A DNA stretch of 62,476 nt, filler included, from Stramenopiles sp. TOSAG23-6 (lineage: Eukaryota): assembly GCA_900128565.1 (NCBI GenBank). It is 30 parts of 30 records of this genome, joined end to end, with 100 filler letters (N's around TTAATTAATTAA, not from the genome) between each part and the next. Parts side by side here need not be neighbours in the genome. Positions count along the whole stretch, not along the records: positions 6,308 to 8,308 come from LT638388.1; positions 8,409 to 10,408 come from LT638389.1; 28 more parts are not named here. One strand, written 5' to 3'. Made by a program: the position numbers and the translations under genes. A model generated the notes under the pieces. It was not told where the DNA came from, did not search any database, and saw nothing but the letters and a program-made list of their open reading frames with translations. Below are positions 1-62,476 of the stretch, one piece after another (within the stretch, counting starts at the first letter, position 1; the number at the start of each line of letters is the position of its first letter).

Positions 1-2
1 TT

Positions 3-2003
3 AATACTAAATGAACCACTGGATGTAGTGGTACCATAGCCAGATATCATGGATATAGAACCACCAGTCGTATCCGTACTGTTACCTGCCAACATTACGA
101 TACGACCACCAGTAGCTACACTACCACTACCAACAGATATACTGATGCTTCCACTAGCACCTAATGTTGCATTCCCAGTGCGTAATGATATCATACCACT
201 ACTACCTCCAGCGGTTGAACCACTTGATAAAGTTGTAGACCCGGAAACGCCAGCTGTGCCACTATCAGCAGTACGAATACTAAATGAACCACTAGATTTT
301 GCAGATCCATAACCTGTTGTCATTGACACAGCTCCACCAATTGATGATGTACTCTCACCCGCATTGATTGTGATTCGCCCACCGTTTGTTTTGTTTCCAT
401 TTCCGACTGTAATACTGATACTTCCTGATGCACCTTTCACCGCAGCTCCGGAACGAAGTGTGATTGCGCCACTACTACCTTCACTTGTTGTTCCAGATAC
501 AATCGAAAGTGAACCTGATATACCATTAGTCCCTGCATTTGACGTTTTAATACTAAATGAACCACTCGAAGTAGTGCTACCATGACCAGATATCATGGAG
601 AGAGAGCCACCAGTTGTATCCGTAATTTTACCTGCCGACATTACAATACGTCCACCGGAAGATTTAGTACCACTGCCAACAGATATACTGATGCTTCCAC
701 TGGCACCTAATGTTGCGTTTCCAGTTCGTAATGATATCACACCACTACTTCCTTTACTAGTCGTACCAGTTGAGACAGATATAGACCCGGAAACACCATC
801 TGTGCCACTCTTTGAAGTACGAATACTAAATGAACCACTAGATTTTGCAGATCCATAACCTGTTGTAATAGATACGGCGCCACCAGTTAATGTTGTACTC
901 TCACCAGCATTGATTGTGATTCTCCCACCGGTTGTTTCGTTACCNCTTCCAANAANAANACTNANGCTACCNCCAGNACCNAANGTNGCTGAACCAGTTC
1001 GAAGAGTTATCGAACCACTACTACCTTTACTTGACGCACCAGTTGACAATGAAATCGACCCAGACACACCATTAGTTCCAGCATTTGGAGTTTTGATACT
1101 AAAGGAACCACTTGAAGATGCTGTACCATAACCAGAGATCATTGATAAAGAACCACCAGTTACATCTGTACTCTCACCAGCAGACATAACTATACGACCC
1201 CCAGATTCGTTGTTGCCACTACCAACAGATAAACTGATGCTCCCACCAGCACCTAATGTTGCTTTCCCAGTGCGTAATGATATCATTCCACTACTACCAC
1301 CACTTATATCATTTCCAGTAGATAGTGATAAAGAACCAGATACACCATCTGTGCCACCATTTGTAGTACGAATACTGAATACGCCACTAGATGTTGCAGA
1401 CCCATAACCACTGGCCATAGATACGTCACCACCAGCTGATGTTGTACTTTCCCCGGCGTTGATTGTTATTCGCCCACCGGTTGTTTTGTTTCCACTTCCG
1501 ACAGTAATACTTATACTTCCCGATGTTCCTTTCACCGCAGCTCCAGAACTAAGTGTAATTACGCCACTACTACCTTCACTTGTTGTTCCTGATACAATCG
1601 AGAGTGAACCTGATACCCCATTAGTTCCAGCAATCGAAGTTTTAATACTAAACGAACCACTTGAAGATGCTCTACCATAACCAGAGACCAGTGATAAAGA
1701 ACCACCAGTTGCATCCGTACTCTCACCAGCAGACATAACTATACGACCCCCAGTAGCTTTAGTACCACTACCAACAGATATACTAATGCTTCCACCAGCA
1801 CCTGATGTTGCATTTCCAGTGCGTAATGATATCACACCACTACTTCCTTTACTAGTCGTACCAGTTGAGAAAGATATAGATCCAGAAACACCATTTGTGC
1901 CACTATTTGAAGTGCGAATACTAAACGTGCCACTGGATGTTGCAGATCCATAACCTGTTGTCATAGATACAGCACCACCAGTTGAATCTGTACTTTCACC
2001 GGC
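3..2003 (-). CDS. Fragment of a giant Gly/Ser/Thr-rich repeat protein (about 91-aa units, probable beta-solenoid)
   Basis: The minus frame is open across the contig: AGESTDSTGGAVSMTTGYGSATSSGTFSIRTSNSGTNGVSGSISFSTG... The period is about 273 nt, with a 546-549 nt dimer. The plus-strand ORFs are antisense shadows. Confidence 0.85.
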
Positions 2004-2103
2004 NNNNNNNNNNNNNNNNNNNNNNNNNNNNNNNNNNNNNNNNNNNNTTAATTAATTAANNNNNNNNNNNNNNNNNNNNNNNNNNNNNNNNNNNNNNNNN
2101 NNN
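2004..2103. other. Artificial contig spacer (first of 29): N44-TTAATTAATTAA-N44
   Basis: The same six-frame-stop linker recurs about every 2.1 kb (2048, 4150, 6252 ... 60457), and the flanking contigs are sorted by decreasing length. Confidence 0.99.
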
Positions 2104-2368
2104 TTTTTTTTATACGAAATTTTGTACCTAACGTTTATTTTTTGAATTTTTTTTTTTTTTGTTTTTTTTTTGTTTTTTTTTTGTTTTTTTTTTTGTTTTT
2201 ATTGCAACTTTTTTTTACTTTCATGTTTTGAAATTTCAAAAAAAAAGGTTTCTATCCAATCATATTTTTCTTTCATCTGAGAATTTTTATACCATTTTAA
2301 TTGTTTTTGTTTCGTACGAAATATTTTGTACCTAACAAATAATGTAATTGTAAAAATATTATTCACAG

Positions 2369-2931
2369 TATTTGCGTTTCAGAATTTTTTCCCTCGACAT
2401 AATTTCATACAAAAACCTATTTTAATCATTGCAAAGGTATGTGGTATAATTTCAGTTTGCTTTGGATTAATACCGAAAAGTTCAAATCTTCCTACAAAAA
2501 TACCGAAAGAGTCAGGTAATTCAGCGCATGTCATTGCTGTATGTTTTCATCATGATTTTTTTAATTTTTTTTTTTTAGAAAAATTTTGTACCTAAAGATT
2601 TTTTTTTGGCATGTTTTTTTTCATCATGATTTTTTAAATTTTTTTCAAAAAAAAATTTTCAAAAAAATTTCGTACCTAACATTTGTTTCAAAAGGTTTTT
2701 GTACAACACAGGAACGGCGTAGAACAAGAGCGTTAAAAGCTCTTGATCAAAAGTTAGCTGAAATTGCAAGCCTTCCAGCTGTACGTTTTCATAATGAATT
2801 TTTTACCAATTTCGAAAATAAAATTTCTATAGAAAATTTCATACCTAACATTTAAAAAAAAAAANAATTTCACAAAACATGTNAGTATTGACAATGTGGA
2901 TGACGTGGAAAACTCTGTCTCTGTGATATAA
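2369..2931 (+). CDS. TMEM115: TMEM115-like Golgi membrane protein, 3' exons (2369-2538, 2712-2780, 2881-2931)
   Basis: FAFQNFFP...IQKPILIIAK and AERRRTRALKALDQKL match TMEM115 C-terminal motifs. Introns: 2539-2711 GT-AG, 2781-2880 GT-AT. Confidence 0.7.
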
Positions 2932-3330
2932 AACTTCGTTAGGTAGGCAATTTGGTACAGAAAAGAATAAACTTTGTGATATAAAAATTGAGTTTTTCTA
3001 AATGCTATTATTATATTTATTCTTTGAGATAAATGTGCAAAGTACTGACAGCATTAACTTGGAAATGTCTCTTTGAAAACTGAAAAATAAAAAAAAAATT
3101 TACTAGAAAATTTCGTACCTAACGAATTTCAAACTCAACGTCTTACCACTAGTAGAAGTTCAACTTGTGTTCTTACTGAGTAACAATTTTCACCATAATA
3201 AATGTGAAACTATAATATTGCATTTCCTTTAATCTATATTTTTTTTCTCATGAATAATATCGTCTTTTTTTTTTCAAATTTAGTTTTTTTCTCATTGAAA
3301 TTGTTTTAAATGTACCATTTTTCTTTTGTA

Positions 3331-4105
3331 TCACAGTCGCAGGCTACTCAAATTCTTGTTTATGGCATTCTTTTTCCCACCACTACCTCCCTTTTGTTTT
3401 TTTTTCCTCTTTTTACCACTACCTCCCTTTTGTTTTTTTTTCCTCTTTTTACGACCACTACTACTTGCTCCTGAACTACCACTTGCTCCTGAACTACCAC
3501 TTGCTCCTGAACTACCACTACCTCCATTTTCTTTTGGGGATAAAAAAAATGGACCAGGATTTAGAGATGCCAATAAAGGAGGCAAATCATTGCTCCCACT
3601 TGGTCCTGAAGCACCGCTTGGTCCTGAACTACCACTTGCTCCTGAACTACCACTAGATGCTGAAGCACTACTTGGTCCTGAACTACCACTTGGTCCTGAA
3701 CTACCATTAGATGCTGAAGCACTACTTGGTCCTGAACTACCGCTTGCTCCTGAACTACCACTAGATGCTGAAGCACTACTTGGTCCTGAACTACCGCTTG
3801 GTCCTGAACTGCCACTTGCTCCTGAACTACCACTAGATCCAGAACAACCCATTGGGACAACAGTGGTAGTGGAGGATGTGGTGGTTGGTGAGTTTACGGT
3901 GACGGTGGTAGTAACTTCACCACATGGTGATGAAGCACTATTACCGCCACTAGATGCTGAACCACCACTTGGTCCTGAACTACCACTTTTTCCTGAACTA
4001 CCACTCGATCCTGAACTAGATGCTGAACTACCACTTGCTCCTGAACTACCACTAGATGCTGAAGCACTACTTGGTCCTGAACTACCACTTGGTCCTGAAC
4101 TACCA
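3331..4105 (-). CDS. Ser/Gly-rich low-complexity protein, C-terminal part with Lys-rich tail
   Basis: GSSGPS/GSSGAS 18-nt repeats and a duplicated KKRKKKQKGGSG; stop at 3331; open to the contig edge. Confidence 0.6.
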
Positions 4106-4253
4106 NNNNNNNNNNNNNNNNNNNNNNNNNNNNNNNNNNNNNNNNNNNNTTAATTAATTAANNNNNNNNNNNNNNNNNNNNNNNNNNNNNNNNNNNNNNN
4201 NNNNNTATGAAAAAAAAAATTGAAAAAAAAATTGAAAAAAAATTAAACATACA

Positions 4254-4736
4254 TAAACCATCCCAGTCCTTTCCCGTACCATTCAACCCATGTTGGAAAA
4301 TGATAAGATGATGAGGTTTCTCTGGATGATTATCAATTAAACTCGGACCTGTTGTTGTTTTTGCATCTTGAGTTTTGAAGGTTTCTGATGAAAATAATTC
4401 TTGCAAATTGTCCGGATATGTTCTCACTTCTTTAGCGATTATCTTGGCGATTATGGCATCCAATTTGTCTCGTGTTTCAGTCGTTAGATCTTGTTGTGGA
4501 CCATGTCTCGACTCGAGATAGTCTACCGACGGCATTGATTGAGTTGCAATCTTTGCTTTCGCTTGTTCGAGTTGTTGTCGTGTTGTTCTGTTGGTTCTGT
4601 TCGACCTGGTTGAAGAGTAGTTCTTATCCTCACCACCTTGCGGTCTACGAAGACCTCCCCCCCCACCTGGGGCTTCCTCAGCAGCATATACAGAGACAAA
4701 TGCTGCAAAGAATATGATAAATGATGTTTGTGCCAT
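4254..4736 (-). CDS. Secreted putative lipase/serine esterase (DUF676-like), first exon
   Basis: Signal-peptide-like N-terminus; HLIIFQHGLNGTGKDW motif; followed by a GTATGTTT donor. Confidence 0.65.
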
Positions 4737-4922
4737 TGTTGTAACTTGTGAGAGAAGAAGAGATTATCAAAACTGTAAATATGCTAAATATGTAGAATTA
4801 GTATATAACCAAATAACCGACAAAGTTGCGCGAGAACAACGACGACACACATAAAATTTACTAATTTCGCTTTGGATCAGCTGACAAATTATTTAGGTAG
4901 TGATTTTTGTACTTAATTTGGG

Positions 4923-5010
4923 ACGAGTTCCTCGGCGAGGAACTCGTTACAATCAATTTTAACGCTAAAATTTGGTACGTTTTTTCGTAGTTAAAAAAAC
5001 CCTAACCCTA
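4923..5010. promoter_or_regulatory. Candidate elements in a divergent promoter: perfect 12-bp-arm palindrome and telo-box-like AAACCCTAACCCTA
   Basis: ACGAGTTCCTCG-G-CGAGGAACTCGT at 4923-4947, between head-to-head genes. Confidence 0.35.
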
Positions 5011-5206
5011 GAATGTGAAATATGGGCAGTTAAAAAAAATCTCGAAAAAATTTGTCTAATCATCCGTTGAATTGAAATTGAAAAAAAAAAATAGTAGGCT
5101 ATAGTAGTACAGTAAGTAATACTATAGTTATAAAGTTATAAAGTTTCTTCTCTATATTTTAAGAATAGACATTGAAAACTGTACTACGTACAACGTACAA
5201 CTACAA

Positions 5207-6172
5207 ATGAAACGATCAAATTATGGCCATGTTCGCCACCCAAGGAATAGGTTACACCCACCAATGTCAGTCATTATTAGTAATACATGTCCCCCACCCC
5301 CAATATTACCAGCAGCTCAAAAATACATGCAAAACGTAGAGAAGGAGACAACACCTCCATATTTGATGAAAACAGGTATATCTAGTGATGATTTCTTCAA
5401 TGCTAGTAGTGATGATATATGTAATCGTGTCTTACGTCGTGAAGCGCATGAAGATGATCACAGGTTCTTTTTTAATAATGGGTGGAATCATAAATTTGAT
5501 CGTAGATTTCTTGACAACTCAGGAACAAATTCTAATTCAACGTTAAAAGACCTTGTCCAAGGAGAATTGGAAAACACCCATGAAGCCCGTAAATGTGCCT
5601 TACGAAGTGGTGTTGATATTGACCTTTTACAAAAGCATCGATTTTATCTAAGTCATTCATTGGGGAAGAATGTAAGTATAACTAACAATAGCCATAAAGG
5701 CCATTCAGCAAAGGCTGCAGTGACTGGATGGATGACATCACAGGAAGTAGATAAGAAATGTAGTGATACTCCTAACCCTAACCCTACTATACAGGATTCC
5801 AAACAATACAAAATGTCCAAACACGTNNNNNNNNNNNNNNNNNNNNNNNNNNNNNNNNNNNNNNNNNNNNNNNNNNNNNNNNNNNNNNNNNNNNNNNNNN
5901 NNNNNNNNNNNNNNNNNNNNNNNNNNNNNNNNNNNNNNNNNNNNNNNNNNNNNNNTTTGTACCTAACAAATTTTCAAATTTTTTTTTTGAAATATTTTTG
6001 CAAAATATATACTGTACCCAATGTTTTACCTTTAGATGATGAAAAAAGCTGCCATCATCCAAATTTTGTTTCAAAATTAGTTTTGGACACAAAAAAAAGT
6101 AGAAATCATTTAGGAAGTGATCAAGTGAATTCTATTTTAAAGGGGAATCCACCATTACCAATGAATGAATGT
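5207..6172 (+). CDS. Hypothetical protein, 5' exons
   Basis: ATG-initiated ORF of more than 200 aa, then family introns; no recognisable domain. Confidence 0.5.
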
Positions 6173-6373
6173 GTACGTTTTTTTTTTTTTTTTTTAAATT
6201 TGAAATTNNNNNNNNNNNNNNNNNNNNNNNNNNNNNNNNNNNNNNNNNNNNTTAATTAATTAANNNNNNNNNNNNNNNNNNNNNNNNNNNNNNNNNNNNN
6301 NNNNNNNTCGTACGAAATTTCGTACCTAACAAAAAAATTTAGATTTTTTTTGAAATATTTTTTCACATCACAT

Positions 6374-8205
6374 GGTAGTGTAATGAAAGACGTAGTTTTA
6401 GAAGGTAAACTAAAGGGAACTCCTGATGTTTTGTCGTCTATAAGCGATTCCACAAATCTTGAAATAGAATCCTGTCAAGTACGTTTTCATCATGAAAATT
6501 TAATTTTTTTTTTTTTGGTAAAAAAAATTTCGTACCTAACAATTTTTTTTTTACCGAAAAAAAAAAACAAAAAAAAAATATTTTTTCACAATACAATCTT
6601 CATCTGAAAATAAAAGTCATTCTATTGTCAATGATAAAAAATCTTCTTCTGATACAGTAATTTGTGATACTAAAAGTCGCCGAGTAAAACGTTCGTGTGT
6701 CTCTAATGCTGAAGCTGGACGACTAGCGCTTGCGAAGGCCAAAGCTATGATGCCTAAAGTAGAGCCTCGTATGTTTTTATTTTCATTCCAAAAACATTTT
6801 TTCAATTTTTTTTTATAGTACATTTTGTACCTAAGAAAAAATCAAATTTTCGAAATATTTTTTACGATACATGTAGTTCAAAGGCTCAACGTTTAGTGGA
6901 TGCGAGAAAAGCTGATATTACTACATCTTGGAAACATTACAAAAATAGGTTTTTAGAAATTTCAAATAATCGGAAATTCAAATGTACGTTTTTTTCATTA
7001 ATTTCAAATTTATTTATTTTTTTTTGAAAAGTTTGTACCTAACGATTTTTTTTTTACGAAAAAAAAAAAAAATATTTTTTCACAATACATACACTCCTCT
7101 TGGTAATAGTTATCCCTCATCTTTACGTTCTATGGGACAGTGGCAACGGATGAATGTGTTTCGAATCGAATTGGCAGCAATGCAATATCAACTTTGCTCT
7201 ATTGGAGCTCCGGCTGCAAGTTATTTGCCGTCTTTAGAAGAAAATACTACTTCAAACATTTCTGAAAACCCTAACCCTAATCAAAACAAAAATGCTTCTG
7301 AAGACGAAGAAGCAGTTGAAAAGTCATGGAAAAAATTTCATTTATTTATGAATAAATGCAGTACGTGGCGAGATATTTTACCTATGCTTGAAGAATTAGA
7401 GATGAGTGCTGTGAAATTCTCAGGGGAAAATGAATTGGATGTATGTTTTATTTTCTTTCAAATTCGAATTTTTTTTTCATACGAAATTTTGTACCTAACA
7501 AATTTTTTAAGATTTTTTTTTGAAATATTTTTCCAAAATACATTCTGATAGTCTTGGTGAATTACCTTTGAATGTTAGTCTTTCTATAATGTATGTTTTC
7601 ATTTGAATTAATTTTTTTTTTAGTTTTTCGTACGAAATTTTGTACCTAGCGATTTTTTTTTAAATTTTCGTACATCGTAAAAACTCGTAAAAAATAATAT
7701 GTACCTAACAAATAAATTTTTCTAAAGTAAAACATTTGCACAATACATTTCTGATTTAAGTAAGAATGGTCCAATTTTAGATCTGGAGGATGACGACGCT
7801 GAAGAATTAGAAGCACAAGGCTCATTATCAAATCAAGTAAGTCTAGGCTATGGTTTTGGATTTGGGTATGGCTGTGGCCCTTATTCTCAAGACTGGCAGA
7901 GTGTTCAGGGTATTCGTATCCCTCCTCCAAATGTTCCATCTTCTCAAATCGTCTGTGACTTTCCCCGTTTATGGCGAACACGTAGAGATCGACAGCGTTG
8001 GTGGGCATTTCTTCAATTAGGAAGGAAAAACACAAATGGTGCCGCATATGCTCTTTTTTGTCTAACATCGGCAATTACCCGGTATATTCAAGCTTTGTCG
8101 CACTACCGTCATCAGAAAGGTTTAGAGGAAAATAGTATAGTAACATATAAAAGTGATAAAAGTCGTGGTCTAATCCGAAAAAGATCTACGAAGACACTGG
8201 ATTAT
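6374..8205 (+). CDS. Multi-exon nuclear protein fragment, possibly WHIM/DDT-type chromatin protein (exons 6374-6478, 6597-6768, 6873-6983, 7091-7440, 7544-7590, 7749-8205)
   Basis: Six exons join in frame when five non-AG introns (1 GT-AA, 4 GT-AT) are removed. LWRTRRDRQRWWAFLQ...AAYALFCL is WHIM3-like (tentative). Confidence 0.6.
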
Positions 8206-8495
8206 GTATGTTTTATTTTTTTTTTATTTTGAATTATTTTTTTTCGTACGAAATTTCGTACCTAACAAATTTAAGTTTTTTTTTTTGAAATATTTTTCCA
8301 AAATACATNNNNNNNNNNNNNNNNNNNNNNNNNNNNNNNNNNNNNNNNNNNNTTAATTAATTAANNNNNNNNNNNNNNNNNNNNNNNNNNNNNNNNNNNN
8401 NNNNNNNNTTTATTTTATTTTTTTTTTTTTTGGTAAAAAAATTTTGTACCTAACAATTTTTTTTAAATTTTTTTTGAAATATTTTTCCAAAATTT

Positions 8496-10190
8496 ATTAA
8501 TGGCAACATCAGGTACAAGCCAAGCTCATAAATATAGGCAGTTAATTCTTGAGCAACAAAATAAAGAATATTTACGAAACGAAAATAGTTTTTCTCATAC
8601 TGGTAACAATAATAATGTTGAATTAGGTATGAAACATTTTGGTACAAATTCAAAAAATTCAAAAAATTCAAAAAATTCAAAAAATTCAAAAATTGTCAAG
8701 CATCAACCACCTAACCCTAACCCTAATGAACACAATCAACCAATGAGACAATTACATCTGATATATAATATGATTGAGTTGGGGGAAAGATTAAGTGGTA
8801 CATTTTCATTATGAATTTTTTACTTAAATTTTTTTTTTTTGGTTTTCATACGAAATTTTGTACCTAACAAATTTCGAATTTTTTTTTTTACAATACATGT
8901 GCTTGGATGGGAGATAGTACTACAATGATTTTACATACAACTACAAATAAACCTAACCCTAACAGTACTGTGTTATCTTCAAGGCATCTTGTAACCCCTA
9001 ACCCTAATCTTGTAACACAATGGAAAAACACAATTTTAAAATTTTCATATCACCCCTCAAACCCTAACCCTACCTCAGATGACCCCAACCCTAATGGTAG
9101 TACTAAATATCATTCAGATAAATTTGTCATTTCTGGAAGTGGATGTTCTATATGGAGAGGAAAGCATGTATATTATCTCTCTTATATTTTTTTTCAATTT
9201 TTTGTCTCAATTTTTTATTTTTTGAAAATTTCAATTTTTTTTTTTTTTTAATTTTTTTAAATTTTTATTTTTTTAATTTTTTTTTTCGTACGAAATTTTG
9301 TACCTAACAAAAAAAAAAATAAATATATTTTTCACAAAATATATACCATTTACAATTACAGGACAATTTTTCCCAGAATCAAGTAAAATGATTATAAAAA
9401 AACGTCATTCCACATTATACCATAACACGTGTCAATATATTGGACGACTTGATTTGAAGACAATCATATGTATGTTTTTTTTCAATTTTTTTTCAATTTT
9501 TTTTTCAATTTTTTTTTCAATTTTTTTTTCAATTTTTTTTTTAGGGTTAGGGTTATACAAACACAATATCGAATTTTATCTATAGTTTCACAATACATTT
9601 ATTTTGAAACGACAAACCGTGAAGAATTAGAAAGTCATACTCAAGCAAAATACAAACCTGCTCCTTCTGCAAAACAAGAGCGAAAAGAATTAAAAGCAGC
9701 TTTGTCAAGATCTAACTTTAACTTGGGTGTATGTTTTTTTTTAAATTTTTTTAAAATTTTTTTTTTTTTTTTTTTTTTGTACGAAAATTTGTACCTAACA
9801 AAAAAAATTAAAATGTTCAAAATATTTTCATACAAAATATCCCCATAAGACGGCCTATACGACAGATTCCCATAGTGCTCATGTAGAGTTTGGCAAGGAA
9901 CATTATGTACGTTACTATTTATATGTATTAGTTTTTGTTTTCATATATTTATTTTTTGTTAAAAAAAAAAAAAAAATGTAATGTAATGTAATACAAAATT
10001 TCATACCTAACAAAAAAAAATATTGTTCTTGACATATTTTAATACATTTTATTCTCCACCTGACATTGAGGAACAAAAACGAAGAAAAAAATTATTGGCC
10101 TCATCCAATTTCGAATTTGGATATCAACCAATTGATTATAAATCGAGTAATCCACATCAAAACACTTCTTTTCACAGGAAAATTGTATAG
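8496..10190 (+). CDS. Hypothetical multi-exon coding region(s)
   Basis: Exons separated by family introns (8798-8898, 9729-9840); repeated SNFxL/FG..Y motif; some junctions unresolved. Confidence 0.45.
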
Positions 10191-10508
10191 GGAAAAAAAA
10201 AAATTGTATAGGGAAAAAAAAAAATTGTATAGGAAAAAAAAAAAAAAATTGTAAACTTTTTTTTTTTTTTCATACAAATGTTGTGTATGAATTTTTTGAA
10301 CATTATATTTAAAAAATAAATGCTAATTTCTCAATTACTTATATGAAGTTTGAATGTATTTAAAAAATAAATGCTAATTTCTCAATTATATGATGATGTT
10401 TGAATGTANNNNNNNNNNNNNNNNNNNNNNNNNNNNNNNNNNNNNNNNNNNNTTAATTAATTAANNNNNNNNNNNNNNNNNNNNNNNNNNNNNNNNNNNN
10501 NNNNNNNN

Positions 10509-11890
10509 TTGACCTTTCTGAGCTCTATCATGACCAATAAATGAAACATTTGCAGTAGTTGATTTTTCACTTGGTAAACCTAAATAAGCAGCAATGGCTT
10601 GCTTTGAAATATCTTTTCTTTGAGCACATCCTCCAAAACCTCCTTCTATTGGTACAAAACTATTTGAATGTTTTGATGACGTCATAGAAAAGGAAGAATA
10701 TTGACCAGAACTTGATTGAACAGCTTTTTTTGGTAGTGAAGCTCCTAATGAATTAATCTGTTTTAAAATTGAATCTCTACGACTTGTACTAAATGTATAC
10801 GACGGTGCTTTTTTTATTCTTGAATTATATTGAGAATTCAGTATTTTATTATGATCTACAGAATTATTTGTAAAACGAACAACCGATTTTTGTTCTTTCA
10901 TTGGACAAAACTGCTTTTGTATAGCATCTCTTTTCTCTTTTCCAAATGTTACACTAGAAATATTTCGTATTTTTGAATTATGTTTTGTATAAAATGTTTT
11001 ATTGTAATCTATATTTATTGGATCATCACTCAAATCACGTGGTAAACATTTATTGTGAAGAATATTTCTTTTTTTGTTTTGTTTTTTTAATTACCATAAA
11101 AAAAAGTGACCGAAAAACAAAAAATGTAACTATAAAAAAACAAAAAATAATTTTGAAATGAAAATGTACATGCACCCAATTCATTATACCGTTTAAGTAT
11201 AGAGTCTCTATTTGTCGTATTAAATACTGTATTTGGTATATTTCGATATTTAGAATTGTGTTTGGTACGAAACACTTTTTGATAATTTATTGAATCATNG
11301 ACAAGAATATTTTTTGGTGTTTGTTTCAGCCCCGTTGCAACTTTTTTCCACATTTCTCGACTTGAAGATCCAAAATCAAAACTAGGAGGTCGACTACATT
11401 TAGAATTTGCATTGAATCCGGGTCTAGCAGCAGATGTATTTGTACTATACATACTATAATCACGTGGTAAGTATGCGTTAAGAGGATTACTCAACTTGAG
11501 ATTTTGATCTCTTGTAGAATGACCAAAATGTACTGATGGAGGCTTAGTAAAACGAGAATCAACATCTAATGATGGTGCAGATGAAGAACTATCTACATAT
11601 TGACTACAGTCACGTGGTAAAGACGCATTTAATTCATTTGATTGTAAGTAAATGTCATCTCTTTTTGCTTTTCCAAATGTTACCGATGGAATTCCACAAT
11701 ATTTTGAATCTGCATCTAAACTTGGTCTTGGTGCAGCTGTTACTGGACGAGACGAATGATCTTGAGATAGCTGAAGACCTGTGAAACCTGTTGCTAACTT
11801 TTGGCACGTTTCACGACTCGCACATCCAAATTTCATTCTACTAATGTTTGATAAGGCACTTGAGTGACTAAAAGATTTTTGACACCACAC
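10509..11890 (-). CDS. Repeat protein resembling SHIPPO/ODF3-type ciliary microtubule proteins
   Basis: Repeated PSxxFG..xRD and L(N/G)AxLPRD motifs. Removing intron 11048-11169 (GT-AAT) restores LGACLPRD. Confidence 0.55.
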
Positions 11891-12663
11891 AAGTGAAAGG
11901 CAGTTTCATTTGTAGGGTACCCGGGACACGCAATTTTGTGTCGCAACCTAATGTTAACAGGTCTGTCTGTCAATTATATTTATCAAAATCAAAAACAACG
12001 AAAATTAGTAAAATTCTATACTTGAAAATGAGGACCTTTATATCTAGGATGAAACTTTGTTGTATGTTTTATTTGTTTTGTTTGTTTTGTTGTATCAAAA
12101 ACTCGAAATGCACAAGGAGACCATTGAATCTCTTGACACGTTGCAATAATTGCATTACGAAGTCTTACCCCAATGGCTTCTTCTATTTCAATTTGAGTCA
12201 TATCATATAGAGGTGTACACATGTATTTTGGAAAAATATTTCAAAAAAAAATCGTTAGGTACAAAATTTTTATAAAAAACAAAATCGATTTTTTTGTGAA
12301 AAAAAAAAATAAAACATACATACAAAATTGAGATGTCAAATTTTTGATTTTTGTTTCATCTAAATCGACGGAAGATTGTAGGAGAACACTGACACCATCA
12401 AGAATTACCCATGTATTGACACGAGTATCTTTAGTTATGTTATTGAGAGTATATGTATTTTGGAAAAATATTTCAAAAAAAAACTTAAATTTGTTAGGTA
12501 CAAAATTNNNNNNNNNNNNNNNNNNNNNNNNNNNNNNNNNNNNNNNNNNNNTTAATTAATTAANNNNNNNNNNNNNNNNNNNNNNNNNNNNNNNNNNNNN
12601 NNNNNNNTTTCTTTGTTGTTGGTTATTTTTAGATTTTTTTTGAAATATTTTTCCAAAATACAT

Positions 12664-13492
12664 GTATAACACGCGAAAAAACATACTCTACTTACGGCCG
12701 TTTTTTCACTAGACCCGAAAGACTGCAAAAGCTTGCACAGTATTTGAGAGACAATCATATTAAAAAAGATGATGTTTTTATTGATATGTGTTGTGGCACT
12801 AATGATTTCGGTGGTTTTCTGTATGGAAAATCTCTATCGGGAATGAGATGCAAAGATTTTATGGGCTACGATTGTTTTCCTCCCAGAAGCAATTCTGATA
12901 GTCGTCATTTCACACTTCGTAATTGGTTTGCTGTTAAACCTAATCATGCTATACAATTATATGGTTATCGTAAATTAGTAATTGGTTTAAATCCTCCGTT
13001 TGGAAGATTTGGCAAAGATGCTGTTAAATTCTTAGAACATGCATTACTCTTTAAACCTAGACTGTTAGCTTTAATCATACCAAATGAAGCGGAGAAGAAA
13101 TGGCGTGATCACTATAGAAAAGCTGGATTTAAAAAGGTGTATGAGAATGCCGAAGTGGTTGGTGGTGATCACTTTTACGTTCCTGGGTCAAGAAACATTA
13201 TTTCTCCGGAAACAGATACAAAATTTTATGTTTTTGAACACCAGGGTTCTCCTAGGGGAACTTCACGAGGACGGAAAAGACCGCGTGAATATGATAATAA
13301 CCCTAATAATATACGTATTGGTAATAATGATAGAAATAATAGACGGTTTAATAGTAATAACCCTAACCCTAATAATATACGTATTGGTAATAATGATAGA
13401 AATAATAGACGGTTTAGTAATAATAATCCTAACCCTAATGATAGAAATAATAGACGGTTTAATAGTAATAATAGAAGCTCAAAGTCATCAAA
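12664..13492 (+). CDS. EDM2-like N6-adenine methyltransferase-fold domain followed by Asn/Arg-rich tail
   Basis: TYGRFFTRPERL...DVFIDMCCGTNDF...YDCFPP...RNWF...LVIGLNPPFG...FLEHALLFKPRLLALIIP parallels the plant EDM2 C-terminal domain (SAM-binding DxCCG, NPPF). Confidence 0.75.
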
Positions 13493-13529
13493 NNNNNNNN
13501 NNNNNNNNNNNNNNNNNNNNNNNNNNNNN

Positions 13530-13561
<32 letters not shown>

Positions 13562-14124
13562 GTAACACCCAGGATCCAAGAAAAAGACGGAAAAAAAGTC
13601 GATTGATTTCTACAGTAAACTCAATAAAAGAATCAAAAAGTAATAGAATATCCAATAATCAACGAAATGAATCACGTTCACCACCACGTTCACCACCACG
13701 TTCATATCGTGGTGATGGAAATATTCAGCGAAATTTTCAAAATAACCAACAACAAAGAAATATATCAGATAATATATCAAAGTACAAAAATCCTAATAAT
13801 AATGTACAACAATTGAATCCAAGACGAAGTCCAAGAATAAAAAAGAAGCGTCATGTAGATAAATATCCGAATACCAAAAAACCTTCTTCACAAACAAATG
13901 CATCAATTTCTACAGTAAACTCAATAAAAGAATCAAAANNNNNNNNNNNNNNNNNNNNNNNNNNNNNNNNNNNNNNNNNNNNNNNNNNNNNNNNNNNNNN
14001 NNNNNNNNNNNNNNNNNNNNNNNNNNNNNNNNNNNNNNNNNNNNNNNNNNNNNNNNNNNNNNNNNNNNNNNNNNNNNNNNNNNNNNNNNNNNNNNNNNNN
14101 NNNNNNNNNNNNNNNNNNNNNNNN

Positions 14125-14605
14125 AATTAAAAAAAATCGTTAGGTACAAAATTTCATTCCAAAAAAAAAATAAAAAGCGAAATCGTAATAGAGATAATAA
14201 TAATGATTTAAGACGATTGATTTCTCCAAGATCGAAAAAAGCAAAGCCGTCTATCAAATTTTGATTTCTTCTGTCAGTAGTATTATGTGTATGTATAAAC
14301 TCTTATATTAAGATTTTACAAGTTATCGTAAATTAGTAATTGGTTTAAATCCTCCGTTTGGAAGNAATTAAAAAAAATCGTTAGGTACAAAATTTCATTC
14401 CAAAAAAAAAATAAAAAGCGAAATCGTAATAGAGATAATAATAATGATTTAAGACGATTGATTTCTCCAAGATCGAAAAAAGCAAAGCCGTCTATCAAAT
14501 TTTGATTTCTTCTGTCAGTAGTATTATGTGTATGTATAAACTCTTATATTAAGATTTTACAAGTTATCGTAAATTAGTAATTGGTTTAAATCCTCCGTTT
14601 GGAAG
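14125..14605. repeat. Exact tandem duplication of about 240 bp, ending in a copy of 12964-13006
   Basis: 14125-14364 equals 14366-14605; likely an assembly or amplification artefact. Confidence 0.85.
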
Positions 14606-14876
14606 NNNNNNNNNNNNNNNNNNNNNNNNNNNNNNNNNNNNNNNNNNNNTTAATTAATTAANNNNNNNNNNNNNNNNNNNNNNNNNNNNNNNNNNNNNNN
14701 NNNNNGTAAAAAAAGTATATTAATATATTGATTGTATATATATACAAAAATCAACAAAAATATTTCTCCATCAAACGTTTTTATATTGATGCGACAGGTT
14801 AGTTCCAAATAATATATACGATCGACAATCAAATCTCGAACTATTTCCACATTTTGTAGCTCAGGTACTGTAGTAG

Positions 14877-15821
14877 ATGTCTTGTTTACATAACTTGTTT
14901 TTCTTAGTTGTAGTAATGAGCGCCAGTTCTCCAGCACGCGGTTACCCTTCTCGAAGGCCTAGGGCCAGAATACAAGTGCCTAAATTCGAGCGTCTTGCTT
15001 CTTTAGNNNNNNNNNNNNNNNNNNNNNNNNNNNNNNNNNNNNNNNNNNNNNNNNNNNNNNNNNNNNNNNNNNNNNNNNNNNNNNNNNNNNNNGCTATACA
15101 GCAATTGTTGCGAAAACTTCACGACGACGGTTTTCGTATTTATATTCTAAGTTTTGGTAATGAACGGGATATACGCGAAGCACTTCATTTTATTAATATT
15201 TCAAATACTGTTGACGCTATATATGGAAATTCAAGTTATGCTCAATGCGGGGTGTTCACTATTCAAAATGCAAAAGTACAAATGATTGATATATTTCAAG
15301 AGCGGCTCAAAACAATTGAACGAATTCTCTTTTTTGATGATGACCGAACAAATTTTCCAGATCACATCTCTGGTTCACTAAAGTTTGATAGATTTTCAAT
15401 GGATACCTCCTCTTCTTGTATATCTAATACATCCATAAATTCTAAAAACTCCAAAAAGTTGTGTAAAGCGTCAACGACTGCAAAACGTGGGCAGAAAAAT
15501 GATTTAATAGAACAACCAGTAGAAGTGTCTACTCAAATCCAACGCCTAATTGAATTTATTATTTATCCTGCTGGTGCTTTTAATGGAGGGCTTGGTTTAT
15601 CGATCAAAGACATGGATGAAATCATTGACTATATTACAATATGTAGTGGTATTTTTGATACAAATCCACCGGCTGCTCCTTTTTTGAGTGGTGTTGAAAC
15701 TATAGAAAAAAATGCTGTAACCTCAATATTGAATGGAACAAAACCTCTTTTAGTACCAAGTAGTACTACGAAGAAAACAACTGATATTGACAATGCTATC
15801 AGCAACGATAAAATGGTCTAA
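14877..15821 (+). CDS. HAD-superfamily phosphatase-like protein (gap inside)
   Basis: LLRKLHDDGFRIYILSFG (motif II), a K motif, and ILFFDDDRTNF (motif IV). Confidence 0.6.
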   Translation: MSCLHNLFFLVVVMSASSPARGYPSRRPRARIQVPKFERLASLXXXXXXXXXXXXXXXXXXXXXXXXXXXXXAIQQLLRKLHDDGFRIYILSFGNERDIREALHFINISNTVDAIYGNSSYAQCGVFTIQNAKVQMIDIFQERLKTIERILFFDDDRTNFPDHISGSLKFDRFSMDTSSSCISNTSINSKNSKKLCKASTTAKRGQKNDLIEQPVEVSTQIQRLIEFIIYPAGAFNGGLGLSIKDMDEIIDYITICSGIFDTNPPAAPFLSGVETIEKNAVTSILNGTKPLLVPSSTTKKTTDIDNAISNDKMV

Positions 15822-16088
15822 TAAATTTTACTATAATGCTTGTATTTAAATGTATCAGCAAAAAGTAAAAAACATAAAATATAACATAAAAATTAAAACT
15901 TTTTCATCTGTATTTTTATTGATAATACATTTTGATTTTGTTCGTGTAAGTGTAGCTCATGAGTCATGACACAACGACAACAGTTTTGTTCCCACACGGT
16001 CAAAAAAGTTGACAGCACAGAACTTTCCAAATAATTTAACAACTTCATCATTTTCACGTCCTAGTAATTAAATCAGCAACCAAGCATA

Positions 16089-16702
16089 ATGCTCCGCGCT
16101 GGAAGTCATTTGCGTTTCATCTCAAACGTCTCCCAGTCAACTACCCGCTGTCACACATCTAAGCTGCTGNNNNNNNNNNNNNNNNNNNNNNNNNNNNNNC
16201 CGTCCAAGCATTTGGGGAGTGGGCCGCGAAATTTCTGCTATCGAAGCACTAAACCTTCTTTCTGAGAACCAACCTGTTCGTTTACAGCGTCGTCGTGTTG
16301 TTACTGTCGTACCAGATCTCAAGGCATTGGATACTTTATTTTCATTGCAAAGAATGATGTTTTTGAAGTGAGGGAAAAAAAAAAACAATGTAATTTATTT
16401 CAAATACTATTGACATATTGTACAGGCAACCAATGTCACCCCAGCTACCTCTGGTTTGGAGACGTCATTTGGTTTACCCACTACGTTGTCCTCCCTTGCT
16501 GAGCTTAAACTGTTTAGTGCCATTGTAAACGACAGTGTCAAACTACCTGATGGAAATGACACCGAATTACTTGTGGCTAAGCACATTAGTGAATTGATGA
16601 ACCGAGAAATGTCTAGTGGGCTTGATTTCTTCTCGTGTGAAACGCACTGGCACAGGCGCTTTGTATATCATTTTAAGCGAAAGATTCTATTTTGGGCCCC
16701 TG
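16089..16702 (+). CDS. Hypothetical protein with mitochondrial-presequence-like N-terminus
   Basis: Starts MLRAGSHLRFISNVSQSTTRCH; one AG-ending intron ending at 16425; donor unresolved. Confidence 0.4.
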
Positions 16703-16858
16703 NNNNNNNNNNNNNNNNNNNNNNNNNNNNNNNNNNNNNNNNNNNNTTAATTAATTAANNNNNNNNNNNNNNNNNNNNNNNNNNNNNNNNNNNNNNNNNN
16801 NNGTGGTTAAATATATTGTATGTTTTTTTTTTTTTTTTTTTTTTTTTTTACATTTCGG

Positions 16859-16889
<31 letters not shown>

Positions 16890-16974
16890 ATTTGAATTTT
16901 TTTTTTTTTTTTTTAAATTTTTTAAATTTTTATACAAAATTTTGTACCTAACAAATTCTCTACTATACACAATA

Positions 16975-18690
16975 TGTCTTTACATTTTTTGATTGTCTGT
17001 CAATGGCTCAAGATATGAATACAGCCCAAAGAAAAATGGGTTCTCATGTTCGTTACCCGGGTCACGCTAGTCGAATTGCTCTAACATTAAATATTTTATT
17101 GTCAAATACAATTGCAATGATTTCATCATCATGTACGTTTTTTTTTTTTTTTTTTTTTCGGTAAAAAAAACGAATTTATTTTTTTCGTACGAAATTTTGT
17201 ACCTAACAATTTTTTTTTTTTTTTTTTTCGGTAAAAAAAAAATCGAATTTTTTTTTTATAGTAAATTTTGTACCTAACAATTTTTTTTAGATTTTTTTTT
17301 AAATATGTTTCCAAAATACATTTGCTATTTCGTTTATTAAAAATATTGAATATATTGCTAATGATATTGATGAAGAAAAAACACGAAATCAAGACGACAT
17401 GCAAAACAATGCAGATAATGTGTTGTATGTTGAATGTAGTAATACACTTACATCATATTGTTATAGAGAATTAACGTATAGAAAAAAAATGATGATGTCT
17501 CATAACCCTAACCCTAACCCTAAGAAAAATAAAAAAATTAAAAAAATTTCGACTGTACCAAAACAACAAATGAAAAAATTGAATTCACGAAATCGTAATC
17601 TTAAAAAGTCGGTGAATTCTGAGGTTAAAAAAAAAGAAACAGAAAAGTGGTGTCGAATTCAAATCTGGAAACATGAAATAGAGATAAACCAAAAACAACA
17701 AAAACAACAAAAACAACAAAAACAACAACAAAAACAACAAAACAAAAAAAACAAAAAAAAACAATCAAAAAAAGGAAAAAAAAAATCTCGAAATTCTTTA
17801 GGTACAGAATTTACTACAAAAAAATATTTTTCAAAATATTCTACCGTCAACGATTCAATTTGGTACAATATTGATTCATGTATACGGAATTTCCTAGATG
17901 GTATCTATAAAAGAAATGGTGCTCAAGGCTGGGGAATTGGCCGAGGTGGTTTTTTTGGAGGTAGTGTATGTTGTAGTATAATATTTCAATTTTTTTTTTC
18001 ATTTTTTTTTTGTATGAAATTTTTTTTAGAAAATCAAAAATTTCATTTTTTTTTTTTCAATTTTTTTTTGTATGAAATGTTGTACCTAAACAAAAATTTC
18101 ATTTTTTTTTTTCAATTTTTTTTTGTATGAAATTTTGTACCTAACATTTATCTACAATTTCAAATAGTATCCTAATAATTTATGTCGCCACGTTTGACTT
18201 ACCGATTTCGTGTAAAATTGGTAATCATAAATTGTATAATTTTGACAAAGCTGCTATACAATACGCAAATAGTACTATCAGTTGTCCTAACCCTAACCCT
18301 ACTCAAAAAGACCAACTGCAATATACCTCCGAAAGTAATGCAAAACAACTTTTTAATGTCATATGTTCACCAATTTGGGACTATAACGTATTATTTCATT
18401 ATTCATTTCCAATATTACAATTTTTTTTTTTTTTTTTTTTTTCATACGAAATTTTGTACTTAACAAAAAAAAAATTAAAAAAAAAAAAATATTTTTCACA
18501 ATTTATGCTCGTGAAAAAGGACGAAATCTTTGTTTTGCATATAAACGTTTAGAGTATTCAGAAACTGCATTACAATATAGTTTTTATATTCCTCTTCATC
18601 GTAATTTGGCACATGCGTTAAAATCCTTGTTATGTCGATGCAAAAACGAAAAATATGCGACTTTTATGATTCGTCATTTATCAAGAGTTT
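16975..18690 (+). CDS. Hypothetical multi-exon protein fragment
   Basis: Coding-like segments between family introns; no domain recognised. Confidence 0.4.
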
Positions 18691-18903
18691 GTACGTTTTT
18701 ATTTTAATTTTTTTTTTTTTATAACTTTTTTTTCATAATTTTTTTTTCATAATTTTGTTTNGTAGGAACTTTTGTACCTAACAAATGTTTTTTTTTNNNN
18801 NNNNNNNNNNNNNNNNNNNNNNNNNNNNNNNNNNNNNNNNTTAATTAATTAANNNNNNNNNNNNNNNNNNNNNNNNNNNNNNNNNNNNNNNNNNNNTGTA
18901 ATT

Positions 18904-20888
18904 GTGTACATTTTACAGTGCTGTTATTGCATTAAAAAAGTGTATGGAGCCGACCAACGTGATGAAGTTGGTAATGCAAGGCGACCTTTGGGTGGTGGTG
19001 GAAAGTTTGCGGCGGATCAGGCTTATTCTGCAAGTGCCAATCATCTAGGACATGATTCACAGTTTAGTGGTGAAGGGCCACATGAACGAGTAGCTGGTCC
19101 ATGGCAACATCCTCAAGTATCGACTCCGGTTGCACCGTGCTATCTTTATGGATCAGGTACACATGATCTATCTTCGGCTCATGGTCATGGATGTGGTGGT
19201 GGTGCAAGGCAACCTTTGGATGGTCATCAGGCATATTCTGCATATGCTAATACAGAACACGTTTCAAGGTTTGGTGTTGAAGGACGACAAGTACAACCGT
19301 TTGGTCCATGGACACAATTGACGCTTGACCCGTGCCATGTTCTTCCGCACGGTGCAGTTGATCCACATAGGGCACCACAACTTAATGGTCAAGCAGTTGG
19401 CCCTTGCCTACTTTCGNCTTCTTCGGTAGAATCGGCTGCAACAAGATATTCTGGTAGTGTGTATGGTACTGTGTATGGGGCGGNTGATCCACGATTGTCA
19501 CAAGCCAGTTTTCAAAAGTCTCGGACGCCGCTACTTTTACATCAAACTGGAACTGTATGTCCCCAAATGAACATAGATTTAGAAGAAATATTGAGAGAAT
19601 TTTCAANACAAAAGGTTGCTGGAGAAAAGAAAAGCGACTACACGACAAGGCTGAAANAGAGCGTAAATATTATTGTCCGAGANGTTTTCCCTGACGCAAC
19701 ACTTGTACCGTACGGTTCTTCGGAGTATGGATTATTTATACCAGGGGGTATTAGTGATATCGACTTTATNCTAACATGGCCCGGGCCCGATTCTACACCT
19801 AAAGGGACCGCTCAAGAACTCTTAAAAAAATTAGAAAGTTATCTGAAAACGAAATTTGAAGATGTGAATTACGTACCGTCACGTCATTTTCCGTTGGTAT
19901 CATTTACTNTAGATGGAACCAAAATTGAAATACTGATTGGTAAACCCGATCATACTGGCAACATGGCAACGAAACAGATACAAAGAGTTTTCAAAACTTT
20001 AAGACCCAAGAAAATAAGGGAGCTCAATATATTGCTCAAGCTATTTTTNAATAATAATAAGCTAAATGGTTTGGGTTCACTAACATCATTTATGCTGGTT
20101 CAAATGACACGATTTTTCATTGAAGTGTATGTAAAGGAAACACCTGAGATTGGTGATCTATTAGTTCAATTCCTGAAAATGTTTGGCACAAGTAGTCCAT
20201 TCATTCGATCTAGTACACCTGACAGCGAATTTTATGGAATGGGGTTTTCGCCAGTTAACGGACAAGCATATTTTGAGTCGAGGAGAATAAGTCCACGGGA
20301 GCATTTATTTATTCAAAACCCATTAGTTTCTAAATTTGAAAATGCAGCACGAAATGTAGGGCAAATACAAATACTTAATATTCAGAGTGCATTTGAAAAA
20401 TTATACAATCAATTGACAAGAATATATGGGGATTGTGACATGAAAGACAAAAAAAAAACTTTGAGAGCAACATTTGCTTTTCCTTGCCTTGATGGAGACG
20501 CAGCTTGTGTAGTCAGTACAAATGAGGATACAAAACATGATACAGTATCAAGAGCGTTGGTCGGAGAAGCTCAACGAAGGAACCCTCTCAGCAGTATTCA
20601 TAACATTCCAGGTTCAAAAGATATAAAACCAAGGAACCCAACAGGATCAAAGGCTGAAGCAACCGCTGTAGTGGTTGTGGTAGAGGCAGCAGCAAAACAA
20701 GAAATAAAATCAAGGAAACCAGCAAGATCAAAGGCTTATGCAGCAGCAAAAGAAACCGATGCAGAAGAGGTTGCAGCAAAAGTAGCCGTTGCTGAAAAGG
20801 CTGCAGCAGTAAAGCCAAAAGCAAAGCCAAAATCAAAGCCAAAATCAAAAAAAAAGGAAAAACAAAAGAAAAAGAAAAACAAGAAAGC
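18904..20888 (+). CDS. TRF4/Cid1-family non-canonical poly(A)/poly(U) polymerase
   Basis: YGSSEYGLF...SDIDF nucleotidyltransferase motif, GSLTSFML, and PAP-associated LFIQNPL...ENAARNV; intronless. Start codon uncertain. Confidence 0.85.
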
Positions 20889-21008
20889 NNNNNNNNNNNN
20901 NNNNNNNNNNNNNNNNNNNNNNNNNNNNNNNNTTAATTAATTAANNNNNNNNNNNNNNNNNNNNNNNNNNNNNNNNNNNNNNNNNNNNCGGAACAACGGC
21001 GAAAAGCC

Positions 21009-21980
21009 ATGGAAAAAAAATGGTCCGAAGAATGGGAAAACAGTAGTGATAGTGATGAAGCGCTTGGCAACAATGATTGGGATTCAGGGGATGGGCTCAA
21101 ATGCCCTCCAAATGCAAATGACAATGAAGAAATATGTGACTTTTTAGGTATAGAAAAGAAACACCAAATGCAAAACAAGAATAAAAAAGTAAAACAAAGT
21201 AGTAAGAAGAATCGTATCCAAGAGACAAAGAGTGACAATGTAATGTTATCAAATGCTGAAGACTTTAGATTATTAGGAAATCTTCCGACATTAAAGCGCA
21301 ATACGATATCACACAAGAGTAATAATACTTCAATGACATCACATCTTTCCAAAAATTTCGAGAAAAAAAAGCAGAAAAAAAGTACATCTAAAAGTGATTT
21401 AAAACTTGAATTAAAGCGCCAAAGAAAAAATCGCAATCGAAGATTAGCAAAAGGAGGCTCTGGAAATCAAGTGCCATTTGAGTTTCTTTGTGAATTAAGT
21501 GGTAAACTTATGAAAACGCCTGTGAGAACGCCTTCGGGGCGACGGTATGAGTGTAAGGTAATCGAATCTTGGCTACTAAAGTCAAAGAAATGTCCATTGG
21601 ATGGCTTACCTTTAAGTCGGACGGAACTGCTTCCTTATCCAAAATTATCAGCTCGTATAAAAGCTTGGAAAATTCAGAGAGCTATGGCACCTGCCCCAAA
21701 TGCCAGCCCTGTAAAACAATATCTATATCATGACAATAAAGAATATGCTGAAGGTTTTGAAGGCAAAAGAAGTGATACAAACTTTCTTGAAGAGCATGCT
21801 GTTAAGTTAGCTTCAAAGTTAGAAAAAGTAGCAATAAAGTCAGTGCAACCTCAAGAAAATGATAGTAAAGAAGAATTGAAGTCTTTAAGTTCAGATAAAA
21901 TGTTTTTCAAATACAAACCAACGAGTAATAATAATAATAATACATCATCTATGGAAGATGATTTATATGACTTTAATTGA
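21009..21980 (+). CDS. U-box domain protein (5' end may be missing)
   Basis: VPFEFLCELSGKLMKTPVRTPSGRRYECKVIESWL...CPLDG...L.P...L...I..W. Confidence 0.85.
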   Translation: MEKKWSEEWENSSDSDEALGNNDWDSGDGLKCPPNANDNEEICDFLGIEKKHQMQNKNKKVKQSSKKNRIQETKSDNVMLSNAEDFRLLGNLPTLKRNTISHKSNNTSMTSHLSKNFEKKKQKKSTSKSDLKLELKRQRKNRNRRLAKGGSGNQVPFEFLCELSGKLMKTPVRTPSGRRYECKVIESWLLKSKKCPLDGLPLSRTELLPYPKLSARIKAWKIQRAMAPAPNASPVKQYLYHDNKEYAEGFEGKRSDTNFLEEHAVKLASKLEKVAIKSVQPQENDSKEELKSLSSDKMFFKYKPTSNNNNNTSSMEDDLYDFN

Positions 21981-22192
21981 CTTTAATACATAATAATACA
22001 TAAAAACATTTACAAATATATTTCTTTTTTTGTAAAATTGTTATATTTTTATGGTGGACGATGAAGCATACATGCAAGACATGCGAGGGATATTGGTGTA
22101 TTCACAAGTGTACAACGAGGACATGTCCATTTCAATTCTGTTTCTCTGATTGCTCCGCTGTGACTAGGGTTAGGGCTATTTTCCTCGATTGA

Positions 22193-22980
22193 TTATTTAT
22201 TGGAATCATTTTGTTTCATTTCTTTTCCAGGGTTAGGGCTATTTTCCCCAGATTTTGTATGATTAGTAAAATCATTTTGTTTCATTTCTTTTCGAACAAA
22301 AAAATTCTTTAAATTTAAGGAACGTGCTTCATTATTACCTTGATTATATTTCCTTCTTTTTATAGCATCAAGTTCAAGTCTTTGTCGCTGTTGCTGCCAA
22401 TAAAGCTCGGTGCGGATGTTTAGTGGTAACACAACATCACTATTTCTCGTTTTCCTATTTGGTAAATTCTGTTTTATATTTTGCTTTCCTTCAGTATTAT
22501 TCTTTGTATCGTTATTTTCATTACTATTACAAGTCGCTTTAGGTGCAGTATGATCTGGTTTTGATTCATTTGATGTTGAATTATTTAATATATCACTGTC
22601 ATTACTACTAATATTCATACTTTTATTGACCATATTTTCACCCTCGCTGTTTTTATTGACCATATTTTCACCACTGTTTTTATTGACTTTATTTTCACCC
22701 TCACTGTTTTTGTTTTCTCTATTAAAAAAATGTGAGATGGTAAATGGTTCTTTCACTCGTTTCCTTTTCTTTGATGTATTAGCAGCAACATGAGCAAAGA
22801 TATCCGTAGCCCCATCTTTTGAATCTGTCGAAATACCAGTATAAAAACTCGTTATACAATTAGCTTTTGATGGACGTTTTATGAATTTCGACGCATTTAG
22901 ATATACTGCTGTTAAGCCACAGCCCTTATCTCGCCAATTCCCTAAATCTGAATTTTCGTCACATCGATGAAAAAGTATCA
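22193..22980 (-). CDS. C-terminal fragment of an Asn-rich protein (weak resemblance to Y-family polymerase tails)
   Basis: Frame open from the contig edge to TAA at 22193; a disrupted RanBP2-type zinc finger follows. Confidence 0.45.
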
Positions 22981-23157
22981 NNNNNNNNNNNNNNNNNNNN
23001 NNNNNNNNNNNNNNNNNNNNNNNNTTAATTAATTAANNNNNNNNNNNNNNNNNNNNNNNNNNNNNNNNNNNNNNNNNNNNTTTTTTTTTTTTTGGTAAAA
23101 AAATTTTGTACCTAACAATTTTTTTTAGATTTTTTGAAATATTTTTCCAAAATACAT

Positions 23158-23708
23158 GGACAACTGATAAATAGGCATTGTCTACCATGTGCCAAACAAC
23201 TCGCAGATTTGACCTCAATACAGAATGTGACACAAAAAACGTTTGACAATGCATTGAGGAAATCATCAACATCATGGATAAAGCTTCTACTTCGAAAAGG
23301 CTATCATCCAACTATCCCTCAAATTACCAACATGCTTACAAAATTTCAAGTAAGCAAATTTCTTGTATGTTTTATTTTTTTTCAATTTTTTATCGAAATT
23401 TTTTTTTTTTTTGAAAATTTTGTACCTAACAAAAATTAAATTTTTTTTTGAAATATTTTTCCAAAATACATGAACCTCACATGGGCCTAGGTGTAAATTA
23501 TGCTGATGGAGAAAGTCTAGCAAGCCTTATCGGAAACAACGAACTTGACCTTTTTGATTTTGTGACTGAAGAAGACCAAATCAAATTTAAAATACAACTG
23601 AAGCAACTATATTTGGTTCTATCAAAATCTCGTCCTGTTTCAGAAGACAAAAAACAAAGGCTCAAGGAATGCGTACGCGTGACCAAAAAAATCTTTGAGA
23701 GGGTTTAA
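23158..23708 (+). CDS. Hypothetical protein, 3' exons (23158-23364, 23472-23708)
   Basis: In-frame join across GT-AT intron 23365-23471. Confidence 0.5.
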
Positions 23709-24298
23709 GAAGCAGAGTTCTGATGTTCCCCCGTTACAGGTCTTACAGGTGAAAAGGATATCGTCAGTACCAGTACTAGGGGTAAGCACTTTTTTTTACT
23801 ATATATACTATCCAATTATACAAATGAACAAATGAACAAACTTTAAAAAAAAAAATCACTTTTTTTACAAATGAACAAATTTAAAAAAAAAAATCACTTT
23901 TTTTACAAATGAACAAATTTTAAAAAGAAAAACTTGGTTTATTTTAAAAATGTCATTCTTTTTATGTTTTTTCTTTGTTTTCGCCATCATGTAAAGCATC
24001 ACACCATCAATATTTTTTTCTTTACTACCCGATTAAATTGTAATGTAATAAATTTCTTCAAGTACCGGGTATCGGCATCATTCGAAATGAAACTGTCGGA
24101 TATACGATACTACTCGTACCGATCGATCAGCACAGGTCAAAACTCACTTTTTTATAGTAGTAAAGCGACACCACTTACAAGTGTGAGTGAGATCTAATTT
24201 GAGATTGTATCATATTTTACGAAAGATGCCATTGATAAGTAGGACTGCATTCGTAGTTATGTACAAAAACCACGAATAATAAGTAATAGAAAAAATCA

Positions 24299-24992
24299 AT
24301 GGGGGCCGCTGCGTCAATTAGCCATTTTGAAAAAGAAACACTTCTAGAATTACCTGAAATACTTCGTTCGAAGCAACGTGTATCAAATTTACCCGTCAAG
24401 ACATTAAAAACTCTTTTACATGTAGCATCAGCTAATACTAGCAATTGTATTGAAAAAAAAGATCTTGTTGCTCTTCTGCTAAATACAGAAATACAATTAC
24501 AGCTTTTATGTAGACTTGAAGAATTACAAAAATATAAAAAAAACACAAAAAACACTTTAGAAACACCCATCAATATTGCTCTACAGAATGCAAGTAGACG
24601 ATATGAAAATACTCCAAGGACTCCAGAACCATATTCAATTATTCCAAAACAATACAAAAACACACAAAAGCCATTTGCAAGGAGACCAGAACCATACTCG
24701 AAAATATATCATCCAAGTACGTTTGTATTATTAATTTCGCAAAAAATATTTTTTATACGAAATTTCGTACCTAACGATTTTTTTTACACCAAAAAAAAAA
24801 AAATATTTTTTCCAATACATGTAATAGTAACTCTATAGTGAATCTTCGTACCTCTACTTGTTGTAGTTGTCAATTACCAATTACTTGTACAATAATAACT
24901 GCATTAAATAAAAAGTGGCATAAGCAATGCTTTCGATGTGATAATTGCTCTATATTATTAGGAGAAACTTTTTACCAGCATGAAAATTTACC
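24299..24992 (+). CDS. LIM-domain protein with N-terminal helix-extension-helix (CIEKKDLV) module (exons 24299-24716, 24821-24992)
   Basis: CCSCQLPI...ALNKKWHKQCFRCDNC...FYQHENLP; GT-AT intron 24717-24820. Confidence 0.8.
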
Positions 24993-25013
24993 GTAGGTTT
25001 TTTTTATCAATCA

Positions 25014-25047
<34 letters not shown>

Positions 25048-25269
25048 TTTTTTTTTAAAAATTTTTTTTTTNNNNNNNNNNNNNNNNNNNNNNNNNNNNN
25101 NNNNNNNNNNNNNNNTTAATTAATTAANNNNNNNNNNNNNNNNNNNNNNNNNNNNNNNNNNNNNNNNNNNNAAAAATATTTCAAAAAAAAAAATTTGAAA
25201 AAATTTGTTAGGTACAAAATTTCGTACGAAAAAAAAATTTGAAAAAAAATTTGAAAAATAAAACATACA

Positions 25270-25659
25270 TTTGCGAAGTGGACGAGGAGCAACTCCTGTA
25301 CCTAATGAGCTTTCACGATTCTTTCCCGAATGACGTCGCACAATAATTTCTTCCGCTGCAGCGCCTATACCTCCTGCTTCGAATCGAATACTATCATTAA
25401 ACGCAATCATACTTTCTTTCATATTACGTTGTTGAAACTCTTCAGAGGCTGTTCGATCATGAGCGTGAAATCCGCCTTCAAAATGGTCATTCCAATGTGG
25501 CACGTCTGGGTTTGGTTCATTCATTTGTGGTACATTTGAAGATTTCTGTTTGTAATCATATGGTTGTGAAGTGTTTAGACCATTGTTATTGTAGGTATCT
25601 ACCGAACGTTGACCATTTTGTGCAAGTGGCGAGCGATTCATTTGTTGCGTATTTTGCAT
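25270..25659 (-). CDS. Hypothetical protein, 5' part
   Basis: ORF ends at a GTATGTTTT donor; divergent from the sirtuin gene. Confidence 0.45.
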
Positions 25660-26084
25660 AATGTGTTGGTACAGGTTAGGGTTTTCTATAATGATTTTTA
25701 TAGGTTTTCAAGTATTGCAGGTAGTAATAGGTTTGCGTTGTGTACAATATTGATGAATATTCAAACTATGTACAAAAAAACACGACTTTATTTTGTTGTT
25801 TGCCTTTTATTTTCGTATACACAATCTCGAAATCGAACCGTAAACGAATTCCTGACAAGAAAGATTTTTTTGTTCGGCGGTTTCTATCCAAAATGAAACG
25901 TAAAAAGCTCCGAGCCGGTAAACCGACGGTTTCAATTTCAAATCTCAAACATCTAGAAAATCTTTCTTACTATAGAAGCTTTCTTACTATAGAAGAAAGA
26001 TATCAGTTTTACATTTGTTTATAGTCTTATAGTTTTTATAGTTTGTATAAAACTATAAAACTATAAAAATAAATATTGAATAGT

Positions 26085-27161
26085 ATGGGTTGTTTTTGGG
26101 GCAAGTCAATAAAGAATGCATCTGTAGCAGCCTCAAGTAGATGTAAAACACTTCAAGATGTTGCATCTTTTATTATTGCTGGTAAAGTAAAGAACATTGT
26201 TTGGTTGTCTGGGGCTGGAATATCAGCATCAGCAGGTATTCCTGATTTTAGAACACCTGGAACAGGTCTGTATGATAATTTATCCAAGTATAATTTGCCA
26301 TATCCTGAAGCAGTTTTTGATTTGGCATTTTTTAAAAAAAATCCACTTCCATTTTATAGACTGTCACGAGAACTCTTACCAGGGTCATACCAACCAACAC
26401 TAACACATACATTTATTCAACTTTTATATAAGAAAAATATTCTACTACGCTCTTGGACACAAAATATTGATGGATTGGAAAGGGTTGTAGGCATTCCAGA
26501 AAAAAAACTTGTGGAAGCTCATGGAACATTTGCTACATCCCGTTGTATTTCGTGTATGTTTTTTTTTTTTTGAAAAAATATATTTTTTTTCATAGCAAAT
26601 TTTGTACCTAAACAAAAAATATTTTTTTTTTTTTTTTGAAAAATATTTTTTTTTTCATAGCAAATTTTGTACCTAAACTAAAAAGATTTTTTTTTTTTTT
26701 TTATATTTTCAAAAAATACATGTGGGACAAAATATCCATCTGATAGAATGAAGCGTTATATTTTATCTTTACGTAGTGAAACGTCAACAGTTCCTCAATG
26801 TAAGTCTTGTAGAGGCCTACCAAAGCCTGATATTGTTTTTTTTGGTGAATCTTTGCCAAAAAAGTTTTATAAAAATCAAAAAGATTTTGAAAAGTGTGAT
26901 TTATTAATTGTAGCAGGTACATCACTTGAAGTTCAACCCTTCTGTTCTTTACCTGGAAAAGTGAAAAATTCAGTTCCTCGTTTGTTAATGTACGTATTCA
27001 TCGTTAGGGTTAGGGTTATATGTCCATTTTTTTTTTATTTTATTTTATTTTTTTTTTTTTTGAATGTACCTTTCATACTAAAAAAAAAAAAAAAACAAAA
27101 ACAAAAAAATTAATTTTTTTTTTGTATTACATATTTTTTACACAACAGTAATAGAGAATTA
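26085..27161 (+). CDS. SIRT2: NAD-dependent deacetylase, class I sirtuin (SIRT2-like); exons 26085-26553, 26722-26989, 27149-
   Basis: [24 protein letters not shown], CxxC/Cxx[19 protein letters not shown], and PRLLINRE after splicing. Confidence 0.92.
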
Positions 27162-27291
27162 NNNNNNNNNNNNNNNNNNNNNNNNNNNNNNNNNNNNNNN
27201 NNNNNTTAATTAATTAANNNNNNNNNNNNNNNNNNNNNNNNNNNNNNNNNNNNNNNNNNNNTAGAAAACTATATTTATTTTTTTACAAAAA

Positions 27292-28470
27292 TTATGAATC
27301 AATTACAGCAGCAACACCTTTAATTTGGCTTGCATCAACACCTTGTTGTTCTTTTGCAAATCCAAGGAATATTTGTTCAAGTGTTGTTTGTCCAACACAA
27401 TATTCACTTAGTCCAAGGGCATCTTTATTACGTTCCAAGAGGCCAAATACTTTTCCAAGAGGAACCTTTGTGTCATTTCCAACATCCATACTACCACCAT
27501 TATTACCCATACTACCACCATTATTACCAATACTACCACCATTATTACCAATACTACCACCATTATTACCCATACTACCACCATTATTACTACCACCATT
27601 ATTACCAATACTACCAACATTATTACTACCACCATTATTACCAACACCCATACTACCATTATCAACATCCTCACTAAATGGTAAAGAAAGACGTAACGAA
27701 TTACCATGTTGTTCAACTAAAACAGCATCAGGTGATATATTTTGTTTACACCAAGCAAGTAAATTATCAAGTACATCTTCTGCAATCCACCACTCAATAA
27801 ATGATGGTACATNAACACTATTTTGCTGCAAAAGNAGATCTTGTAACACCCATGAAGATGATCCAGGTATACTGAATGATTCATATCGTGCAGCGTTACC
27901 TAGTTGTTGACATGCATTTAAAAGTTGATTTGAAGGTATTTTTAAGTCTGTAGCACTTTGTGCACCGTCAATATTTCCTGTTGTATTTGTTTTTATATTT
28001 CCTACACAAAGTGACTGAATTGCTGTAATTAATTGTACACTTTTCTCTCGACTACCTGGAGCAACGCGAACTTCTAATTGATATCCATGTCCATATCTAT
28101 CCTTTAAATGCTGCTCTGATCCAATGCACCGTAATCGACCATCCACCATGATTCCAATACGGGTACAAAGCGCAGAACATTCTTCCATTGAATGAGTCGT
28201 CAAGATAATAGTAGCCTCCCTATTCTGTGTTGATATTTCTGATATGAGAGACCACATGAAACGTTTTGCCACTGGATCCATTCCTGCTGATGGTTCATCC
28301 AGAAAGATAATTGGTGGTGCACCAATTAATGCAATGGCTACACATAATTTACGTTTATTTCCTCCAGATAATGATCCAGCAGATTTATCTGCAAACTCAA
28401 CTAAATCCATCTTTTTAATTTTCTCTTCAATCTCCATATTCAATGAATCGCCTTGAACACCTTTAATCAT
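27292..28470 (-). CDS. ABCA-subfamily transporter, C-terminal NBD2/regulatory part (5' truncated)
   Basis: [40 protein letters not shown] and QTTLEQIF are present; Walker A is absent. Confidence 0.9.
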
Positions 28471-29251
28471 TAGGGTTTTGGTGATGCAGTTGTTGTTGCA
28501 GCTGTTGGTGTTGGCGTTAGTGCTGGTGTTAGCAATGCAGTTGTTGGTGATGGCGTTGGTGATGCCGTTGGTGATGCAGTTGGTAATGGTGTTGGTGATG
28601 CCGTTGGTGATGCAGTTGGTAATGCAGTTGTTGTTGCAGCTGTTGGTGTTGCCGTTAGTGCTGGTGTTAGCAATGCAGTTGTTGGTGATGGCGTTGGTGA
28701 TGCCGTTGGTGATGCAGTTGGTAATGGTGTTGGTGATGCCGTTGGTGATGCAGTTGGTAATGCAGTTGTTGTTGCAGCTGTTGGTGTTGCCGTTAGTGCT
28801 GGTGTTAGCAATGCAGTTGTTGGTGATGGCGTTGGTGATGCCGTTGGTGATGCAGTTGGTAATGGTGTTGGTGATGCCGTTGGTGATGCAGTTGGTAATG
28901 CAGTTGTTGTTGCAGCTGTTGGTGTTGCCGTTAGTGCTGGTGTTAGCAATGCAGTTGTTGGTGATGGCGTTGGTGATGCCGTTGGTGATGCAGTTGGTAA
29001 TGGTGTTGGTGATGCCGTTGGTGATGCAGCTGTTGGTGTTGCCATTAGTGCTGGTGTTAGCAATGCAGTTGTTGGTGCAGCTGTTGGTGTTGCAGTTAGT
29101 GCAGCAGTTGGTGCGGCTGTTGGTGATGCAGTTGTTGGTGTGCCTATTGGTGCTGGTGATGCAGTTGGTGGCAGCTGTTGGTGTTGCCGTTGGTGATGCA
29201 GTTGTTAGCGCTGCAGTTGGTGTTGCCGTTGGTGTTGGTGTTCTAGGTTGT
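28470..29251 (-). repeat. Pro/Thr/Ala mucin-like coding repeat, 138-nt (46-aa) unit about 4 times
   Basis: [46 protein letters not shown] repeated. Confidence 0.8.
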
Positions 29252-29634
29252 NNNNNNNNNNNNNNNNNNNNNNNNNNNNNNNNNNNNNNNNNNNNTTAAT
29301 TAATTAANNNNNNNNNNNNNNNNNNNNNNNNNNNNNNNNNNNNNNNNNNNNATAGGAAATTTTGTACCTAACGGTTTTTCACTAACTTTTTCACTTTTTT
29401 TTTATATTGTACACAAGTCATCATATATCTTTGTGTTCAATTGAATCTCAAGAGGATAGAAATTTATGTTTTGTATCGACAGAAAATATTCAAAAACCTA
29501 ATCCGACACCTAGAACAATTATCCAGTTATATTTCAAGAATCAGAAAGACTTCACTTCATGCTCTCCACAAGAGTACCTATTCATTATTCATCACTGTCG
29601 ACAAAGTTTTTTTACGCCAATTAAATTGCAAATA

Positions 29635-31248
29635 ATGAGTTCTGATGATATATCAGCTGTGTATCACAACAAAACCCATGAAGAATGTGTTCCTACCCCG
29701 GCAGAGCTCGCGATGAAGAATGGCTCTGGTATTGGTGACATGGAAGACATGGTAAATGGCCTTGACCTAGGCCCTGACGTTAGTCGTGGTTCTCGCCCAC
29801 CAATGGTACTCAATCGCGTTGTTTCCAAGCGACGTGCACAACGTAGAAAAAACAGTAATAATAGGGAAGTAGAATCAAAAAATAACGAAAATGTATCTGA
29901 ATTATCTAATTTGGAGTCTCCAGTGAAAAGTGAAAAAACCTCGGTTATACCCGGAACTCAATCAATCTGGGTAAAGACGTATGGTTGTTCCCATAACATC
30001 AGTGACAGTGAATACATGTCAGGAATGCTTGATTCTTATGGATATCGTATCGTTGAAGATAAAAGCTCTGCAGATCTTTGGCTTATTAATAGCTGTACTG
30101 TAAAGGATCCTTCGGAAAGCGCTTTTGTTAATTTAGTGGAAAGAGGAGCTAAACTAAACAAGGGTGTTGTTGTGGCAGGTTGTGTACCCCAAGGTGATGA
30201 AAATGTACGAGGTCTTGAAGATGTCAGTGTTGTTGGTGTTAGCCAAATTGATCGGGTGGTGGAAGTTGTTGAAGAAACTTTAAAAGGTAATACTGTCCGC
30301 CTGCTCGCGAAGAAGTCACTTCCCCGCCTCGATTTACCAAAAATTCGTCGTGATAATCTCATTGAAATTATTCCCTTATCAACTGGTTGTCTCGGTGCAT
30401 GTACATACTGCAAAACAAAACATGCTCGTGGAGTATTAGGTTCTTACACAATTGAAACTATTGTTAATCGGGCTCGTGTGGCTATTGATGAAGGTGTTGG
30501 TGAAATATGGCTTTCATCTGAAGATACTGGTGCATATGTATGTGTTCAACCCTAACCACTAGTACCCCTAACCACTTCAAATTTCGATTTTTTTTTTTTT
30601 CAAAATCATGTCTCTAACGAGTTTTATTTGAGTTGAAATATGTTCCAAAATTACATGGTCGTGATATTGGAACAAGTCTTCCTTCGCTACTTAATGCACT
30701 CATCGAACTCCTACCTATTGGAGGAAATACGATGCTCAGAGTTGGAATGACAAATGTATGTTTTATTTTTTTTTTGTTTTCGAAAAAAAAAAAATCGAAT
30801 TTATTTTTCGTACGAAATTTTGTACCTAACAAATTTTCTAAATTTTTTTGAAATATTTTTCCAAAATGCATCCGCCTTTTATTCTTGATCATTTAGATGA
30901 AATTGCGGACGCTTTAAATCATCCTCAAGTATTTTCATTTCTTCATGTTCCTGTCCAATCTGCTAGCGATAATGTTCTTCGTGGGATGAATCGTGAATAT
31001 ACAAGAGATGAGTTTTGTCGCGTTGTAGACTTTTTACGCCGACGGGTCCCGGGTATCGTCATTGCGACAGATATTATTTGTGGCTTTCCTGGAGAGACGG
31101 ATGTTGATTGGTTAGATACACTCAGACTTGTTAAGCGATATGAGTTTCCTATATTAAACATCTCACAATTTTATCCACGACCAGGAACGCCAGCCGCTCG
31201 AATGAAGCGCGTGAGAACTCAATTAGTCAAAGCGCGATCTCGAGAATT
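29635..31248 (+). CDS. CDKAL1: tRNA methylthiotransferase CDKAL1; exons 29635-30537, 30657-30755, 30872-31248
   Basis: TYGCSHN, radical-SAM [54 protein letters not shown]. Confidence 0.95.
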
Positions 31249-31493
31249 GTACGTTTCATTATGATTTTTTTTTTCTTTTTTTTTTTTTTCATAGTAAATT
31301 TTATACCTAACAAAAAAAAATTTTTTCAAAAAAAAAAAANNNNNNNNNNNNNNNNNNNNNNNNNNNNNNNNNNNNNNNNNNNNTTAATTAATTAANNNNN
31401 NNNNNNNNNNNNNNNNNNNNNNNNNNNNNNNNNNNNNNNGGTACAAAATTTCGTACGAAAAAAAAATTCATACAAAAAAAAAATAAAACATAC

Positions 31494-32390
31494 ATATTTT
31501 TCCACGGACGATAAATTTCCCATTTCTTCATTCCATCCTCCTAGCACATATAAACTAGGGTTACTTTCTCTCGCCAACAGTAATTTCCACGACTCCTTAC
31601 GCCAAGGTACCATGCGGTGATCTCGCTGTACATGTGAATATCTTTCCATTTGTAATTTTGCCACTAGTACAGCAGCTCCTTCTTCAGTAAGGCATCTATT
31701 AGTAGGTGTAAATACTGTTTTTCTCCAGAAACTACAAGTACCTTCAAGACAACCAATATCAGCTGATATTAATCCCGAATTAGCAATAATATATAATAGC
31801 ATTTCATTGGGTAATCTATGAAATGCTCCAGCTCGGTGCACAACAACATCGTCTTTATACAGTTCCATTGATAAAGAACGTGCGCGACGGCGCTGCAACC
31901 TCACGGCCTTTTTAGCTTCTTTTTTATCTAATTTACGAGCTTCCGCTCTTGCTTTTGCTTTGGCTTGCGACTTAGAAACAGCAGTAAGACTATGGTCTTG
32001 ATAAAATCTCATATTACCGCTATTATCATCATACTCAAAGTCGTCTAAAAGCTCCAACTTTTTTGCAACTCGGCTGTTTGCCTTTTTGTGGGAATGACAT
32101 CTCTTTCTACTGGATTTTGAACTACCAGGTGGGCTACTATATGGGGAGCGACATGCAGGGGAATTTGATCTTCTAGAACTATGATACTTTCTTGAATTGG
32201 GGGGAGAACGAGGACTGTTGTAGTCGACGTGGGAGTACTTGTCTCTTTGTGTAGGAGTATCAGAACCATTTTCTTCGTTCTCATTGCGACTTCGTCGTCG
32301 ACCACTTGGAATATATCCTTTCCCTCGATTCTTTCGTCTTTCAGGCTTCTTACTTCCATCCGAATGCTTACCTTTACCATGTTTACCCAT
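31494..32390 (-). CDS. F-box-like/Kelch-repeat protein, first exon
   Basis: FHRLPNEMLLYII (F-box-like) and LYVLGGWNEEMGNLSSVEKY (Kelch), then a GTATGTTTT donor. Confidence 0.7.
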
Positions 32391-32863
32391 TGTATAATAT
32401 TCAATGAAATTTATCTAATCAATCTAAGAGTATCTTACCGTCTCAAAAACGTTTCTATTTTTTGAATTTTTTCAGCATCGGAACGATCGGTTCCCGAAAA
32501 GGAGAGATGTATGTGGCGTGAAAGCGGAAAGCAGGTTTGTTCATGATGTCATGTTTTTGTTCCTCCGTTTCGGTTGACGTTTGAGTTGACCAATATAAAA
32601 CAACATAATTATTACCCCAAGTTGACCGGGTCTCTCTTCCTCTCTCTTTCTTTCTTTGATTTAGATAGGCTTTCAAATGATTCAAATTGCGAGACATTTT
32701 GTTCTTCTCAATGTTTCACTTCGACTTTGCCGAGTGCGTTCAAGGTACCAGAAGGGGCAGAAAATAAAGATTGTTGTATTAAAAAAAGTTCACACATCAA
32801 TAGTTCGTGCAACTATAGGAATAATAATACAAACGATATTTATAATTTTAAATTTGATGTTGA

Positions 32864-33370
32864 TTATCTTGAAGAATTTGTTTCACCTGGTAATGGGTGA
32901 ATATATACACCAGCATCAGCGTACATTAGGTTATAATCTGTTATTTCATTTTGAGCATAATATGAACAATCGCCACGTGTACCTAAACTTCCTTTGCCAT
33001 CACCCATTGCAAAACCTTCAAAACATTTGCACCGTCCCGAAGTAAAATCACAATGCCCTCTACCAGAGCATTCTATATCCTCCTTCGTGCCCATGACGGT
33101 CTCAGCTATAGCTATAGAAGATGTACCACCCGTAAGAGACGTACTATCAACAGTTAAAGGTGAAATGTTTCCAGGATTAGTCACAAAACTGATAGTAAGT
33201 ATTGCATTATTGGCACTATCGCATATACCTAATTCCTTGTAAAGGATACTGTCATTACTAAGGGTTTCAAGAATACCTGAACTAAACGTGAGTGAAGTAA
33301 CTCCAGGGCCACTACTCAATGCACCAACAAGACTATATACATTTTCACCCGTAAGAATATACACAGAATC
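32864..33370 (-). CDS. EGF-like domain extracellular protein fragment
   Basis: GTKEDIECSGRGHCDFTSGRCKCFEGF...GTRGDCSY, a type common in stramenopile surface proteins. Confidence 0.75.
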   Translation of the reverse strand, partial: DSVYILTGENVYSLVGALSSGPGVTSLTFSSGILETLSNDSILYKELGICDSANNAILTISFVTNPGNISPLTVDSTSLTGGTSSIAIAETVMGTKEDIECSGRGHCDFTSGRCKCFEGFAMGDGKGSLGTRGDCSYYAQNEITDYNLMYADAGVYIHPLPGETNSSR

Positions 33371-33578
33371 ACGTATTTTGGAAAAATATTTGAAAAAAAA
33401 ATCGTTAGGTACAAAATTTCGTACNNNNNNNNNNNNNNNNNNNNNNNNNNNNNNNNNNNNNNNNNNNNTTAATTAATTAANNNNNNNNNNNNNNNNNNNN
33501 NNNNNNNNNNNNNNNNNNNNNNNNTTGTACCTAACAAATTTTCAAAATTTTTTTTTGAAATATTTTTCCAAAATACAT

Positions 33579-34662
33579 GAGAGCAGCACAACAAAAGCTA
33601 AATGATGGTCTTGAGGCAATGGATGCTTTACGAGCGAGGAGAGCCTTTGAAAAAAAAGACAGAGAAGCAAGAGAAAGTACATTTTTAGTATGAATTTCAT
33701 TTTTTTTTTTTGAAAATTTTGTACCTAACATTTTTAGTATGAATTTCAATTTTTTTTTTTTTTTTAAAATTTTTTTATTTCAAAAAAAAATTTTGAAAAT
33801 TTTTTCCGTACGTAATTTTGTACCTAACAAATTTTTAGTATGAATTTAATTTTTTTTTCACAATACATGGGAATTGCGTGAAGCGAGGGAACGTAAACAG
33901 CGTATAGATGACATGCAAGCAGCAAGAGGCATTCAAGCGTTAGCAGCAGCTCGACGGCAAAAAAGAATTATTCAAGATCAAAGAGAAACATTTCACCGAA
34001 ATTATCAAGCTCAAGCTGAGCAGCGGGAGTATGTTTTTTTTTTTGAAAAAAAAATTTTTTTTTAGAAAAAAAAAAAAAAAAAAAATTTTAAAAAAAATTT
34101 TAAATTTTTTTTTTGGTTTTTTTTTAGTAAATTTTCAAAATACATGCAGATTCGATTAGTGGAAGAAGCAAAACAGAATTTTAGGGAGCAAAATCGTGAT
34201 GATATTCTTGCCCAGGTACAAGAAAAAGAAGAAAAGAGAAAACAAGCTCAAAAACGTTATATGTTCGTTTTATTTTTCTTGAATTTCGAATTTAATTTTT
34301 TTCGTACGAAAATTTGTACCTAACAATTTTTTTTTTATAGAAAATTTTGAAATATTTTCAAAAAATACATCAAGGAGGGGCATGAAAATGTTCGACGACG
34401 TGAGCGAGAACTGGAAGATGTGAATAAAATACAACAACAAAAGATTGAGTTCTTACGCTCTAAAGGTGTTCCAGACGCATACATGTACTTTTTTAATTTT
34501 AATTTTAATTTTTTTTTTTTTTTTTTTTTTTCGTACGAAATTTTGTACCTAACGATTTTTTTTACACTTTGGACATTTTTTTAATTTTACAGGAGTGATA
34601 TAATCAAATATGATGCACAAAAGGTCATGATGGACGACTATAAAAGAGGAGGCAGACGGTAA
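33579..34662 (+). CDS. CFAP45: Cilia- and flagella-associated protein 45, 3' exons (33579-33676, 33869-34028, 34146-34262, 34371-34484, 34593-34662)
   Basis: DALRARRAFE...KEG...KIEFLRSKGVPDAY matches the CFAP45 C-terminus; three GT-AT introns and one GT-AG intron. Confidence 0.8.
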
Positions 34663-35641
34663 TACTATTATATACTTACGAAGATATGTACAAGTTTTAA
34701 AAATCTAAAAATGTTTTGACATTTTTGCAAAAAAAATAAATTTAGATTTTTTTGATTGTAGAATTGCAAAACGTTTTTTTTTTTTTTTTTTTTTTTTCTT
34801 ACGAAATTTTTTACCTAACAAAAAAAATTTTTTTTTTTTTTNNNNNNNNNNNNNNNNNNNNNNNNNNNNNNNNNNNNNNNNNNNNNNNNNNNNNNNNNNN
34901 NNNNNNNNNNNNNNNNNNNNNNNNNNNNNNNNNNNNNNNNNNNNNNNNNNNNNNNNNNNNNNNNNNNNNNNNNNNNNNNNNNNNNNNNNNNNNNNNNNNA
35001 AAAAAAAAAAAAAAAAAAAAAATTTTTTTTTTTTTTTTTTTTTTTTTTCCATAGAATTTTTTTTTAGTCAATAATTTTGAACTCAATATCTTTTTTTTAA
35101 TGACACGTTTATTCTTCACTCTACATGGGGTAAGCTACTCACAGCAGGTGATGGAAAATATGATTCTTAAAAAATATACAATGCAGCATATATAAATTTT
35201 CATTGGCAAAGAAAATTTTTGTTTGAAAATTTTTGAGAATTTTGAGATTTTTGGTGAAATTTCAAATTTTCGTATTTTCATTCTTGTATGAAATGAATAT
35301 CGTTATATTTTATGTATCTATTATATATAAACATATATATAACAAATCTCTCTACATATATATATTTTAATATCATACATTTCATAACGAAAATATTGTA
35401 AACAGATGCAAATGCAAAGAAAAAAAAAATGTTTTTGCTTAGGTACAAAATTTCGTATGAAAAAAAAAAAAAAAAAAAAAAAAACGTTTTGCAATTCTAC
35501 AATCAAAAANNNNNNNNNNNNNNNNNNNNNNNNNNNNNNNNNNNNNNNNNNNNTTAATTAATTAANNNNNNNNNNNNNNNNNNNNNNNNNNNNNNNNNNN
35601 NNNNNNNNNTTTTTTTTTTTTTTTTTTTAAAAAATTTTCCC

Positions 35642-35675
<34 letters not shown>

Positions 35676-35715
35676 AATTTTTAATTTTTAATTTAATTTT
35701 TCTTTTTCATTCAAG

Positions 35716-37496
35716 CGACATTACTATTTACAAAATTAAAACGTTTGAAACAATATCTTTACAAATTATATTTGGGGTGAGAGTGAAGATGAAAATGAAA
35801 TCATGACAAATTTAAACGTTATGTGTACAGACCTATCTTTTGTGATTTCGTGTTGTTCAAAAACGTTTTCTTCTGGAGCTTCAGGAAATAATGTAGGAAA
35901 TAATGTCGAATCAGATTCAATCATTCAAAATGCTTTAAATGATCTTGGTATAATTCCATTTATTAATGAAATGTTGAAAATTCCAGTCCCAGATGTACGT
36001 TTTCAAAATATTTGTACAATGTTTATTTTTTTTTTATATGAAATTTTGTACTTGAAAAAAAAAGATTTTTTTTTTTTTTTTTTTTTTTTCAAAAATTTAA
36101 AAATTAAAATTTTTTTTTTTTTTTAAGACCTATATAAGAAAAATTTTATACCTAACAAAACAATTCTGAAAAAAAAAATATTTAATGCAAAATGAAAAAA
36201 CTGAAAATCTGGAACTCAATTCTAATACTATTGATGAAAAAAATAAAAATTTTGAAAATACAAAAAATGATTTCAGAGTTGGCGTCAAAGTGATTGAAAC
36301 ACTTCAAAAGTTTAATTTCTTATTAATTGCTTGTACGTTTTTATTATTATTTTTTTCTTTTTTTTTGTTTCGTAGATAATTTTATACCAAACAAGAAAAC
36401 AAAAAAAAAAAAAAATTTACACTACATGGATAAAAACAAATAAGAAAACTCAAGAAATAATGAGTGTATATGCGACAAGTCTGTACGAGCATATTGATTT
36501 AGTACCCGGTACCACTGATATGATTTGTGAAATTTTCAGGAATAATTTTGATTTATGTAAAGAAATCCCATATGCTCTTTTAGACTATTATATAATGAAA
36601 ATAATGAAGACAAATGATCCAAAAGCAGAATATACGTTTTCATCTTTATCATACACTTTTTTTTTTTTTTTTTAAATTTTTTTTTTTTTTAATTTTTTTT
36701 TAATTTTCATAGTACATTTTGTACCTAACAAAAAAAAATACCAAAAAAAAAATATTTCTTCACAATGTTTATCTGTCATTAATGAATATTGTATGTAATC
36801 CAGAAAACAAAGCAATACGAGATAATCAAATGTTTATTTTAAATAAATTAATGAGCAAAAAAAGAAATCAGAAGTGTCTTTTGCTATTTGCAAATGGAAA
36901 AGATTATGAAACACGAAAAACATTAATGAATAGAAATAATTTTATGGCATCAAATGTATTGCAATATCATATTCAATTATTAGAATTATTATCAAGTTGC
37001 TGTGCTGGAGATTTTAATTTAGCAGAGGCAAAATGTCAAACTGCGTTACATTCAACAGATCTTTTACGAGGCATTCTTGATGATGATACTAAATGGAGTA
37101 TTAAACTTCCACTGTTGCACCTTTTTTATAATATGTATGTTTTGTTTTGTTTTATTTTGTTTTGTTTTATTTTTTTTTTTATTTTCGGTAAAAAAAAAAA
37201 AAATCGAATTTATTTTTTTTTGGTAAAAAAATTTTGTACCTAACAAATTTTTTTAGATTTTTTTTTTGAAATATTTTTTTAAAATAAATGTGTATAGAGG
37301 CAGAGTTGAAAATTGCAGGATTAGTAAATGATGAAAGTTTTCATACGTTAATGGAAAATTTCAATTCATTTTTAGTCAAGTATTGTGAAATTGGAGCAGT
37401 TGGTATACAACAACATTTATATTCGATTGATTTAACAAAGGAACCTCAACTATTTCTTGATTATCAAAGATATGGGGAGAAAGGAGTGACGTCAAT
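35716..37496 (+). CDS. ITPR: Inositol 1,4,5-trisphosphate receptor-like channel, RIH-region exons
   Basis: EIFRNNFDLC and YHIQLLELLSSCCAG...AEAKCQ...CIEAELK align with ITPR; four complete introns, none ending in AG. Confidence 0.8.
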
Positions 37497-37753
37497 ATAT
37501 GTTTTACTTTTTTTTTTATTAATTTTTTCGTACGAAATTTCGTACCTAACAATTTTTATTTTTTTTTTATTTTTTTTTTGTATGAAAAAAAANNNNNNNN
37601 NNNNNNNNNNNNNNNNNNNNNNNNNNNNNNNNNNNNTTAATTAATTAANNNNNNNNNNNNNNNNNNNNNNNNNNNNNNNNNNNNNNNNNNNNACTTGTAC
37701 TATTCCTGTTTGTGTTTTTATATAAACACTTGTAACTGGTGTGTTACTTAATG

Positions 37754-37918
37754 TTAAGCACCAGCAGCAGGAGCAACTGCTGCTCGAAGAGCTTTTTGAG
37801 CTTGTATTTTTTTTCGAATCATTCTTTGAATCGTTACAGCAGCACCATTCCTGTTGATTTCATCAACTAGACGTTGAACTCTATCTGCAGAATCCGCATA
37901 TCCCAAATCTGTCGCCAT
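37754..37918 (-). CDS. Small IQ-motif protein
   Basis: AAVTIQRMIRKKIQAQK. Confidence 0.35.
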   Translation of the reverse strand: MATDLGYADSADRVQRLVDEINRNGAAVTIQRMIRKKIQAQKALRAAVAPAAGA

Positions 37919-37974
37919 AAAAATTGTGAGATACATTCATAGATTTAATAATTAGTTTTTTGTTTGTGTTTTTA

Positions 37975-38765
37975 TTGTATATTCATTATATAGTGAATGT
38001 GAAATAGTTGTTTACATGTTACATACAAAGTCTCAAGTTTAGGTAAATCTCGGAAGGTCAGTTTTTCAAGTTGATTATGTTCAAGAAACCTACATAAAAA
38101 TTGAATATCAACAACAGATGTATATATATGAGTTACAACTGTAAAGATTTCAATACGTATGTGACAAATGTATATTCATTAAATATAGTGAATGTGAAAT
38201 AGTTGTGTACATGTTACATACAAAAACATAAGTCCAGGTAAATTTTGCAAGGTCACTTCTTGAAGTTGATTATTCTGAAGCCGCCTACATATAATTGAAT
38301 ATCAACAACAGATGTATATATATGAGTTACAACTATAACGATTTCAAGAAATATGTGATAAATGTATATTCATTATATATAGTGAATGTGAAATAGTTGT
38401 TTACATGTTACATACAATCTTTCAAGTTGAGGTAAATTTTGCAAGGTCACTTCTTGAAGTTGATTATCTCCAAGATCCCTACATAGAATTGAATATGAAC
38501 AACAGATGTATATATATGAGTTACAACTGTAAAGATTTCAATATATATGTGATTTATGTATATTCATTATATATAGTGAATGTGAAATAGTTGTTTACAT
38601 GTTACATACAACATTACAAGTTCAGGTAAACCTTCCAAGGTAAATTCTTTAAGTTTATTATTCTGAAGCGACCTACATAGAATTGAATATCAATAGCAGA
38701 TGTATATATATATGAGTTACAACTGTAAAGATTTCAATACATATGTGATAAAATGTATATTCATC
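37975..38765. repeat. Tandem repeat, about 4 units of 194-195 bp
   Basis: TAGTGAATGTGAAATAGTTG recurs at 37991, 38186, 38380 and 38574. Confidence 0.95.
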
Positions 38766-39049
38766 ATTCAGTAAATGTATAGTACAAACGTTGAAGTCGC
38801 TCAAGAGTAACACGCGGAATATACTCAATCGTTTCCAAGTTGCAATATGCCAAAAATAGCTTTGTTACGTTCGGCATGAATTCAAGGAATTGTAACATCT
38901 TTGCTTTCTGCTCACTTAAATCATGTCCTTCAAGACTTCTATATTGTGAAAATGTATTAATAACTATATTGTTGCTAAATAGTAATATTATAGTTGGAAC
39001 AAATCAATACATATATATTATTATCTATACATGTATGGGGATATAGTTA

Positions 39050-39628
39050 TTAATCTTTATGAGACTTTACGTACAGTCTATTGCAAGTTGCGTCGTTTTT
39101 ACATCGAATCATATCTTGGAAGGTGAGATACGTCTCTCCAGTTACGTAATCCATTACAAACTGCATTATGCTGCCAGGAATATGAGGGGCACCGTTGGCG
39201 AGTTTTAAGATCTCTTCAGGACTTTCTCCTATCATGCGATGCAGGATTTTCTCTTCCACAAGTTTCATAAGATCAGGGACCGCCATATAATTTGCAGCTC
39301 GAAGGAGAGCAAAAAGTTCGTCAGTATCTTCCGGAAAATCATGCGAGTATTCACCACCTTTTGCGCGCTTTTCTAGAATGCCAGTGATATTCGCAAGTTG
39401 TTTATTTGATAAATTGGGTAATGGAATTGGATCTTTACTCAGATCATCCACAACTTCAACCATTCCTGTTATCGTATTAGAAAGTTTCGCAGCGGCGGGA
39501 TTTATTTGAAATGTTTTTCCATCTTTACTTTGTAGTGTCCAAGTATTGGGATTATGCTCAACTGCATCCATACCAAGAACTTTTTGTACGGATACACCTG
39601 CAATGACGATACGACACACATTCTTCAT
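39050..39628 (-). CDS. SKP1-like (POZ + dimerisation) protein
   Basis: TLQSKDGKTF...AAKLSNTITGMV...IPLPNL...LFALLRAANYM...GESPEEI. Confidence 0.8.
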   Translation of the reverse strand: MKNVCRIVIAGVSVQKVLGMDAVEHNPNTWTLQSKDGKTFQINPAAAKLSNTITGMVEVVDDLSKDPIPLPNLSNKQLANITGILEKRAKGGEYSHDFPEDTDELFALLRAANYMAVPDLMKLVEEKILHRMIGESPEEILKLANGAPHIPGSIMQFVMDYVTGETYLTFQDMIRCKNDATCNRLYVKSHKD

Positions 39629-39834
39629 TATTGTAGCACTTTTATAAGTTTTGAAAAGAATAGTTATTTGGATANNNNNNNNNNNNNNNNNNNNNNNNNN
39701 NNNNNNNNNNNNNNNNNNTTAATTAATTAANNNNNNNNNNNNNNNNNNNNNNNNNNNNNNNNNNNNNNNNNNNNTACAAAATTTACTATAAAAAAAAAAT
39801 TCGATTTTTTTGTAAAAAAAAAAATAAAACATAC

Positions 39835-40521
39835 ATTGCATCAGTTCCTTCATCCATCAAATCTAACTTTGTTAGAACACCAAGGGTACGTTCGCCACTT
39901 GGATCTACAGTTTTTGCAATCTGTAAAGCATCACTATTTGCCATATCAGTGTTTGCAGGATGAACAGCAAGTAAAATACAATTTTTTTCTGTAATATATT
40001 TCATGCATTTTGGAAAAATATTTCAAAAAAATCTAACAAAATTTGAACTCCTCAATATTCTCTGGTTGATCTCCCGTGGCAACTCGAGTAAGACCAGGCA
40101 AGTCAATTAACGTAAGATTAGTCACTGTGCGAGACCAAACTTTTAAATTAATAGGCTTATCGGATAAGGCTTTGTTGGAACCTGTCTCCTCATCCGTGGC
40201 TCTTTCAATTTCGGTGCGGACTTTATCAAAGTCATAAAATTTGACACCAGGTTTGTGAAGAAATTCAGCGATAGGATTTTTTTGTTTGGCATCATGAATT
40301 AATTGTAACACCAGCGGTCGGCGAGTACATATACCGGATCCACGAGGTAGAAAATCTTTTCCAACAACGTTTTCAAGTACAGAGCTTTTACCAGCACTTT
40401 GACTACCAATTACTGCAATTTGTGGAAGAGACATCGGACTTGAACCAATTTCTGTAAAAGCATCTTGTAGCTCGTTCACCAAAACTACAAGCGACTGCAT
40501 ATCACTACCATCTCGTTCCAT
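39835..40521 (-). CDS. Dynamin-family GTPase, N-terminal exons
   Basis: [49 protein letters not shown]. Confidence 0.95.
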
Positions 40522-40818
40522 AATTTTGACAAAGTGCCAAGTTCACTTTATATAATAATAATTACAGAAGATGTTCTGAATCTTCTTCTTTTTTAGTTCA
40601 ACACTATATAATACCTAATAATAATCAGTCAGTGATCACCCGTGGTAGCAAATGTCAATGCAGCTGACGTATTATACCCTAACCCTAGCTAGTAGACAAG
40701 GCTCTTAATTTTACAAAATACCTCGCGAGTCGCGAGTTCATTTTGAAATTGAAAGAATTTAAAGAAGACTAAAATAGGACATTCATCACGATACAATATT
40801 GTCTTAATTTAGTTCATA

Positions 40819-41740
40819 ATGGGATTATGCGCGGCGAAGCTTAATACCACAAATATTGCCATACCTCAAAATATAAATTTTGGTTTTGATAAAAAATATA
40901 AAGTCCTTCACAAAAATGTAAACAGTACAGAAGATAGTATTATGGAAGTAAAGAATATAGATGATGGGAAGCTTTATCAAGTTAGGGTTATAGACGGGAA
41001 TTCTTTNNNNNNCGTTGAATCAGAAAATGGTAAGTGGATGCTAAATGTATTTAAAGAAGTAGAACTTTGGGAGAAACTTGACCACGAAAATGTTGTTAAA
41101 TTGTATGAATGTTTCTTTGATGGAGGCAAAATATATCTCGTGACTGAGTTGATGCGTGGGGGTGAACTATTCGATAATATAATAAGTAGGCAGTCGTACA
41201 CCGAAGATTGGGCGCGTAGTATTTCTCGACAAATCTGTCAGGCAATAAGTTATTGTCACTCTAAAAATATTATACATAGAGATATTAAGCCTGCAAATAT
41301 ATTATTATCAGATACTTCAGAACACCCTACAGTAAAGATTGCAGACTTTGGATTTGCGACAACTTTGAAAGCTGAAAGATCACTTAGTTTAACATTTGGG
41401 ACACCAGGGTACGTAGCTCCAGAAATTTTAGTCGGGCGCGGATATAGTGAAGCAGTCGATATGTGGAGTTTTGGTGTAATAGTCTATGTATTATTGTGTG
41501 GATACCCCCCCTTTTATGATGATGACCACGAAGAAATGCTACGAATGGTACGCACCGCAAGCTATAAATTTCCTGATCTAGAATGGGACAATATATCAGA
41601 TGCAGCCAAGGATTTAATTATGAAATTATTAACACGCGATGAAGAAGCAAGACTCACGGCAAAGCAAGTGATGAAACACCCATGGATGATACAAGATATT
41701 CCTGAAAAGGAAATAAGTGTTCCAAGTCGACTTTCTTCAT
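40819..41740 (+). CDS. CAMK-group Ser/Thr protein kinase
   Basis: HRDIKPAN, DFG, GTPGYVAPE, DMWSFGV, LLCGYPPF; MGLC N-terminus. Confidence 0.93.
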
Positions 41741-41888
41741 GTACGTTTTCATTATGNNNNNNNNNNNNNNNNNNNNNNNNNNNNNNNNNNNNNNNNNNNN
41801 TTAATTAATTAANNNNNNNNNNNNNNNNNNNNNNNNNNNNNNNNNNNNNNNNNNNNGTACCTAACAAATTTAAGTTTTTTTTTTTTGA

Positions 41889-42369
41889 AATATTTTTCCA
41901 AAATACATCTTCTCTAGATTGTCATTTGAAAAATCAAGAGAAAATCATTCTAGACAATGAAGCAAAAATTATTGCAGATCTAAAAGCAAAAAACTCAATA
42001 GATCATCTTCATGCAAAGTTACACGAACGATTTTTCGGGAATGGAACAGAAATTGCTAAATTGGAAAAAGCAGTAGCTGCGCGTGAAGCATTGACTCAAT
42101 CTCGTGTACGTTTTTTATTCTGAATTTTAAATTTATATTTTTTTCATACGATATTTTGTACCTAAACAAAAATGATTCTTTTTTGAGTTTTTTTTTTATG
42201 AGTTTTTATTCTATACATTTTTTATTATGAATTTCAAATTAATTTATTTTTTGTCAAATGTTATGTAATTAATAATAAAGTTAGCTTTTCTACATTTTTT
42301 ACAATACATATCCGAGAGGAAAAAATGGCAATTAAAATTTTAATGAAGAAACTTGGAAGACATGTGTAA
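41889..42369 (+). CDS. Coiled-coil protein, 3' fragment
   Basis: Short exons flanking a family intron; no domain recognised. Confidence 0.35.
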
Positions 42370-42944
42370 ATAATACTAGTCAAACATTATAATTCGTATT
42401 ATTCATGAAGTATGTAATGAAAAGACCTTTTGGTTTTTATTGGACAATACACTCAACGCTGTTTGTACACATAAAGTGTAATATATTGTTTGAATTTCAC
42501 ATCTACTAAAATGATAAAATGTCATAGAAAGAGTTTGAATTTTAGATCTACTAAAATGATAAAATGTCATTAAAAGAGTCTTNAAAAAAAAACATATAAA
42601 AAATCTTCAAAGGAAATAGTAATACCGACTGAGAAGAACACATTTTTAATGATTGGTGATGAATTATTTGTATATGTGTAATTGTTTCTTTGTTTCTTTA
42701 GTGCTCAAATTTTAATGAAGATTTGAATTATAAAGCACATGTGAGATGAGGGATATATCTATTACAACAATATTGAATTGAAAAAGAGATATTTATATAT
42801 ATCATTATCAAATAATATATTGATGATTAAAAATAGTTTTTATATACAATTATTTTTTTTTAAATTTGTACAAATGTCTCGCATGTGCGGAAGGTGGAGC
42901 ATATAGTTTGTACGATGTATTTCAACAGATAAATCTTTAATTTT

Positions 42945-43835
42945 CTAAATGCAATCCTTTTGAGATTTGTAATTTGACCAATTGGTTCTGTTATTTGAGC
43001 AAATATTTTTTTCTCTCCAAGTACAAATCTAGAAGCCTTTTTAGTTCATGAATTTCACTTGGAATTGGACCAGATAGGTTGTTGTTTTGCAAGTTCAATT
43101 CTTCAAGATTTGTTAGTTGACCAATTTCCATTGGTTACTTCCCAAGTCCAACTGTTCGAGATTTCTTAGTTGACCAATTTCACTTGGAATTGAACCAGAT
43201 AGTTGGTTGTTTTGCAAGTACAAGTGTGCGAGATTTGTTAGTTGACCAATTTCTTTTGGAATTGAACCAGTTAGTTGGTTAGTTGACAAGTCCAAAAGAA
43301 CGAGATTTGTTAGTTGACCAATTTCAATTGGAATTTCACCAGATAATTTGTTTCTATACAAAATCAAATATTGAAGACTTTTTAGTTGACCAATTTCCTT
43401 TGGAATTGGACCAGATAGTTCGTTGATTGACAAGTTCAACCCAATGAGCTTTGTTAGTTGACCAATTTCCGTTGGAATTGAACCAGATAGTTGGTTAAAT
43501 GCCAAGAACAATATTTCGAGATTTCTTAGTTGACCAATTTCTTTTGGAATTGTACCAGTTAGTTTGTTGGCTGACAAGTTCAAACTTCGGAGATTTGATA
43601 ATTGACCAATTTCACTTGGAATTGGACCAGTTAGATTGTTGTTCCTCAAGAACAATCTTTCGAGCTTTGTAAGTTCACCAATTTCACTCGGTATTGAACC
43701 AGATAGTTCGTTCTTGTACAACCTCAAAATTTTGAGATTTTTTAATTGACCAATTTCTTTTGGTATTGGACCAGATAGTTGGTTGTCTGCCAAGTCCAAC
43801 CAATGGAGATTTGTTAGTTGACCAATTTGATTTGG
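42945..43835 (-). pseudogene. Plant-type 24-aa LRR array, frameshifted and decayed at the 3' end
   Basis: About 10 LxxLxLxxNxLSGxIPxEIGQL repeats; at about 43133 a deletion shifts the frame, and LRR remnants continue in another frame. Confidence 0.65.
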
Positions 43836-43935
43836 NNNNNNNNNNNNNNNNNNNNNNNNNNNNNNNNNNNNNNNNNNNNTTAATTAATTAANNNNNNNNN
43901 NNNNNNNNNNNNNNNNNNNNNNNNNNNNNNNNNNN

Positions 43936-44928
43936 CTTTTTGTTTTGTTGGACACTCATCTTTGACGTTTTATTAGCAAATAGTGAAGATGATATTTTCA
44001 TCGCACTAGCGATAGCATGTTCTTGTATAGCAGGTATTTTCCTGTATTTTCGCATTGAGCTTGCAAGGGCTTTTGACATCGAGAGACCACGGCTTACTAT
44101 TTCTGCATATTTTACGTCAGTCGCAGTGATAGATAGAAGACAAGAACATGCCCTAATTTGTAGACCAGGATGGTGGTGAGAAAGTAATCCAAACATAAAT
44201 TGTATTGCATACTTCTGTATGGATACACTCTTTGGTTTATTTTCGGTGTTTAATGAAATATTTAATGAATTAGAAAGACTTTTTTTACTGCGAAGTCGGC
44301 ATATAAGCTCTAATATTTGGGCAATTGACCAAATACTAATTTGAGTAGTGTATCTTTTTTCATTTAACAGATGAAGCAGTTTCGATATTGTGTTTATTTT
44401 TCGTGCACGAAGTATTAAAGTTGCTCCGAATTCGCTAGTCTCTGGATGGGACTTAGATAAGCACAAAAGGAAGTTACAAGCAAAACCAACGGACTGGACA
44501 AGACGAAAAGCCTTGACAGCTAAGCTAACTATTCCCATCCTAAGACTACGTTTCGCTTGCTTCTGCGATGAAGAACTCGTGCCACTGACAATATATGATA
44601 AAATTCGAAAACTGCAAGCTTGTATACCTCGATGACTATGGTGTATTCGAAGAGCTATTGCTATTGTCGCGACAAGGTTCTTTGAACACTTCATATCACC
44701 ATTGACAGGTAGAAATAAATTATTCCTTTCATCAGCGTAACTTAAAATTGAGCTATTAACATTTTTAGGTAGTCTTTGGAGCATAGCGTGCAAGCATATT
44801 TCTTGTGTCGTAGCATTATTTCCGTTGTTTTTCATTATATCTACTAAGGACTTTATTGGGGTGTTTTTGTCGTACACGAAATAAGATAGTGCCGTGCGTT
44901 CGACAGCTCTCGATTGACCTGGCTTCAT
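43936..44928 (-). CDS. Armadillo-like helical repeat protein, 5' part
   Basis: Intronless ORF of more than 330 aa with LRIHHSHRGIQACSFRIL / HPGLQIRACSCL repeats. Confidence 0.55.
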
Positions 44929-45317
44929 TGACTTTAATTTCCTCTTTGTAAAATAATATATGCATTACGTATACTTAATAATACTTTCACACGTAGTAAA
45001 TTTACAAGTCTCGCTCTCAATTTTCAAAAATCTTTCGAACAAGAGAAGAAAAAAAAACAGTTTCAAAAAAAATCCGAATTTTCGAATTCTCAAATCTAAA
45101 TCCGAAATCGACAGTTTTTTCTCTTTCCGCGCGTCGTCGTCGAGCTCTATTATGCATATGGAGCACAAGAATGCTGTTCCCTTTGTTATGAGACCATGGT
45201 TTATAGCATAATATTCATAATATATTGATTTTGTGTCAAAAAAGGTTTGCTTACCATTTGTTAGACTCTGGCAATGAAGATATATTCAGTGTACGTACTT
45301 TTTGGAAATAGATTGAC

Positions 45318-45912
45318 ATGACTTCTGAAAAAGAGGAAGTTGTCGTTTGGGCTCCGCAGTCAGACATCTTATATGCCTCACAAAAGGACAGTATATATCT
45401 CTCTCATATAAGAAAGAGTTTTGTTAGCTTTGCGGAGTGTGTTTTAGGTGGAAATTCGACGAATGTGTTCCTTCCAGAGATTGAAGCTATTGCTACATCT
45501 TTTTATTTTGGTTNNNNNNNNNNNNNCTACCGCTTCGGGGCTACAAACGCTTGGTGAAGAATACTGCTATTTGTTACCAGTTGGTGTGGTAGAAAAAGAT
45601 TCAATTGAATATCCTATTACGATGTCTATTACTAGCCGATGCCTTCTTTCATTATATCTAGTATTACCAAATTATATTTATCTTCGTGGAAAGGCTGGAG
45701 CACCGAGACTACCACAGCCGCATAGATTTCCTGGTCAGGTACGAAGAAACGACAATTTGTCGCCTTATTTCGATTGGATCAAAAGAGCAATTATTTATAT
45801 ATTACTGATACCTAGTCGTGTTGTACGTAGCTGTTTTAGTCTTATTCCTTCTTCTCTAAGGTTGAATTTTAGGCCATATTTTTCAGATATGATTTTGTCA
45901 AAAGTTTCTCGA
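45318..45912 (+). CDS. PEX10: Peroxisome biogenesis factor 10, N-terminal part
   Basis: APQSDILYASQKDSIY...FYFG...GLQTLGEEYC; the apparent frameshift coincides with an N gap. Confidence 0.85.
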
Positions 45913-46069
45913 NNNNNNNNNNNNNNNNNNNNNNNNNNNNNNNNNNNNNNNNNNNNTTAATTAATTAANNNNNNNNNNNNNNNNNNNNNNNNNNNNNNNN
46001 NNNNNNNNNNNNAAAAAGTAATCAAAACCATTCCCCATGTATTTTGGAAAAAGTATTTTTTTTTCATAA

Positions 46070-46105
<36 letters not shown>

Positions 46106-46140
46106 TTAAATGCTTATAAAAATTAGGGTTAGGGTTAAAA

Positions 46141-47826
46141 CGAACTTTCGATCACATGACTGAAGATAATAAGAATTTGCAGGATCTGCGATATATAATG
46201 CATCAATGAATAAACCTGCTGCACGTACAGCTGCACAACACGAATTCCATTGAAGATTTCCAATATGTTTTGTGAAAAAAATTCTACAATTTTCTTTTTT
46301 TTGTTAGGTACGAAATTTCATAGTAAAATACAAAAAAAAAAAAAAAAAAAAAAAAACCTAAAATTCGTTAGGTACAAAATTTCGTACAAAAAACAACAAA
46401 CACCTTGACCAGCAAATCCAACATAGAGAATATTTGATTGTTTTGATTTGCAAAATCTATCATAAAAATGATCCGTAGCTGCGAAAACTTCTGTGAATAT
46501 TTCTTCCCGTCCTAACCCTAACCCTAACCCTAATGAAGTTTCATTTTTATGTTTGTTTTTTTCTATGCTATTTTGAATACTATAATTTTGATATAAAGTC
46601 TCATTTACATTATTATCCAGGTTTGTTGATGTAGGGTTAGGGTTATTCCATGCAATACCTAGACGTCTTTTGGAGTTTCGTAATGCAGCTTTATGTTCAA
46701 AGATATTTTGTTTTGTTTTTTTTGTAAGTTAGGGTTAGGTTTAAAAAAAATTCAAAAAAAATATTTCATGAAAAAAAATATTTCATGAAAATATATATAT
46801 ATATATATATATAGTAGGGTTAGGTTTTTTTTGGTATATATGTGTGGAAAGAAAACGTACCAGCCTTTTTCATATTAAAATAATTGCAACTCAAACCTAA
46901 ATTTGTTAATTTTGAAAGTTTAGAAAATATTCCATCATTTAATATGTCTATATCTTTTAAAAAATTCATTTGCAAATATAATGATTTAAGTTTCACTAAT
47001 TTTGATAGAGACTGAGGAAGAGCACATAACATATATTGTGAAAAAATATTATTATTATTATTTTTTTTTTTTGGAAAAAAAAAATATTTGTTAGGTACGA
47101 AATTTCGTACGAAAAAAAAAACCGAGTAAAAACATTAAAAAATTCAAAAAAATAAAACATACTGATTATTATGAGCATCGATTTTTTCTAATAAAACACA
47201 ATTTCCAATTTCATTTGGTAATGCCCTAATTAAATTTCCATAAATATGTAATTCACGTAACATTTTTAATTGACCAATTTCAGCAGGTATGTCCTTTAGC
47301 TTATTATCTTCAAGATGTAAAATAGATAAAAGAGTTAATTTTGATATAGAAACATAATTAACAGATGTGTCTAAGCCAACTACTACTGTTGTACTAGGGA
47401 TATTTGAGATTGTAGTGTTGTTTTGATTTTTTTGATTTTTTTGAATTTTTTGAATTTTTTGAATTTTTTGATTTTTTTGATTTTTTTGAATATTTAAATG
47501 TTCAATCTTATTTGATGCTAAATGCAAAACTTTTAATGTTTTTTTCTGATATAATATATTATTTGGTATTTTCTTGAAATTATTCCATGAAGCAAGGAGG
47601 CATTGAACATTATGGCAGTTTTTCAATAATACAAGTATTGTGAAAAAATATTTCAAAAAAAAATCTTAAAAAATTCGTTAGGTACGAAATTTCGTATGAA
47701 ACTAAAAAAAAAAAATTAAATTAGAAATTCATATAAAACATACAAGCGGTGTATCCTGTGCGTTACCTTCCATTTCGAGTACTTTCAAAGAACGTTTTGC
47801 ATAGTACTTTTCTGTTTTGAGAAGAA
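46141..47826 (-). CDS. Multi-exon LRR protein with an additional C-terminal domain
   Basis: LHLEDNKLKDIPAEIGQLKMLRELHIYGN; introns 47633-47743 (GT-TT) and 47031-47162 (GT-AT). Confidence 0.7.
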
Positions 47827-48153
47827 TATTGAAAAATATTTTGTTTTTTGTTAGGTACAAATTTTACTATAAAAAAAAACATTTTGAAAAATAAAATATT
47901 TTTTTTTTTTTTTTTTTTAGGTACAAATTTTACTACAAAAAAAAAAATTTTGAAAAAAAAAATAAAAAAACTTTTGTTTCCTTTGAAANNNNNNNNNNNN
48001 NNNNNNNNNNNNNNNNNNNNNNNNNNNNNNNNTTAATTAATTAANNNNNNNNNNNNNNNNNNNNNNNNNNNNNNNNNNNNNNNNNNNNTTCGTACGAAAT
48101 TTTGTACCTAACGAATTTTAGTTTTTTTTTTTGAAATATTTTTCCAAAATACT

Positions 48154-50011
48154 TCTTCGTTCTTGGGGTCAGTTTTGTCAGTTACCCAATTGGCCATCAA
48201 ATTTTCGCCAATTAAGTTGGTTATACGGAGTAAATGGTCTTCATGTGTGGTGGCCTTCTAAATCTCGTCGCCATCGTCGTTTGCCATCCCCTTTCCATTG
48301 GGAAGCCGATACTGTTCCGATTGCTATTCACCCTTCCTTTGCTGCCATTGCTCTCGCTACGGGTCTTCGTTATACACATGCTCATCTTCCTCCAATATTT
48401 GACCTTCGCCCTGTGGCACAGCCATGTCTTCATGTTTTACTAAATACTATTCTTCATGAATTTATTGATAATATTGACCTTGACAATGAAATATCCATGC
48501 TGATTGTACAGGGGGAAGTTCGTGTAGTATATAAAAACATGGGAGATGAAAATATTGTTCATTTGAACAAGAAAACACTCGAATCAAAACAAATGGATGA
48601 AAACAAGAAAACACTCGAATCAAAACAAATGTATGAAATTGTTAAAACATCTTCATTATTAACCACCCCTTTAGGTAAAGAATTATTACAACTATGCCGA
48701 GCTGCTAAAAGTTTCGGCCATTTATTTACATCTTTTGAACTTTTAGTTCATCATTCATTTCAGCATGCTTTTGAAGCTCGTGAGCAATTATATAAATATT
48801 TACACAAACAAAATGAAATCAAAATAACAAAGCAGGATAAAGACAAATATATGATATCGCTTTTATTGTTTCATTCAGCAGTTGACATTTTAGTATATTG
48901 TGATATGATGTATAAAAAAGAAGAGGAAGAATTGTATGAAAAACAATCAGCTGTAGATGATGGAACAGAAATGTCAGAGCTACAAAGTAATGCTCAAAAA
49001 GATCTCCCTATTAATGCTCAAAATGATCTCGCTATTAATGTACTATTACGTGTAGCTCGAGCAAATGACCCAAGTCGCTGGGGGATGCTATTTGGTTATC
49101 ATTATCCAAACTATCCTATACAATCTCTTCCATTAAGCGACATTTTTAATAGATGTATTTCAGCTGGAAATCTCAAAAAAGCTTTTTTTACATTGAATAT
49201 TCTCAGTTCGGAGTATATACAATCATCAAATTCAAGTTATGTCAATGATGAAACCAAAACGACTTATATTCAAATGTTATTTGATTCTGCACTTCAACAA
49301 AATAATTTATCCATTGCTGCTGATGTTTGGCATCTCTATTCAAAAAATAGAGAAATAGAAAAAAAGAAGGAGAGATCCGCCTCCATCCATATGCATCATG
49401 AACGGCTTTTAAATTCGAAATTTAATGTTGAAGATAAAAACGATCCCTCCTCTCTTGAGGATGAGAAAAACAAAAAAGATTCTCTTAATTTTGAAAATGC
49501 AATTTTAAGGAGTAAACGATCATGTATGTTTTTTTTTTTTTCAAATTTGAATTTATTTTTTCGTACGAAATTTTGTACCTAACAAATTTTTTAGATTTTT
49601 TTTTAAAATATTTTTCCAAAATACATATGATGATGGGATCTTTCAAACGACGCCAAAACAAGGCATCCATGCGAAAACGGCACATTCATTACAAACATCC
49701 TTGAATGCATACATATCCAAAATATCTCAAAAGCATCAATTGTTATATGAAACAGAAAAAGATAATATTTTATCCAAAAACATACATGATGAACATGAAA
49801 ATAATAAAATAAATAAAAATAAAAACAGTGCGGGTGCAGTACATGTTTCGAATAATAATAAAATAAATATAAATAAAAACAGTGCGGGTACAGTCCATAC
49901 TTCAAATAGTGGTGAAACAAAAAAAGTATTTCATGGTGCTGGTGTAGGATCAAAAGTGAATACTATAACGTTGCGTGATAAAGAAAAACAACATAGAATT
50001 CGTGTGAGAAT
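48154..50011 (+). CDS. RIC1: RIC1-like RAB6 GEF subunit, C-terminal region
   Basis: WLYGVNGLHVW, QPCLHVLL, FELLVH, VARANDPSRWGMLF...IFNRCISAGNLKKA. Confidence 0.7.
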
Positions 50012-50234
50012 GTATGTTTTATTTTTTTTCAAATTCGATTTTTTTTCGTACGAAATTTTGTACNNNNNNNNNNNNNNNNNNNNNNNNNNNNNNNNNNNNN
50101 NNNNNNNTTAATTAATTAANNNNNNNNNNNNNNNNNNNNNNNNNNNNNNNNNNNNNNNNNNNNGGATTATGAAAAAATATTTCAAAAAAAAAAAAAATGT
50201 TAGGTACAAAATTTCGTATGAAAAAAAAATTTCA

Positions 50235-50781
50235 AAAAAAAAATGAAAACATACATGATCCATATGAATACTACGAATATCTTCAAGACAATCAACTACA
50301 TGATCCGTATCATTACTACGAATATCTATAAGAAATGGTACACATGTCTTCAAGCAATCTCCTAAATCTAGTTCAATATTTGTCACTGGGACATAATTTT
50401 CACATTCTTTTTTTTTTCTTTTTGAAAATCTCCGGGATGTATTTTGGAAAAATATTTCAAACAAAATTCGTTAGGTACAAACTTTCGTACTGAAAATAAA
50501 TTCGATTTTTTTGTAAAAAAAAAAAATAAAACATACATGTCTTTCCTGCCTGAAAATTTATTTCGACTTTTTCAGAATTGTTGCATTTATCTTTTTTTTT
50601 CTCGTCATCAAAACGAATTTTTGAAAGACTTAACTTAATGCTATTATTTGTTGAGGACGATGAAAGACGCCATGTAATACCACGTGTCATTGGGGTTAAT
50701 AGTATGAGTTCTTTATCACCATTCCCGTATACATTATGTAGAAGTATGTTTACAATTTGAAATTTGTTAGGTATGAAAACA

Positions 50782-50812
<31 letters not shown>

Positions 50813-52088
50813 ACGAAAAAAAAAAAAAAAAAAAAAATTGAAATGAATTTTGAACTAAATTTTGAAAACGTACAAACAATTTGATGTTTTTGTTCTGAAA
50901 CTATAAATCGAAGAACAATACCCGGATACCATTCATTATCTTCCGGCCACAGTAATTCAACTTCTTTGCCTAATAACATCCTGATGTACATAGCTTTATT
51001 CAATGTATGTGTATTTGATATGCTCAATGAATCCACACTTTGATCGATTGAGAAATCAATCATTGGTTTGATAGGTTTTGAATTATTTCCCAATGCTGGC
51101 ATATTCTTATTATCAGAAATATTCTTATTATCAGAAATATTGTTTTTACTAATGATAGAATCAATATTACATTGGTTTGTAATTTGTGGAAACTTTGGAA
51201 AACGTTTTTGTTTCCATTCTAGAAGATTTTCTGATTTAGTTTCCTTTGCAAAACTAGTATTATTTCGTGAAATAGGCGATTCTATCTCTATAGTAGAATC
51301 ATTTGTTTCTTCAGCAGTAGTATTCATTGTTGACTCATTAATTGTAGTATTCATTGTTGACTCATTAATTGTAGTATTCATCGTTGACTCATTAATTGTA
51401 GAATTCATTGTTGACTCATTAATTGTAGTATTCATCGTTGACTCATTAATTGTAGTATTCATCGTTGACTCATTAATTGTAGAATTCATCGTTGACTCAT
51501 TTATTGTAGAATTCATTGTTGACTCATTAATTGTATTTATGGTTACAGCTGCAGCTAAAAAATCTTTTCCAAGTTTGTCCCATGAAAAGTCCATTGACTC
51601 ACANCCAGTATAATAATCTATAATTGCATCTAAACAACTGCGTGGCGCGTGTGATGTAGGATGTAATAAATTTGTCCCGTGCAATTTTGTATTTTTCATT
51701 GAACTCAACCGCTTTGAAATGTGTTCCTTCTCAATTTCATTCATTTCATTTTCAAATTTCTGAATTTCAGAATGTTTCATCAATTTCTTTGCATTTGACA
51801 AAGCAATTCGAATCGATTGATGTATACCATACAATCCACCAGGATAATCGTGTTCTGCACCAGGAGGTAACTGTGATAAAAATCGAGCTTCCAGTAACAA
51901 ACCTGGTCCAAAGTAGGGATATTTCAATCTGAGCATTTTCACGAGCTCAAGTCCAGCGGAAGTACATTTTAGTACAGCTAATAATCGACACATGTTCACC
52001 AGACAATTTAAATTTCCAGGGCTGATGCGCAGACCTTGAGTAAACGCATAGCGAGCAAGAGGAAAACGTTGTAGAGTGAAAGCAACAC
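50235..52088 (-). CDS. CABIN1/HIR3-like TPR protein with an inserted Tudor domain
   Basis: FPLARYAFTQGLRISPGNLNCL and SWDKLGKDFL resemble the CABIN1 N-terminus; Tudor GKEVELLWPEDNEWYPG...HQIV|YGNGDKE spans intron 50729-50873. Confidence 0.6.
51317..51535 (-). repeat. 27-nt coding minisatellite (T/S)TINESTMN, about 8 copies
   Basis: Seen directly in the sequence and ORF translation. Confidence 0.9.
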
Positions 52089-52238
52089 ATGTATTGTAAA
52101 AAAAATTAAATTCGAAATTTGTTAGGTACAAAATTTCGNNNNNNNNNNNNNNNNNNNNNNNNNNNNNNNNNNNNNNNNNNNNTTAATTAATTAANNNNNN
52201 NNNNNNNNNNNNNNNNNNNNNNNNNNNNNNNNNNNNNN

Positions 52239-52293
<55 letters not shown>

Positions 52294-52338
52294 CACAAAA
52301 ATTAAATTTTTTTTGACACATATTTTTAATACACACAG

Positions 52339-54024
52339 ATTACACGAATTCCCGCCTCATTTAAGAACTAGAACATTATTGAATTTACACAAAAGTCTAA
52401 TTTTACAAGTCCCCTTTTTTAATGAGTGTTTGTTTTCATTACTAAAAATGTTTTTTTTTTTTGGTTTTTTATAGTAAATTTTGTACCTAACAATTTTTTT
52501 TTTTTTGGTAAAATTTTTTTTGAAATATATTTTTTTTTCATAGTAAATTTTGTACCTAACAATTTTTTTTTTACAATATTTTTAAACAATGTAGGTGATG
52601 AAAGTTTCATTCGTGAAGTCGTAAATTGTCTTGAATTACAAGTTGCGTTACCTGGTACAACAATTTATAATTGTGGTGAAATTGGAGCAGATATGTAATT
52701 TATAACAAAATTGAATTTACGTTTGATTTTTTTTTTTTTTTTCATAGTAAATTTCATACCTAACAAAAAAAAAATTCAAAAAATGTAAAACAAAATTGAT
52801 TTTTTTTTTTCATACGAAATTTCATACCTAACCAAAACAAAAATTCAAAAATATTGTTTCACACTGAATGTATTTTGTTCAAAATGGATGTGTAAAATTA
52901 TTAGTCGGTCGAGCTCATCAAAATGTATGTTTTATTTTTTCTTTACACAAAAAATTCGATTTTTTTTTTTTGGTTTTATACGAAATTTTTACCTAACAAA
53001 TTTTCAAAAAATTTTTTTGAAATATTTTTCCAAAATACATCGCTCTTCATCACGTAAGCTTAACCCTAACCCTAAACATGATACAACGAATAACACAAAT
53101 GAAGATGAGTCTAGTTATGTGACAAATGAGGATACATCGTCGATTTCTATTGACTCTAGTATGTTTTTTTNAAANTNGAANTTTTTTTTTTTTNGNTTTT
53201 TTATAAAAATTTTGTACCTAACAAAATTATTTTTTTTTTTGAAAATATTTTTCTACAATACAAATTCAGATGATTTGTGGAATGTGAATACAAAAAAAGG
53301 AAATTCGTATCAAGCTCACACAAGTAAAAATAAAACAAATAAACAAAAAGTAAAAAAAGTTAAACGAAAATCGACATTAAATTATAGTACTAGTGTACAT
53401 GCAAAAGACAAAAATGGTACAAACAATAATACGAAAAAAAAAAGATATTCAGAAAAACGAAAACGTCAAAAGTATAAAAAAACAAATGTTTTTAGTGTGT
53501 TACGAGCAGGTGCATGTATGTTTTCAATGTTTTTGTTTCAAAATATGATGTTGCGTGTCTAACAAAAAAAAATTTAAAAAAAAATTTAAAAAAAAAAAAA
53601 AATTTAAAAAAAATTTAAAAAAAAAATTTAAAAAAAAAAACAAATATTTAAAAAAATAATATAACCCTAACCCTAATATACTTTTACAATACATATTTTG
53701 GTGAGGTTGAAGTTCTCCTTCGCAATGTTCGTCGAATTTGTTCTGCAGAAGCAGTCTCAATGACAGAATATTATGTACGTTTTTTTTTTTTAATTTATTT
53801 TTTGTACGAAATTTTGTACCTAACAATTTTATTTTGAAATTTTTTTTTCATACGAAATTTTGTACCTAACAATTTTTTTTTTGAAATTTATTTTTCAAAA
53901 TACATGGAATTCGACAACATCGGTTAAAACATATGCTTTTAAATTTTCCTGAAATTGCAACACAAATGAAATTCGAAGCCTTAACAAAAGTTCGTGATTT
54001 AATACGTTCGATTTATTGGAGAAT
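52339..54024 (+). CDS. Cyclic-nucleotide-binding (CNG/HCN/EAG-type) channel, C-linker and CNBD exons
   Basis: VPFFNE|CDESFIREVV...GEIGAD|MYFVQNG...LRAGA|YFGEVEVL...RRICSAEA; six complete introns (1 AG, 4 AT, 1 AA). Confidence 0.85.
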
Positions 54025-54308
54025 GTACGACAAATCTACACATTCATAAACCCTAACCCTAATTACACTTTATAACTCTACCCCAAAATTTTCTACCAAA
54101 ATTTTCAACCAAAAAAAAAAAAAAAAATTGTGGAGAATTTTTTTTTTTTTGGTTTCGTACGAAAATTTGTACCTAAAATATTTCAAGTTTTTTTTTTAAA
54201 TATTTTTTNNNNNNNNNNNNNNNNNNNNNNNNNNNNNNNNNNNNNNNNNNNNTTAATTAATTAANNNNNNNNNNNNNNNNNNNNNNNNNNNNNNNNNNNN
54301 NNNNNNNN

Positions 54309-54340
<32 letters not shown>

Positions 54341-54409
54341 TATGAAATTTTGTACCTAACAAAAAAAATTAATTTTTCAAAAAAAAAAAAAAAATATTTT
54401 TTCATAAAA

Positions 54410-55070
54410 AATGCTCTGAAATCCTGGGAAAAGTTGGTCCATAGTACGAAACAATACAAAGCAAAAACAACATGTGAAACAACAGAAAAACACAACCCTA
54501 ACCCAACTTTATGTAGTACTAACCCTAACCCTAATGAAAATATAAGAATTCATGTTGCTGATTTTTTGCCTTGGGTTCCTCAAGGAACATGTATATTTTA
54601 TTTAAATTTGAAATTTAAATTTTTATTTAAATTTGAAATTTAAATTTGAAATTTGAAATTTAAATTGAATTTTTTTTTTTTTTTTACGGAAAAAAAAAAA
54701 TTTTGTACCTAACAATTTTTTTTAGATTTTTTTTGAAATATTTTTCTAAAATACATGGGCAAGCGAACCGCCAACACCATGGTTACACAAAGTACCGATT
54801 ATTAGTGTTACAACAAATACAAATACAAATACAAACACGAAATCAAAAAAATCAGAAAAATCAGAAAAATCAAAAAAATCAAAAAAGTTTAAAAAGTCAA
54901 TTCATGTGGTTATTGATGGTGTTGCTTTTCAAAAACTCACAACGCATCGTGGAATAACTCGACTTTGGTCCTGCTTAATACCACGACTCTCGTATTGGTT
55001 AAATGAAAGAAATCATCGAATGACTATCTTACAAAGAACTGGTATGTCTCTCTTTATGTTTTGAATTTTG

Positions 55071-55102
<32 letters not shown>

Positions 55103-56146
55103 CGTAAAAATTTTTTTTTCAAAATTTTAAATTTATTATTTTTTTTTTTTTTTTTTTTTTGAAATCAGTTTTGTACATAACTATTTTTCTATCTAATATT
55201 TGTCCAACATGCAGCAGGGCTTTCTTCTGGTTTGAGAAAGTGGATACCTCAGACAGTATTGAATAAAAATAATGTAGAATTTAGAAGAGTTCCGCCATAT
55301 GATTCAAATAATCAACAAATTGATAATGACATGTACATTTTCATTATTTGAATTTTTTTTTTTTTTTTTTTAATTTTTTTCGTACGAAATTTTGTACCTA
55401 ACAAAATTTTGAATTTTTTTTTTTTTTTTTTTTTGAAATATTCTCATTGTACAATTTAATTTTTGAATCTTCACACCATACATGCTTTTTCGTGTATTTC
55501 GTGCAATCAAAGGTGATATTTTTATTAGTACACTGTATACAAGACCAATTTCTATTTCTGACATAAAAAATAGTAAACAGATAAGGGTTAGGGTTCCAAC
55601 GATTGCTCTTATTCATGATTTAATACCAGAGCAATTCAAGTGGGATATGACGTCATCCGAATGGTCCGCTAAAAAACGTGCAATTCAACTTGCAAACTCT
55701 GTGTAGGTATTAGGTACAAAATTGAAATTTTTTTTTCAAAATTGAAATTTTTTTTTTCAAAAATTTTTTTTTTTTCAAAATTTTTTTTTCATAGTAAAAT
55801 TTCCTACCTAACAATTTTTTTTTTTTCCAAAATACAGAATTACTGTGTCAAAAGCAACAAGACGATTATTATATGAATTTTATAGAGACGTGCCTGCGTT
55901 AAGTGCACATCCGACGACTACCATAAACACTCAAAACGATGTAAATAACAATGTAAATAACCCTAACCCTACCACAAACACTCAAAACCCTAACCCTAAA
56001 AATATTTCACATGAAAAAATACAGAAAAAAAGACTTTTTGTTCCAGTCATGGCTAATAAAGTGAATACAATATTTCGTCCAAAATCTCAATATACAATAC
56101 AAAAATTACGACAGAAAATTGGTTTACATCCTGAGAAACCCTATTG
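54410..56146 (+). CDS. GT4-type glycosyltransferase fragment
   Basis: DIFISTLY...IALIHDLIPE...KKRAIQLANS...TVSKATRRLL. Confidence 0.65.
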
Positions 56147-56207
56147 TACGTTTCTCATTCAAAAATTTCAGATTTTTTTTTTTTTTTTTTTTTTCATTCA
56201 AAAATTT

Positions 56208-56244
<37 letters not shown>

Positions 56245-56398
56245 TTTTTTTTTAAAAAAAAAATTTAATTTTTTTTTNNNNNNNNNNNNNNNNNNNNNNN
56301 NNNNNNNNNNNNNNNNNNNNNTTAATTAATTAANNNNNNNNNNNNNNNNNNNNNNNNNNNNNNNNNNNNNNNNNNNNTTTTTATTTTAATTTTTAATT

Positions 56399-56432
<34 letters not shown>

Positions 56433-56492
56433 AAATTTTGTACCTAATGATTTTTTTTTTAAGAAAATTTTGAAATATTTTTCATAATCCAT

Positions 56493-58226
56493 GTCAACGT
56501 AGGAAGTCTTTATGGGAAATATATCCACAATATCCTTTATTTTCAAGATTTTCTGAATGGCCAAAACGATCTGTACCTGTAGTAGGTTGTGGTAGTGCCC
56601 CACAGTCACCACCACAGCCACAGCAACTTATATGTAGTGTATGTTTAATTTTTTAATTTTTAAATTTGATTTTTTGTATGAATTTTTTTTTTTTGAAAAT
56701 TTTGTACCTAACAAATTTTTTTTTTATTGTAAATTTTGAAATATTTTTACAAAATACGGGCACCTCAAAAGATTACAAATGCATCGATTGTATGTATTTT
56801 TTGTAATGTCTGTCTTAGTCGTCTAATTACGATTGATTCTAGACGATTAATGTATGTTTTTTTTTTTTTTACAAAAAAATCAATTTTTTTTTTTCATTTT
56901 CAATTTCAATTTTTTTTTTTTTTTTTTTTGAAAATTTTATACTTTACAAAAAAAATAATTTTGAAATATTTTTTCATCTATATGTTCCATTTGATGCTAA
57001 ATTAGTAAATCTTGAAAATCCAAAAAGACTTTTATCTCCATTATTTTGTGTCGAAGCGCAGTGGCATATTGATCCTACGTTACATTCAGTCGATGGAAAA
57101 AGTTATAATAATAAAATTGCTACACGGTGGGTGATTAGCTGTGGTTATTGGGATAATCAATTTAGAGTCACTGAAACAAATTCAGGTAAAGTGGTACAAA
57201 CCTGCTCTGGTCATCGTAATGTAGTATCGTGTGTTGCTTTATCTGAAGATGGTGTTACATTAGTGACTGGTTCCGTTGATGCAAGTGTTATATACGTTTT
57301 AATTCTTGATTTTTTGGAATTAATTATTTGGGTTAGGGTTAGGGTTTGAAATATTTTTTTTTGAAATTTTTTTTTTTGTACCTAACAAAAACAACAAAAA
57401 CAAAAATTTAATATTTTTTTAAATTAAATGATTTGGAGTCCTATTTTAGTTCACTGTGCTGTAGATAATTTGCATAATTTAGTACCAAAAAAACCTAGAA
57501 AAACAATATTTGGACATCATGTACTTTTTCAATTAATCCTAACCCTAATTCTGTGTCGATATTTTTTTTCGTAGTAAATTTCGTACTTAACAAAAAAAAC
57601 AAAAAAATTTACTAAAAAAAAATATTTTCCTATACTACATGTAATGGTCAATTGTTGTGCAGTCAATGCACAATTAGGTATTGTCATTAGTGCAGATGAT
57701 GCTGGTGTAATTTTAATTCATAGACTTGAAAGTGCGATTTATATAAGAACAATTTTATGTTCAAAACCATGTACGTCTTCAATTTCAATTTCAATTTCAA
57801 TTTCGATTTTTTTTTTTTTTTTTTCGTAGATAATTTTGTACCTAACGATTTTAGTTTTTTTTTTTTTGAAAATATTTTCCAAAAATATATATTTATCTTC
57901 ATCGATTGGAGTGAAAACAGATTATACCATGAATAGTAATTCTGAATACTTACTATCACCTGCCTCTACTACATTTACTAGTCCAATCCGAACATCTTCG
58001 ATTTATACGTCATATAAAACTCAAAACAAAATAAATCAAATACCTATAGCTGTACATTGGATTAATATATCTCCAAATGGATATCTTGTTGCTTACTCTG
58101 GCGATAATTGCTCTCTCACAACGCATTCAATAAATGGTAAAAAATTAAAATATATAGAATTAAATGAACATTTGAATGCTTTACAACTGACAACAGATGG
58201 TCAAATGCTTCTCACAGGAGGGACAA
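56493..58226 (+). CDS. BEACH-protein (neurobeachin/NBEAL-type) C-terminal WD40 region
   Basis: ISCGYWDNQFRV...GHRNVVSCVALSEDGVTLVTGSVDASV|MIW...FGH...LGIVISADDAG. Confidence 0.75.
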
Positions 58227-58635
58227 ATATGTTTTAATTTTTTTAATTTTTTTTTTTTTTTTTAATTTTTAAATTTGAAATTGAATTTTTTTTTTTTTTT
58301 AAAATTTTTTACCTAAAAAATTTTTTTTTTTTTGTAAAAAAATTTTNNNNNNNNNNNNNNNNNNNNNNNNNNNNNNNNNNNNNNNNNNNNTTAATTAATT
58401 AANNNNNNNNNNNNNNNNNNNNNNNNNNNNNNNNNNNNNNNNNNNNCCTACTATATTTTTTTATTGATGGAATGATCAACGATTTTATTTTAAGCTGCAA
58501 AAAAAAACAATAAAGAATTTATAACGAAAATTTGATTTTATTTCAAAGATTATACCAATTAATTAACAAAGTACTACAAGTTGTATACAACGAACAGTAC
58601 AATTTCAAGTGTTGATTTCATTATACGAAATTATA

Positions 58636-59257
58636 TTATGGTTTTGGACTTTGAGCTTCCTTCTCAGCTTTCACTGATGATCGCGTTCGTCGTGTTGTTA
58701 TCCTTGAAGTATCAAGAATGGAAGAACCAGCCAAACCACGAGCACCTCTGTACTGTCTTAGATTAGATAGTCTCCCTATTCTAACTTCTGATTCACCAAC
58801 ATTTGTTTTTTTTCCAAAATATGTACCATTGCTATCCGTCGCTCGCATTCCGCGTATTTCGTGTAACAATGATAATGCTTCCTCATTTCGTTGAGTTGCT
58901 CCTACGTGGTCTAACAAACGTACACAACATTTATGAGCCTCATCAAGCATATGTCTATTTTTATAATAGGTCGCTAAAAACTCTAATGCTTCAACAGTAT
59001 CTTCACTTGGGGGCTCTGTGACACCGCCATCACCACTTTCCCCACCTCGCGCATAAATTGTGAACAATACGTAAAACAAAAACAAAATTTCATTAGGTAC
59101 GTCACTTTTTTCCAAAAAAAATGTAAATAAAAATTCATTATATAAAAGTACATTAAACCGTGAAATTTCACCTGAAATATGACGTTCAAATACTCTCGCA
59201 GCGAGTTGTTCATCATCATTCTTTACATATAATCTTGCCAACCGCATTAATGCTATA
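58636..59257 (-). CDS. CDC23: Anaphase-promoting complex subunit 8 (CDC23), C-terminal exons
   Basis: IALMRLARLY...EALEFLATYYK...EAHKCCVRLLD...EEALSLLHEIR. Confidence 0.65.
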
Positions 59258-59438
59258 TGGATTATGAAAAAATATAGTAGAAAAACACAAAATAATATTA
59301 AGAAGATATGAAAGAAATAGACGCTCATAGCAGATATTACGTAACTTTTGATACTTTCGATCACAAGGGAGGTGAACATATAAAATTCGAAATTTGATAA
59401 ATGTAGTACATATGGGGAAAGAGTTGAAAGCGCTTCGC

Positions 59439-60412
59439 TTACACTACACGAATTTGTTTTTTAGGTGTTGATTCGCCAAAAGAAATAGGACGCTTTCTAG
59501 TTCCATACTTTGGAGATGCAGCCTCTTCATCGGCAATACCTTTAGAGGAAGGAGTCGATGGTTCACTCTTAATTTGAAGAGTATCTTTTGTTTTGAGACT
59601 AGCTGATCTTGACCTTGGCTTACCTCTTAGANNNNNNNNNNNNNNNNNNNNNNNNNNNNNNNNNNNNNNNNNNNGTACCAGAAGACACACTACTACTTGT
59701 CTTTTTACGCTTCGTGTAATGTTTTGGCTTTCGTTTACCACATGTATGCCCACGTTTTCGACTTGGTCTTTCACACTGTAAACAAATAGGTGCCTTTTGT
59801 GGTGTTTTCTCAGTTTCCACTTTTATTTTAGATTTTATTTTTGATTCCGACACTGGACTTGGTTGATCGTTTACTGATCCATTCCGAATCGTTCTTTTAC
59901 TTGTACGCGAATTGTTACGTACAAATGGTTTGCTACGAGCAAACGATTTTTTAGGAGTATTAGCTTTCCGCGTTTTTGGTTTTGGTATAATAACCAACGG
60001 GGACAAGGACCTTCCACCAGATTCAAGTTGAAGTTTGTTTTTCTCCTTTTCTTTTCCTTTTTTTTTGTCATTTTTCATAGTCGATGCTAAAGCAAGTGGA
60101 TTTCCATACTTAACAAATGACTCAAACGGATCAACAAAGGGTAAAGGCACAGCACTAAGTCTTCCACTATTACTTCCTACTTGGATAGAATTCTTTTTCC
60201 AAACAGTTTCAGGAATATCATTGTTAAGTTTACCAAAAGCAGCATCCAAAAGGGTATTGTCTTCAGGATCAAATAGCCTAAGACTTTGACAATCATCATC
60301 CGTTGAGCCCATATGACAAATAGGATCGATGCTTTCTTCAATAGAAGGGAGCCTATATCTATGTTCTGGAGTAGAAGGAGTATCCTTTGGACTTGAACCA
60401 CCCCACCAAGAA
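59439..60412 (-). CDS. Basic low-complexity hypothetical protein, 3' part
   Basis: Long open frame either side of an internal N gap. Confidence 0.45.
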
Positions 60413-60512
60413 NNNNNNNNNNNNNNNNNNNNNNNNNNNNNNNNNNNNNNNNNNNNTTAATTAATTAANNNNNNNNNNNNNNNNNNNNNNNNNNNNNNNN
60501 NNNNNNNNNNNN

Positions 60513-60706
60513 AAGACGAAGAAGCAAAAGAAAAGTTTGACAAATCCATCGAAACTTGTCACGGTGACGTTAACGCAACCACCAAAGCATTTGAATCCCA
60601 GTTTGTTTCTGATTCGGGTGAAACACCTCCTGGTGCAGCCAGTGGTCTCGCTGCAATGGCCGCTACTCCATTTGTAATGGCAGTAGCATTTTCAATGTTT
60701 GCTTAA
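60513..60706 (+). CDS. C-terminus of a probable GPI-anchored protein
   Basis: ...PPGAASGLAAMAATPFVMAVAFSMFA*: small residues followed by a hydrophobic tail. Confidence 0.45.
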
Positions 60707-61076
60707 CTTTTCTTTGACGCCAAGAAAAGGACAATTGACAACAATTTCTGAGGAAGAATCCACTCAAAGCGTAATATTTACGTAATACTGTACCTTGTAT
60801 GAAAGAAATCAAGAGAACGTAAACAGAATATTTAACTTGCACATATAATAAAATATGATGTTTCACAATAATCTGATAATCGTATATATTAGTATTATTA
60901 TTTTCTCATGAACAGTCTTTCAATTTTTTTGTAATTAAATTTTTAAATTTCGAAAATGTTGATACGTTTTCCTAATTTGAAATTTGCTACTTTCGTTTTT
61001 GGCCGCGCCAAACAAACAAAATTATTGACTCTTATGTTTTCTAATAAATTCTATTTTTTTCAGTAACAATAGTATC

Positions 61077-62424
61077 ATGGATTTTTATGACGTAATTTTG
61101 TTCTTGGTATCTACTAAAGGGTATCAAACACTTACTATAATTCTATTGTGTGTAGCATATGTTATTTTTACTTTGAATCGTAGAGAAGATGCGAAGTTGC
61201 TAAAGGCTGAGCTGGCCTTGGAGAAAGTAGCAAGAGCAACATTGGCTTCTTCTGTACGTAATGACCTTGTTGACAGTAAACACGAGTACACCAAAGACGA
61301 AGAAGATAATGATATTGTCATCATTAGTAAATGTGACATAAATGATAAAAGTCAGTCATGTTTACAATCTGAACAAATAAAAGTGTGTCGCTCTTCCCTT
61401 TTTGCTCCCTTGTCGCGTAGAAAGGTGGTTGTACCAACTGATTTTGGTAATATTACAGTCGATATCGTTGGTAATCCTTCGACAGCGTCTCGTCGTTTCT
61501 TGGCGTACCATGATATTGGTATGAATGGTGAAAGTTGTTTTAACTCTTTTATCCAAGTATCTCATGGTGACGCGAGGTTCAGCTCGGGGGGAATTTGTTT
61601 CTATCTAGTAAATGCTCCTGGTCATGAAAAGGGTGCAACTACACAAAATGATAATTATCTATATCCTACTATTCCACAGTTGTCCTTACAACTAAAGCAA
61701 ATTTGCAAGACATTGAAAACGGGGCGTGTAATAGGATTAGGCGTCGGAATTGGCTCTCGTATTCTCTTAGAACTTGCGACAAGAGTAAGTCTGTCATCAA
61801 TTATTTCAAATTGTTTTTTACTCTATTTCGTACCTAACAGGTTTTTTTTACTGATTTTACACAACCCAGGATGAATATTCAGATGAGTGCGTTCCCAGTA
61901 TTTTTTCTGGTTTGATCATAGTTGGGCCAACACAGACCAAAGCTGGATATATGGAAAAGATAAGTAATTTCATCATTTCAAAACTTTTGCGAATATTTGG
62001 TCATGGCTATTTAACTACAACTAAAACAAATTCTGCGTTAGAAAAAGAATCATCAGTGCAATTGACAGAGAGTAGAAAAAGTCGTAGTTGGTTCGATGAA
62101 TTTATTTCACGACAACATTTTAGTCCAAGAGCAATGATGTATGTTTTATTTTTTTTCAATTTCGAATTTATTTTCATACGAAATTTTGTACCTAACAATT
62201 TTTAGTTTTTTTTTTTTGAAATATTTTTCCAAAATACAAAAGACAAACAGAATTAATTAATGACATGTGTGAAGCTGCAAAATCTATTCCATCAGTAAAT
62301 ATTTCTGGTTTTATTGAAACTTCTTATTGTAGAATGGATCTGTCGCCACAACAAAAATCAAGATTAAGAAAATTACGGCTCATGTGTATTGTTGGTACAC
62401 ATACAAATAACTTACGATGTCGAT
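61077..62424 (+). CDS. NDRG-family alpha/beta hydrolase with N-terminal TM segment
   Basis: LAYHDIGMNGESCFNSF, VNAPGHEKGA, YPTIPQL, VIGLGVGIGS; introns 61785-61869 (GT-AG) and one starting at 62139. Confidence 0.85.
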
Positions 62425-62476
62425 GTATGTTTTATTTTTTTTTTTAACAAAAAAATCGAATTTATTTTTCGTACGA

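What the first reader, a model, noticed from the sequence alone, without database searches (positions are those of the whole stretch)
2104..62476. A genome-wide intron class that mostly lacks the 3' AG: predominantly GT-AT introns
Seen: most multi-exon genes in these independent contigs are interrupted, in sense orientation, by 95-200 nt inserts reading GTAYGTTTT...GTACGAAATTTYGTACCTAAC...AAAATACAT. Of 37 junctions rebuilt by frame and motif, 26 end in AT (CAT, TAT, AAT), 3 in AA, 2 in TT, 5 in AG and 1 is ambiguous. Established: U2 introns are almost always GT/GC-AG and U12 introns GT-AG or AT-AC; mass non-canonical introns are known in few lineages (euglenids, Fritillaria, Amoebophrya), with other signatures. 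Inference: a spliceosome (yeast-like GTATGT donor, CTAAC branch) that has lost the requirement for the terminal G. I know of no description of this system.
Basis: partly seen in the sequence, partly recalled or inferred. Interest (0 to 1): 0.97.

Follow-up and report, generated by a model that had tools for sequence, protein, structure and literature searches.

The report
Introns ending in AT, not AG
In this marine stramenopile genome most introns belong to one repeated, transposon-like family that starts with the usual GT but ends in AT instead of AG, which would mean an unusually tolerant splicing machinery; no RNA data could be laid on it to prove the splicing.

Summary
The window is 30 independent ~2 kb contigs of an AT-rich marine stramenopile. 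One ORF is identical in 271 of 272 aligned residues to a protein that its source labels as a MAST-3 single-cell assembly.

I rebuilt 45 complete introns:
- All 45 start with GT, mostly GTAYGTTTT.
- 39 of 45 carry the TACCTAAC branch-like core.
- 34 end in AT, 5 in AG, 3 in AA, 2 in TT and 1 in GG.
- 42 of 45 keep the reading frame.

Six junctions (3 AT, 1 AA, 2 AG) are codon-exact against homologues. Core copies lie on the coding strand 29 to 3.

Best reading: a high-copy introner/MITE-like family (GTAT...ATAC ends, 2-nt flank repeat, CATG-like target) removed by a U2-like spliceosome at ACAT| where related copies have ACAG|.

Not shown:
- Splicing itself; both attempts to lay reads failed.
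- The register, GT-AT versus AT-AC, for the 21 introns with AT on both sides.

Novelty: a new variant of a known kind. The nearest cases are Fritillaria AG/AT introns, Amoebophrya and Aureococcus introners, and Physarum U12 expansion. I found no description for MAST-3 or for a GT-AT majority.

The parts
2539..2711 (+). intron, ct|GT..AG, family core
   Evidence: frame consistent
2781..2880 (+). intron, ct|GT..AT, family core
   Evidence: an N just downstream makes the frame untestable
6479..6596 (+). intron, caa|GT..CAA (3-nt flank repeat)
   Evidence: frame consistent
6769..6872 (+). intron, tc|GT..AT
   Evidence: frame consistent
6984..7090 (+). intron, at|GT..AT
   Evidence: frame consistent
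7441..7543 (+). intron, at|GT..AT, near-consensus copy
7591..7748 (+). intron, at|GT..AT
   Evidence: frame consistent
8798..8898 (+). intron, tg|GT..AT
   Evidence: frame consistent
9168..9342 (+). intron, at|GT..AT (tail ACAAAATAT); the nearby AG at 9361 is out of frame
9470..9598 (+). intron, at|GT..AT, no family core, holds TTAGGGTTAGGG; frame off by 1
9729..9840 (+). intron, gt|GT..AT
   Evidence: frame consistent
9907..10047 (+). intron, at|GT..AT
   Evidence: frame consistent
17133..17321 (+). intron, at|GT..AT, branch module duplicated
17966..18183 (+). intron, gt|GT..AT (tail AATTTAT), branch module duplicated
23365..23471 (+). intron, tt|GT..AT
24717..24820 (+). intron, aa|GT..AT
26554..26721 (+). 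SIRT2-like gene, intron gt|GT..AT; junction CIS|C
   Evidence: ungapped against L001 ORF
26990..27148 (+). SIRT2-like gene, intron at|GT..AG, no family core, holds TTAGGGTTAGGG; junction LLI|NRE
30538..30656 (+). CDKAL1-like gene, intron at|GT..AT; junction GAY|GRD
30756..30871 (+). CDKAL1-like gene, intron at|GT..AT (GCAT); junction MTN|PPF; no AG between branch motif and exon
33677..33868 (+). intron, aa|GT..AT
34029..34145 (+). intron, ga|GT..AT, no family core
34263..34370 (+). intron, at|GTTCGT..AT
34485..34592 (+). intron, at|GT..AG with family core
37135..37289 (+). intron, at|GT..AT (AAAT)
49524..49626 (+). intron, at|GT..AT, near-consensus
52925..53040 (+). intron, at|GT..AT; frames ambiguous (short exons)
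53159..53263 (+). intron, ta|GT..AA
53516..53694 (+). intron, at|GT..AT, no family core, holds AACCCTAACCCTAA
53775..53905 (+). intron, at|GT..AT, branch module duplicated
54591..54756 (+). intron, at|GT..AT
55333..55483 (+). intron, at|GT..AT
55703..55837 (+). intron, gt|GTAGGT..AG; tail CCAAAATACAG is the family tail with G for T
56639..56759 (+). intron, gt|GT..GG
57521..57640 (+). intron, at|GTACTT..AT
57771..57890 (+). intron, at|GT..AT (ATAT)
61785..61869 (+). Ndr-family gene, intron ga|GTAAGT..AG with family core
62139..62239 (+). Ndr-family gene, intron at|GT..AA; excised length exact against P0241
50742..50873 (-). intron, tt|GT..(AC)TT; frames fit GT..AC, ending 2 nt earlier at 50744
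50437..50536 (-). intron, at|GT..AT
47633..47743 (-). intron, ctt|GT..CTT (3-nt flank repeat)
47031..47162 (-). intron, ca|GT..AT (ATAT)
46265..46401 (-). intron, gt|GTTTGT..AT
46037..46145 (-). intron, aa|GTTCGT..AT, no family core, holds AACCCTAACCCTAA; only 21 nt of downstream frame
12221..12319 (-). intron, at|GT..AT, near-consensus

Best explanation
These are spliceosomal introns of a marine stramenopile (MAST-3 lineage), and most descend from one short non-autonomous mobile element, an introner or MITE-like family of about 100 nt. The element supplies a strong yeast-like donor (GTAYGTTTT), an extended branch motif (AAATTTYGTACCTAAC) about 45 nt from its end, a T-rich tract, and the tail GAAATATTTTTCCAAAATAC. 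It sits in CATG-like sites, with the central 2 nt (usually AT) found on both sides.

Removal runs from the G of GT to 2 nt past ...ATAC, so the intron ends in ACAT| at the position where diverged copies and unrelated introns of the same genome have ACAG|.

Shown: the family, its signals, its sense-only placement, frame preservation, and codon-exact junctions in three conserved genes.

Inferred:
- that excision is at the RNA level by a U2-type spliceosome that accepts U (less often A) in place of the terminal G;
- that the flank repeat is a target-site duplication;
- that the register is GT-AT rather than AT-AC.
For: Family and signals: 56 core hits against 0 in shuffles. In the logos GT is present 45 of 45 times. 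Among the 40 non-AG introns, -3 is C in 34, -2 is A in 37 and -1 is T in 36.

Frame: 42 of 45 consistent.

Strand: of 64 core hits, 32 have an ORF of at least 70 aa with GC of at least 0.30 within 400 nt; 29 of these are on the same strand and 3 on the opposite one. Two of those three are spurious antisense ORFs inside genes whose + reading is curated.

Homologues:
- CDKAL1 junctions GAY|GRD and MTN|PPF lie in ungapped, identical blocks (8 homologue sequences read, of which the 3 that reach the first junction and all 8 at the second show the blocks unbroken; P0006 and P0001 aligned).
- SIRT2 junctions CIS|C (AT end) and LLI|NRE (AG end) are ungapped against L001.
- The Ndr-gene junctions (AG end and AA end) are ungapped against P0241.
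- In intron 30756-30871 there is no AG between the branch motif and the exon. The next AG downstream lies 25 nt inside the exon (my count on the sequence), so using it would shift the frame.

Same position for AG and AT: 4 of the 5 AG-ending introns carry the family core (26990-27148 does not), and 55703-55837 ends in CCAAAATACAG where the consensus ends in CCAAAATACAT.

Register: GT is invariant while the two exon bases before it are AT in only 24 of 45. A 5' terminal dinucleotide that varied this much next to an invariant GT is unlikely.

Mobile origin:
- Contigs often break inside family copies.
- The ends read GTAT...ATAC.
- The flanks read c-A-T|...|G: C at -3 in 17 of 45, G after the intron in 23 of 45, against a background of 16%.
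- The last 2 nt equal the 2 exon bases before GT in 24 of 45 introns: 21 AT, 2 TT, 1 AA.
- Among the 6 ends that are neither AT nor AG, 3 are identical to the upstream dinucleotide and the other 3 share one base with it.
- This is identity, not complementarity, which argues for duplication rather than base pairing.
Against: The frame test cannot separate introns from clean, unspliced transposon insertions, because removing an element plus one flank copy always restores the frame.

13 of the 34 AT-ending introns lack AT upstream, so a simple target-site duplication does not hold for them. The idea that these are older copies is only a trend: median 13 against 8 mismatches to the consensus, one-sided Mann-Whitney p = 0.08.

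For intron 62139-62239 (at|GT..AA) the AT-AC register gives K and the GT-AA register gives I at a position where homologue P0241 has R. The alignment scores are 699 against 694, which weakly favours AT-AC for that intron.

16 of 39 family introns hold an AG 3-23 nt after the branch A that would have to be skipped.

Three introns break the frame rule.

No transposase was found among 30 long ORFs.

The inverted ends are only 4 nt long without a bulge.
Confidence: 0.68

Rival explanations
1. The true termini are AT-AC: the intron starts 2 nt before GTAYGT and ends at ...ATAC. These would then be AT-AC introns, of U2 or U12 type, rather than GT-AT introns.
For: 24 of 45 introns are preceded by AT, and in the 21 with AT on both sides the two registers give the same mRNA. 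AC at -4,-3 is present in 34 of 40 non-AG introns. For 62139-62239 the AT-AC register gives K where homologue P0241 has R, against I for the other register. Intron 50873-50742 fits an end right after ATAC, although it starts with GT.
Against: 21 of 45 introns have no AT upstream, so their 5' ends would be GT, AA, TT, CT, GA, TC, TG, TA or CA lying next to an invariant GT. The AG-ending introns, four of them with the family core, use the GT...AG register, and 26990-27148 (no family core) is supported by a homologue, with I at the junction rather than S. 5 AT-ending introns end in TAT and 1 in AAT, with no AC before the AT. My earlier argument from rare junction residues was dropped as unsound; see Tried and rejected.
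Confidence: 0.1
2. A transformed minor (U12-like) spliceosome removes them, as in Physarum, where transposon-like U12-type introns multiplied and 3' ends are relaxed.
For: U12-type splicing is known to tolerate non-AG ends, and GT-AT makes up 17% of 1,014 non-canonical U12-type introns in Physarum, where inverted ends and a flank repeat were also seen (10.1101/2020.10.12.336362, passages read). By my own comparison with the consensus quoted in that paper, ACCTAAC resembles the U12 branch consensus CCTTAAC, and the tail TTTTTCCAAAATAC lies at U12-like distance from the end.
Against: None of the 45 donors has the U12 motif [AG]TATCC; position +5 is G in 38 of 45. The conserved branch-like core is 26-83 nt from the 3' end with a median near 43, and I recall U12 branch sites being closer. 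No snRNA is present in the window.
Confidence: 0.1
3. They are unspliced MITE insertions that disrupt genes, or they are removed by a route other than the spliceosome: structure-guided excision as in euglenids, or DNA elimination as for ciliate IESs.
For: Frame preservation is expected for any clean insertion. The ends can pair as GUAU/AUAC in 6 of 8 minimum-energy folds. There are no RNA data.
Against: Strand bias is 29 to 3. The best-kept columns are GT, the branch core and the last bases, in diverged copies too. The folds are no more stable than shuffles, with z from -1.6 to +0.3 in 8 of 8. 17 of 30 contigs would then carry broken genes, including conserved ones such as CDKAL1 and SIRT2. 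The organism is a stramenopile, a group in which I know of no such excision systems (recalled).
Confidence: 0.08

Closest known systems
Introner elements of Aureococcus anophagefferens (a stramenopile) and Micromonas pusilla
   Same: A short, high-copy, non-autonomous element with inverted ends and a flank repeat that creates introns on a genomic scale in sense orientation. One splice site lies in the element and the other lies at or in the flank repeat.
   Different: Those introners have canonical splicing motifs (as summarised in PMC7789003, passages read; details of the original papers are recalled, not read). Here the 3' end is AT in 34 of 45 introns and the flank repeat is only 2 nt.
Fritillaria borealis non-canonical introns (AG/AC, AG/AT)
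   Same: Mass non-AG 3' ends. A YAY triplet forms the last three intron bases and is often repeated just upstream of the 5' site (PMC13326754, passages read). Here the last three bases are YAY in 33 of 45 and the three upstream bases in 17 of 45.
   Different: The Fritillaria classes start with AG, not GT, and only 5% of its introns are GT/AG. Here the donor is a textbook GTAYGT and a strong CTAAC branch motif is present. The lineage is a tunicate, not a stramenopile. U2AF paralogues explain the Fritillaria case, and that cannot be tested here.
Amoebophrya introner elements and non-canonical introns
   Same: Repeated intron families with inverted ends and direct repeats of 3-5 nt overlapping the borders, in a marine protist (PMC7789003, passages read).
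   Different: Amoebophrya shows no dominant terminal dinucleotides and has inverted repeats of 8-20 nt that form hairpins. Here there is one dominant signature, GT-AT, inverted ends of only 4 nt, and no significant folding.
Physarum polycephalum expanded U12-type introns
   Same: Transposon-like ends with a 2-nt flank repeat (TA) are proposed to have created thousands of introns. GT-AT occurs among its non-canonical borders (10.1101/2020.10.12.336362, passages read).
   Different: Physarum introns carry [AG]TATC[CT]TT donors and a TTTGA branch site 9-12 nt from the end, and non-canonical ends are 0.8% of all its introns. Here none of 45 donors is U12-like and non-AG ends are the majority.
Euglenid and diplonemid non-conventional introns
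   Same: Many introns without GT-AG borders in a marine flagellate. I first suspected a marine diplonemid.
   Different: Those introns lack conserved borders and rely on stable pairing of their ends (PMC6221363 and PMC12621601, passages read). Here GT is invariant and folding is not above shuffles. The protein hits are stramenopile.

Membership tests
U2-type (major) spliceosomal introns | 5' GT within a U1/U6-complementary donor (GTAYGT type) | tested here: met
   GT in 45 of 45; GTATGT in 23 and GTACGT in 10
U2-type (major) spliceosomal introns | branch motif CTAAC/TACTAAC-like upstream of a pyrimidine tract | tested here: met
   TACCTAAC-like core in 39 of 45, followed by a T-rich stretch
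U2-type (major) spliceosomal introns | 3' terminal AG | tested here: not met
   AG in 5 of 45; AT in 34, AA in 3, TT in 2, GG in 1
U2-type (major) spliceosomal introns | removal from RNA as a lariat | not testable with these tools
U12-type (minor) introns | donor [AG]TATCCTT | tested here: not met
   0 of 45; +5 is G in 38 of 45 and +6 is T in 45 of 45
U12-type (minor) introns | branch motif TCCTTAAC close to the 3' end | tested here: inconclusive
   The ACCTAAC core lies 26-83 nt from the end. The tail TTTTTCCAAAATAC lies at the right distance but matches only in part.
U12-type (minor) introns | U11, U12, U4atac and U6atac snRNAs in the genome | not testable with these tools
   No whole genome is held; there are 0 Rfam matches in the window.
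Introner / MITE-derived introns | many near-identical copies across unrelated genes | tested here: met
Introner / MITE-derived introns | terminal inverted repeats | tested here: inconclusive
   Only GTAT/ATAC (4 nt), or about 8 nt if one bulged G is allowed.
Introner / MITE-derived introns | target-site duplication | tested here: inconclusive
   The flank dinucleotide is identical in 24 of 45, and in 3 of the 6 ends that are neither AT nor AG, but 13 AT-ending introns lack it.
Introner / MITE-derived introns | autonomous partner (transposase) | tested here: not met
   No transposase family among 30 long ORFs of the window; the rest of the genome was not seen.
Euglenid-type non-conventional introns | no conserved borders, with a stable helix joining the two ends | tested here: not met
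   GT is invariant; 8 of 8 folded introns have z between -1.6 and +0.3.
Fritillaria-type non-canonical introns | AG at the 5' end with YAY| at the 3' end | tested here: not met
   The 5' end is GT in 45 of 45; the YAY| part alone is met in 33 of 45.

The most novel reading that the evidence does not exclude
A heterotrophic marine stramenopile lineage (MAST-3) runs a major-type spliceosome that no longer needs the terminal G. The 3' site is read as ACA-U| (also A, rarely G) about 45 nt after a UACCUAAC branch site. This tolerance let a 2-nt-duplicating mobile element aimed at CATG-like sites seed most of the genome's introns. Older copies then drift towards AG. This would be convergent with the YAY| ends of Fritillaria, but with a fully canonical 5' half.
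Probability: 0.45. Interest if true: 0.88.

Novelty: new variant of a known kind. Interest (0 to 1): 0.8.

Why it matters
If the junctions are real, this is a new, independent lineage in which most introns break the AG rule while keeping textbook donor and branch signals. That makes it a clean natural experiment on how the second catalytic step picks its 3' site. It is also a further case, the second in stramenopiles after Aureococcus, of transposon-made introns.

It matters in practice too. Gene finders limited to GT-AG will break most genes of such genomes. The public protein P0121 of this very ORF skips three in-frame GT...AG pieces of a continuous reading frame. In a paper on MAST-3 single-cell assemblies only 2,694 and 3,289 genes were predicted in about 19-21 Mb (PMC5778133, table read). 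Functional and ecological inferences for an abundant group of ocean grazers depend on those gene models.

Tried and rejected
1. Read laying. The two seawater metatranscriptome runs that hold 0.10 and 0.07 of the sampled words were therefore never laid and are evidence of nothing.

2. Marine diplonemid hypothesis. Dropped after one search showed stramenopile hits. The diplonemid single-cell paper (PubMed id 27875688) is not held.

3. Spliced same-species proteins. There were no near-identical hits spanning a junction for CDKAL1 exon 3 (best 67%) or the Ndr exon (1 hit at 46%), and 0 hits for exon 7750-8205 among 1.84 billion representatives.

4. More copies elsewhere. The core pattern gave 0 hits in viral contigs and 0 in genome contigs. 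The one scan of metagenome contigs gave two SIRT2 homologues at 57% identity, used only as orthologues.

5. Rare-residue argument. The register NN-AC would put C, M, W or H at 8 of 12 junctions, and I first took this as evidence against it. I rejected the argument because the insertion sites read AT|G, so such residues are common at all junctions of this family, in either register.

6. Hairpin GTACGAAATTTCGTAC. The left arm varies (GTACG, ATACG, ATAGT, GTATG) without compensating changes, so it is more likely part of an extended branch motif than a conserved stem.

7. Pairing of exon -2,-1 with intron -1,-2. The tt/TT and aa/AA cases are identical, not complementary.

Supplementary files of the papers were not seen. 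Intron tables for MAST-3 assemblies, if they exist there, could bear on the novelty claim.

Full report
**What the window is.** The 62,476 bases are 30 contigs of about 2 kb, sorted by length and joined by N runs with a TTAATTAATTAA linker. GC is 20-43% per 2 kb. Long ORFs read in the standard code. Pfam names kinase, dynamin, Sir2, radical-SAM/UPF0004 (CDKAL1-like), Ndr, U-box, Skp1/POZ, ABC and EGF domains, and no transposase or splicing factor, among the 30 ORFs scanned. Rfam finds nothing.

DNA runs of one coded organism hold 0.32-0.67 of the sampled words of 46013-56012, and seawater metagenomes hold 0.09-0.23.

The C-terminal ABCA-type ORF (27295-28467, minus strand) has as best hit P0121 (E = 5e-153), which its source labels as a MAST-3 assembly. 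The next named hits are oomycetes and Ectocarpus at 34-49% identity. P0121 equals the window ORF in 271 of 272 aligned residues, with three pieces skipped. So the organism is a MAST-3-type marine stramenopile. My first guess, a marine diplonemid, was wrong.

**The observation.** The core GTACGAAATTTYGTACCTAAC occurs 56 times with up to 3 mismatches, against none in shuffles. Reading every copy with its flanks and checking frames, I curated 45 introns that lie complete within a contig.
- All 45 begin with GT (GTATGT 23, GTACGT 10).
- 39 hold a TACCTAAC-like core whose branch A is 26-83 nt from the end.
- Lengths are 85-218 nt.
- The last two bases are AT 34, AG 5, AA 3, TT 2, GG 1.

Logos give (c)AT|GTAYGTTTT, AAATTTYGTACCTAAC(A)A and GAAATATTTTTCCAAAATACAT|G. 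With these borders the longest open frames on both sides agree in 42 of 45. Intron 9470-9598 is off by one, 50873-50742 fits an end 2 nt earlier (GT...AC), and 52925-53040 is ambiguous. The assembly carries scattered single Ns, so small errors are possible, but I did not test that.

**Are they removed, and where?** Frame agreement alone does not prove splicing, because any clean insertion passes that test. Four other lines of evidence bear on it.

(i) Strand. Of 64 core hits, 32 have a sizeable ORF nearby; 29 share its strand and 3 do not, and two of those three are antisense shadows of curated genes.

(ii) Conservation. Conservation peaks at GT, the branch core and the last bases, also in diverged copies.

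(iii) Homologues.
- In the CDKAL1-like gene the two introns (30538-30656 and 30756-30871, both ending in AT) fall between GAY|GRD and MTN|PPF. The homologue sequences read carry these blocks unbroken wherever they reach them (three at GAY|GRD, all eight at MTN|PPF), and the two that I aligned, P0006 and P0001, are ungapped there.
- In the SIRT2-like gene the AT-ending intron 26554-26721 and the AG-ending intron 26990-27148 both give ungapped joins against an intron-free homologue.
- In the Ndr gene the AG-ending intron 61785-61869 and the AA-ending intron 62139-62239 do the same against P0241.

(iv) AG alternatives.
- Intron 30756-30871 has no AG after the branch motif, and the next AG downstream, 25 nt inside the exon by my count, would shift the frame.
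- Intron 30538-30656 does have an in-frame upstream AG by my reading, but using it would insert 8 residues into a block that the homologues keep unbroken.
- In 16 of 39 family introns an AG lies 3-23 nt after the branch A. Only 6 of the 17 such AGs are a multiple of 3 from the end.
- Four of the five AG-ending introns carry the family core (26990-27148 does not), and 55703-55837 ends in ...CCAAAATACAG where the consensus ends in ...CCAAAATACAT. G and T therefore alternate at one homologous position.

**The register problem.** The two exon bases before GT are AT in 24 of 45 introns. For the 21 introns with AT on both sides, removal as GT...AT, TG...CA or AT...AC gives the same mRNA, so even RNA data could not tell them apart.

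I prefer GT-AT for three reasons:
- GT is invariant, whereas the bases before it vary (GT 6, AA 4, TT 3, CT 2, GA 2 and four others once each).
- The AG-ending introns use that register, and for 26990-27148 a homologue supports it.
- Six AT-ending introns have no AC before the AT.

Against this, the Ndr intron at|GT...AA gives K in the AT-AC register and I in the GT-AA register where P0241 has R (scores 699 against 694). I also withdrew an argument from rare junction residues, since sites reading AT|G yield such residues in either register.

**Origin.** The family looks like a small non-autonomous mobile element.
- Copies are near-identical across unrelated genes.
- Contigs often end inside copies.
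- The ends read GTAT...ATAC.
- The flanks form a CATG-like palindrome: C at -3 in 17 of 45 and G after the intron in 23 of 45, against a 16% background.
- The last two intron bases repeat the last two exon bases in 24 of 45.
- Among the six ends that are neither AT nor AG, three are identical to the upstream dinucleotide (caa/CAA and ctt/CTT even over 3 nt) and three share one base.
- This is identity, not complementarity, so a target-site duplication fits better than base pairing.

The 13 introns with AT at the end but not upstream do not fit a simple duplication. They are somewhat more diverged from the consensus (median 13 against 8 mismatches, p = 0.08), and the AG-ending copies are the most diverged (median 16). 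That is a trend compatible with ageing of copies and drift towards AG, not a result.

**Structure.** Eight introns fold no better than shuffles (z from -1.6 to +0.3). A 4-bp GUAU/AUAC end helix that leaves the last two bases free appears in 6 of 8 minimum-energy folds. This does not support a euglenid-type, structure-driven excision.

**Mechanism proposed.** A major-type spliceosome recognises the strong donor and the extended branch site and, in the second step, accepts ACAU| (A at -2 in 37 of 40 non-AG introns, U at -1 in 36 of 40). From solved yeast spliceosomes, which I recall rather than read here, A(-2) contacts the branch adenosine and G(-1) contacts G(+1). A change confined to the G(+1)/N(-1) contact would fit the pattern. 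This step is inference.

A U12-like system is the main mechanistic rival. It tolerates non-AG ends, but none of the 45 donors is U12-like and the branch core is far from the 3' end.

**Comparison and novelty.**
- Fritillaria has AG/AC (18%) and AG/AT (16%) introns with a YAY triplet at the 3' end and often upstream (PMC13326754, passages read). Here YAY makes up 33 of 45 ends and 17 of 45 upstream triplets, but the 5' half is canonical.
- Amoebophrya introners have longer inverted repeats, direct repeats of 3-5 nt and no dominant termini (PMC7789003, passages read).
- Aureococcus and Micromonas introners are canonical, as summarised in that paper.
- Physarum gained U12-type introns with transposon-like ends and has GT-AT as a minor class (10.1101/2020.10.12.336362, passages read).
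- Searches for GT-AT or GU-AU introns and for non-canonical introns in stramenopiles or MAST found nothing of this kind.
- The main texts of two MAST-3 genome papers hold no 'splice' or 'canonical' (PMC5778133) and no 'intron' or 'splic' (PMC12614181). Their supplements were not seen.

I therefore rate this a new variant of a known kind, in a new lineage.

**Limits.**
- No RNA was laid.
- Only 62 kb of the genome was seen.
- The 3' ends were set by motif and checked by frame and, for six junctions, by homologues.
- The tool holding earlier findings was closed.

Noticed in passing
whole window, e.g. 5771-5786, 8710-8726, 17503-17523, 46511-46533, 55958-55999: There are 25 short telomere-like blocks, (CCCTAA) repeated two or more times and mostly 12-16 nt long, on both strands, against 0.06 expected in shuffles. 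Many lie inside exons and read in frame as PNPN, GLGL or VRVR. 4 of the 6 curated introns without the family core (9470, 26990, 46145, 53516) hold one, and 30538-30656 holds a degenerate one. Their origin is unexplained; footprints of break repair by telomerase or a second small insert are possibilities.
   Followed up: partly
26554-26721, 17133-17321, 17966-18183, 53775-53905, 52465-52572, 47839-47964: Several introns carry the branch module (…ATAGYAAATTTTGTACCTAA…) twice in tandem, with a period of 34-66 nt. This suggests that introns grow by internal duplication or by nested insertion.
   Followed up: no
27295-28467 (-): The public protein P0121 for this ORF skips three in-frame pieces (about 63, 57 and 180 nt by the alignment) that are bounded by GT...AG inside a continuous reading frame. 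These are probably artefacts of a GT-AG-only gene finder. One of the pieces holds the N positions.
   Followed up: partly
57285-57430: There is an intron-like insert in a WD40 gene whose 5' end reads ...tatat|ACGTTTTAATT, that is the usual GTACGTTTT without its GT. No boundary pair that I tried gives both a GT start and the frame expected from the WD repeat. It is not in the counts.
   Followed up: partly
17790-17830 (-): A family-like copy lies in antisense orientation inside a low-complexity + strand ORF (17303-18130). It was the only clear antisense copy near coding sequence that I saw.
   Followed up: no
1-2003: The first contig differs from the rest. It has GC 0.43, strong negative GC skew, repeats of about 540 nt and no family copies. 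It may be a repetitive surface-protein gene or foreign DNA.
   Followed up: no
contig ends, e.g. 2104, 5956, 6308, 8409, 23081, 33525, 41857, 48089, 52138, 33424, 12507: Many contigs begin or end inside a family intron, as expected if this repeat family breaks the assembly. Short contigs may therefore be enriched for such introns compared with the genome as a whole.
   Followed up: no

What the first reader, a model, noticed from the sequence alone, without database searches (positions are those of the whole stretch)
6984..7090. Intron ends are inverted repeats flanked by a duplicated AT: introner/MITE signature
The typical context is AT|GTATGTTTT...AAAATAC-AT|. ATGTAT(G)TTTT is the reverse complement of AAAATACAT, and about half of the upstream exons end in AT (roughly three quarters in T) instead of the usual AG. 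This fits either a GTA...TAC element with a 2-nt AT target duplication or a TGTA...TACA element inserted at A^T; either way splicing restores the original site exactly. Established: introners derived from DNA transposons exist in Micromonas and Aureococcus, but they generate canonical sites. Alternatively, end-pairing in the RNA could itself define the acceptor, as proposed for euglenid nonconventional introns.
Basis: partly seen in the sequence, partly recalled or inferred. Interest (0 to 1): 0.82.

Follow-up and report, generated by a model that had tools for sequence, protein, structure and literature searches.

The report
Mobile intron family without AG ends
An uncultured marine protist carries dozens of near-identical ~100-base introns in unrelated genes that start with the normal GT but mostly end in AT rather than AG, often repeating the last two exon bases, so they look like a mobile element that turned itself into introns.

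Summary
Window 6984-7090 is an intron (GTACGT...TAC+AT) between two open exons. It belongs to a family of ~100-nt introns: its core motif occurs 86 times against 2.9 expected. I curated 48 copies. 46 of 48 start with GT, and 46 of 48 carry a TACCTAAC-like branch motif about 42 nt from the 3' end. Only 8 of 48 end in AG; 33 end in AT.

Three kinds of evidence support the non-AG ends:
- one polyA-RNA contig skips one copy exactly;
- three junctions give gapless alignments with sirtuin and CDKAL1 homologues;
- 34 of 37 testable copies join in frame.

Upstream exons end in AT in 24 of 48 cases and in T in 36 of 48. The last two exon bases equal the last two intron bases in 24 of 48 cases (17.0 expected, p=0.0003), including AA/AA, TT/TT twice and AG/AG.

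The inverted repeat is only GTA/TAC plus the palindromic AT. It shows no covariation and no consistent fold.

Best reading: an introner family in a marine stramenopile, probably inserted with a 2-bp target duplication that supplies the 3' end. DNA transposition is inferred, not shown. A public gene model mis-splices one copy.

The parts
6982..6983 (+). Last two exon bases AT upstream of the focal intron (first copy of the 2-nt direct repeat)
   Evidence: sequence; row 6984-7090
6984..7090 (+). Focal intron, 107 nt, GTACGT...CAATAC+AT; GTACGT subfamily
   Evidence: In-frame join of 75 and 151 open codons, phase 1. nhmmer hit to the family model. Its 3' part and junction lie in a contig of run X3, record 18, 7063-7485, 1 other letter.
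6984..6992 (+). 5' splice-site motif GTACGTTTT
   Evidence: G 44/46, T 46/46, A 43/46 at +1..+3
7032..7043 (+). Core TTTGTACCTAAC, candidate branch site, 48 nt before the 3' end
   Evidence: 86 hits against 2.87 expected; motif in 46 of 48 introns
7086..7088 (+). TAC, reverse complement of the GTA at the start
7089..7090 (+). Terminal AT of the intron (second copy of the 2-nt repeat)
6479..6596 (+). Family intron GT..AA, flank AA/AA; the only copy with a direct RNA junction
   Evidence: X11 record 1 (154 nt, 0 other letters) joins 6475|6594, with a 3-nt CAA ambiguity. Frame ok. Hairpin around the branch motif, z -3.9.
26554..26721 (+). Family intron GT..AT in a sirtuin gene, flank GT/AT, duplicated core
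   Evidence: Join gives a gapless alignment to 3 homologues. The public model P0241 has junk there.
26990..27148 (+). Intron GTACGT..CAACAG (canonical AG) in the same sirtuin gene, exon ends AT
   Evidence: Join restores the conserved PRLL/INRE stretch
30538..30656 (+). Intron GT..AT in the CDKAL1-like gene, flank AT/AT
   Evidence: Gapless alignment across the junction with 6 homologues
30756..30871 (+). Family intron GT..AT (..TGCAT) in the CDKAL1-like gene, flank AT/AT
   Evidence: Gapless alignment across the junction; frame ok
2539..2711 (+). Intron GT..AG, two cores, flank CT/AG
   Evidence: frame ok
2781..2880 (+). Intron GT..AT, flank CT/AT
   Evidence: Family ends; frame untestable (N follows)
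6769..6872 (+). Intron GT..AT, flank TC/AT
   Evidence: Frame ok 76/50; present in X3 record 16
7441..7543 (+). Family intron GT..AT, flank AT/AT
   Evidence: Frame ok; closest pair with 49524-49626
7591..7748 (+). Family intron GT..AT, flank AT/AT, two cores
   Evidence: frame ok
8206..8308 (+). Family intron GT..AT, flank AT/AT, ends at a contig end
   Evidence: frame untestable
8798..8898 (+). Intron GT..AT, flank TG/AT
   Evidence: frame ok 110/116
9168..9344 (+). Intron GT..AT, flank AT/AT; ends uncertain
   Evidence: frames do NOT agree
9729..9840 (+). Intron GT..AT, flank GT/AT
   Evidence: frame ok
12221..12319 (-). Family intron GT..AT, flank AT/AT
   Evidence: frame ok
17133..17321 (+). 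Family intron GT..AT, flank AT/AT, internal ~70-nt tandem duplication
17966..18167 (+). Intron GT..AG?, three cores; 3' end uncertain
   Evidence: frames do NOT agree
18388..18506 (+). Intron GT..AT, flank AC/AT
   Evidence: frame ok
23365..23471 (+). Family intron GT..AT, flank TT/AT
   Evidence: frame ok
24717..24820 (+). Intron GT..AT, flank AA/AT
   Evidence: frame ok
33677..33868 (+). Intron GT..AT, flank AA/AT, repeated inner units
   Evidence: frame ok
34029..34145 (+). Intron GT..AT, flank GA/AT
   Evidence: frame ok
34263..34370 (+). Intron GTTCG..AT, flank AT/AT
   Evidence: frame ok
34485..34592 (+). Intron GT..AG with full family core, flank AT/AG
   Evidence: frame ok
36632..36770 (+). 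Intron starting AT (ATACG) and ending TT, flank AT/TT
   Evidence: frame ok 85/156
37135..37289 (+). Intron GT..AT (..TAAAT), flank AT/AT
   Evidence: frame ok
42106..42309 (+). Intron GT..AT, flank GT/AT, composite
   Evidence: frame ok but downstream only 19 codons
46265..46401 (-). Intron GTTTG..AT, flank GT/AT, two cores
   Evidence: frame ok
47031..47162 (-). Intron GT..AT, flank CA/AT
   Evidence: frame ok
47633..47743 (-). Family intron GT..TT, flank TT/TT
   Evidence: frame ok 40/162
49524..49626 (+). Family intron GT..AT, flank AT/AT
   Evidence: frame ok 467/145
50437..50536 (-). Family intron GT..AT, flank AT/AT
   Evidence: frame ok
50742..50873 (-). Intron GT..TT, flank TT/TT; donor uncertain
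   Evidence: Frames agree only if the donor lies 4 nt upstream, at 50877
52428..52594 (+). Intron GTTTG..AG, two cores, flank GT/AG
   Evidence: frame ok with the AG end, not with the family-type end 52581
52925..53040 (+). Family intron GT..AT, flank AT/AT
   Evidence: frames do NOT agree
53159..53263 (+). Intron GT..AA, flank TA/AA (holds N)
   Evidence: frame ok
53775..53905 (+). Family intron GT..AT, flank AT/AT, two cores
   Evidence: frame ok
54591..54756 (+). Family intron GT..AT, flank AT/AT
   Evidence: frame ok
55042..55214 (+). Family intron GT..AG, flank TG/AG
   Evidence: frame ok
55333..55483 (+). Intron GT..AT, flank AT/AT
   Evidence: frame ok
55707..55837 (+). Intron GT..AG (..ATACAG), flank AG/AG, inverted core copy at its 5' end
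   Evidence: frame ok, upstream only 18 codons
56639..56759 (+). Family intron GT..GG, flank GT/GG
   Evidence: frame ok 55/81
57292..57429 (+). Intron starting AT (ATACG) and ending AT, flank AT/AT
   Evidence: frame ok 149/47
57521..57640 (+). Intron GT..AT, flank AT/AT
   Evidence: frame ok
57771..57890 (+). Intron GT..AT, flank AT/AT
   Evidence: frame ok
61785..61869 (+). Intron GTAAGT..CCCAG (canonical) that still holds the TTCGTACCTAAC motif
   Evidence: frame ok 252/111
62139..62239 (+). Family intron GT..AA, flank AT/AA
   Evidence: frame ok

Best explanation
The feature is one copy of an introner family: a ~100-nt element that has multiplied into many unrelated genes of an AT-rich marine stramenopile and is removed from the mRNA as an intron.

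The element brings its own 5' splice site (GTATGT or GTACGT) and a strong branch site (TACCTAAC, about 42 nt from the 3' end). This points to the ordinary U2-type spliceosome (inferred).

The 3' cut falls two bases after a conserved TAC, whatever those two bases are: AT mostly, also AA, TT, GG and AG. I read those two bases as the second copy of a 2-bp target-site duplication made when a GTA...TAC element inserted, mostly at AT. Removing the element plus one copy then restores the original coding sequence.

Shown:
- family membership;
- removal from RNA or from the reading frame at non-AG ends;
- an excess of 2-nt direct repeats.

Inferred:
- insertion as DNA;
- the identity of the enzyme;
- spliceosomal removal with a lariat at the TACCTAAC motif;
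- the exact register of the cuts. The register is ambiguous by 2-3 nt wherever the repeat is perfect.

My odds: repeated mobile intron family with non-AG ends, about 0.9. The 2-bp duplication / DNA-transposon step, about 0.5.
For: Family:
- The core motif has 86 matches against 2.87 expected.
- The family model has 71 hits at E<1e-3. 40 lie in curated introns on the same strand, 24 are cut by gaps, 7 are other, and none lies opposite to a curated intron.
- Copies in unrelated genes reach a local score of 86 over ~101 nt.

They are introns with non-AG ends:
- A polyA metatranscriptome contig (X11 record 1, 154 nt, 0 other letters) skips 6476-6593. No allowed register of that cut is GT-AG.
- Joins at 26554-26721, 30538-30656 and 30756-30871 give gapless alignments to homologues.
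- 34 of 37 testable non-AG introns join the two longest open frames in phase, where a third is expected by chance.
- 9 of 38 non-AG introns hold a YAG at least 10 nt after the branch motif. Of the 15 non-AG introns with any AG between the branch motif and the 3' end, only 4 have one that would keep the frame open.

Duplication:
- The last two exon bases equal the last two intron bases in 24 of 48 introns, against 17.0 expected, p=0.00034.
- Among 14 non-AT ends, 4 match (AA/AA, TT/TT, TT/TT, AG/AG) against 0.54 expected, p=0.0007.
- Controls: exon end against next-exon start, 6 of 46; exon -4,-3 against intron end, 3 of 46.
- The left-side repeat length averages 1.40 against 1.13, p=0.0125.
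- The exon AT is ancestral coding sequence (conserved Tyr, Asn and Ile codons) in the CDKAL1 and sirtuin genes.

Precedent: Micromonas introners have TIRs, a 3-nt TSD and a 3' site co-opted from the TSD (review PMC11282704, passages).
Against: - 24 of 48 introns lack the matching dinucleotide. In 13 the intron ends in AT while the exon does not.
- Up-AT against last-AT alone gives Fisher p=0.06.
- A at intron -2 is kept in 44 of 48 and AT in 33 of 48, far more than a passively copied target should be.
- Of 8 AG-ending introns, only 1 has an AG exon end, while 5 have a T. The exon-end T therefore looks partly like a general splice-site context.
- Matches are only slightly commoner among the most similar (youngest) copies: 15 of 24 against 9 of 24.
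- The inverted repeat is 3 bp plus a palindromic AT, with no covariation.
- No transposase was found among 10 long ORFs scanned. No clear non-genic or full antisense copy, no empty site and no autonomous element was seen in 59 kb.
- 3 of 37 frame tests fail.
- The curated set was hand-built from one window.
Confidence: 0.55

Rival explanations
1. The same mobile intron family spreads through the splicing machinery (reverse splicing into transcripts, then copying back into DNA) or some other route without a duplication. On this reading (C)AT| is this organism's proto-splice site, the counterpart of the usual (C/A)AG|. The AT at the 3' end is an element-borne acceptor, CAT in place of CAG, which a relaxed second-step site choice tolerates.
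For: - The element carries full spliceosomal signals: GT in 46 of 48 and a branch motif in 46 of 48.
- All 48 curated copies are sense to their ORFs.
- The 3' end reads C-A-N, with A kept in 44 of 48 and the last base T 36, G 9, A 3, like a degenerate CAG.
- Family members with ..ATACAG and ..TGCAG exist.
- The exon context C(-3) 18/46, A(-2), T(-1) | G(+1) 23/46 mirrors the classical MAG|G pattern.
- AG-ending introns also follow T-ending exons, 5 of 8.
- 24 of 48 copies lack the repeat.
Against: - The excess of non-palindromic direct repeats (4 of 14 against 0.54 expected, p=0.0007) has no explanation without a duplication.
- From recall, no high-copy family has been shown to spread this way.
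- A partial antisense copy at 17780-17824 hints at presence at the DNA level outside the sense-intron context.
Confidence: 0.25
2. Pairing of the two intron ends in the RNA defines the cut sites, and removal is independent of the spliceosome, as proposed for euglenid and hemistasiid nonconventional introns.
For: - ATGTAT can pair with ATACAT.
- The minimum-energy fold pairs the ends in 22 of 44 introns and in two of the four introns folded with controls.
- The cuts would be offset by 2 nt across that helix.
Against: - Pair counts equal what column composition gives, and no pair covaries. 14 introns have C at +4 opposite A.
- Fold energies are ordinary: z -0.21 for the focal intron, -0.78 and -1.67 for two others.
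- The focal and RNA-verified introns do not pair their ends.
- AA/AA and TT/TT flanks cannot pair.
- A conserved GTAYGT and a branch motif are the opposite of the defining lack of a U1-type 5' site (PMC6221363 passages).
Confidence: 0.06
3. These are AT-AC introns of the minor (U12-type) spliceosome, read two bases to the left (AT|GTA...TAC|).
For: - For the 20 of 48 introns with AT on both sides, the register AT...AC fits the mRNA equally well.
- The core resembles a U12 branch consensus. That resemblance is recalled, not tested.
Against: - 24 of 48 exons do not end in AT.
- The 5' end is not the ATATCC type.
- The branch motif sits a median 42 nt from the 3' end, whereas minor-type branch sites sit close to the end (recalled).
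- No U12-class RNA matched in the window, though the window is small.
Confidence: 0.02
4. Artefact: the repeats are amplification or assembly chimeras of a single-cell genome, not real introns.
For: - The window is a chain of ~2-kb contigs.
- 21 of 78 stretch ends lie at family copies.
- One dynamin junction looks collapsed.
Against: - Contigs of an independent seawater run (X3 records 16 and 18, with 2 and 1 other letters) carry exon-intron junctions of the same gene.
- Copies sit at frame-preserving places in 34 of 37 cases.
- One copy is absent from an RNA contig.
Confidence: 0.01

Closest known systems
Introner elements of Micromonas pusilla (and Aureococcus), non-autonomous DNA transposons that create introns
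   Same: Hundreds of near-identical short introns in unrelated genes. The element carries the 5' site. The intron equals the element plus one copy of a short target duplication, so the 3' boundary lies in or beside the duplication. Source: review PMC11282704, passages. The primary paper, Huff et al. 2016, was not read.
   Different: Those elements give canonical GT/GC-AG sites, have clear TIRs and a 3-nt TSD. Here only 8 of 48 end in AG, the inverted repeat is 3 bp, and the repeat is 2 nt and present in half of the copies.
Non-canonical introner elements of Amoebophrya A25/A120 (Syndiniales)
   Same: Repeated introns in a marine protist with non-GT-AG ends, direct repeats overlapping the exon/intron borders, inverted repeats at the ends, and no transposase inside (PMC7789003, passages).
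   Different: Amoebophrya: IRs of 8-20 nt forming hairpins, DRs of 3-5 nt, no preferred terminal dinucleotides, and U1 not detected. Here: a fixed GT start, a strong branch motif, one dominant end (AT), almost no hairpin, and a stramenopile host.
Non-canonical introns of the tunicate Fritillaria borealis
   Same: Most introns escape GT-AG, are lineage-specific, show TIR and TSD marks of MITE origin, and are thought to be removed by an adapted U2-type spliceosome (PMC11282704 passages; PMC13326754 abstract).
   Different: Fritillaria's commonest ends are AG-AC and AG-AT, so its 5' end is non-GT. Here the 5' GT is kept and only the last base of the intron departs.
Nonconventional introns of euglenids and hemistasiid/eupelagonemid diplonemids
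   Same: Non-AG ends, short direct repeats at the junctions, and a proposed MITE origin (PMC12621601 sections 3, 5 and 11; PMC6221363 passages).
   Different: Those lack a U1-type 5' site and a branch signal, and rely on strong end pairing. Here both signals are present and the pairing is weak. The organism is not a euglenozoan.

Membership tests
Introner elements (repeated, recently multiplied introns) | Many introns in unrelated genes share sequence along their whole length | tested here: met
   86 core hits against 2.87 expected; 71 model hits at E<1e-3; alignment of 9 full copies; best pair scores 86 over ~101 nt
Introner elements (repeated, recently multiplied introns) | Copies are removed from the mRNA | tested here: met
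   1 RNA contig junction; 3 non-AG and 1 AG junction by homology; 34 of 37 in-frame joins. Only one copy has direct RNA evidence.
Introner elements (repeated, recently multiplied introns) | Positions are lineage-specific or polymorphic (recent gain) | not tested
   No orthologous gene structures or alleles could be fetched. Two metagenome-contig scans gave 0 and 3 chance hits.
MITE / TIR DNA transposon | Terminal inverted repeats of about 10 bp or more | tested here: not met
   Only GTA/TAC (46, 46 and 40 of 48 paired) plus the palindromic AT. The pair at +4/-6 holds in 28 of 48. There is no covariation.
MITE / TIR DNA transposon | Target-site duplication of fixed length flanking the element | tested here: inconclusive
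   The 2-nt repeat is present in 24 of 48 (p=0.00034), including 4 non-palindromic cases. It is absent in 24.
MITE / TIR DNA transposon | Cognate autonomous element with a transposase; copies outside genes in both orientations | not testable with these tools
   No whole genome is held. 10 long ORFs show no transposase domain. One partial antisense copy lies at 17780-17824.
Canonical U2-type GT-AG introns | GT start, branch site, AG end | tested here: not met
   GT 46 of 48 and branch-like motif 46 of 48, but AG in only 8 of 48
U12-type AT-AC introns | AT start with an ATATCC-type 5' site and a branch site close to an AC end | tested here: not met
   24 of 48 exons do not end in AT; the branch motif sits a median 42 nt from the end. 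The consensus itself is recalled.
Euglenid-type nonconventional introns | No conserved 5' site; a stable helix bringing the ends together | tested here: not met
   Conserved GTAYGT; z-scores of -0.21 to -1.67 for 3 of the 4 introns folded with controls, and ends paired in the minimum-energy fold in 22 of 44 introns

The most novel reading that the evidence does not exclude
In this marine stramenopile lineage the spliceosome no longer reads the last two bases of the intron. It cuts at a fixed place after a conserved ...AATAC motif, about 42 nt past a TACCTAAC branch site. A transposon carrying a 5' site, a branch site and this 'ruler' therefore becomes a clean intron at any 2-bp target, with the target duplication itself serving as the intron's end. 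That would be a transposon-driven rewrite of 3' splice-site choice in a group not known for it, and it would mean the published gene sets of such organisms are systematically mis-spliced.
Probability: 0.3. Interest if true: 0.85.

Novelty: new variant of a known kind. Interest (0 to 1): 0.7.

Why it matters
Introners are the best current explanation for bursts of intron gain. Nearly all described cases make canonical sites. The exceptions (Amoebophrya, Fritillaria, euglenozoans) have messy, variable ends.

This case is clean. It has one dominant family, a normal 5' site and a yeast-strength branch site, and a 3' end that is AT and sometimes simply repeats the exon. That makes two old questions directly testable: where a new intron's acceptor comes from, and how much of the AG rule the second catalytic step really needs.

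There is also a practical side. A public gene model of this organism splices one copy wrongly and reads into another. Protein sets of such uncultured plankton, which are used in ocean gene catalogues, may therefore carry many junk segments.

Tried and rejected
1. A diplonemid origin (noncanonical introns reported from single cells; citing papers read) is rejected. The CDKAL1-like exon has oomycetes as its best named relatives at 72-74% identity. A sirtuin exon is 100% identical to a EukProt protein whose source name contains MAST. Gawryluk et al. 2016 itself is not held, so I could not compare its intron logos.

2. More copies from public contigs. A gapped pattern found 0 stretches. A 19-base core found 3 stretches that are unrelated chance matches.

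3. An empty site in DNA. X3 record 16 starts exactly at 6594, but 6491-6593 was skipped as a repeat by the tool, so this says nothing.

4. Most joints and loose ends come from other copies of the family and were not used. Parts without cover in RNA runs were not used.

5. X12 record 8 starts at 6372, two bases before the predicted exon start at 6374. This would fit a spliced upstream exon ending in AT, but it is a single contig of depth 2 and is only a hint.

6. Rfam found nothing at gathering score in the window.

7. Earlier notes of this scan held nothing.

8. The protein atlas gave no usable taxonomy. The dynamin search was dominated by animal dynamins.

9. Age against repeat match gave 15 of 24 against 9 of 24, too weak to use.

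10. A longer (4-nt) duplication spanning both junctions is not supported. The right-side repeat averages 0.87 against 0.82, p=0.20.

11. Motif words for the branch core gave no relevant paper.
Full report
**What the window is.** The 62,476 bases are not one locus. They are about 30 separate ~2-kb contigs, with lengths falling steadily from 2003 to 1964, joined by 100-base N/linker blocks. Some contigs have inner N gaps. No whole genome is held. The DNA is AT-rich, 20-43% G+C per 2 kb. The window is therefore a scattered sample of a draft genome, which suits family statistics but not synteny.

**The focal feature.** At 6982-7091 the sequence reads exon ..AT, then GTACGTTTT..., the core TTTGTACCTAAC at 7032-7043, then ...CACAATAC + AT, with the exon resuming at 7091. 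Removing 6984-7090 joins a 75-codon open stretch to a 151-codon open stretch in the same phase.

**A repeated family.**
- The 11-base core occurs 86 times with at most 1 mismatch, against 2.87 expected (largest shuffle 8).
- Nine full copies align along their whole ~100 nt: a T-rich 5' part, a 12-base palindrome around CGTACG, the core, a T run, and a conserved 3' motif ending ..AAAATACAT or ..CACAATACAT.
- A profile built from eight of these copies finds 112 hits at E<=1 and 71 at E<1e-3. Of the 71, 40 lie in the introns I curated, all on the intron's strand. 24 are cut by contig gaps and 7 are other. None lies opposite to a curated intron.
- Two subfamilies are visible: GTATGTTTTATTT.../..CCAAAATACAT and GTACGTTTT.CAT.../..CACAATACAT.
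- Copies in unrelated genes are very close. 7441-7543 against 49524-49626 gives a local score of 86 over ~101 nt.
- Several copies carry tandem duplications of the inner ~70 nt with a second core, for example 17133-17321.
- 21 of 78 ends of N-free stretches lie within 15 nt of a family hit, so the repeats seem to break the assembly.

**Are they introns, and where do they end?** There are three independent lines of evidence.

1. RNA. In a polyA metatranscriptome (run X11), a 154-nt contig with no mismatches lies on 6387-6475 and goes straight on at 6594-6658. CAA occurs on both sides, so the cut can be slid by 3 nt. The allowed registers are CA..TA, AA..AC, AG..CA and GT..AA, and none is GT-AG. 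The family-aligned register is GTACG...ATAC+AA.

2. Homology.
   - Joining 26553 to 26722 gives ..CISC followed by GTKYPSDR.., which aligns without a gap to three sirtuin homologues.
   - Joining 30537/30657 and 30755/30872 gives ..GAY/GRD.. and ..MTN/PPF.., gapless against six CDKAL1 homologues.
   - A fourth intron in the sirtuin gene (26990-27148) ends in a canonical ..CAACAG and restores the conserved PRLL/INRE stretch.

3. Reading frames. I placed the 3' end where the family alignment puts it, two bases after TAC. I then asked whether the longest open frame upstream and the longest downstream are in phase.
   - This holds for 34 of 37 testable non-AG introns. Three others were untestable because of an N or fewer than 20 codons. 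Chance would give about a third.
   - The three failures are 9168-9344, 52925-53040 and 50742-50873. The last fits if its donor lies 4 nt upstream.

An independent seawater run (X3, library type not on record) has contigs with 1-2 differences that carry the same exon-intron junctions. These include the 3' junction of the focal intron (records 16 and 18), so the elements are real DNA.

**The ends, counted on 48 curated introns**. The set was hand-curated from profile and motif hits. 46 were used, and two were added later.
- First two bases: GT 46, AT 2.
- Last two bases: AT 33, AG 8, AA 3, TT 3, GG 1.
- A at intron -2: 44 of 48. Last base: T 36, G 9, A 3.
- Upstream exons end in AT in 24 of 48 (AT is 0.102 of flanking exon dinucleotides; p=4e-12), in T in 36 of 48 (p=1e-10), and in AG once.
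- The next exon starts with G in 23 of 46.
- Phases are about even.

**Direct repeat.**
- The last two exon bases equal the last two intron bases in 24 of 48 introns. Dealing the intron ends out at random gives 17.0 (p=0.00034).
- AT is self-complementary and common on both sides, so the telling cases are the others. Of 14 introns not ending in AT, 4 match: AA/AA at 6479, TT/TT at 47633 and 50742, and AG/AG at 55707. Only 0.54 is expected (p=0.0007).
- These are direct repeats, not inverted ones. There is no case of AA with TT or the like.
- Controls are low: exon end against next-exon start, 6 of 46; exon -4,-3 against intron end, 3 of 46.
- The mean stretch by which the cut can slide left is 1.40 nt against 1.13 (p=0.0125). 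The stretch to the right is 0.87 against 0.82 (p=0.20). The repeat is therefore the 2 nt on the left, not a longer one across the junction (n=47, with 8206-8308 dropped for an N).

Evidence against a simple duplication:
- 24 of 48 introns do not match.
- In 13 the intron ends in AT but the exon does not.
- AT against non-AT alone gives p=0.06.
- AG-ending introns follow AG exons only once in 8, but T-ending exons 5 times.
- Matches are only slightly commoner among the most similar copies, 15 of 24 against 9 of 24.

**Inverted repeat and RNA pairing.**
- Only G+1:C-3, T+2:A-4 and A+3:T-5 are well kept (46, 46 and 40 of 48). The next pair holds in 28 of 48, because 14 introns start GTAC yet keep ATAC.
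- For every pair the number paired equals what the column make-up gives, and nothing covaries.
- In minimum-energy folds the ends pair in 22 of 44 introns (44 of the 46 then curated, two dropped because they contain N).
- With shuffled controls the focal intron has z=-0.21 and unpaired ends. Two copies of the other subfamily pair AUGUAU with AUACAU, but with z=-0.78 and -1.67.
- The RNA-verified copy has a strong inner hairpin with the branch motif in its loop (z=-3.9), and its ends are unpaired.

**Branch motif and skipped AGs.**
- A TACCTAAC-like motif is present in 46 of 48 introns. Its last A lies a median 42 nt (range 23-144) from the 3' end.
- It also occurs in otherwise dissimilar canonical introns, such as 61785-61869 (GTAAGT...CCCAG). 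It is therefore likely the organism's branch signal as well as a family mark.
- Of 38 non-AG introns with the motif, 15 have an AG before the 3' end and 9 have a YAG at least 10 nt after the branch. Only 4 have an AG that would keep the frame open.
- So the first AG is not the rule here. This rests on frames, not on RNA.

**Organism and annotation.**
- The CDKAL1-like exon has oomycetes as its best named relatives (72-74% identity), plus one unnamed protein at 79%.
- The sirtuin exon is 100% identical, over 100% of its length, to a 276-aa EukProt protein whose source name contains 'MAST'. I read this as a marine stramenopile. That reading of the name is my inference.
- That public model replaces GTKYPSDR with [13 protein letters not shown] and ends by reading into the next intron. 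Its makers' pipeline evidently forced canonical sites.
- A paper on MAST single-cell genomes mentions introns only twice, in its methods, and never mentions splice sites (PMC5778133, term search).

**Mechanism.** The safest statement (about 0.9) is that this is an introner family: a short element that multiplied into many genes and is removed as an intron at non-AG ends.

How it moves is inferred. I favour (about 0.5) insertion of a GTA...TAC element as DNA with a 2-bp staggered cut, mostly at AT. The intron is then the element plus one copy of the duplication, as in the Micromonas model, where the 3' site is co-opted from the duplication (PMC11282704). This explains three things:
- the non-palindromic repeats;
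- the variable last two bases at a fixed distance from TAC;
- the exon AT being old coding sequence.

It does not explain the 13 AT ends without an AT exon, nor the near-fixed A at -2. For those one must add selection for a spliceable end, or later change.

The main rival (0.25) keeps the mobile family but takes CAT as an element-borne relaxed acceptor and (C)AT| as the local proto-splice site, with no duplication. Pairing-defined, spliceosome-independent removal (0.06), a U12-type reading (0.02) and artefact (0.01) fit poorly.

**Register caveat.** Where the two dinucleotides are identical, the cut positions cannot be fixed. GT..AT, TG..CA and AT..AC give the same mRNA. Where they differ, protein homology may still not decide. 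At 26554, both registers give the same residues. I prefer the GT register because GT is kept in 46 of 48.

**Known relatives and novelty.** The nearest systems are listed here, with the sources I saw.
- Micromonas/Aureococcus introners (canonical sites, clear TIRs): review passages only.
- Amoebophrya introner elements (non-canonical, hairpin IRs of 8-20 nt, DRs of 3-5 nt, no preferred ends): passages of PMC7789003.
- Fritillaria (AG-AC/AG-AT): review passages and an abstract.
- Euglenid and diplonemid nonconventional introns (no 5' signal, strong pairing): PMC12621601 sections 3, 5 and 11, plus PMC6221363 passages.

None combines a normal 5' site and branch site with a dominant AT end in a stramenopile.

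I found no report of this in the searches. The main text of PMC12130899 has no occurrence of 'stramenopile' or 'MAST'. The library lacks most subscription papers, and supplements were closed, so 'not in print' is provisional. I rate it a new variant of a known kind.

**Limits.**
- One window of 59 kb.
- A hand-curated intron set whose 3' ends were placed by family alignment.
- One direct RNA junction.
- No genome, no alleles and no orthologous structures.

Noticed in passing
36 places, e.g. 7269-7280, 8709-8726, 17506-17523, 46510-46533, 27004-27015, 57327-57344: Short telomere-like blocks, (CCCTAA)2-3 or the complement, occur 36 times at up to 1 mismatch, against 0.09 expected. Many sit in frame inside ORFs, giving PNPNP, GLGLGL or VRVRV peptides. 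Others lie inside introns. This may be a second kind of small invasive or repair-derived insert.
   Followed up: partly
26085-27161 (sirtuin gene): The public EukProt model P0241 of this very gene mis-splices intron 26554-26721, putting a junk 13-residue stretch in place of a conserved 8-residue one. It also runs into intron 26990-27148.
   Followed up: yes
contig ends throughout, e.g. 6308, 8308, 12507, 23088, 33425, 48088: 21 of 78 ends of N-free stretches lie within 15 nt of a family copy. The repeated introns seem to be what fragments the assembly.
   Followed up: partly
39990-40060 (-), dynamin-like gene: Only the 3' half of a family copy follows the exon, and about 7 residues that dynamins conserve between ..ENIEE and KYITEKNC.. 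are missing. This could be an assembly collapse or a deletion between two intron copies. The dynamin comparison is from recall.
   Followed up: partly
36632-36770 and 57292-57429 (+): Two family introns start with AT (ATACG) instead of GT and still join in frame. One of them has T at -3, which would pair with that A.
   Followed up: no
17780-17824 (-): A partial family copy (core region only) lies antisense to its neighbours, inside a long low-complexity open frame of the + strand. It is the only hint of a copy outside the sense-intron context.
   Followed up: partly
6504-6568 (+), inside intron 6479-6596: A long T-run/A-run hairpin presents the branch motif in its loop (minimum energy -23 kcal/mol, z -3.9, no shuffle of 200 as good). 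Similar ..GGTAAAAA../..TTTTTACC.. arms occur in other copies.
   Followed up: no
55707-55837 (+): This intron carries an inverted copy of the core right after its 5' end as well as the normal core near its 3' end, giving a ~20-nt inner inverted repeat. It ends in a canonical AG after an AG exon end.
   Followed up: no

Follow-up and report, generated by a model that had tools for sequence, protein, structure and literature searches.

Introner-like introns with mostly non-AG acceptors, a conserved terminal box and a matching U1 snRNA in a stramenopile genome

Introduction

Introns derived from mobile elements, introns with non-AG acceptors and U1 snRNAs adapted to unusual donors have all been described in other organisms. 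Introners of the Chrysochromulina type are repeated at unrelated loci, are flanked by locus-specific target-site duplications and take their acceptors from the duplication, which, in the accessible part of the survey, is 4 bp long and often holds the core GY/AG nucleotides (10.1101/2022.06.06.494994). In Fritillaria borealis and F. pellucida, U2-type introns that are processed by the major spliceosome most often end in AT, and a YAY-like triplet is found both at the exon end and at the intron end; according to the accessible text of that study, the main non-canonical classes begin with AG, U2AF occurs in duplicate, and strong complementarity between U1 and the donors is missing (PMC13326754). 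The 5' end of U1 in Entamoeba and Mastigamoeba is changed such that it complements an atypical donor, and the portion of the report at hand describes no non-AG acceptors (10.1101/2022.06.08.495308). In yeast lacking Prp18, the most favorable non-G intron ends are CAU and UAU, use of such ends is aided by poly(U), and pairing between U(-1) and G(+1) has been put forward, as far as the accessible part of the paper goes (PMC10711555). Duplication-derived introner acceptors, AT-ending U2 introns and U1 co-evolution in Entamoeba are, by these partly accessible sources, already known.

Here we describe an intron family of Stramenopiles sp. TOSAG23-6 (GenBank assembly GCA_900128565.1; 21.1 Mb in 6236 contigs), starting from a stretch of 62,476 nucleotides (hereafter, the window) that is a chain of contigs of about 2 kb joined by N spacers. 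The family resembles the Chrysochromulina-type introners in being repeated at unrelated loci, in its locus-specific duplication and in the derivation of the acceptor from that duplication, but its duplication spans 2 bp instead of 4 bp, and most acceptors are AT, although TT, GT, TG and AA are also accepted (compared with the accessible part of 10.1101/2022.06.06.494994). As in Fritillaria, AT is the commonest 3' end and the YAY-like triplet recurs at both ends; in contrast to the Fritillaria system, so far as the available text describes it, the donors are GT in 106 of 111 introns (in a set called with a donor profile that favours GT), U1 matches them, and the introns carry a long conserved terminal box (PMC13326754). 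For U2AF, this incomplete assembly yielded one U2AF65-like gene and no U2AF35. The altered U1 recalls Entamoeba and Mastigamoeba, with the difference that U1 position 9 here faces the exon's last base, within the same AT that is copied at the acceptor (10.1101/2022.06.08.495308, partial text). Compared with yeast lacking Prp18, a mutant phenotype that concerns minor alternative sites in the portion of the paper at hand, the non-AG acceptor is here the main and precise site (PMC10711555).

What distinguishes the family is the combination of retained GT donors, a long terminal box and a matching U1; the system is real and unusual. A literature search, mainly of openly accessible articles, found no description of it in a stramenopile; the family table of the introner survey could nevertheless hold this family. 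Few signals in splicing are more conserved than the 3' AG. A lineage that cuts at AT, TT, GT or TG under the direction of an upstream box, with a U1 matching the same shift, is a natural test of dispensable AG checks and of mutual adaptation between introners and the spliceosome, and gene prediction based on AG will not work for marine protists of this abundant type.

Results and discussion

The intron family and its member at 8206-8308

Introns were called in the window and in loci of its own genome using CTAAY as an anchor together with a donor profile (exon bases ignored) and an acceptor profile (last two intron bases ignored). The search yielded 148 distinct calls, 117 of which could be tested for the reading frame, set independently on either side of each intron by codon usage; the frame was kept in 111 (the chance expectation being one third) and not kept in 6. 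The 31 untestable and 6 frame-failing calls were dropped from all counts based on the 111 introns, 18 of which lie in the window; the results of a previous round of 110 calls were no different. The set is biased to consensus-like copies and, because the box profile itself served to call the acceptors, the box conservation reported below is partly circular. The branch region shows a mean column identity of 89% across the family, which occupies many unrelated loci. The best named relatives of a CDKAL1 gene in the window come mostly from oomycetes, which fits a stramenopile.

The member that attracted attention is a 103-nt GT...AT intron at 8206..8308 (+ strand), with boundaries from the family profile. 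Its donor site (8203..8213, +; exon -3 to intron +8), which includes the exon end AT, is complementary to the modified U1 5' end discussed below. A 16-nt palindrome, with a 6-bp stem and a 4-nt loop, is perfect in this copy (8246..8261, +) and adjoins CTAAC (8262-8266, +), as the sequence-only reading of this region had claimed. The branch-site box TACCTAAC covers 8259..8266 (+), with 8265 as the putative branch A. A second, imperfect inverted repeat at 8282..8303 (+) is no more stable than its shuffled versions (-1.6 kcal/mol, z +0.33). The terminal box, a T-run followed by CAMAATAY (8293..8306, +), is defined by column conservation and by an RNA junction elsewhere, with the cut 2 nt past the box; the element terminates in ...ATACAT, 42 nt from CTAAC. 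The acceptor AT (8307..8308, +) is, judging from a test at the family level, likely to be one of two copies of a duplicated 2-bp target site, the 5' copy lying at 8204-8205. The contig stops at 8308, the last base of the intron, so that the downstream exon cannot be seen. An Rfam search of the window produced 0 hits.

Acceptors follow a terminal box and do not require AG

Across the 111 frame-confirmed introns, the 3' end consists of a T-run followed by C(-10), A(-9), M, A, A, T, A and Y(-3), after which come two bases that vary. An A is found at -9 in 109 introns, and at -7 and at -6 in 108; the final dinucleotide is AT in 89, AG in 8, TT in 5, GT in 4, AA in 2, and AC, TG and GG in one each, with T as the last base in 98, G in 10, A in 2 and C in one. 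The suggestion that AG recognition has been replaced is borne out to the extent that AG is not required: it ends 8 of 111 introns, nearby AGs are skipped, and RNA documents a GT..TG junction. YAG was passed over by 18 of the 103 non-AG introns, and the family does not follow the YAG acceptor pattern of U2-type introns.

Homologue profiles fix the lengths of both CDKAL1 introns while leaving the register free. Intron 1 (30538..30656, +) is 119 nt long, with 38 nt between CTAAC and the acceptor, and skips two AGs; intron 2 (30756..30871, +) is 116 nt long, with a spacing of 41 nt. For a Rab intron ending in TT and for two of the five introns of a gene for a UxaA-family dehydratase, the best profile junction coincides with the box end; among the rest of the UxaA introns, one has its best junction 6 nt beyond the box end and two give no information. 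Comparison by eye with paralogues or with the consensus bears out the junctions in HSP70 and gamma-tubulin, and at the sirtuin junction the homologues differ by two residues.

Contigs from four metatranscriptome runs were aligned to a locus that we take, from its sequence, to encode ARP2 (L164), and all RNA support comes from this locus, outside the window. At 2467-2828, a GT..TG junction that cannot slide (run X6; one 151-nt contig, depth 2) falls on the base predicted beforehand from the box and skips a T-run followed by CAG 5 nt upstream. A GT..AG junction at 1993-2182 (runs X2 and X6, from two studies) skips a TAG 17 nt upstream, and another GT..AG junction is seen at 1348-1501 (run X4). 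The sole contig compatible with a GT..AT junction on this locus is about 80% identical and slides by 4, and none of the near-identical RNA contigs on it crosses a GT..AT junction. Most of the locus is without exon cover, and the deep cover of A/T runs is repeat noise; for the CDKAL1 contig, the matching RNA runs had small word shares (0.04-0.08). A slid register in which the introns would read NN..AC is ruled out by the RNA junction; visual inspection of the junctions in the gamma-tubulin and GTPase genes leads to the same rejection.

These data bear directly on the concern that the non-AG ends are artefacts of assembly or annotation at which no splicing takes place. Chimeric joins across the intron repeat do exist, and the RNA support is thin, but the frame is kept in 111 of 117 introns, lengths are fixed by homologues, and a GT..TG junction is present in RNA; we regard an artefact as extremely unlikely.

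The 145-nt intron at 50729..50873 (- strand) had been presented as a case in which the acceptor is chosen in spite of a deviating end sequence, passing over TACTT and TACAT in favor of AATGTAT, as the Tudor motif HQIVYGNGD was said to require. The first two ends indeed run into stop codons, and with AATGTAT the frame is preserved, but this end is not unique, in-frame ends 3 or 6 nt away being equally open. Nor is the end deviant: its last ten bases match the terminal box at all positions except -4. A Pfam search with the two exon open reading frames beside this intron gave no match.

Pairing of the 3' end with U1, U2, U4, U5 or U6 was no better than that of shuffled sequences. The branch 13-mer pairs best with U4 (-9.0 compared with -7.0 for shuffled sequences), which we take to be chance.

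The hairpins are probably features of the element rather than a conserved module

The palindrome next to CTAAC and the second stem before the acceptor had been proposed to form a conserved 3' module. In this rival scheme, two hairpins would set the 3' site, one of them presenting the branch box and the other bringing the acceptor to the active site. The perfect palindrome does fold well by itself (-5.4 kcal/mol, z -3.8 for the copy at 8246-8261). It is hardly conserved, however, being perfect in 4 of the 75 branch elements of the window (a TTTT variant accounts for 14 of the 75) and in 3 of the 111 frame-confirmed introns of the window and its genome; all six pairs are intact in 36 of 111 copies. 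It is missing ahead of CTAAC in CDKAL1 intron 1 and broken in the RNA-verified GT..TG intron of the ARP2 locus. An A-run and a T-run of the latter intron could pair. Covariation was tested by pair counts against shuffles (112 aligned rows, 62 of them distinct), and paired cells amounted to 67.7% compared with 68.3% in the shuffled alignments, with 481 of 500 shuffles reaching the observed covariation score. Of the two arms, the 3' one hardly varies (TAC in 106-110 of 111) and the 5' one has drifted (G as its first base in 56), a one-sided conservation that is consistent with a sequence signal at the branch site.

The second stem has somewhat more in its favor. It is indeed perfect at 34345-34363, within a family intron (34263..34370, +) whose acceptor lies 46 nt past CTAAC, but this is the only perfect instance in the window and among the 111 introns. 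In 85 of 111 copies, the sequence allows a stem of at least 5 bp around a TAT centered near -17, the region from -28 to -6 has a median z of -1.5 at 20 C, and the pairs -22/-11 (G-C in 37 copies, A-T in 34) and -24/-8 covary. The family, however, comprises two subfamilies marked by base -8, and within them the signal at -22/-11 is lost (p 1.0 and 0.44), so that the covariation amounts to subfamily linkage; the linkage of base -11 extends to donor positions at a distance of about 90 nt. The predicted local pairing has a median probability of 0.03-0.07 and exceeds 0.5 in 26-29 copies, and the terminal box is equally conserved in the 56 copies with the 5' arm of this hairpin and in the 55 without it. 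A weak A-U stem may form here, and nothing points to it being needed. With hairpin 1 largely refuted on these grounds, we consider it unlikely that paired hairpins set the 3' site; the palindromes are best explained as inherited features of the element that are dispensable for site choice.

Spacing between the branch site and the acceptor is loose

The distance from CTAAC to the acceptor had been described as near-fixed, at about 35-45 nt. Across the 111 introns it ranges from 30 to 80 nt (median 41) and is bimodal, with peaks at 33-35 and 40-44; 67 introns fall in the proposed interval, but 27 are shorter and 17 are longer. The spacings do keep, for the most part, to a loose range of about 30-50 nt: 105 of the 111 are 30-49 nt, none is below 30, the tail reaches 59 and 80, and the RNA-verified introns of the ARP2 locus with CTAAC have spacings of 46, 38 and 36 nt. 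In the window, the range is illustrated by introns at 8798..8898 (+; 30 nt, without the GAAATAT arm), 47031..47162 (-; 59 nt) and 6479..6596 (+; 56 nt, ending in AA after an exon end AA).

A fixed-distance ruler running from the branch point would find support in this clustering, but it sits poorly with the bimodality and the tail, and HAT triplets occur upstream of the called site in 111 of 111 introns and again within 20 nt downstream in 78, so that a 20-nt window cannot set a cut with single-base precision. When stems are subtracted, the effective distance is 9-40 nt with a standard deviation of 6.4, compared with 6.9 for the raw distance; in the absence of such compression and of stem covariation, the introns do not behave as in the yeast effective-distance model, in which structure shortens the path from branch site to acceptor. 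Natural variants in the length from CTAAC to the box already point against the ruler, which we deem very unlikely. The module and the ruler fail the tests that had been set for them in advance, covariation being absent or attributable to linkage and the distances being broad and bimodal, and they need not come first in follow-up work.

A modified U1 beside ordinary recognition sequences in U2, U5 and U6

The U5, U2, U1 and U4 genes lie head to tail within 640 bp (L003:9-645, G000:C1146), with a second copy on C6122 and U6 located elsewhere. The U1 match scores 54 bits, compared with the Rfam gathering cut-off of 69.5 (E 1e-12), and its identity is backed by the snRNA cluster. Its departures from the Rfam consensus lie at positions 2, 5 and 9, which face donor +7 T, donor +4 Y and exon -1 T, respectively. 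It pairs with 10.1 of 11 donor bases, as against 7.4 for the consensus U1 (dG -9.5 compared with -1.9). U1 is changed to match the family donors, the exonic T included. No other U1 was found in the incomplete assembly, where the three exact matches to the standard U1 5' end are at the chance level (2 in the control).

By contrast with U1, the branch-recognition sequence of U2, loop 1 of U5 and the ACAGAGA box of U6 match the Rfam consensus. The donors are of the GTAYGT type and are paired by U1, and U2, U4, U5 and U6 are all present, as befits U2-type introns. The introns do not conform to the U12 type (AT-AC): the GTAYGT donors depart from the U12-type donor consensus, the GT..TG junction cannot slide, and the incomplete assembly contains no match to U12 or U6atac.

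Among the proteins, the region of Prp8 corresponding to human residues 1268-1766, which contains the 3'-site region, is highly conserved and ordinary, with no feature that would account for the altered acceptors, and Slu7 is present. The single U2AF65-like gene (L046:1108-3069, -) encodes two N-terminal RRMs, both RRM1-like by eye, followed by a C-terminal UHM. Searches of the assembly for U2AF35, SF1 and Prp18 found none, which is uninformative because the same assembly is without recognizable beta-tubulin or EF-1alpha; a single pattern match for U2AF35 proved to lie out of frame within another gene.

A more radical interpretation is that the AG rule has been dropped throughout the genome, with a box-reading protein cutting two bases on, whatever the dinucleotide, U1 rewired so that the exon-end signal is AT, the AG-checking factors U2AF35 and Prp18 lost or altered, and the 3'-site region of Prp8 and U6 staying ordinary. 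We put this combination forward as a tentative possibility only; were it true, any insertion of the element would be a ready intron. The distribution of last bases fits the U(-1)/G(+1) chemistry proposed for yeast without Prp18, and duplication of AT alone would also give mostly T.

Target-site duplications point to a transposon-like origin

The locus-specific duplication test used in the introner survey (10.1101/2022.06.06.494994, partial text) asks for agreement between the exon end and the intron end at individual loci. Here, 9 of the 22 non-AT acceptors copy the last two bases of the exon (1.1 expected) and 13 do not, and the agreement is limited to positions -1 and -2. We infer a 2-bp target-site duplication, mostly AT, the 3' copy of which is the acceptor. 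The locus-specific match and the GTAT/ATAC ends together argue for an element akin to DNA transposons, and the recurrence of many similar introns at unrelated loci, along with the locus-specific duplication, places the family among introners. The conservation of the box could mirror the needs of a transposase instead of those of splicing.

At the intron repeat, the assembly has fused exons that belong to different genes, in L096/L099 and L149/L150 (a CCT gene joined to gamma-tubulin) and in window contigs generally. These are probably mis-joins, and recombination between copies is possible; such chimeric joins would weaken the duplication signal, not create it. Two further contigs (L042 and L145) have inverted duplicated ends, which are typical of amplification chimeras.

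In the consensus, the first four bases of the element complement positions -6 to -3, after which a mismatch follows; in the accessible part of the introner survey, a terminal inverted repeat of at least 6 nt is optional (10.1101/2022.06.06.494994). This complementarity raises the alternative that the ends of the element pair with each other as a terminal inverted repeat and thereby deliver the 3' end. The pairing probability does exceed 0.5 in 26-30 of 104 whole-intron folds, and two pairs show weak trends (p 0.08 and 0.06), but the median probability is at most 0.02, and donor +4 is a C opposite A in 39 of 111 introns, without compensation. Furthermore, the donor must be held by U1 and then by U6. 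Delivery of the acceptor by end pairing thus appears quite unlikely.

A joint account of acceptor choice

Taken together, we consider it probable that a single account covers the introner, the modified U1 and the cut at the terminal box. The region 8241-8308 would be the 3' half of an introner of about 100 nt, a transposon-like element turned into an intron of the major spliceosome. The element would start with GTAY and end with ATAY, and would sit between 2-bp target-site duplications that are mostly AT. Splicing would take out the element together with one copy of the duplication, so that the acceptor would be whatever was duplicated. Pairing of the modified U1 with the donor would extend to the exonic AT. 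The branch would form at CTAAC, and the 3' cut would fall 2 nt past the terminal box, anywhere about 30-50 nt from the branch. The second step would tolerate U or G as the last base, by extension from the yeast work.

The reader of the box would most likely be a protein. The dedicated factor, which the sequence-only reading had listed as an RNA-binding option beside a ruler or structure, fits best as a factor that reads sequence, but no box-reading factor was found.

Genes with and without the family intron and unusual copies

The long open frames seen for two CCT subunits, EF-2, one HSP70, alpha-tubulin and Prp8 are without the family intron. These genes, seen in part, sit on L095, L097, L111, L131, L148 and L075 and are probably highly expressed. 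The ARP2 gene, by contrast, contains at least 6 introns. The UxaA-family dehydratase gene (L038:1-3200, +) contains five family introns; its product is about 30-36% identical to the best relatives, and those with a named organism are bacterial.

Telomere-like CCCTAA repeats occur inside coding sequence in the window, for example, at 8711-8725, 46512-46535 and 54498-54535, where they are read as Asn-Pro repeats.

Several copies are unusual in structure. At least two tandem branch boxes are present in the window introns at 7643-7745, 17200-17321, 33677-33868 and 53775-53905, and look as if the 3' half had been duplicated or a nested copy were present. Family introns with odd donors (GA, AT and GC) were found at L038:1584-1674 (+), L016:8961-9046 (+) and L024:3380-3475 (+), and the one with the GA donor shows a 7-nt repeat across both junctions.

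What the first reader, a model, noticed from the sequence alone, without database searches (positions are those of the whole stretch)
33677..34592. CFAP45: three GT-AT introns and one GT-AG intron of the same architecture; a CAG 4 nt downstream must be ignored
Introns 33677-33868, 34029-34145 and 34263-34370 end in TACAT, while 34485-34592 carries the same internal motif and ends in TACAG. At 34145 the sequence is TACAT|GCAG, and using that AG would frameshift the gene. The same occurs at 6872 (TACAT|GTAG) and 24820 (TACAT|GTAATAG). The AG-ending siblings (also 2539-2711, 26990-27148, 52428-52594, 61785-61869) fix the donor register at GT and imply that one machinery handles both types.
Basis: partly seen in the sequence, partly recalled or inferred. 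Interest (0 to 1): 0.8.

Follow-up and report, generated by a model that had tools for sequence, protein, structure and literature searches.

The report
Mobile-element introns ending in AT
In this marine protist most introns are copies of one small repeated element and end in AT instead of the near-universal AG, which public gene models of the organism miss.

Summary
RNA contigs from seawater metatranscriptomes join the exons exactly as proposed: 33676|33869 in 2 runs, 34028|34146 in 2 runs, 34260|34369 (register ±2) in 1 run, and a 108-base skip for intron 4 in 1 run. The spliced product aligns without a gap over 184 residues to CFAP45-type homologues. The CAG at 34147-34149 is not used in either contig that crosses it.

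The window is a chain of 30 unrelated ~2-kb contigs from an AT-rich marine stramenopile. A database protein identical to one window exon is named GSMAST32….

The introns are copies of a ~100-base element. It runs GTAYGTTTT, then CGTACGAAATTTTGTACCTAAC, then a T-run, and ends TTGAAATATTTTTCCAAAATACAT. I catalogued 33 introns, with partly circular selection. By position 23 are GT-AT, 6 GT-AG and 4 other. With the acceptor placed by element position, 20 of 23 are in frame, against 2 and 1 when it is shifted.

My best reading is major-type (U2) introns born from an introner-like element, with a 3' site relaxed from CAG to CAT. Fritillaria tunicates are the closest parallel. None of my ten literature searches found this for stramenopiles, and one public gene model is mis-spliced across such an intron. 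The scan's earlier notes hold nothing like it.

The parts
33525..33578 (+). 3' part of the preceding intron (the contig starts inside it); TACCTAAC box at 33528-33535; ends ...TGAAATATTTTTCCAAAATACAT|
   Evidence: RNA contigs of many other loci carry this stretch and diverge at 33578-33580 (tables 2 and 7).
33579..33676 (+). CFAP45 exon A
   Evidence: Covered by X1 record 3, X2 record 11 and X3 record 16. Weak Pfam TPH hit, E 0.017. Part of the gap-free alignment.
33677..33868 (+). Intron 1, GT..AT, 192 bases, two copies of the TACCTAAC box (33722, 33821)
   Evidence: Joint 33676|33869 in X2 and X3. In frame.
33869..34028 (+). CFAP45 exon B
34029..34145 (+). Intron 2, GT..AT, 117 bases, no TACCTAAC box; looks like an internally deleted copy (inference)
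   Evidence: X1 record 4 and X3 record 17 run 34028 to 34146 (table 8)..
34147..34149 (+). CAG just inside exon C that is not used as acceptor
   Evidence: Both crossing contigs start exon C at 34146. Using it gives a stop after three codons.
34146..34262 (+). CFAP45 exon C
34263..34370 (+). Intron 3, GT..AT (the register could also be AT..AC), 108 bases, TACCTAAC at 34317-34324; an internal TATAG is skipped
   Evidence: Joint 34260|34369 with 2 bases of slack in X3 record 19..
34371..34484 (+). CFAP45 exon D, itself ending in TACAT
34485..34592 (+). Intron 4, GT..AG, 108 bases, TACCTAAC at 34546-34553, ends TTTTACAG
   Evidence: A 108-base skip in X3 record 19; register not fixed by RNA. The junction codon gives a Met that both homologues share.
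34593..34662 (+). CFAP45 last coding exon with TAA stop at 34660-34662
35119..35126 (+). Acceptor ...CTCTACAT| of a second gene's last exon (1 base of slack)
   Evidence: Pieces start at 35126 in X1-X4. The same loose upstream letters appear in X2, X3 and X4 (tables 7 and 8).
26554..26721 (+). GT..AT intron in a sirtuin gene on another contig, confirmed by homologues and mis-modelled in the public CDS
30538..30656 (+). GT..AT intron 1 of CDKAL1 (ends TTACAT)
   Evidence: Homologues P0001, P0003, P0006, P0013 and P0062 align on either side of it, with a one-residue tblastn overlap at the junction. In frame.
30756..30871 (+). GT..AT intron 2 of CDKAL1 (ends ATGCAT)

Best explanation
These are genuine spliceosomal introns, most likely removed by the major (U2-type) spliceosome. 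They were created by, and are still recognisable copies of, a ~100-base non-autonomous mobile element (an introner or MITE-like family).

Each copy brings a complete set of signals:
- a yeast-like donor, GTAYGTTTT;
- a CTAAC-type branch box inside CGTACGAAATTTTGTACCTAAC, mostly 30-48 bases from the 3' end;
- a T-run;
- a fixed 3' end, ...CCAAAATACAT.

The cut falls after CAT instead of CAG. Only the last base of the intron differs from the universal rule, and copies or older introns ending ACAG are spliced alongside.

Nearby AGs are ignored, both inside the intron after the branch box and a few bases into the exon. The site is therefore chosen by context (branch distance and the ACA[T/G] end) and not by the first AG.

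The exon before the donor ends in AT about half the time. This fits a 2-base target-site duplication or a target preference. The intron would then equal the element plus one duplicated copy, so the message is restored exactly.

Shown here: the junctions, the repeat family, the frame-keeping and the AT-before-donor bias. Inferred: the type of spliceosome, the branch site, the transposition mechanism and how the T is accepted.
For: Junctions:
- RNA contigs of two studies join the exons at the AT ends.
- The spliced CFAP45 part aligns with 0 gaps over 184 residues to P0251 and P0250.
- The CDKAL1 and sirtuin GT-AT introns are placed by homologues.

Family:
- 21 copies of the 23-base 3' motif against 0 expected.
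- 63 GTACCTAAC on both strands, aligned.
- Depth of RNA contigs on the element is 500 to 29,000, against about 1-6 on the exons. Loose ends begin at the intron's last bases.
- Many contigs start or end inside the element.

Frame test: with the acceptor set only by element position and the nearest consensus donor, 20 of 23 pairs join the longest flanking frames (p 1.6e-7 against 1/3). With the acceptor shifted by 1 or 2 bases the counts are 2 of 23 and 1 of 23.

Catalogue of 33: GT-AT 23, GT-AG 6, GT-AA 2, GT-TT 1, GT-GG 1. The exon ends in AT before 17 of 33 donors, against 10% AT in flanking exon sequence (p 3e-9). Position -3 is C in 20 of 23 AT introns.

Skipped AGs: 9 of the 23 AT introns have an AG between the last CTAA[C/A] and the 3' end, and 9 have an AG within 12 bases downstream.

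Not minor-type: none of the 33 donors reads [AG]TATCC.

Lineage: the best named CDKAL1 hits are oomycetes at 72-74% identity. P0130 is 100% identical to the sirtuin exon and carries the source name GSMAST32....
Against: - All RNA evidence is assembled contigs of metatranscriptomes at depth 2-6. They cannot give ratios, exclude minor use of the AG, or strictly tell a spliced message from the message of an intron-less allele (header).
- Only 5 GT-AT junctions have direct support from RNA or homologues at the exact base, plus one acceptor. Six more were checked by coordinate and join the longest flanking frames. The remaining AT introns rest on frame-keeping.
- My donor and acceptor searches used consensus patterns, so the consensus tables are partly circular.
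- 3 of 23 automated pairs were out of frame. One of these is a wrong donor pick for intron 3.
- Intron 2 has no CTAAC box, so that box is not indispensable.
- The terminal inverted repeat is short (GTAT...ATAC). The 2-base 'duplication' is missing at 9 of the 23 AT introns.
- No autonomous element was seen; there was no transposase in the 10 long ORFs scanned.
- No snRNA or splicing-factor gene could be examined because no genome is held.
- The sample favours element-bearing introns, so 23 of 33 is not a genome-wide share.
Confidence: 0.82

Rival explanations
1. They are minor (U12-type) introns, as in the Physarum expansion. There the 3' dinucleotide is loosely read, and GT-AT is a known rare boundary.
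For: GT-AT is listed among non-canonical U12-type boundaries in Physarum, at 17% of about 1,014 (passages of 10.1101/2020.10.12.336362). TACCTAAC shares 6 of 8 letters with TCCTTAAC (my comparison). AGs are ignored, as in distance-measured 3' site choice.
Against: 0 of 33 donors carry [AG]TATCC; they read GTATGT or GTACGT. The box lies mostly 30-48 bases from the 3' end (range 7-82), not about 10-20. Oomycete relatives are known to me to keep a minor spliceosome (recalled), so presence alone would not decide.
Confidence: 0.06
2. The ends are set by pairing of the two intron ends (the element's inverted repeat), as proposed for Euglena, diplonemid and Amoebophrya non-conventional introns. The cut falls a fixed 2 bases past the helix, whatever the letters.
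For: GTATGTTTT can pair with AAAATAC. 13 of 29 introns show 4 or more end-to-end pairs in the minimum-energy fold, against about 0.2-1.6 in shuffles. Three catalogue introns end AA, TT or GG at the same element position, with no AT or AG at the in-frame offsets tested, -6 to +6.
Against: The folds are weak: z is above -2 in 22 of 29. The subfamily with donor GTACR and end CACAATACAT loses pairing without any compensating change. 16 of 29 show at most one end pair. The AA, TT and GG cases have no RNA or homologue support.
Confidence: 0.07
3. The elements are not spliced. The joined RNA contigs come from strains whose genes lack the insertions, or the elements are cut out of DNA. The copies in this assembly would be disabling insertions or an assembly artefact.
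For: Contigs cannot show splicing as such. The tool warns that DNA can sit in RNA libraries, and whether the joined form exists in DNA runs was not given. The elements look young: 10 exact copies of 23 bases.
Against: Every gene examined carries several copies with in-frame stops. CFAP45 has 4 in 1.1 kb, CDKAL1 has 2 and the sirtuin gene has 2, which a living cell could not bear unspliced. All catalogued copies lie in the sense orientation of the local gene. Libraries X1-X4 are recorded as PolyA RNA-Seq. Removal is exact to the base at sites without any flanking repeat (introns 1 and 2).
Confidence: 0.03

Closest known systems
Non-canonical introns of Fritillaria tunicates (F. borealis, F. pellucida; Soo et al. 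2026, PMC13326754; Henriet et al. 2019, cited there, not seen)
   Same: The 3' end AT is the commonest in both (44% of F. pellucida and 34% of F. borealis introns). The last three bases are Y-A-Y, and a Y-A-Y often precedes the donor. A T-rich tract is kept. Origin is from inverted-repeat elements with target duplications. Removal is by a U2-type spliceosome (PMC13326754 sections 4 and 21; PMC11282704 passage). Here 22 of 23 AT introns end YAT, and 10 of 23 have YAT before the donor.
   Different: The host is a stramenopile protist, not a chordate, so the likeness is convergent. The 5' end here is a strong canonical GTATGT or GTACGT, where the main Fritillaria classes start AG. One dominant, nearly uniform family contrasts with very diverse termini there. 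U2AF duplication and snRNA modification could not be tested here.
Introners of Micromonas, Aureococcus, dinoflagellates and others (Gozashti et al. 2022, PMC9860276)
   Same: There are many near-identical introns in unrelated genes. The element carries splice signals. Signs of a short target duplication and inverted ends are present. The host is aquatic. Introns are GC-poor relative to exons.
   Different: Described families use GY-AG; the survey started from annotated introns and reports only GC and GA donors as rare variants (passages). Here the element's own 3' end is AT. The putative duplication is only 2 bases, and the cited range is 3-9.
Introner-type non-canonical introns of Amoebophrya (Farhat et al. 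2021, PMC7789003)
   Same: The host is a marine protist. More than 60% of its introns are non-canonical, and a subset is repeated, with inverted and 3-5-base direct repeats across the boundaries.
   Different: Amoebophrya shows no preferred dinucleotide pair, its genome is GC-rich and its telomere repeat is TTTAGGG (passages). Here there is one clear rule (GT...CAT), an AT-rich genome and TTAGGG-type blocks.
Rare GT-AT boundaries of U12-type introns (human and other species, PMC1557818; Physarum, 10.1101/2020.10.12.336362)
   Same: The terminal dinucleotides are the same, and nearby AGs are ignored.
   Different: Those have the [AG]TATCCTT donor and a branch box close to the 3' end, and they make up under 1% of introns. 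Here none has that donor and AT ends are the majority in the sample. For PMC1557818 I saw the search listing and the start of the abstract only.

Membership tests
U2-type (major) spliceosomal introns | Donor GT with extended GTRWGT-like consensus | tested here: met
   33 of 33 start GT; +3 is A in 31, +5 is G in 28, +6 is T in 33. The donor pattern was part of my search for most of them. The 8 junctions fixed by RNA or homologues all start GT.
U2-type (major) spliceosomal introns | CTRAY-type branch box followed by a pyrimidine tract upstream of the 3' end | tested here: met
   CTAA[C/A] is present in 31 of 33, mostly 30-48 bases from the end (range 7-82), followed by T-runs. Its use as the branch point is not shown.
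U2-type (major) spliceosomal introns | Intron ends in AG | tested here: not met
   6 of 33 end AG, 23 end AT and 4 end otherwise by position. AT ends are confirmed at the base for 5 junctions.
U2-type (major) spliceosomal introns | Removal depends on U1, U2, U4, U5 and U6 snRNPs | not testable with these tools
   No genome is held. No snRNA was found in the window.
U12-type (minor) introns | Donor [AG]TATCCTT | tested here: not met
   0 of the 33 donors listed.
U12-type (minor) introns | TTCCTTRAC box about 10-20 bases from the 3' end | tested here: not met
   TACCTAAC is only 6 of 8 alike and lies mostly 30-48 bases away.
Introners / transposon-derived introns | Many near-identical whole introns in unrelated genes | tested here: met
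   Both ends and the core are conserved in introns spread over 20 of the 30 contigs; 17 of the 33 introns are 99-121 bases long.
Introners / transposon-derived introns | Target-site duplication and terminal inverted repeats | tested here: inconclusive
   The last 2 bases of the upstream exon equal the last 2 of the intron in 16 of 33 (AT 14, AA 1, TT 1). The inverted repeat is only GTAT...ATAC plus T/A runs.
Introners / transposon-derived introns | Lineage-specific positions, or presence/absence between strains or species | not tested
   The only related DNA found was two loci at 57% identity; L001, the one I read, has an open frame across the intron site. The element was not found in viral or JGI metagenome contigs.
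Fritillaria-type non-canonical introns | Y-A-Y as the last three intron bases and often before the donor | tested here: met
   The last three are CAT in 20, TAT in 2 and AAT in 1 of the 23 AT introns. Before the donor they are CAT or TAT in 10 of 23.
Fritillaria-type non-canonical introns | Tunicate host; main classes start with AG | tested here: not met
   The best named hits are oomycetes. The source name of an identical protein is GSMAST32.... All donors are GT.

The most novel reading that the evidence does not exclude
In this stramenopile lineage the last base of the intron has stopped being read as G. The 3' cut is measured from signals inside a mobile element (branch box, T-run, ...AATAC plus 2 bases). 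The final two letters are simply the duplicated target site, so AT, AG, AA, TT and GG can all serve. The element could then spread into almost any coding site and has become the source of most introns of the genome. This would be an independent, simpler and more uniform replay of what happened in Fritillaria.
Probability: 0.2. Interest if true: 0.9.

Novelty: new variant of a known kind. Interest (0 to 1): 0.8.

Why it matters
The AG at the end of introns is one of the most constant signals in eukaryotic genes. Lineages that abandon it on a large scale are very few: Fritillaria, Amoebophrya and euglenozoans.

This case offers a second, unrelated organism in which AT is the usual 3' end. Its system is unusually clean: a canonical donor, one element family and a single changed base. 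The question of what lets a spliceosome accept a non-G last base becomes directly testable by comparing splicing factors and snRNAs between this lineage and AG-using stramenopile relatives, and by T-to-G swaps in minigenes.

It also ties the change to an intron-generating mobile element caught in the act.

There is a practical consequence. Gene models of this abundant uncultured marine group are wrong wherever such an intron lies; the one public model I could check is. Protein sets and completeness estimates built with GT-AG-only predictors are likely to be degraded, and the repeat probably explains the fragmentation of the assembly into ~2-kb pieces.

Tried and rejected
1. Tunicate origin. 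The intron features matched Fritillaria, but CDKAL1 is closest to oomycetes and an identical protein carries a marine-stramenopile style name. Rejected.
2. Amoebophrya. It is GC-rich with TTTAGGG telomeres. Rejected.
3. CFAP45 identity from single exons. Nothing came from the word-indexed search or from solved structures with exons A-D. Pfam gave only TPH at E 0.017 for exon A and a stray Pex14_N hit. It was solved through P0251.
4. The element elsewhere. There were 0 matches in viral contigs and 0 in JGI metagenome contigs.
5. Orthologous loci. The search for related loci with the sirtuin exon gave two loci at 57% identity; L001, the one read, has an uninterrupted frame. This is of no use for dating the introns.
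6. Rfam gave no family in the window. No genome is held.
7. End pairing of introns is weak and not compensated.
8. Reading the AT introns as AT-AC is possible only where the exon ends in AT (14 of 23). The RNA junctions of introns 1 and 2 contradict it.
9. Non-AT, non-AG ends (6596 AA, 47633 TT, 56759 GG, 62239 AA). The in-frame alternatives at offsets -6 to +6 were listed. 62239 could use an AG 3 bases further on; the other three have no AT or AG at those offsets. None has RNA or homologue support, so they are kept as open.
10. Flanking direct repeats around the telomere-like blocks: only 1 of 15 has a clean adjacent repeat.
11. The upstream exon of the 35126 acceptor is not in the window.
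12. RNA cover. X1, X2 and X4 have no contig over 34396-34529 or 34597-34797, and no run covers 34061-34127. Nothing is concluded from these holes.
13. The protein atlas gave only 'dynamin' with uninformative taxa. The scan's earlier notes hold nothing on this genome or element.
14. Ten literature searches found no GT-AT intron class or introners in stramenopiles. Passages of three MAST genome papers mention no splice anomaly: PMC5778133, PMC12614181 and PMC8163842. Supplementary files were not open, and Henriet 2019 is not in the library.

Full report
WHAT THE WINDOW IS. The 62,476 bases are not one locus. Runs of 44 N, TTAATTAATTAA and 44 N recur about every 2.1 kb. The pieces between them fall steadily from 2,003 to 1,964 bases. 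The window is therefore a chain of 30 separate small contigs sorted by size. The finding lies in contig 16 (33525-35509), which has a 158-N gap at 34842-34999. The DNA is AT-rich, 20-43% G+C per 2 kb. Introns have 8-30% G+C.

THE OBSERVATION.

I found RNA for it. Five polyA or total-RNA seawater metatranscriptome runs from three studies hold part of 29352-35509. I then laid four runs on contig 16 alone.
- Assembled RNA contigs join 33676 to 33869 in X2 and X3. The ends are GT..AT with one base of slack.
- They join 34028 to 34146 in X1 and X3 (table 8).
- They join 34260 to 34369 in X3 with two bases of slack, so AT..AC, TG..CA or GT..AT are possible.
- X3 also skips 108 bases at intron 4. There TACA fits both sides, so RNA alone does not fix the register.
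- No contig uses the CAG at 34147-34149.

These are contigs at depth 2-6. They show presence. They give no ratios and cannot rule out rarer forms.

Independent support comes from homologues. Exon B alone finds three proteins in the 1.8-billion-protein library at 67-69% identity. The 496-residue one, P0251, matches FAP45/CFAP45 chains of solved axonemes over its whole length (E 4e-39) and Pfam TPH.

The product aligns to P0251 residues 312-495 at 68% identity with no gap, and to P0250 likewise. The codon formed across intron 4 gives a Met that both homologues share, which supports the GT-AG register there.

WHAT IT REALLY IS. The introns are copies of one repeated element. Aligning every T[AT]CCTAA[AC] site shows a conserved block, TTCGTACGAAATTTTGTACCTAAC. 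A T-run follows, and then TTGAAATATTTTTCCAAAATACAT, after which the sequences diverge into different exons.
- The last 23 bases occur 21 times with at most two mismatches, 10 of them exact, against none in 100 shuffles.
- The 5' ends are conserved as well (GTATGTTTTATT or GTACRTTTTCAT).
- Seventeen of the 33 introns in the catalogue are 99-121 bases long, so in these the whole intron is the element.
- Longer introns hold two copies of the core, as in 33677-33868 and 26554-26721.
- RNA contigs pile up on the element at summed depths of 500 to 29,000, against about 1-6 on the exons. Their loose ends begin at 33578-33580, the last bases of the intron.
- Many contigs of the window begin or end inside the element. 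This probably explains why the assembly is in 2-kb pieces (inference).

I tested whether the AT end is general without assuming the frame. The acceptor was placed only by likeness to the element's end. The donor was the nearest GTA-type consensus upstream. The question was whether the longest open frames on the two sides join. They do in 20 of 23 cases (p 1.6e-7 against one third). They join in 2 and 1 of 23 when the acceptor is moved by one or two bases. One of the three misses is a wrong donor pick for intron 3.

Homologues fix three more junctions to the base:
- CDKAL1 introns 30538-30656 and 30756-30871 are both GT..AT.
- Sirtuin intron 26554-26721 is GT..AT and keeps a conserved Cys-Gly junction. 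Intron 26990-27148 in the same gene is GT..AG.

My catalogue of 33 introns holds 23 GT-AT, 6 GT-AG, 2 GT-AA, 1 GT-TT and 1 GT-GG. The sample favours element-bearing introns, and the search patterns make the consensus partly circular. The four odd ends rest on position and frame only. One of them could use an AG three bases further on.

Features that my selection did not build in:
- The exon before the donor ends in AT in 17 of 33, against 10% in flanking exon sequence (p 3e-9).
- Position -3 of the AT introns is C in 20 of 23, so the end is CAT where other eukaryotes have CAG.
- Nine of the 23 AT introns carry an unused AG between the branch-like box and the 3' end. Nine have an unused AG within 12 bases downstream.

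WHOSE GENOME. I first suspected a Fritillaria tunicate because the published description fits closely. There AT is the commonest 3' end, a Y-A-Y triplet closes the intron and often precedes the donor, and the introns derive from inverted-repeat elements (PMC13326754, sections 4, 21 and 26; PMC11282704, passage).

The proteins say otherwise. The best named matches of CDKAL1 exon 1 are oomycetes at 72-74% identity. A plant-type LRR protein sits on contig 20 (the class is named from recall). The sirtuin exon is 100% identical to a EukProt entry whose source name begins GSMAST32. I read that name as a marine stramenopile of the MAST-3 group; the reading of the label is mine. The likeness to Fritillaria is therefore convergent.

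That public model, P0130, is mis-spliced. Across the GT-AT intron it reads intron-derived residues in place of the conserved stretch, and it then runs on into the next intron. At least for this gene, the annotation did not know the rule.

HOW IT MOST LIKELY WORKS. The donor GTATGT and the box TACCTAAC resemble the strong U2-type signals of yeasts (comparison from recall). None of the 33 donors has the minor-type ATCC, and the box sits too far from the 3' end for a U12 branch site. I therefore favour the major spliceosome.

Only the last intron base departs from the rule. From what I recall of spliceosome structures (no call made), the 3' AG is read in the second step in two ways. Its A pairs with the branch adenosine and its G pairs with the first G of the intron. 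A T in the last place keeps the A contact and could form a G-U type pair. This is inference.

The AG-ending introns share donor type, box and mostly an ACAG end. This fits one machinery that accepts ACA[T/G].

AT before the donor together with AT at the intron end suggests a 2-base target duplication or a target preference. The intron would then equal the element plus one copy, restoring the message exactly, as in known introners (PMC9860276, passages). The match is missing at 9 of the 23 AT introns, and the inverted repeat is short, so this part stays open.

Pairing of the two ends is possible but weak, and it is not compensated between subfamilies.

KNOWN OR NEW. Introner-born introns, and genomes with mostly non-canonical introns, are known kinds. 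The known examples are Fritillaria, Amoebophrya (PMC7789003, passages) and diplonemids (PMC12621601, abstract). GT-AT is a known rare boundary of minor introns.

I did not find a stramenopile, a GT-AT majority class, or an introner whose own 3' end is AT. Ten searches gave nothing. The passages I read of three MAST genome papers do not mention splice sites beyond methods. Supplements were closed and Henriet 2019 is not in the library, so a mention there cannot be excluded.

I class it as a new variant of a known kind, with interest 0.8.

LIMITS. There are no read-level counts, no DNA control for the joined forms, no snRNA or splicing-factor genes, and no related genome for presence/absence. 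The sample is 62 kb.

Noticed in passing
window 1-62476: The window is a chain of 30 unrelated contigs of 2,003 down to 1,964 bases, sorted by length and joined by N44-TTAATTAATTAA-N44. Distances and neighbourhoods across linkers mean nothing. Many pieces start or end inside the intron element.
   Followed up: yes
7269, 8715, 8996, 9541, 13361, 17506, 27004, 46123, 46516, 53064, 53665, 54051, 54523, 55988, 57333: There are fifteen blocks of (CCCTAA)2-3 or its complement, telomere-type and usually preceded by TAA; that is 17 matches against 0 in shuffles. Most lie inside long open frames, where they read NPNPN (or LGLGLG on the other strand). Others lie in introns. Only the block at 8996 has a clean 9-base direct repeat on both sides. 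Whether they stay in the mRNA was not tested.
   Followed up: partly
26085-27065 (+): The public coding sequence for this sirtuin gene (P0130, source name GSMAST32.ASY1.ANO1.1082.1) is mis-spliced across GT-AT intron 26554-26721 and reads into intron 26990-27148. Homologues P0132 and P0134 support the GT-AT junction.
   Followed up: yes
35119-35303 (+): A second gene's last exon begins after ...CTCTACAT| at 35126 (1 base of slack). RNA contigs of X1-X4 start there, and in X2-X4 they carry the same upstream exon letters, which are not in the window.
   Followed up: partly
33677-33868, 26554-26721, 17133-17321, 52428-52594, 53775-53905: Longer introns hold two copies of the element core in tandem, for example a 65-base unit repeated 2.2 times at 26559-26702. 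The element also duplicates or re-inserts inside existing introns.
   Followed up: partly
3-2051 (-): Contig 0 is one open frame of about 680 residues built of Gly/Ser/Thr-rich repeat units. The opposite strand shows 273-base (90-91-residue) open frames in tandem. The only hit is a weak one to Pfam DUF7524 (E 1.3e-5, below the cut-off).
   Followed up: partly
37976-38764 and 28478-29134: There is a 194-base tandem repeat of 4.1 copies on contig 18. A 138-base tandem repeat of 4 copies (99% alike) lies inside the open frame next to an ABC-transporter ATPase domain on contig 13.
   Followed up: no
34485 and 30538: Exon D ends in TACAT directly before donor GTAC, and CDKAL1 exon 1 ends in CATAT before GTATGT. 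The exon side can mimic the element's own 3' end. This fits a target duplication longer than 2 bases at some sites.
   Followed up: partly

What the first reader, a model, noticed from the sequence alone, without database searches (positions are those of the whole stretch)
57292..57429. Donor G also appears dispensable: AT-starting members (ATAYGTTTT)
57292-57429 reads ATACGTTTT...TTAAAT, and its removal yields the WD40 consensus GSVDASV-M-IW. 36632-36770 in ITPR reads ATACGTTTT...AATGTTT and gives KAEYLSLMN. ATATGTTTT also starts family inserts at 37497 and 58227. These lack the U12 donor ATATCCTT, so both terminal Gs, which normally pair with each other in the second splicing step, may be relaxed together. 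Short direct repeats make the exact registers slidable.
Basis: partly seen in the sequence, partly recalled or inferred. Interest (0 to 1): 0.8.

Follow-up and report, generated by a model that had tools for sequence, protein, structure and literature searches.

The report
A-starting copies of an intron family
Four copies of a repeated, transposon-like intron in a marine eukaryote start with A where all other copies have G, yet removing them still keeps their genes in frame, so the usual first G of an intron may not be needed here; no RNA data could be obtained to prove it.

Summary
The window is 30 sampled 2-kb pieces of an AT-rich marine eukaryote. It carries an intron family: GTAYGTTTT, a TACCTAAC box, then ...ATACAT.

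Four copies (57292, 36632, 37497, 58227) match the family along their length but have A at the first position. The other variants seen are 0 C and 1 off-family T. Positions 2 and 6 never vary.

Both complete A-start copies keep the reading frame when cut at the family boundaries. At 57292, only the segment 57290/1/2 to 57427/8/9 gives a normal WD40 strand (V-M-I-W). The single GT-starting alternative (57296-57433) gives V-I-Y-W, which has a residue seen in 2 of 1320 WD repeats, and it ends 4 nt past the family end. No solution ends in AG.

I could get no RNA evidence: the read-laying run was lost to a filter, and protein and contig searches found no transcripts. "First G dispensable" is therefore the best-supported reading (about 0.5), not a shown fact.

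Rivals:
- Unspliced, decaying copies.
- An AT...AC-like register two bases upstream.
- Use of the internal GT.

The U12 type is excluded on sequence: wrong donor, and the box lies 38-89 nt from the 3' end. I rate it a new variant of known non-canonical introner-type introns.

The parts
57292..57429 (+). Complete A-start family intron (ATACGTTTT...TTAAAT). The registers 57290-57427 and 57291-57428 give the same mRNA.
   Evidence: Sequence. Full-length homology to G-start copies. In frame with a 149-codon upstream and a 47-codon downstream open frame. Gives V-M-I-W.
57379..57386 (+). TACCTAAC branch-point-like box of that intron. Its start lies 51 nt before the first base of the next exon.
56984..57291 (+). 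Upstream exon: neurobeachin-type WD40 propeller, ending ...GSVDASV plus AT.
   Evidence: Pfam NBCH_WD40 E 3.4e-15 at profile positions 92-148. Pfam WD40 profile positions 1-35 of 39 end on the last V.
57430..57520 (+). Downstream exon: (M)IWSPILVHC...GHH.
   Evidence: Translation. The next family donor is at 57521.
36632..36770 (+). Second complete A-start family intron (ATACGTTTTCATC...CACAATGTTT). The register can slide from -1 to +2.
   Evidence: In frame with 85 upstream and 156 downstream codons. Box at 36722-36729.
37497..37592 (+). A-start family member (ATATGTTTTAC...), box at 37543-37550. The 3' end is lost at the end of the sampled piece.
58227..58346 (+). A-start family member (ATATGTTTTAA...), degenerate box TACCTAAA at 58310. 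The 3' end is lost at the end of the sampled piece.
57521..57640 (+). G-start family intron in the same gene (GTACTTTTT...CTACAT), box TACTTAAC.
57771..57890 (+). G-start family intron in the same gene (GTACGTCTT...AAATATAT).
49524..49626 (+). Consensus-like young G-start copy (GTATGTTTT...TCCAAAATACAT), used as the reference for the family.

Best explanation
The four inserts are older, diverged copies of a mobile (introner-type) spliceosomal intron family. Each copy brings its own yeast-like donor GTAYGT, a TACCTAAC branch box, and a 3' end ...AYAT that lies 38-89 nt (median 51) after the box.

In these four copies the first G has mutated to A. I infer that they are still removed at the family's usual boundaries. 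This would mean the organism's splicing machinery needs a purine, not specifically G, at intron position 1, in a family whose last nucleotide is U rather than G.

Shown:
- Family membership.
- The G-to-A difference.
- Frame-keeping at the family boundaries.
- The WD40 junction.

Inferred:
- Removal at the RNA level by a U2-type spliceosome.
- That A is the first nucleotide of the excised RNA.
- That tolerance of A is linked to the non-G 3' end.
For: 1. Family and boundaries.
- With a 3' end predicted only by alignment to the family tail, 25 of 35 N-free rows are in phase with the upstream frame (chance is one third). For rows with tail score 27 or more it is 19 of 21.
- In a curated set of 33 complete introns, the 5' ends are GT 31 and AT 2, and the 3' ends are AT 27, AA 2, TT 2, TA 1, GG 1.

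2. Variant spectrum among copies that match GTAYGTTT[T/C] at every other position, with a box and an open frame. There are 28 consensus copies.

| Position | Variants |
|---|---|
| 1 | G>A 4, G>C 0, G>T 1 (box 186 nt away, off-family) |
| 2 | 0 |
| 3 | A>T 3 |
| 5 | G>A 4, G>T 3 |
| 6 | 0 |

So A at position 1 is as frequent as A at the semi-free position 5. T2 and T6 are invariant, and pyrimidines at position 1 are absent.

3. Both testable A-start copies are in frame when cut from A1 to the family-homologous 3' end. If retained, all four stop the frame after 3-32 codons.

4. WD40 junction at 57292.
- The Pfam WD40 profile reaches position 35 of 39 at the last exon-1 residue.
- In 1320 WD repeats from 150 proteins, the spacing before the W is 2 residues in 1313 of 1321. 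The residue before the W is L 819, V 239, I 212 ... Y 2.
- Of 496 in-frame stop-free donor/acceptor pairs, 8 give the motif. Four of these give V-M-I-W, all starting TA or AT. Only one of the 8 starts with GT.

5. The A-start copies belong to different sub-types (ATAC.../ATAT..., different downstream 5' parts), so the change arose more than once.

6. A non-family GT...AG intron at 61785-61869 uses the same TACCTAAC box. This argues that the box is the organism's general spliceosomal branch signal.
Against: - There is no RNA evidence of any kind. Read laying gave nothing, and no transcript-derived protein or contig was found.
- In all systems studied so far, G1>A blocks or cripples splicing unless the last base is C. 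This is recalled knowledge, not tested here.
- A-start copies occur only among the more diverged copies: 4 of 21 with consensus score 32 or less, 0 of 18 above that.
- They sit in just 2 of 30 pieces (P = 0.013). This would also fit local decay.
- The register cannot be fixed from DNA.
- The WD40 argument uses generic WD40 proteins, not orthologues.
- The junction at 36632 has no homology support.
- Only two of the four copies have a 3' end in the window.
Confidence: 0.5

Rival explanations
1. The A-start copies are dead introns. The G1>A mutation stops their removal, and the genes or alleles that carry them are decaying or yield mostly non-functional mRNA.
For: - G1>A is a classic splicing-null change (recalled, not tested here).
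- A-start copies occur only among diverged copies and cluster in two genes.
- There is no RNA evidence of removal.
Against: - Four of 50 exact-motif donors (8%) would be lethal lesions in otherwise intact genes.
- Flanking exons keep long open frames and a conserved WD40 strand across the junction.
- Only G>A is seen, never G>C and no family-like G>T, whereas decay should give all changes, as it does at position 5.
- Both testable copies keep the frame.
Confidence: 0.17
2. The family is really cut two bases upstream: |AT-GTAYGT...ATAC|AT, an AT...AC-type pair. Under this register the variable base is intron position 3, where purines interchange, and the donor never had a first G.
For: - The exon ends in AT before 20 of 33 introns, and the intron ends ...ACAT in most.
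- ATGTAT and ATACAT are inverted repeats, and they pair in the minimum-energy folds of 4 young copies.
- A1 with a terminal C is a known workable pair (recalled).
Against: - In this register the 5' dinucleotide would be AT in only 20 of 33. It would be TT, AA, GT, TG, CA, TC or AC in the rest, including the consensus-perfect copy at 23365.
- The 3' dinucleotide would be AC in 23 of 33.
- The register-0 values are GT 31 of 33 and AT 27 of 33 (and my count from its rows).
- 57292 would become AT...AA and 36632 would become AT...GT.
Confidence: 0.12
3. In A-start copies the spliceosome uses the GT at positions 5-6 (57296, 36636) and a 3' site shifted by the same 4 nt, so the donor is still GT.
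For: - All four A-start copies keep G5T6.
- 57296-57433 is in frame and gives G-S-V-D-A-S-V-I-Y-W, which fits the WD motif pattern.
Against: - Y before the W occurs in 2 of 1320 repeats, against I in 212.
- The donor would be GTTTTA, without the family's GTAYGT.
- The 3' cut would fall 4 nt inside unique exon sequence, whereas the 31 G-start introns of the curated set end at the family-homologous end.
- With the normal 3' end, the internal GT causes a frameshift and a stop (read).
Confidence: 0.06
4. The inserts are removed from DNA (IES-like elimination), or the A is a single-cell amplification or assembly error.
For: - The ends resemble short inverted repeats with flanking AT.
- The assembly has scattered single Ns. 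The best DNA holders are two very small runs.
Against: - The standard genetic code gives long open frames.
- The family carries a spliceosomal-type donor and box that a GT...AG intron shares.
- The boundaries are not TA|TA.
- Four independent errors at one family position, all G>A, with none at positions 2 or 6, is very unlikely.
Confidence: 0.05

Closest known systems
AT-AC introns (U12-type, and the rare U2-type)
   Same: The intron begins with AT rather than GT, and its 3' end is not AG.
   Different: - The donor is ATAYGTTTT, not ATATCCTT.
- The only conserved box, TACCTAAC, lies 38-89 nt from the 3' end. U12 introns have it at roughly 10-15 nt (recalled).
- The 3' ends are ...AAAT and ...GTTT, not AC.
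- The copies derive from a GT-starting family by a point change.
Introner elements: mobile intron families of Micromonas, Aureococcus, Symbiodinium, Chrysochromulina and others (PMC9860276, passages read)
   Same: - Dozens of near-identical introns in unrelated genes.
- Short inverted ends.
- The element carries its own splice signals.
- Marine protist host.
   Different: - The families described there were found through annotated GY...AG introns. This family ends in AT and would escape such screens.
- A target-site duplication is not demonstrable here: the exon's last two bases equal the intron's last two in 19 of 33, permutation P = 0.099.
Non-canonical introners of Amoebophrya (PMC7789003, passages read)
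   Same: - Repeated introns with inverted repeats at the ends.
- Short direct repeats over the boundaries, so that the boundaries are slidable.
- Non-GT/AG ends.
   Different: - Amoebophrya shows no consensus terminal dinucleotides, and its U1 components appear to be missing.
- Here the donor GTAYGT and the box are strongly conserved, and only position 1 (G/A) and the 3' end depart from the rule.
- The terminal stem is not kept in the A-start copies or in 6479.
Non-canonical introns of Fritillaria borealis (PMC13326754, abstract read)
   Same: A U2-type machinery that handles introns escaping GT/AG at both ends, many derived from mobile elements (the mobile-element origin is recalled from earlier work).
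   Different: - That case is an animal with duplicated U2AF subunits, where 95% of introns are non-canonical.
- The termini there differ.
- No U2AF or snRNA gene of the present organism could be examined, because no genome is held.

Membership tests
U12-type (minor spliceosome) AT-AC intron | Donor /RTATCCTT | tested here: not met
   The donors read ATACGTTTT or ATATGTTTT. Even in the -2 register, ATATACGT matches only 6 of 8 positions and lacks the CC core.
U12-type (minor spliceosome) AT-AC intron | Branch box TCCTTRAY close to the 3' end (about 10-15 nt; recalled) | tested here: not met
   The box is TACCTAAC. From its start to the next exon is 51 nt (57292) and 49 nt (36632). The family range is 38-89 nt.
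U2-type spliceosomal intron | GT (or GC) at the 5' end and AG at the 3' end | tested here: not met
   The 5' ends are AT in these four copies. The 3' ends are AT 27, AA 2, TT 2, TA 1, GG 1 of 33, with no AG. The first AG after the box is in phase in only 12 of 33.
U2-type spliceosomal intron | Extended donor consensus and a branch-point box upstream of the 3' end | tested here: met
   Positions 2-9 of GTAYGTTTT and the TACCTAAC box are kept. The same box occurs in a GT...AG intron at 61785-61869.
U2-type spliceosomal intron | Removal from RNA through a lariat | not testable with these tools
   Read laying returned nothing. No transcript-derived sequences were found.
Introner / MITE-like mobile intron family | Many similar copies at unrelated positions in different genes | tested here: met
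   GTAYGTTTT has 46 matches against 2.64 expected. There are about 80 box hits and 33 curated complete introns. One further copy lies in an independent metagenome contig, L001.
Introner / MITE-like mobile intron family | Terminal inverted repeats and a target-site duplication | tested here: inconclusive
   ATGTAT/ATACAT ends pair in the folds of 4 young copies, but the z-scores are only -0.4 to -2.5, and the stem is absent in 3 other copies. The direct-repeat match of 19 of 33 does not exceed shuffles (P = 0.099).
Ciliate-type internal eliminated sequence (DNA excision) | TA-bounded inserts, germline/soma difference, often a reassigned stop-codon code | tested here: not met
   The boundaries are not TA|TA. 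The standard code gives open frames up to 695 codons. A DNA-versus-RNA difference could not be tested.

The most novel reading that the evidence does not exclude
This organism's spliceosome uses a third terminal-nucleotide rule: a purine (G or A) at the first intron position, working with U at the last. A whole mobile intron family would then be cut at [G/A]UAYGU and ...AYAU|, and neither of the two 'universal' terminal Gs would be required.
Probability: 0.35. Interest if true: 0.8.

Novelty: new variant of a known kind. Interest (0 to 1): 0.55.

Why it matters
If A-start copies are spliced, the family is a natural mutational scan of a spliceosome that works without AG. It would say which donor positions are still essential (T2 and T6 never vary; position 1 accepts G or A only). 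It would also make the first-last nucleotide interaction of the second splicing step testable in a system whose last base is U.

There is a practical side too. Standard gene finders that demand GT/GC...AG will mis-annotate nearly every gene of this lineage and will miss this introner family.

Tried and rejected
**RNA and DNA reads**
- The look-up of sequencing runs listed 7 RNA runs that hold only 0.04-0.13 of the sampled words, and DNA runs at 0.55, 0.55 and 0.26.
- None could be laid. One search was stopped by a filter at 56640-56675 and was counted.
- The run shares are therefore no evidence for or against splicing or habitat.

**Whole genome**
- None is held.

**Transcript-derived proteins**
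- Three searches with exon 1 found nothing: lengths 92-294, 180-2000 and 56-179.

**Contig scans**
- A protein scan of metagenome contigs found no relative.
- A DNA motif scan found one contig, L001, with one G-start copy.
- Two viral-contig scans gave only chance coding matches or nothing.

**Other searches**
- The representative search returned generic multi-repeat WD40 proteins, not orthologues. I used it only for repeat statistics.
- Rfam found no hit in the window.
- Earlier findings of this scan held nothing.

**Hypotheses tested and rejected**
- The acceptor is the first AG after the box: rejected, in phase in 12 of 33.
- The terminal hairpin is required: rejected, absent in 3 of 7 folds.
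- The first G comes from a target-site duplication: rejected, because young copies have G1 while the next exon starts with T, A or C.

**Other A-start candidates rejected**
- 18361 and 34259: the true donors are GTATTATTT at 18388 and GTTCGTTTT at 34263.
- 60962 and 42597: these are intergenic.

**Dropped before the curated count as ambiguous**
- 2539, 2781, 34029, 34485, 35995, 36333, 42106, 52428, 52691, 52925, 46860(-), and all copies cut by N.

**Literature**
- A search for the box sequence gave only unrelated primer hits.
- Searches on introners and non-canonical marine splicing gave the comparators but no paper on this family.
- Supplementary tables of those papers were not seen and might list this lineage.

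Full report
**What the window is**

The 62,476 bases are 30 sampled pieces of about 2 kb, joined by N-TTAATTAATTAA-N linkers. GC is 20-43%. The standard code gives long open frames. Runs that share its words are marine. No whole genome is held. Rfam finds nothing in the window.

**The family**

About 80 TACCTAAC-like boxes lie in the window. Most sit inside a repeated insert that interrupts open frames. The insert reads: 5' GTAYGTTTT(CATYATG.../ATTTTTT...), then TTTCGTACGAAATTTTGTACCTAAC, then ...GAAATATTTTTCCAAAATACAT 3'.
- GTAYGTTTT occurs 46 times against 2.64 expected.
- With the 3' end predicted purely by alignment to the family tail, 25 of 35 N-free rows are in phase with the upstream frame (chance is one third). 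For rows with tail score 27 or more, 19 of 21 are in phase.
- I curated 33 complete introns. I dropped the ambiguous ones listed under Tried and rejected. For some, phase helped choose the 3' end, so the '33 of 33 in phase' is partly circular.
- In that set the 5' ends are GT 31 and AT 2. The 3' ends are AT 27, AA 2, TT 2, TA 1, GG 1. The last two exon bases are AT in 20. The next exon starts with G in 17. The box-to-exon distance is 38-89 nt, median 51.
- The first AG after the box is in phase in only 12 of 33 and never coincides with the family end. AG is therefore not the acceptor rule.
- A non-family intron at 61785-61869 is GTAAGT...TCGTACCTAAC...CCCAG. The organism therefore also has ordinary GT...AG introns with the same box. 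This is my main reason to take the family as spliceosomal.
- One more G-start copy lies in an independent metagenome contig, L001.

**The A-start members**
- ATAYGTTTT alone is not enriched: 8 matches against 5.37 expected.
P is 0.004 to 8.6e-5.
- They align with G-start copies over their whole length.
- They belong to different sub-types, so the G-to-A change arose more than once.
- The single-variant spectrum, against 28 exact consensus copies, is in the table below.

| Position | Variants |
|---|---|
| 1 | G>A 4, G>C 0, G>T 1 (off-family, box 186 nt away) |
| 2 | none |
| 3 | A>T 3 |
| 5 | G>A 4, G>T 3 |
| 6 | none |
| 7-9 | one or two each |

Position 1 therefore behaves like a purine-only site, not like an invariant G.

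**Do they keep the gene intact?**
- Both complete copies are in frame when cut from A1 to the family-homologous 3' end.
- If retained, the four copies stop the frame after 19, 14, 32 and 3 codons.
- For 57292, the upstream exon is a neurobeachin-type WD40 propeller (NBCH_WD40, E 3.4e-15). The generic WD40 profile reaches position 35 of 39 on its last residue.
- In 1320 WD repeats from the 150 proteins, the W follows the hydrophobic residue after exactly two residues in 1313 of 1321 cases. The residue before the W is L 819, V 239, I 212 ... Y 2.
- A brute-force scan of 496 in-frame, stop-free donor/acceptor pairs around the insert finds 8 that give the motif. Four give V-M-I-W and start TA, AT, TA or AT. 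Three start TA, AC or CG. One starts GT: 57296-57433, which gives V-I-Y-W and ends TT.
- No solution ends in AG.
- The internal-GT solution needs a rare residue, a donor without the family consensus, and a 3' cut 4 nt beyond the family end.
- For 36632 there is no homology check. Pfam is silent. The Atlas gives only an RIH/RYDR_ITPR lead.

**Register**

Because the exon usually ends in AT and the intron usually ends in AT, the cut can slide. The alternative of an AT...AC-type intron two bases upstream would make the G-to-A change a harmless position-3 change.
- Conservation argues against it. GT 31 of 33 and AT 27 of 33 in register 0 compare with AT 20 of 33 and AC 23 of 33 in register -2 (the AC count is my own from its rows).
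- Consensus-perfect copies such as 23365 have TT before the GT.
- The match between the exon's last two bases and the intron's last two (19 of 33) does not exceed shuffles (P = 0.099). A target-site duplication is therefore not shown.
- The ATGTAT/ATACAT ends pair in the folds of four young copies. They do not pair in the two A-start copies or in 6479, and the z-scores are weak.

**Age and clustering**
- The four A-start copies lie in only two pieces, two in each gene (P = 0.013).
- They are among the more diverged copies: 4 of 21 with score 32 or less, 0 of 18 above.
- Their piece-mates are also diverged.
- The simplest reading is that these two genes carry an old cohort of insertions, in which tolerated substitutions have accumulated. 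Local decay is the rival reading.

**What is missing**

All attempts to see RNA failed. That these inserts are spliced, and which nucleotide is first, therefore remain inferences.

**Comparison with known systems**
- The U12 type is excluded on donor sequence and on box distance.
- The family works like the introners surveyed in PMC9860276 (passages).
- Most closely, it resembles the slidable, repeat-bounded non-canonical introners of Amoebophrya (PMC7789003, passages) and the non-GT/AG introns of Fritillaria (PMC13326754, abstract).
- It differs from those in keeping a strict yeast-like donor and box, while relaxing only the two terminal positions.
- I found no paper on this family. Supplements were not seen.

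**Verdict**
- Observation: confirmed.
- Interpretation: partly supported.
- Best reading (0.5): the first G can be replaced by A in this family.
- Novelty: a new variant of known non-canonical, transposon-derived introns.
- Interest: 0.55.

Noticed in passing
whole window, e.g. 8710-8726, 17503-17523, 46511-46533, 55958-55999, 57330-57346: There are 20 short telomere-like tracts ((TTAGGG)2-3.5, at least 13 nt). Many lie inside open frames, where they read N-P-N-P, L-G-L-G or R-V-R-V. One lies inside the A-start intron itself.
   Followed up: partly
61785-61869 (+): An ordinary GTAAGT...CCCAG intron of 85 nt carries the same TCGTACCTAAC box as the family, so the box appears to be the organism's general branch signal.
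   Followed up: partly
family-wide, e.g. 49576-49626, 17271-17321, 37237-37289: 12 of 33 family introns hold an AG after the box (often TTTTAGATTTT). The first AG lies inside the intron in 9 of 33. The first AG is in phase in only 12 of 33, and it never marks the family's 3' end.
   Followed up: yes
55805-55837 (+): One family tail ends CCAAAATACAG instead of ...ACAT, that is, with an AG at the family's usual 3' end. Its donor was not identified, so the phase is untested.
   Followed up: no
pieces 35610-37592 and 56378-58346: All four A-start copies lie in two of the 30 pieces, two per gene (permutation P = 0.013). All family copies in these two genes are diverged from the consensus.
   Followed up: partly
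17133-17321, 33677-33868, 52484-52560, 53775-53905, 46310-46374(-): Several introns hold two tandem copies of the ...GTACGAAATTTTGTACCTAAC box region, suggesting internal duplication or nested insertion of family copies.
   Followed up: no
L001 2467-2583 (-): An independent metagenome contig carries one G-start family copy (ACAT|GTATGTTTT...CACAATACAT|GG) and also telomere-like tracts in its flank. The lineage is therefore present in another data set.
   Followed up: partly
1-2003, 27262-31339: Some pieces are markedly richer in GC (0.41-0.43, against 0.20-0.30 elsewhere). The piece 27262-29251 holds long tandem coding repeats. Whether all pieces come from one organism was not checked.
   Followed up: no
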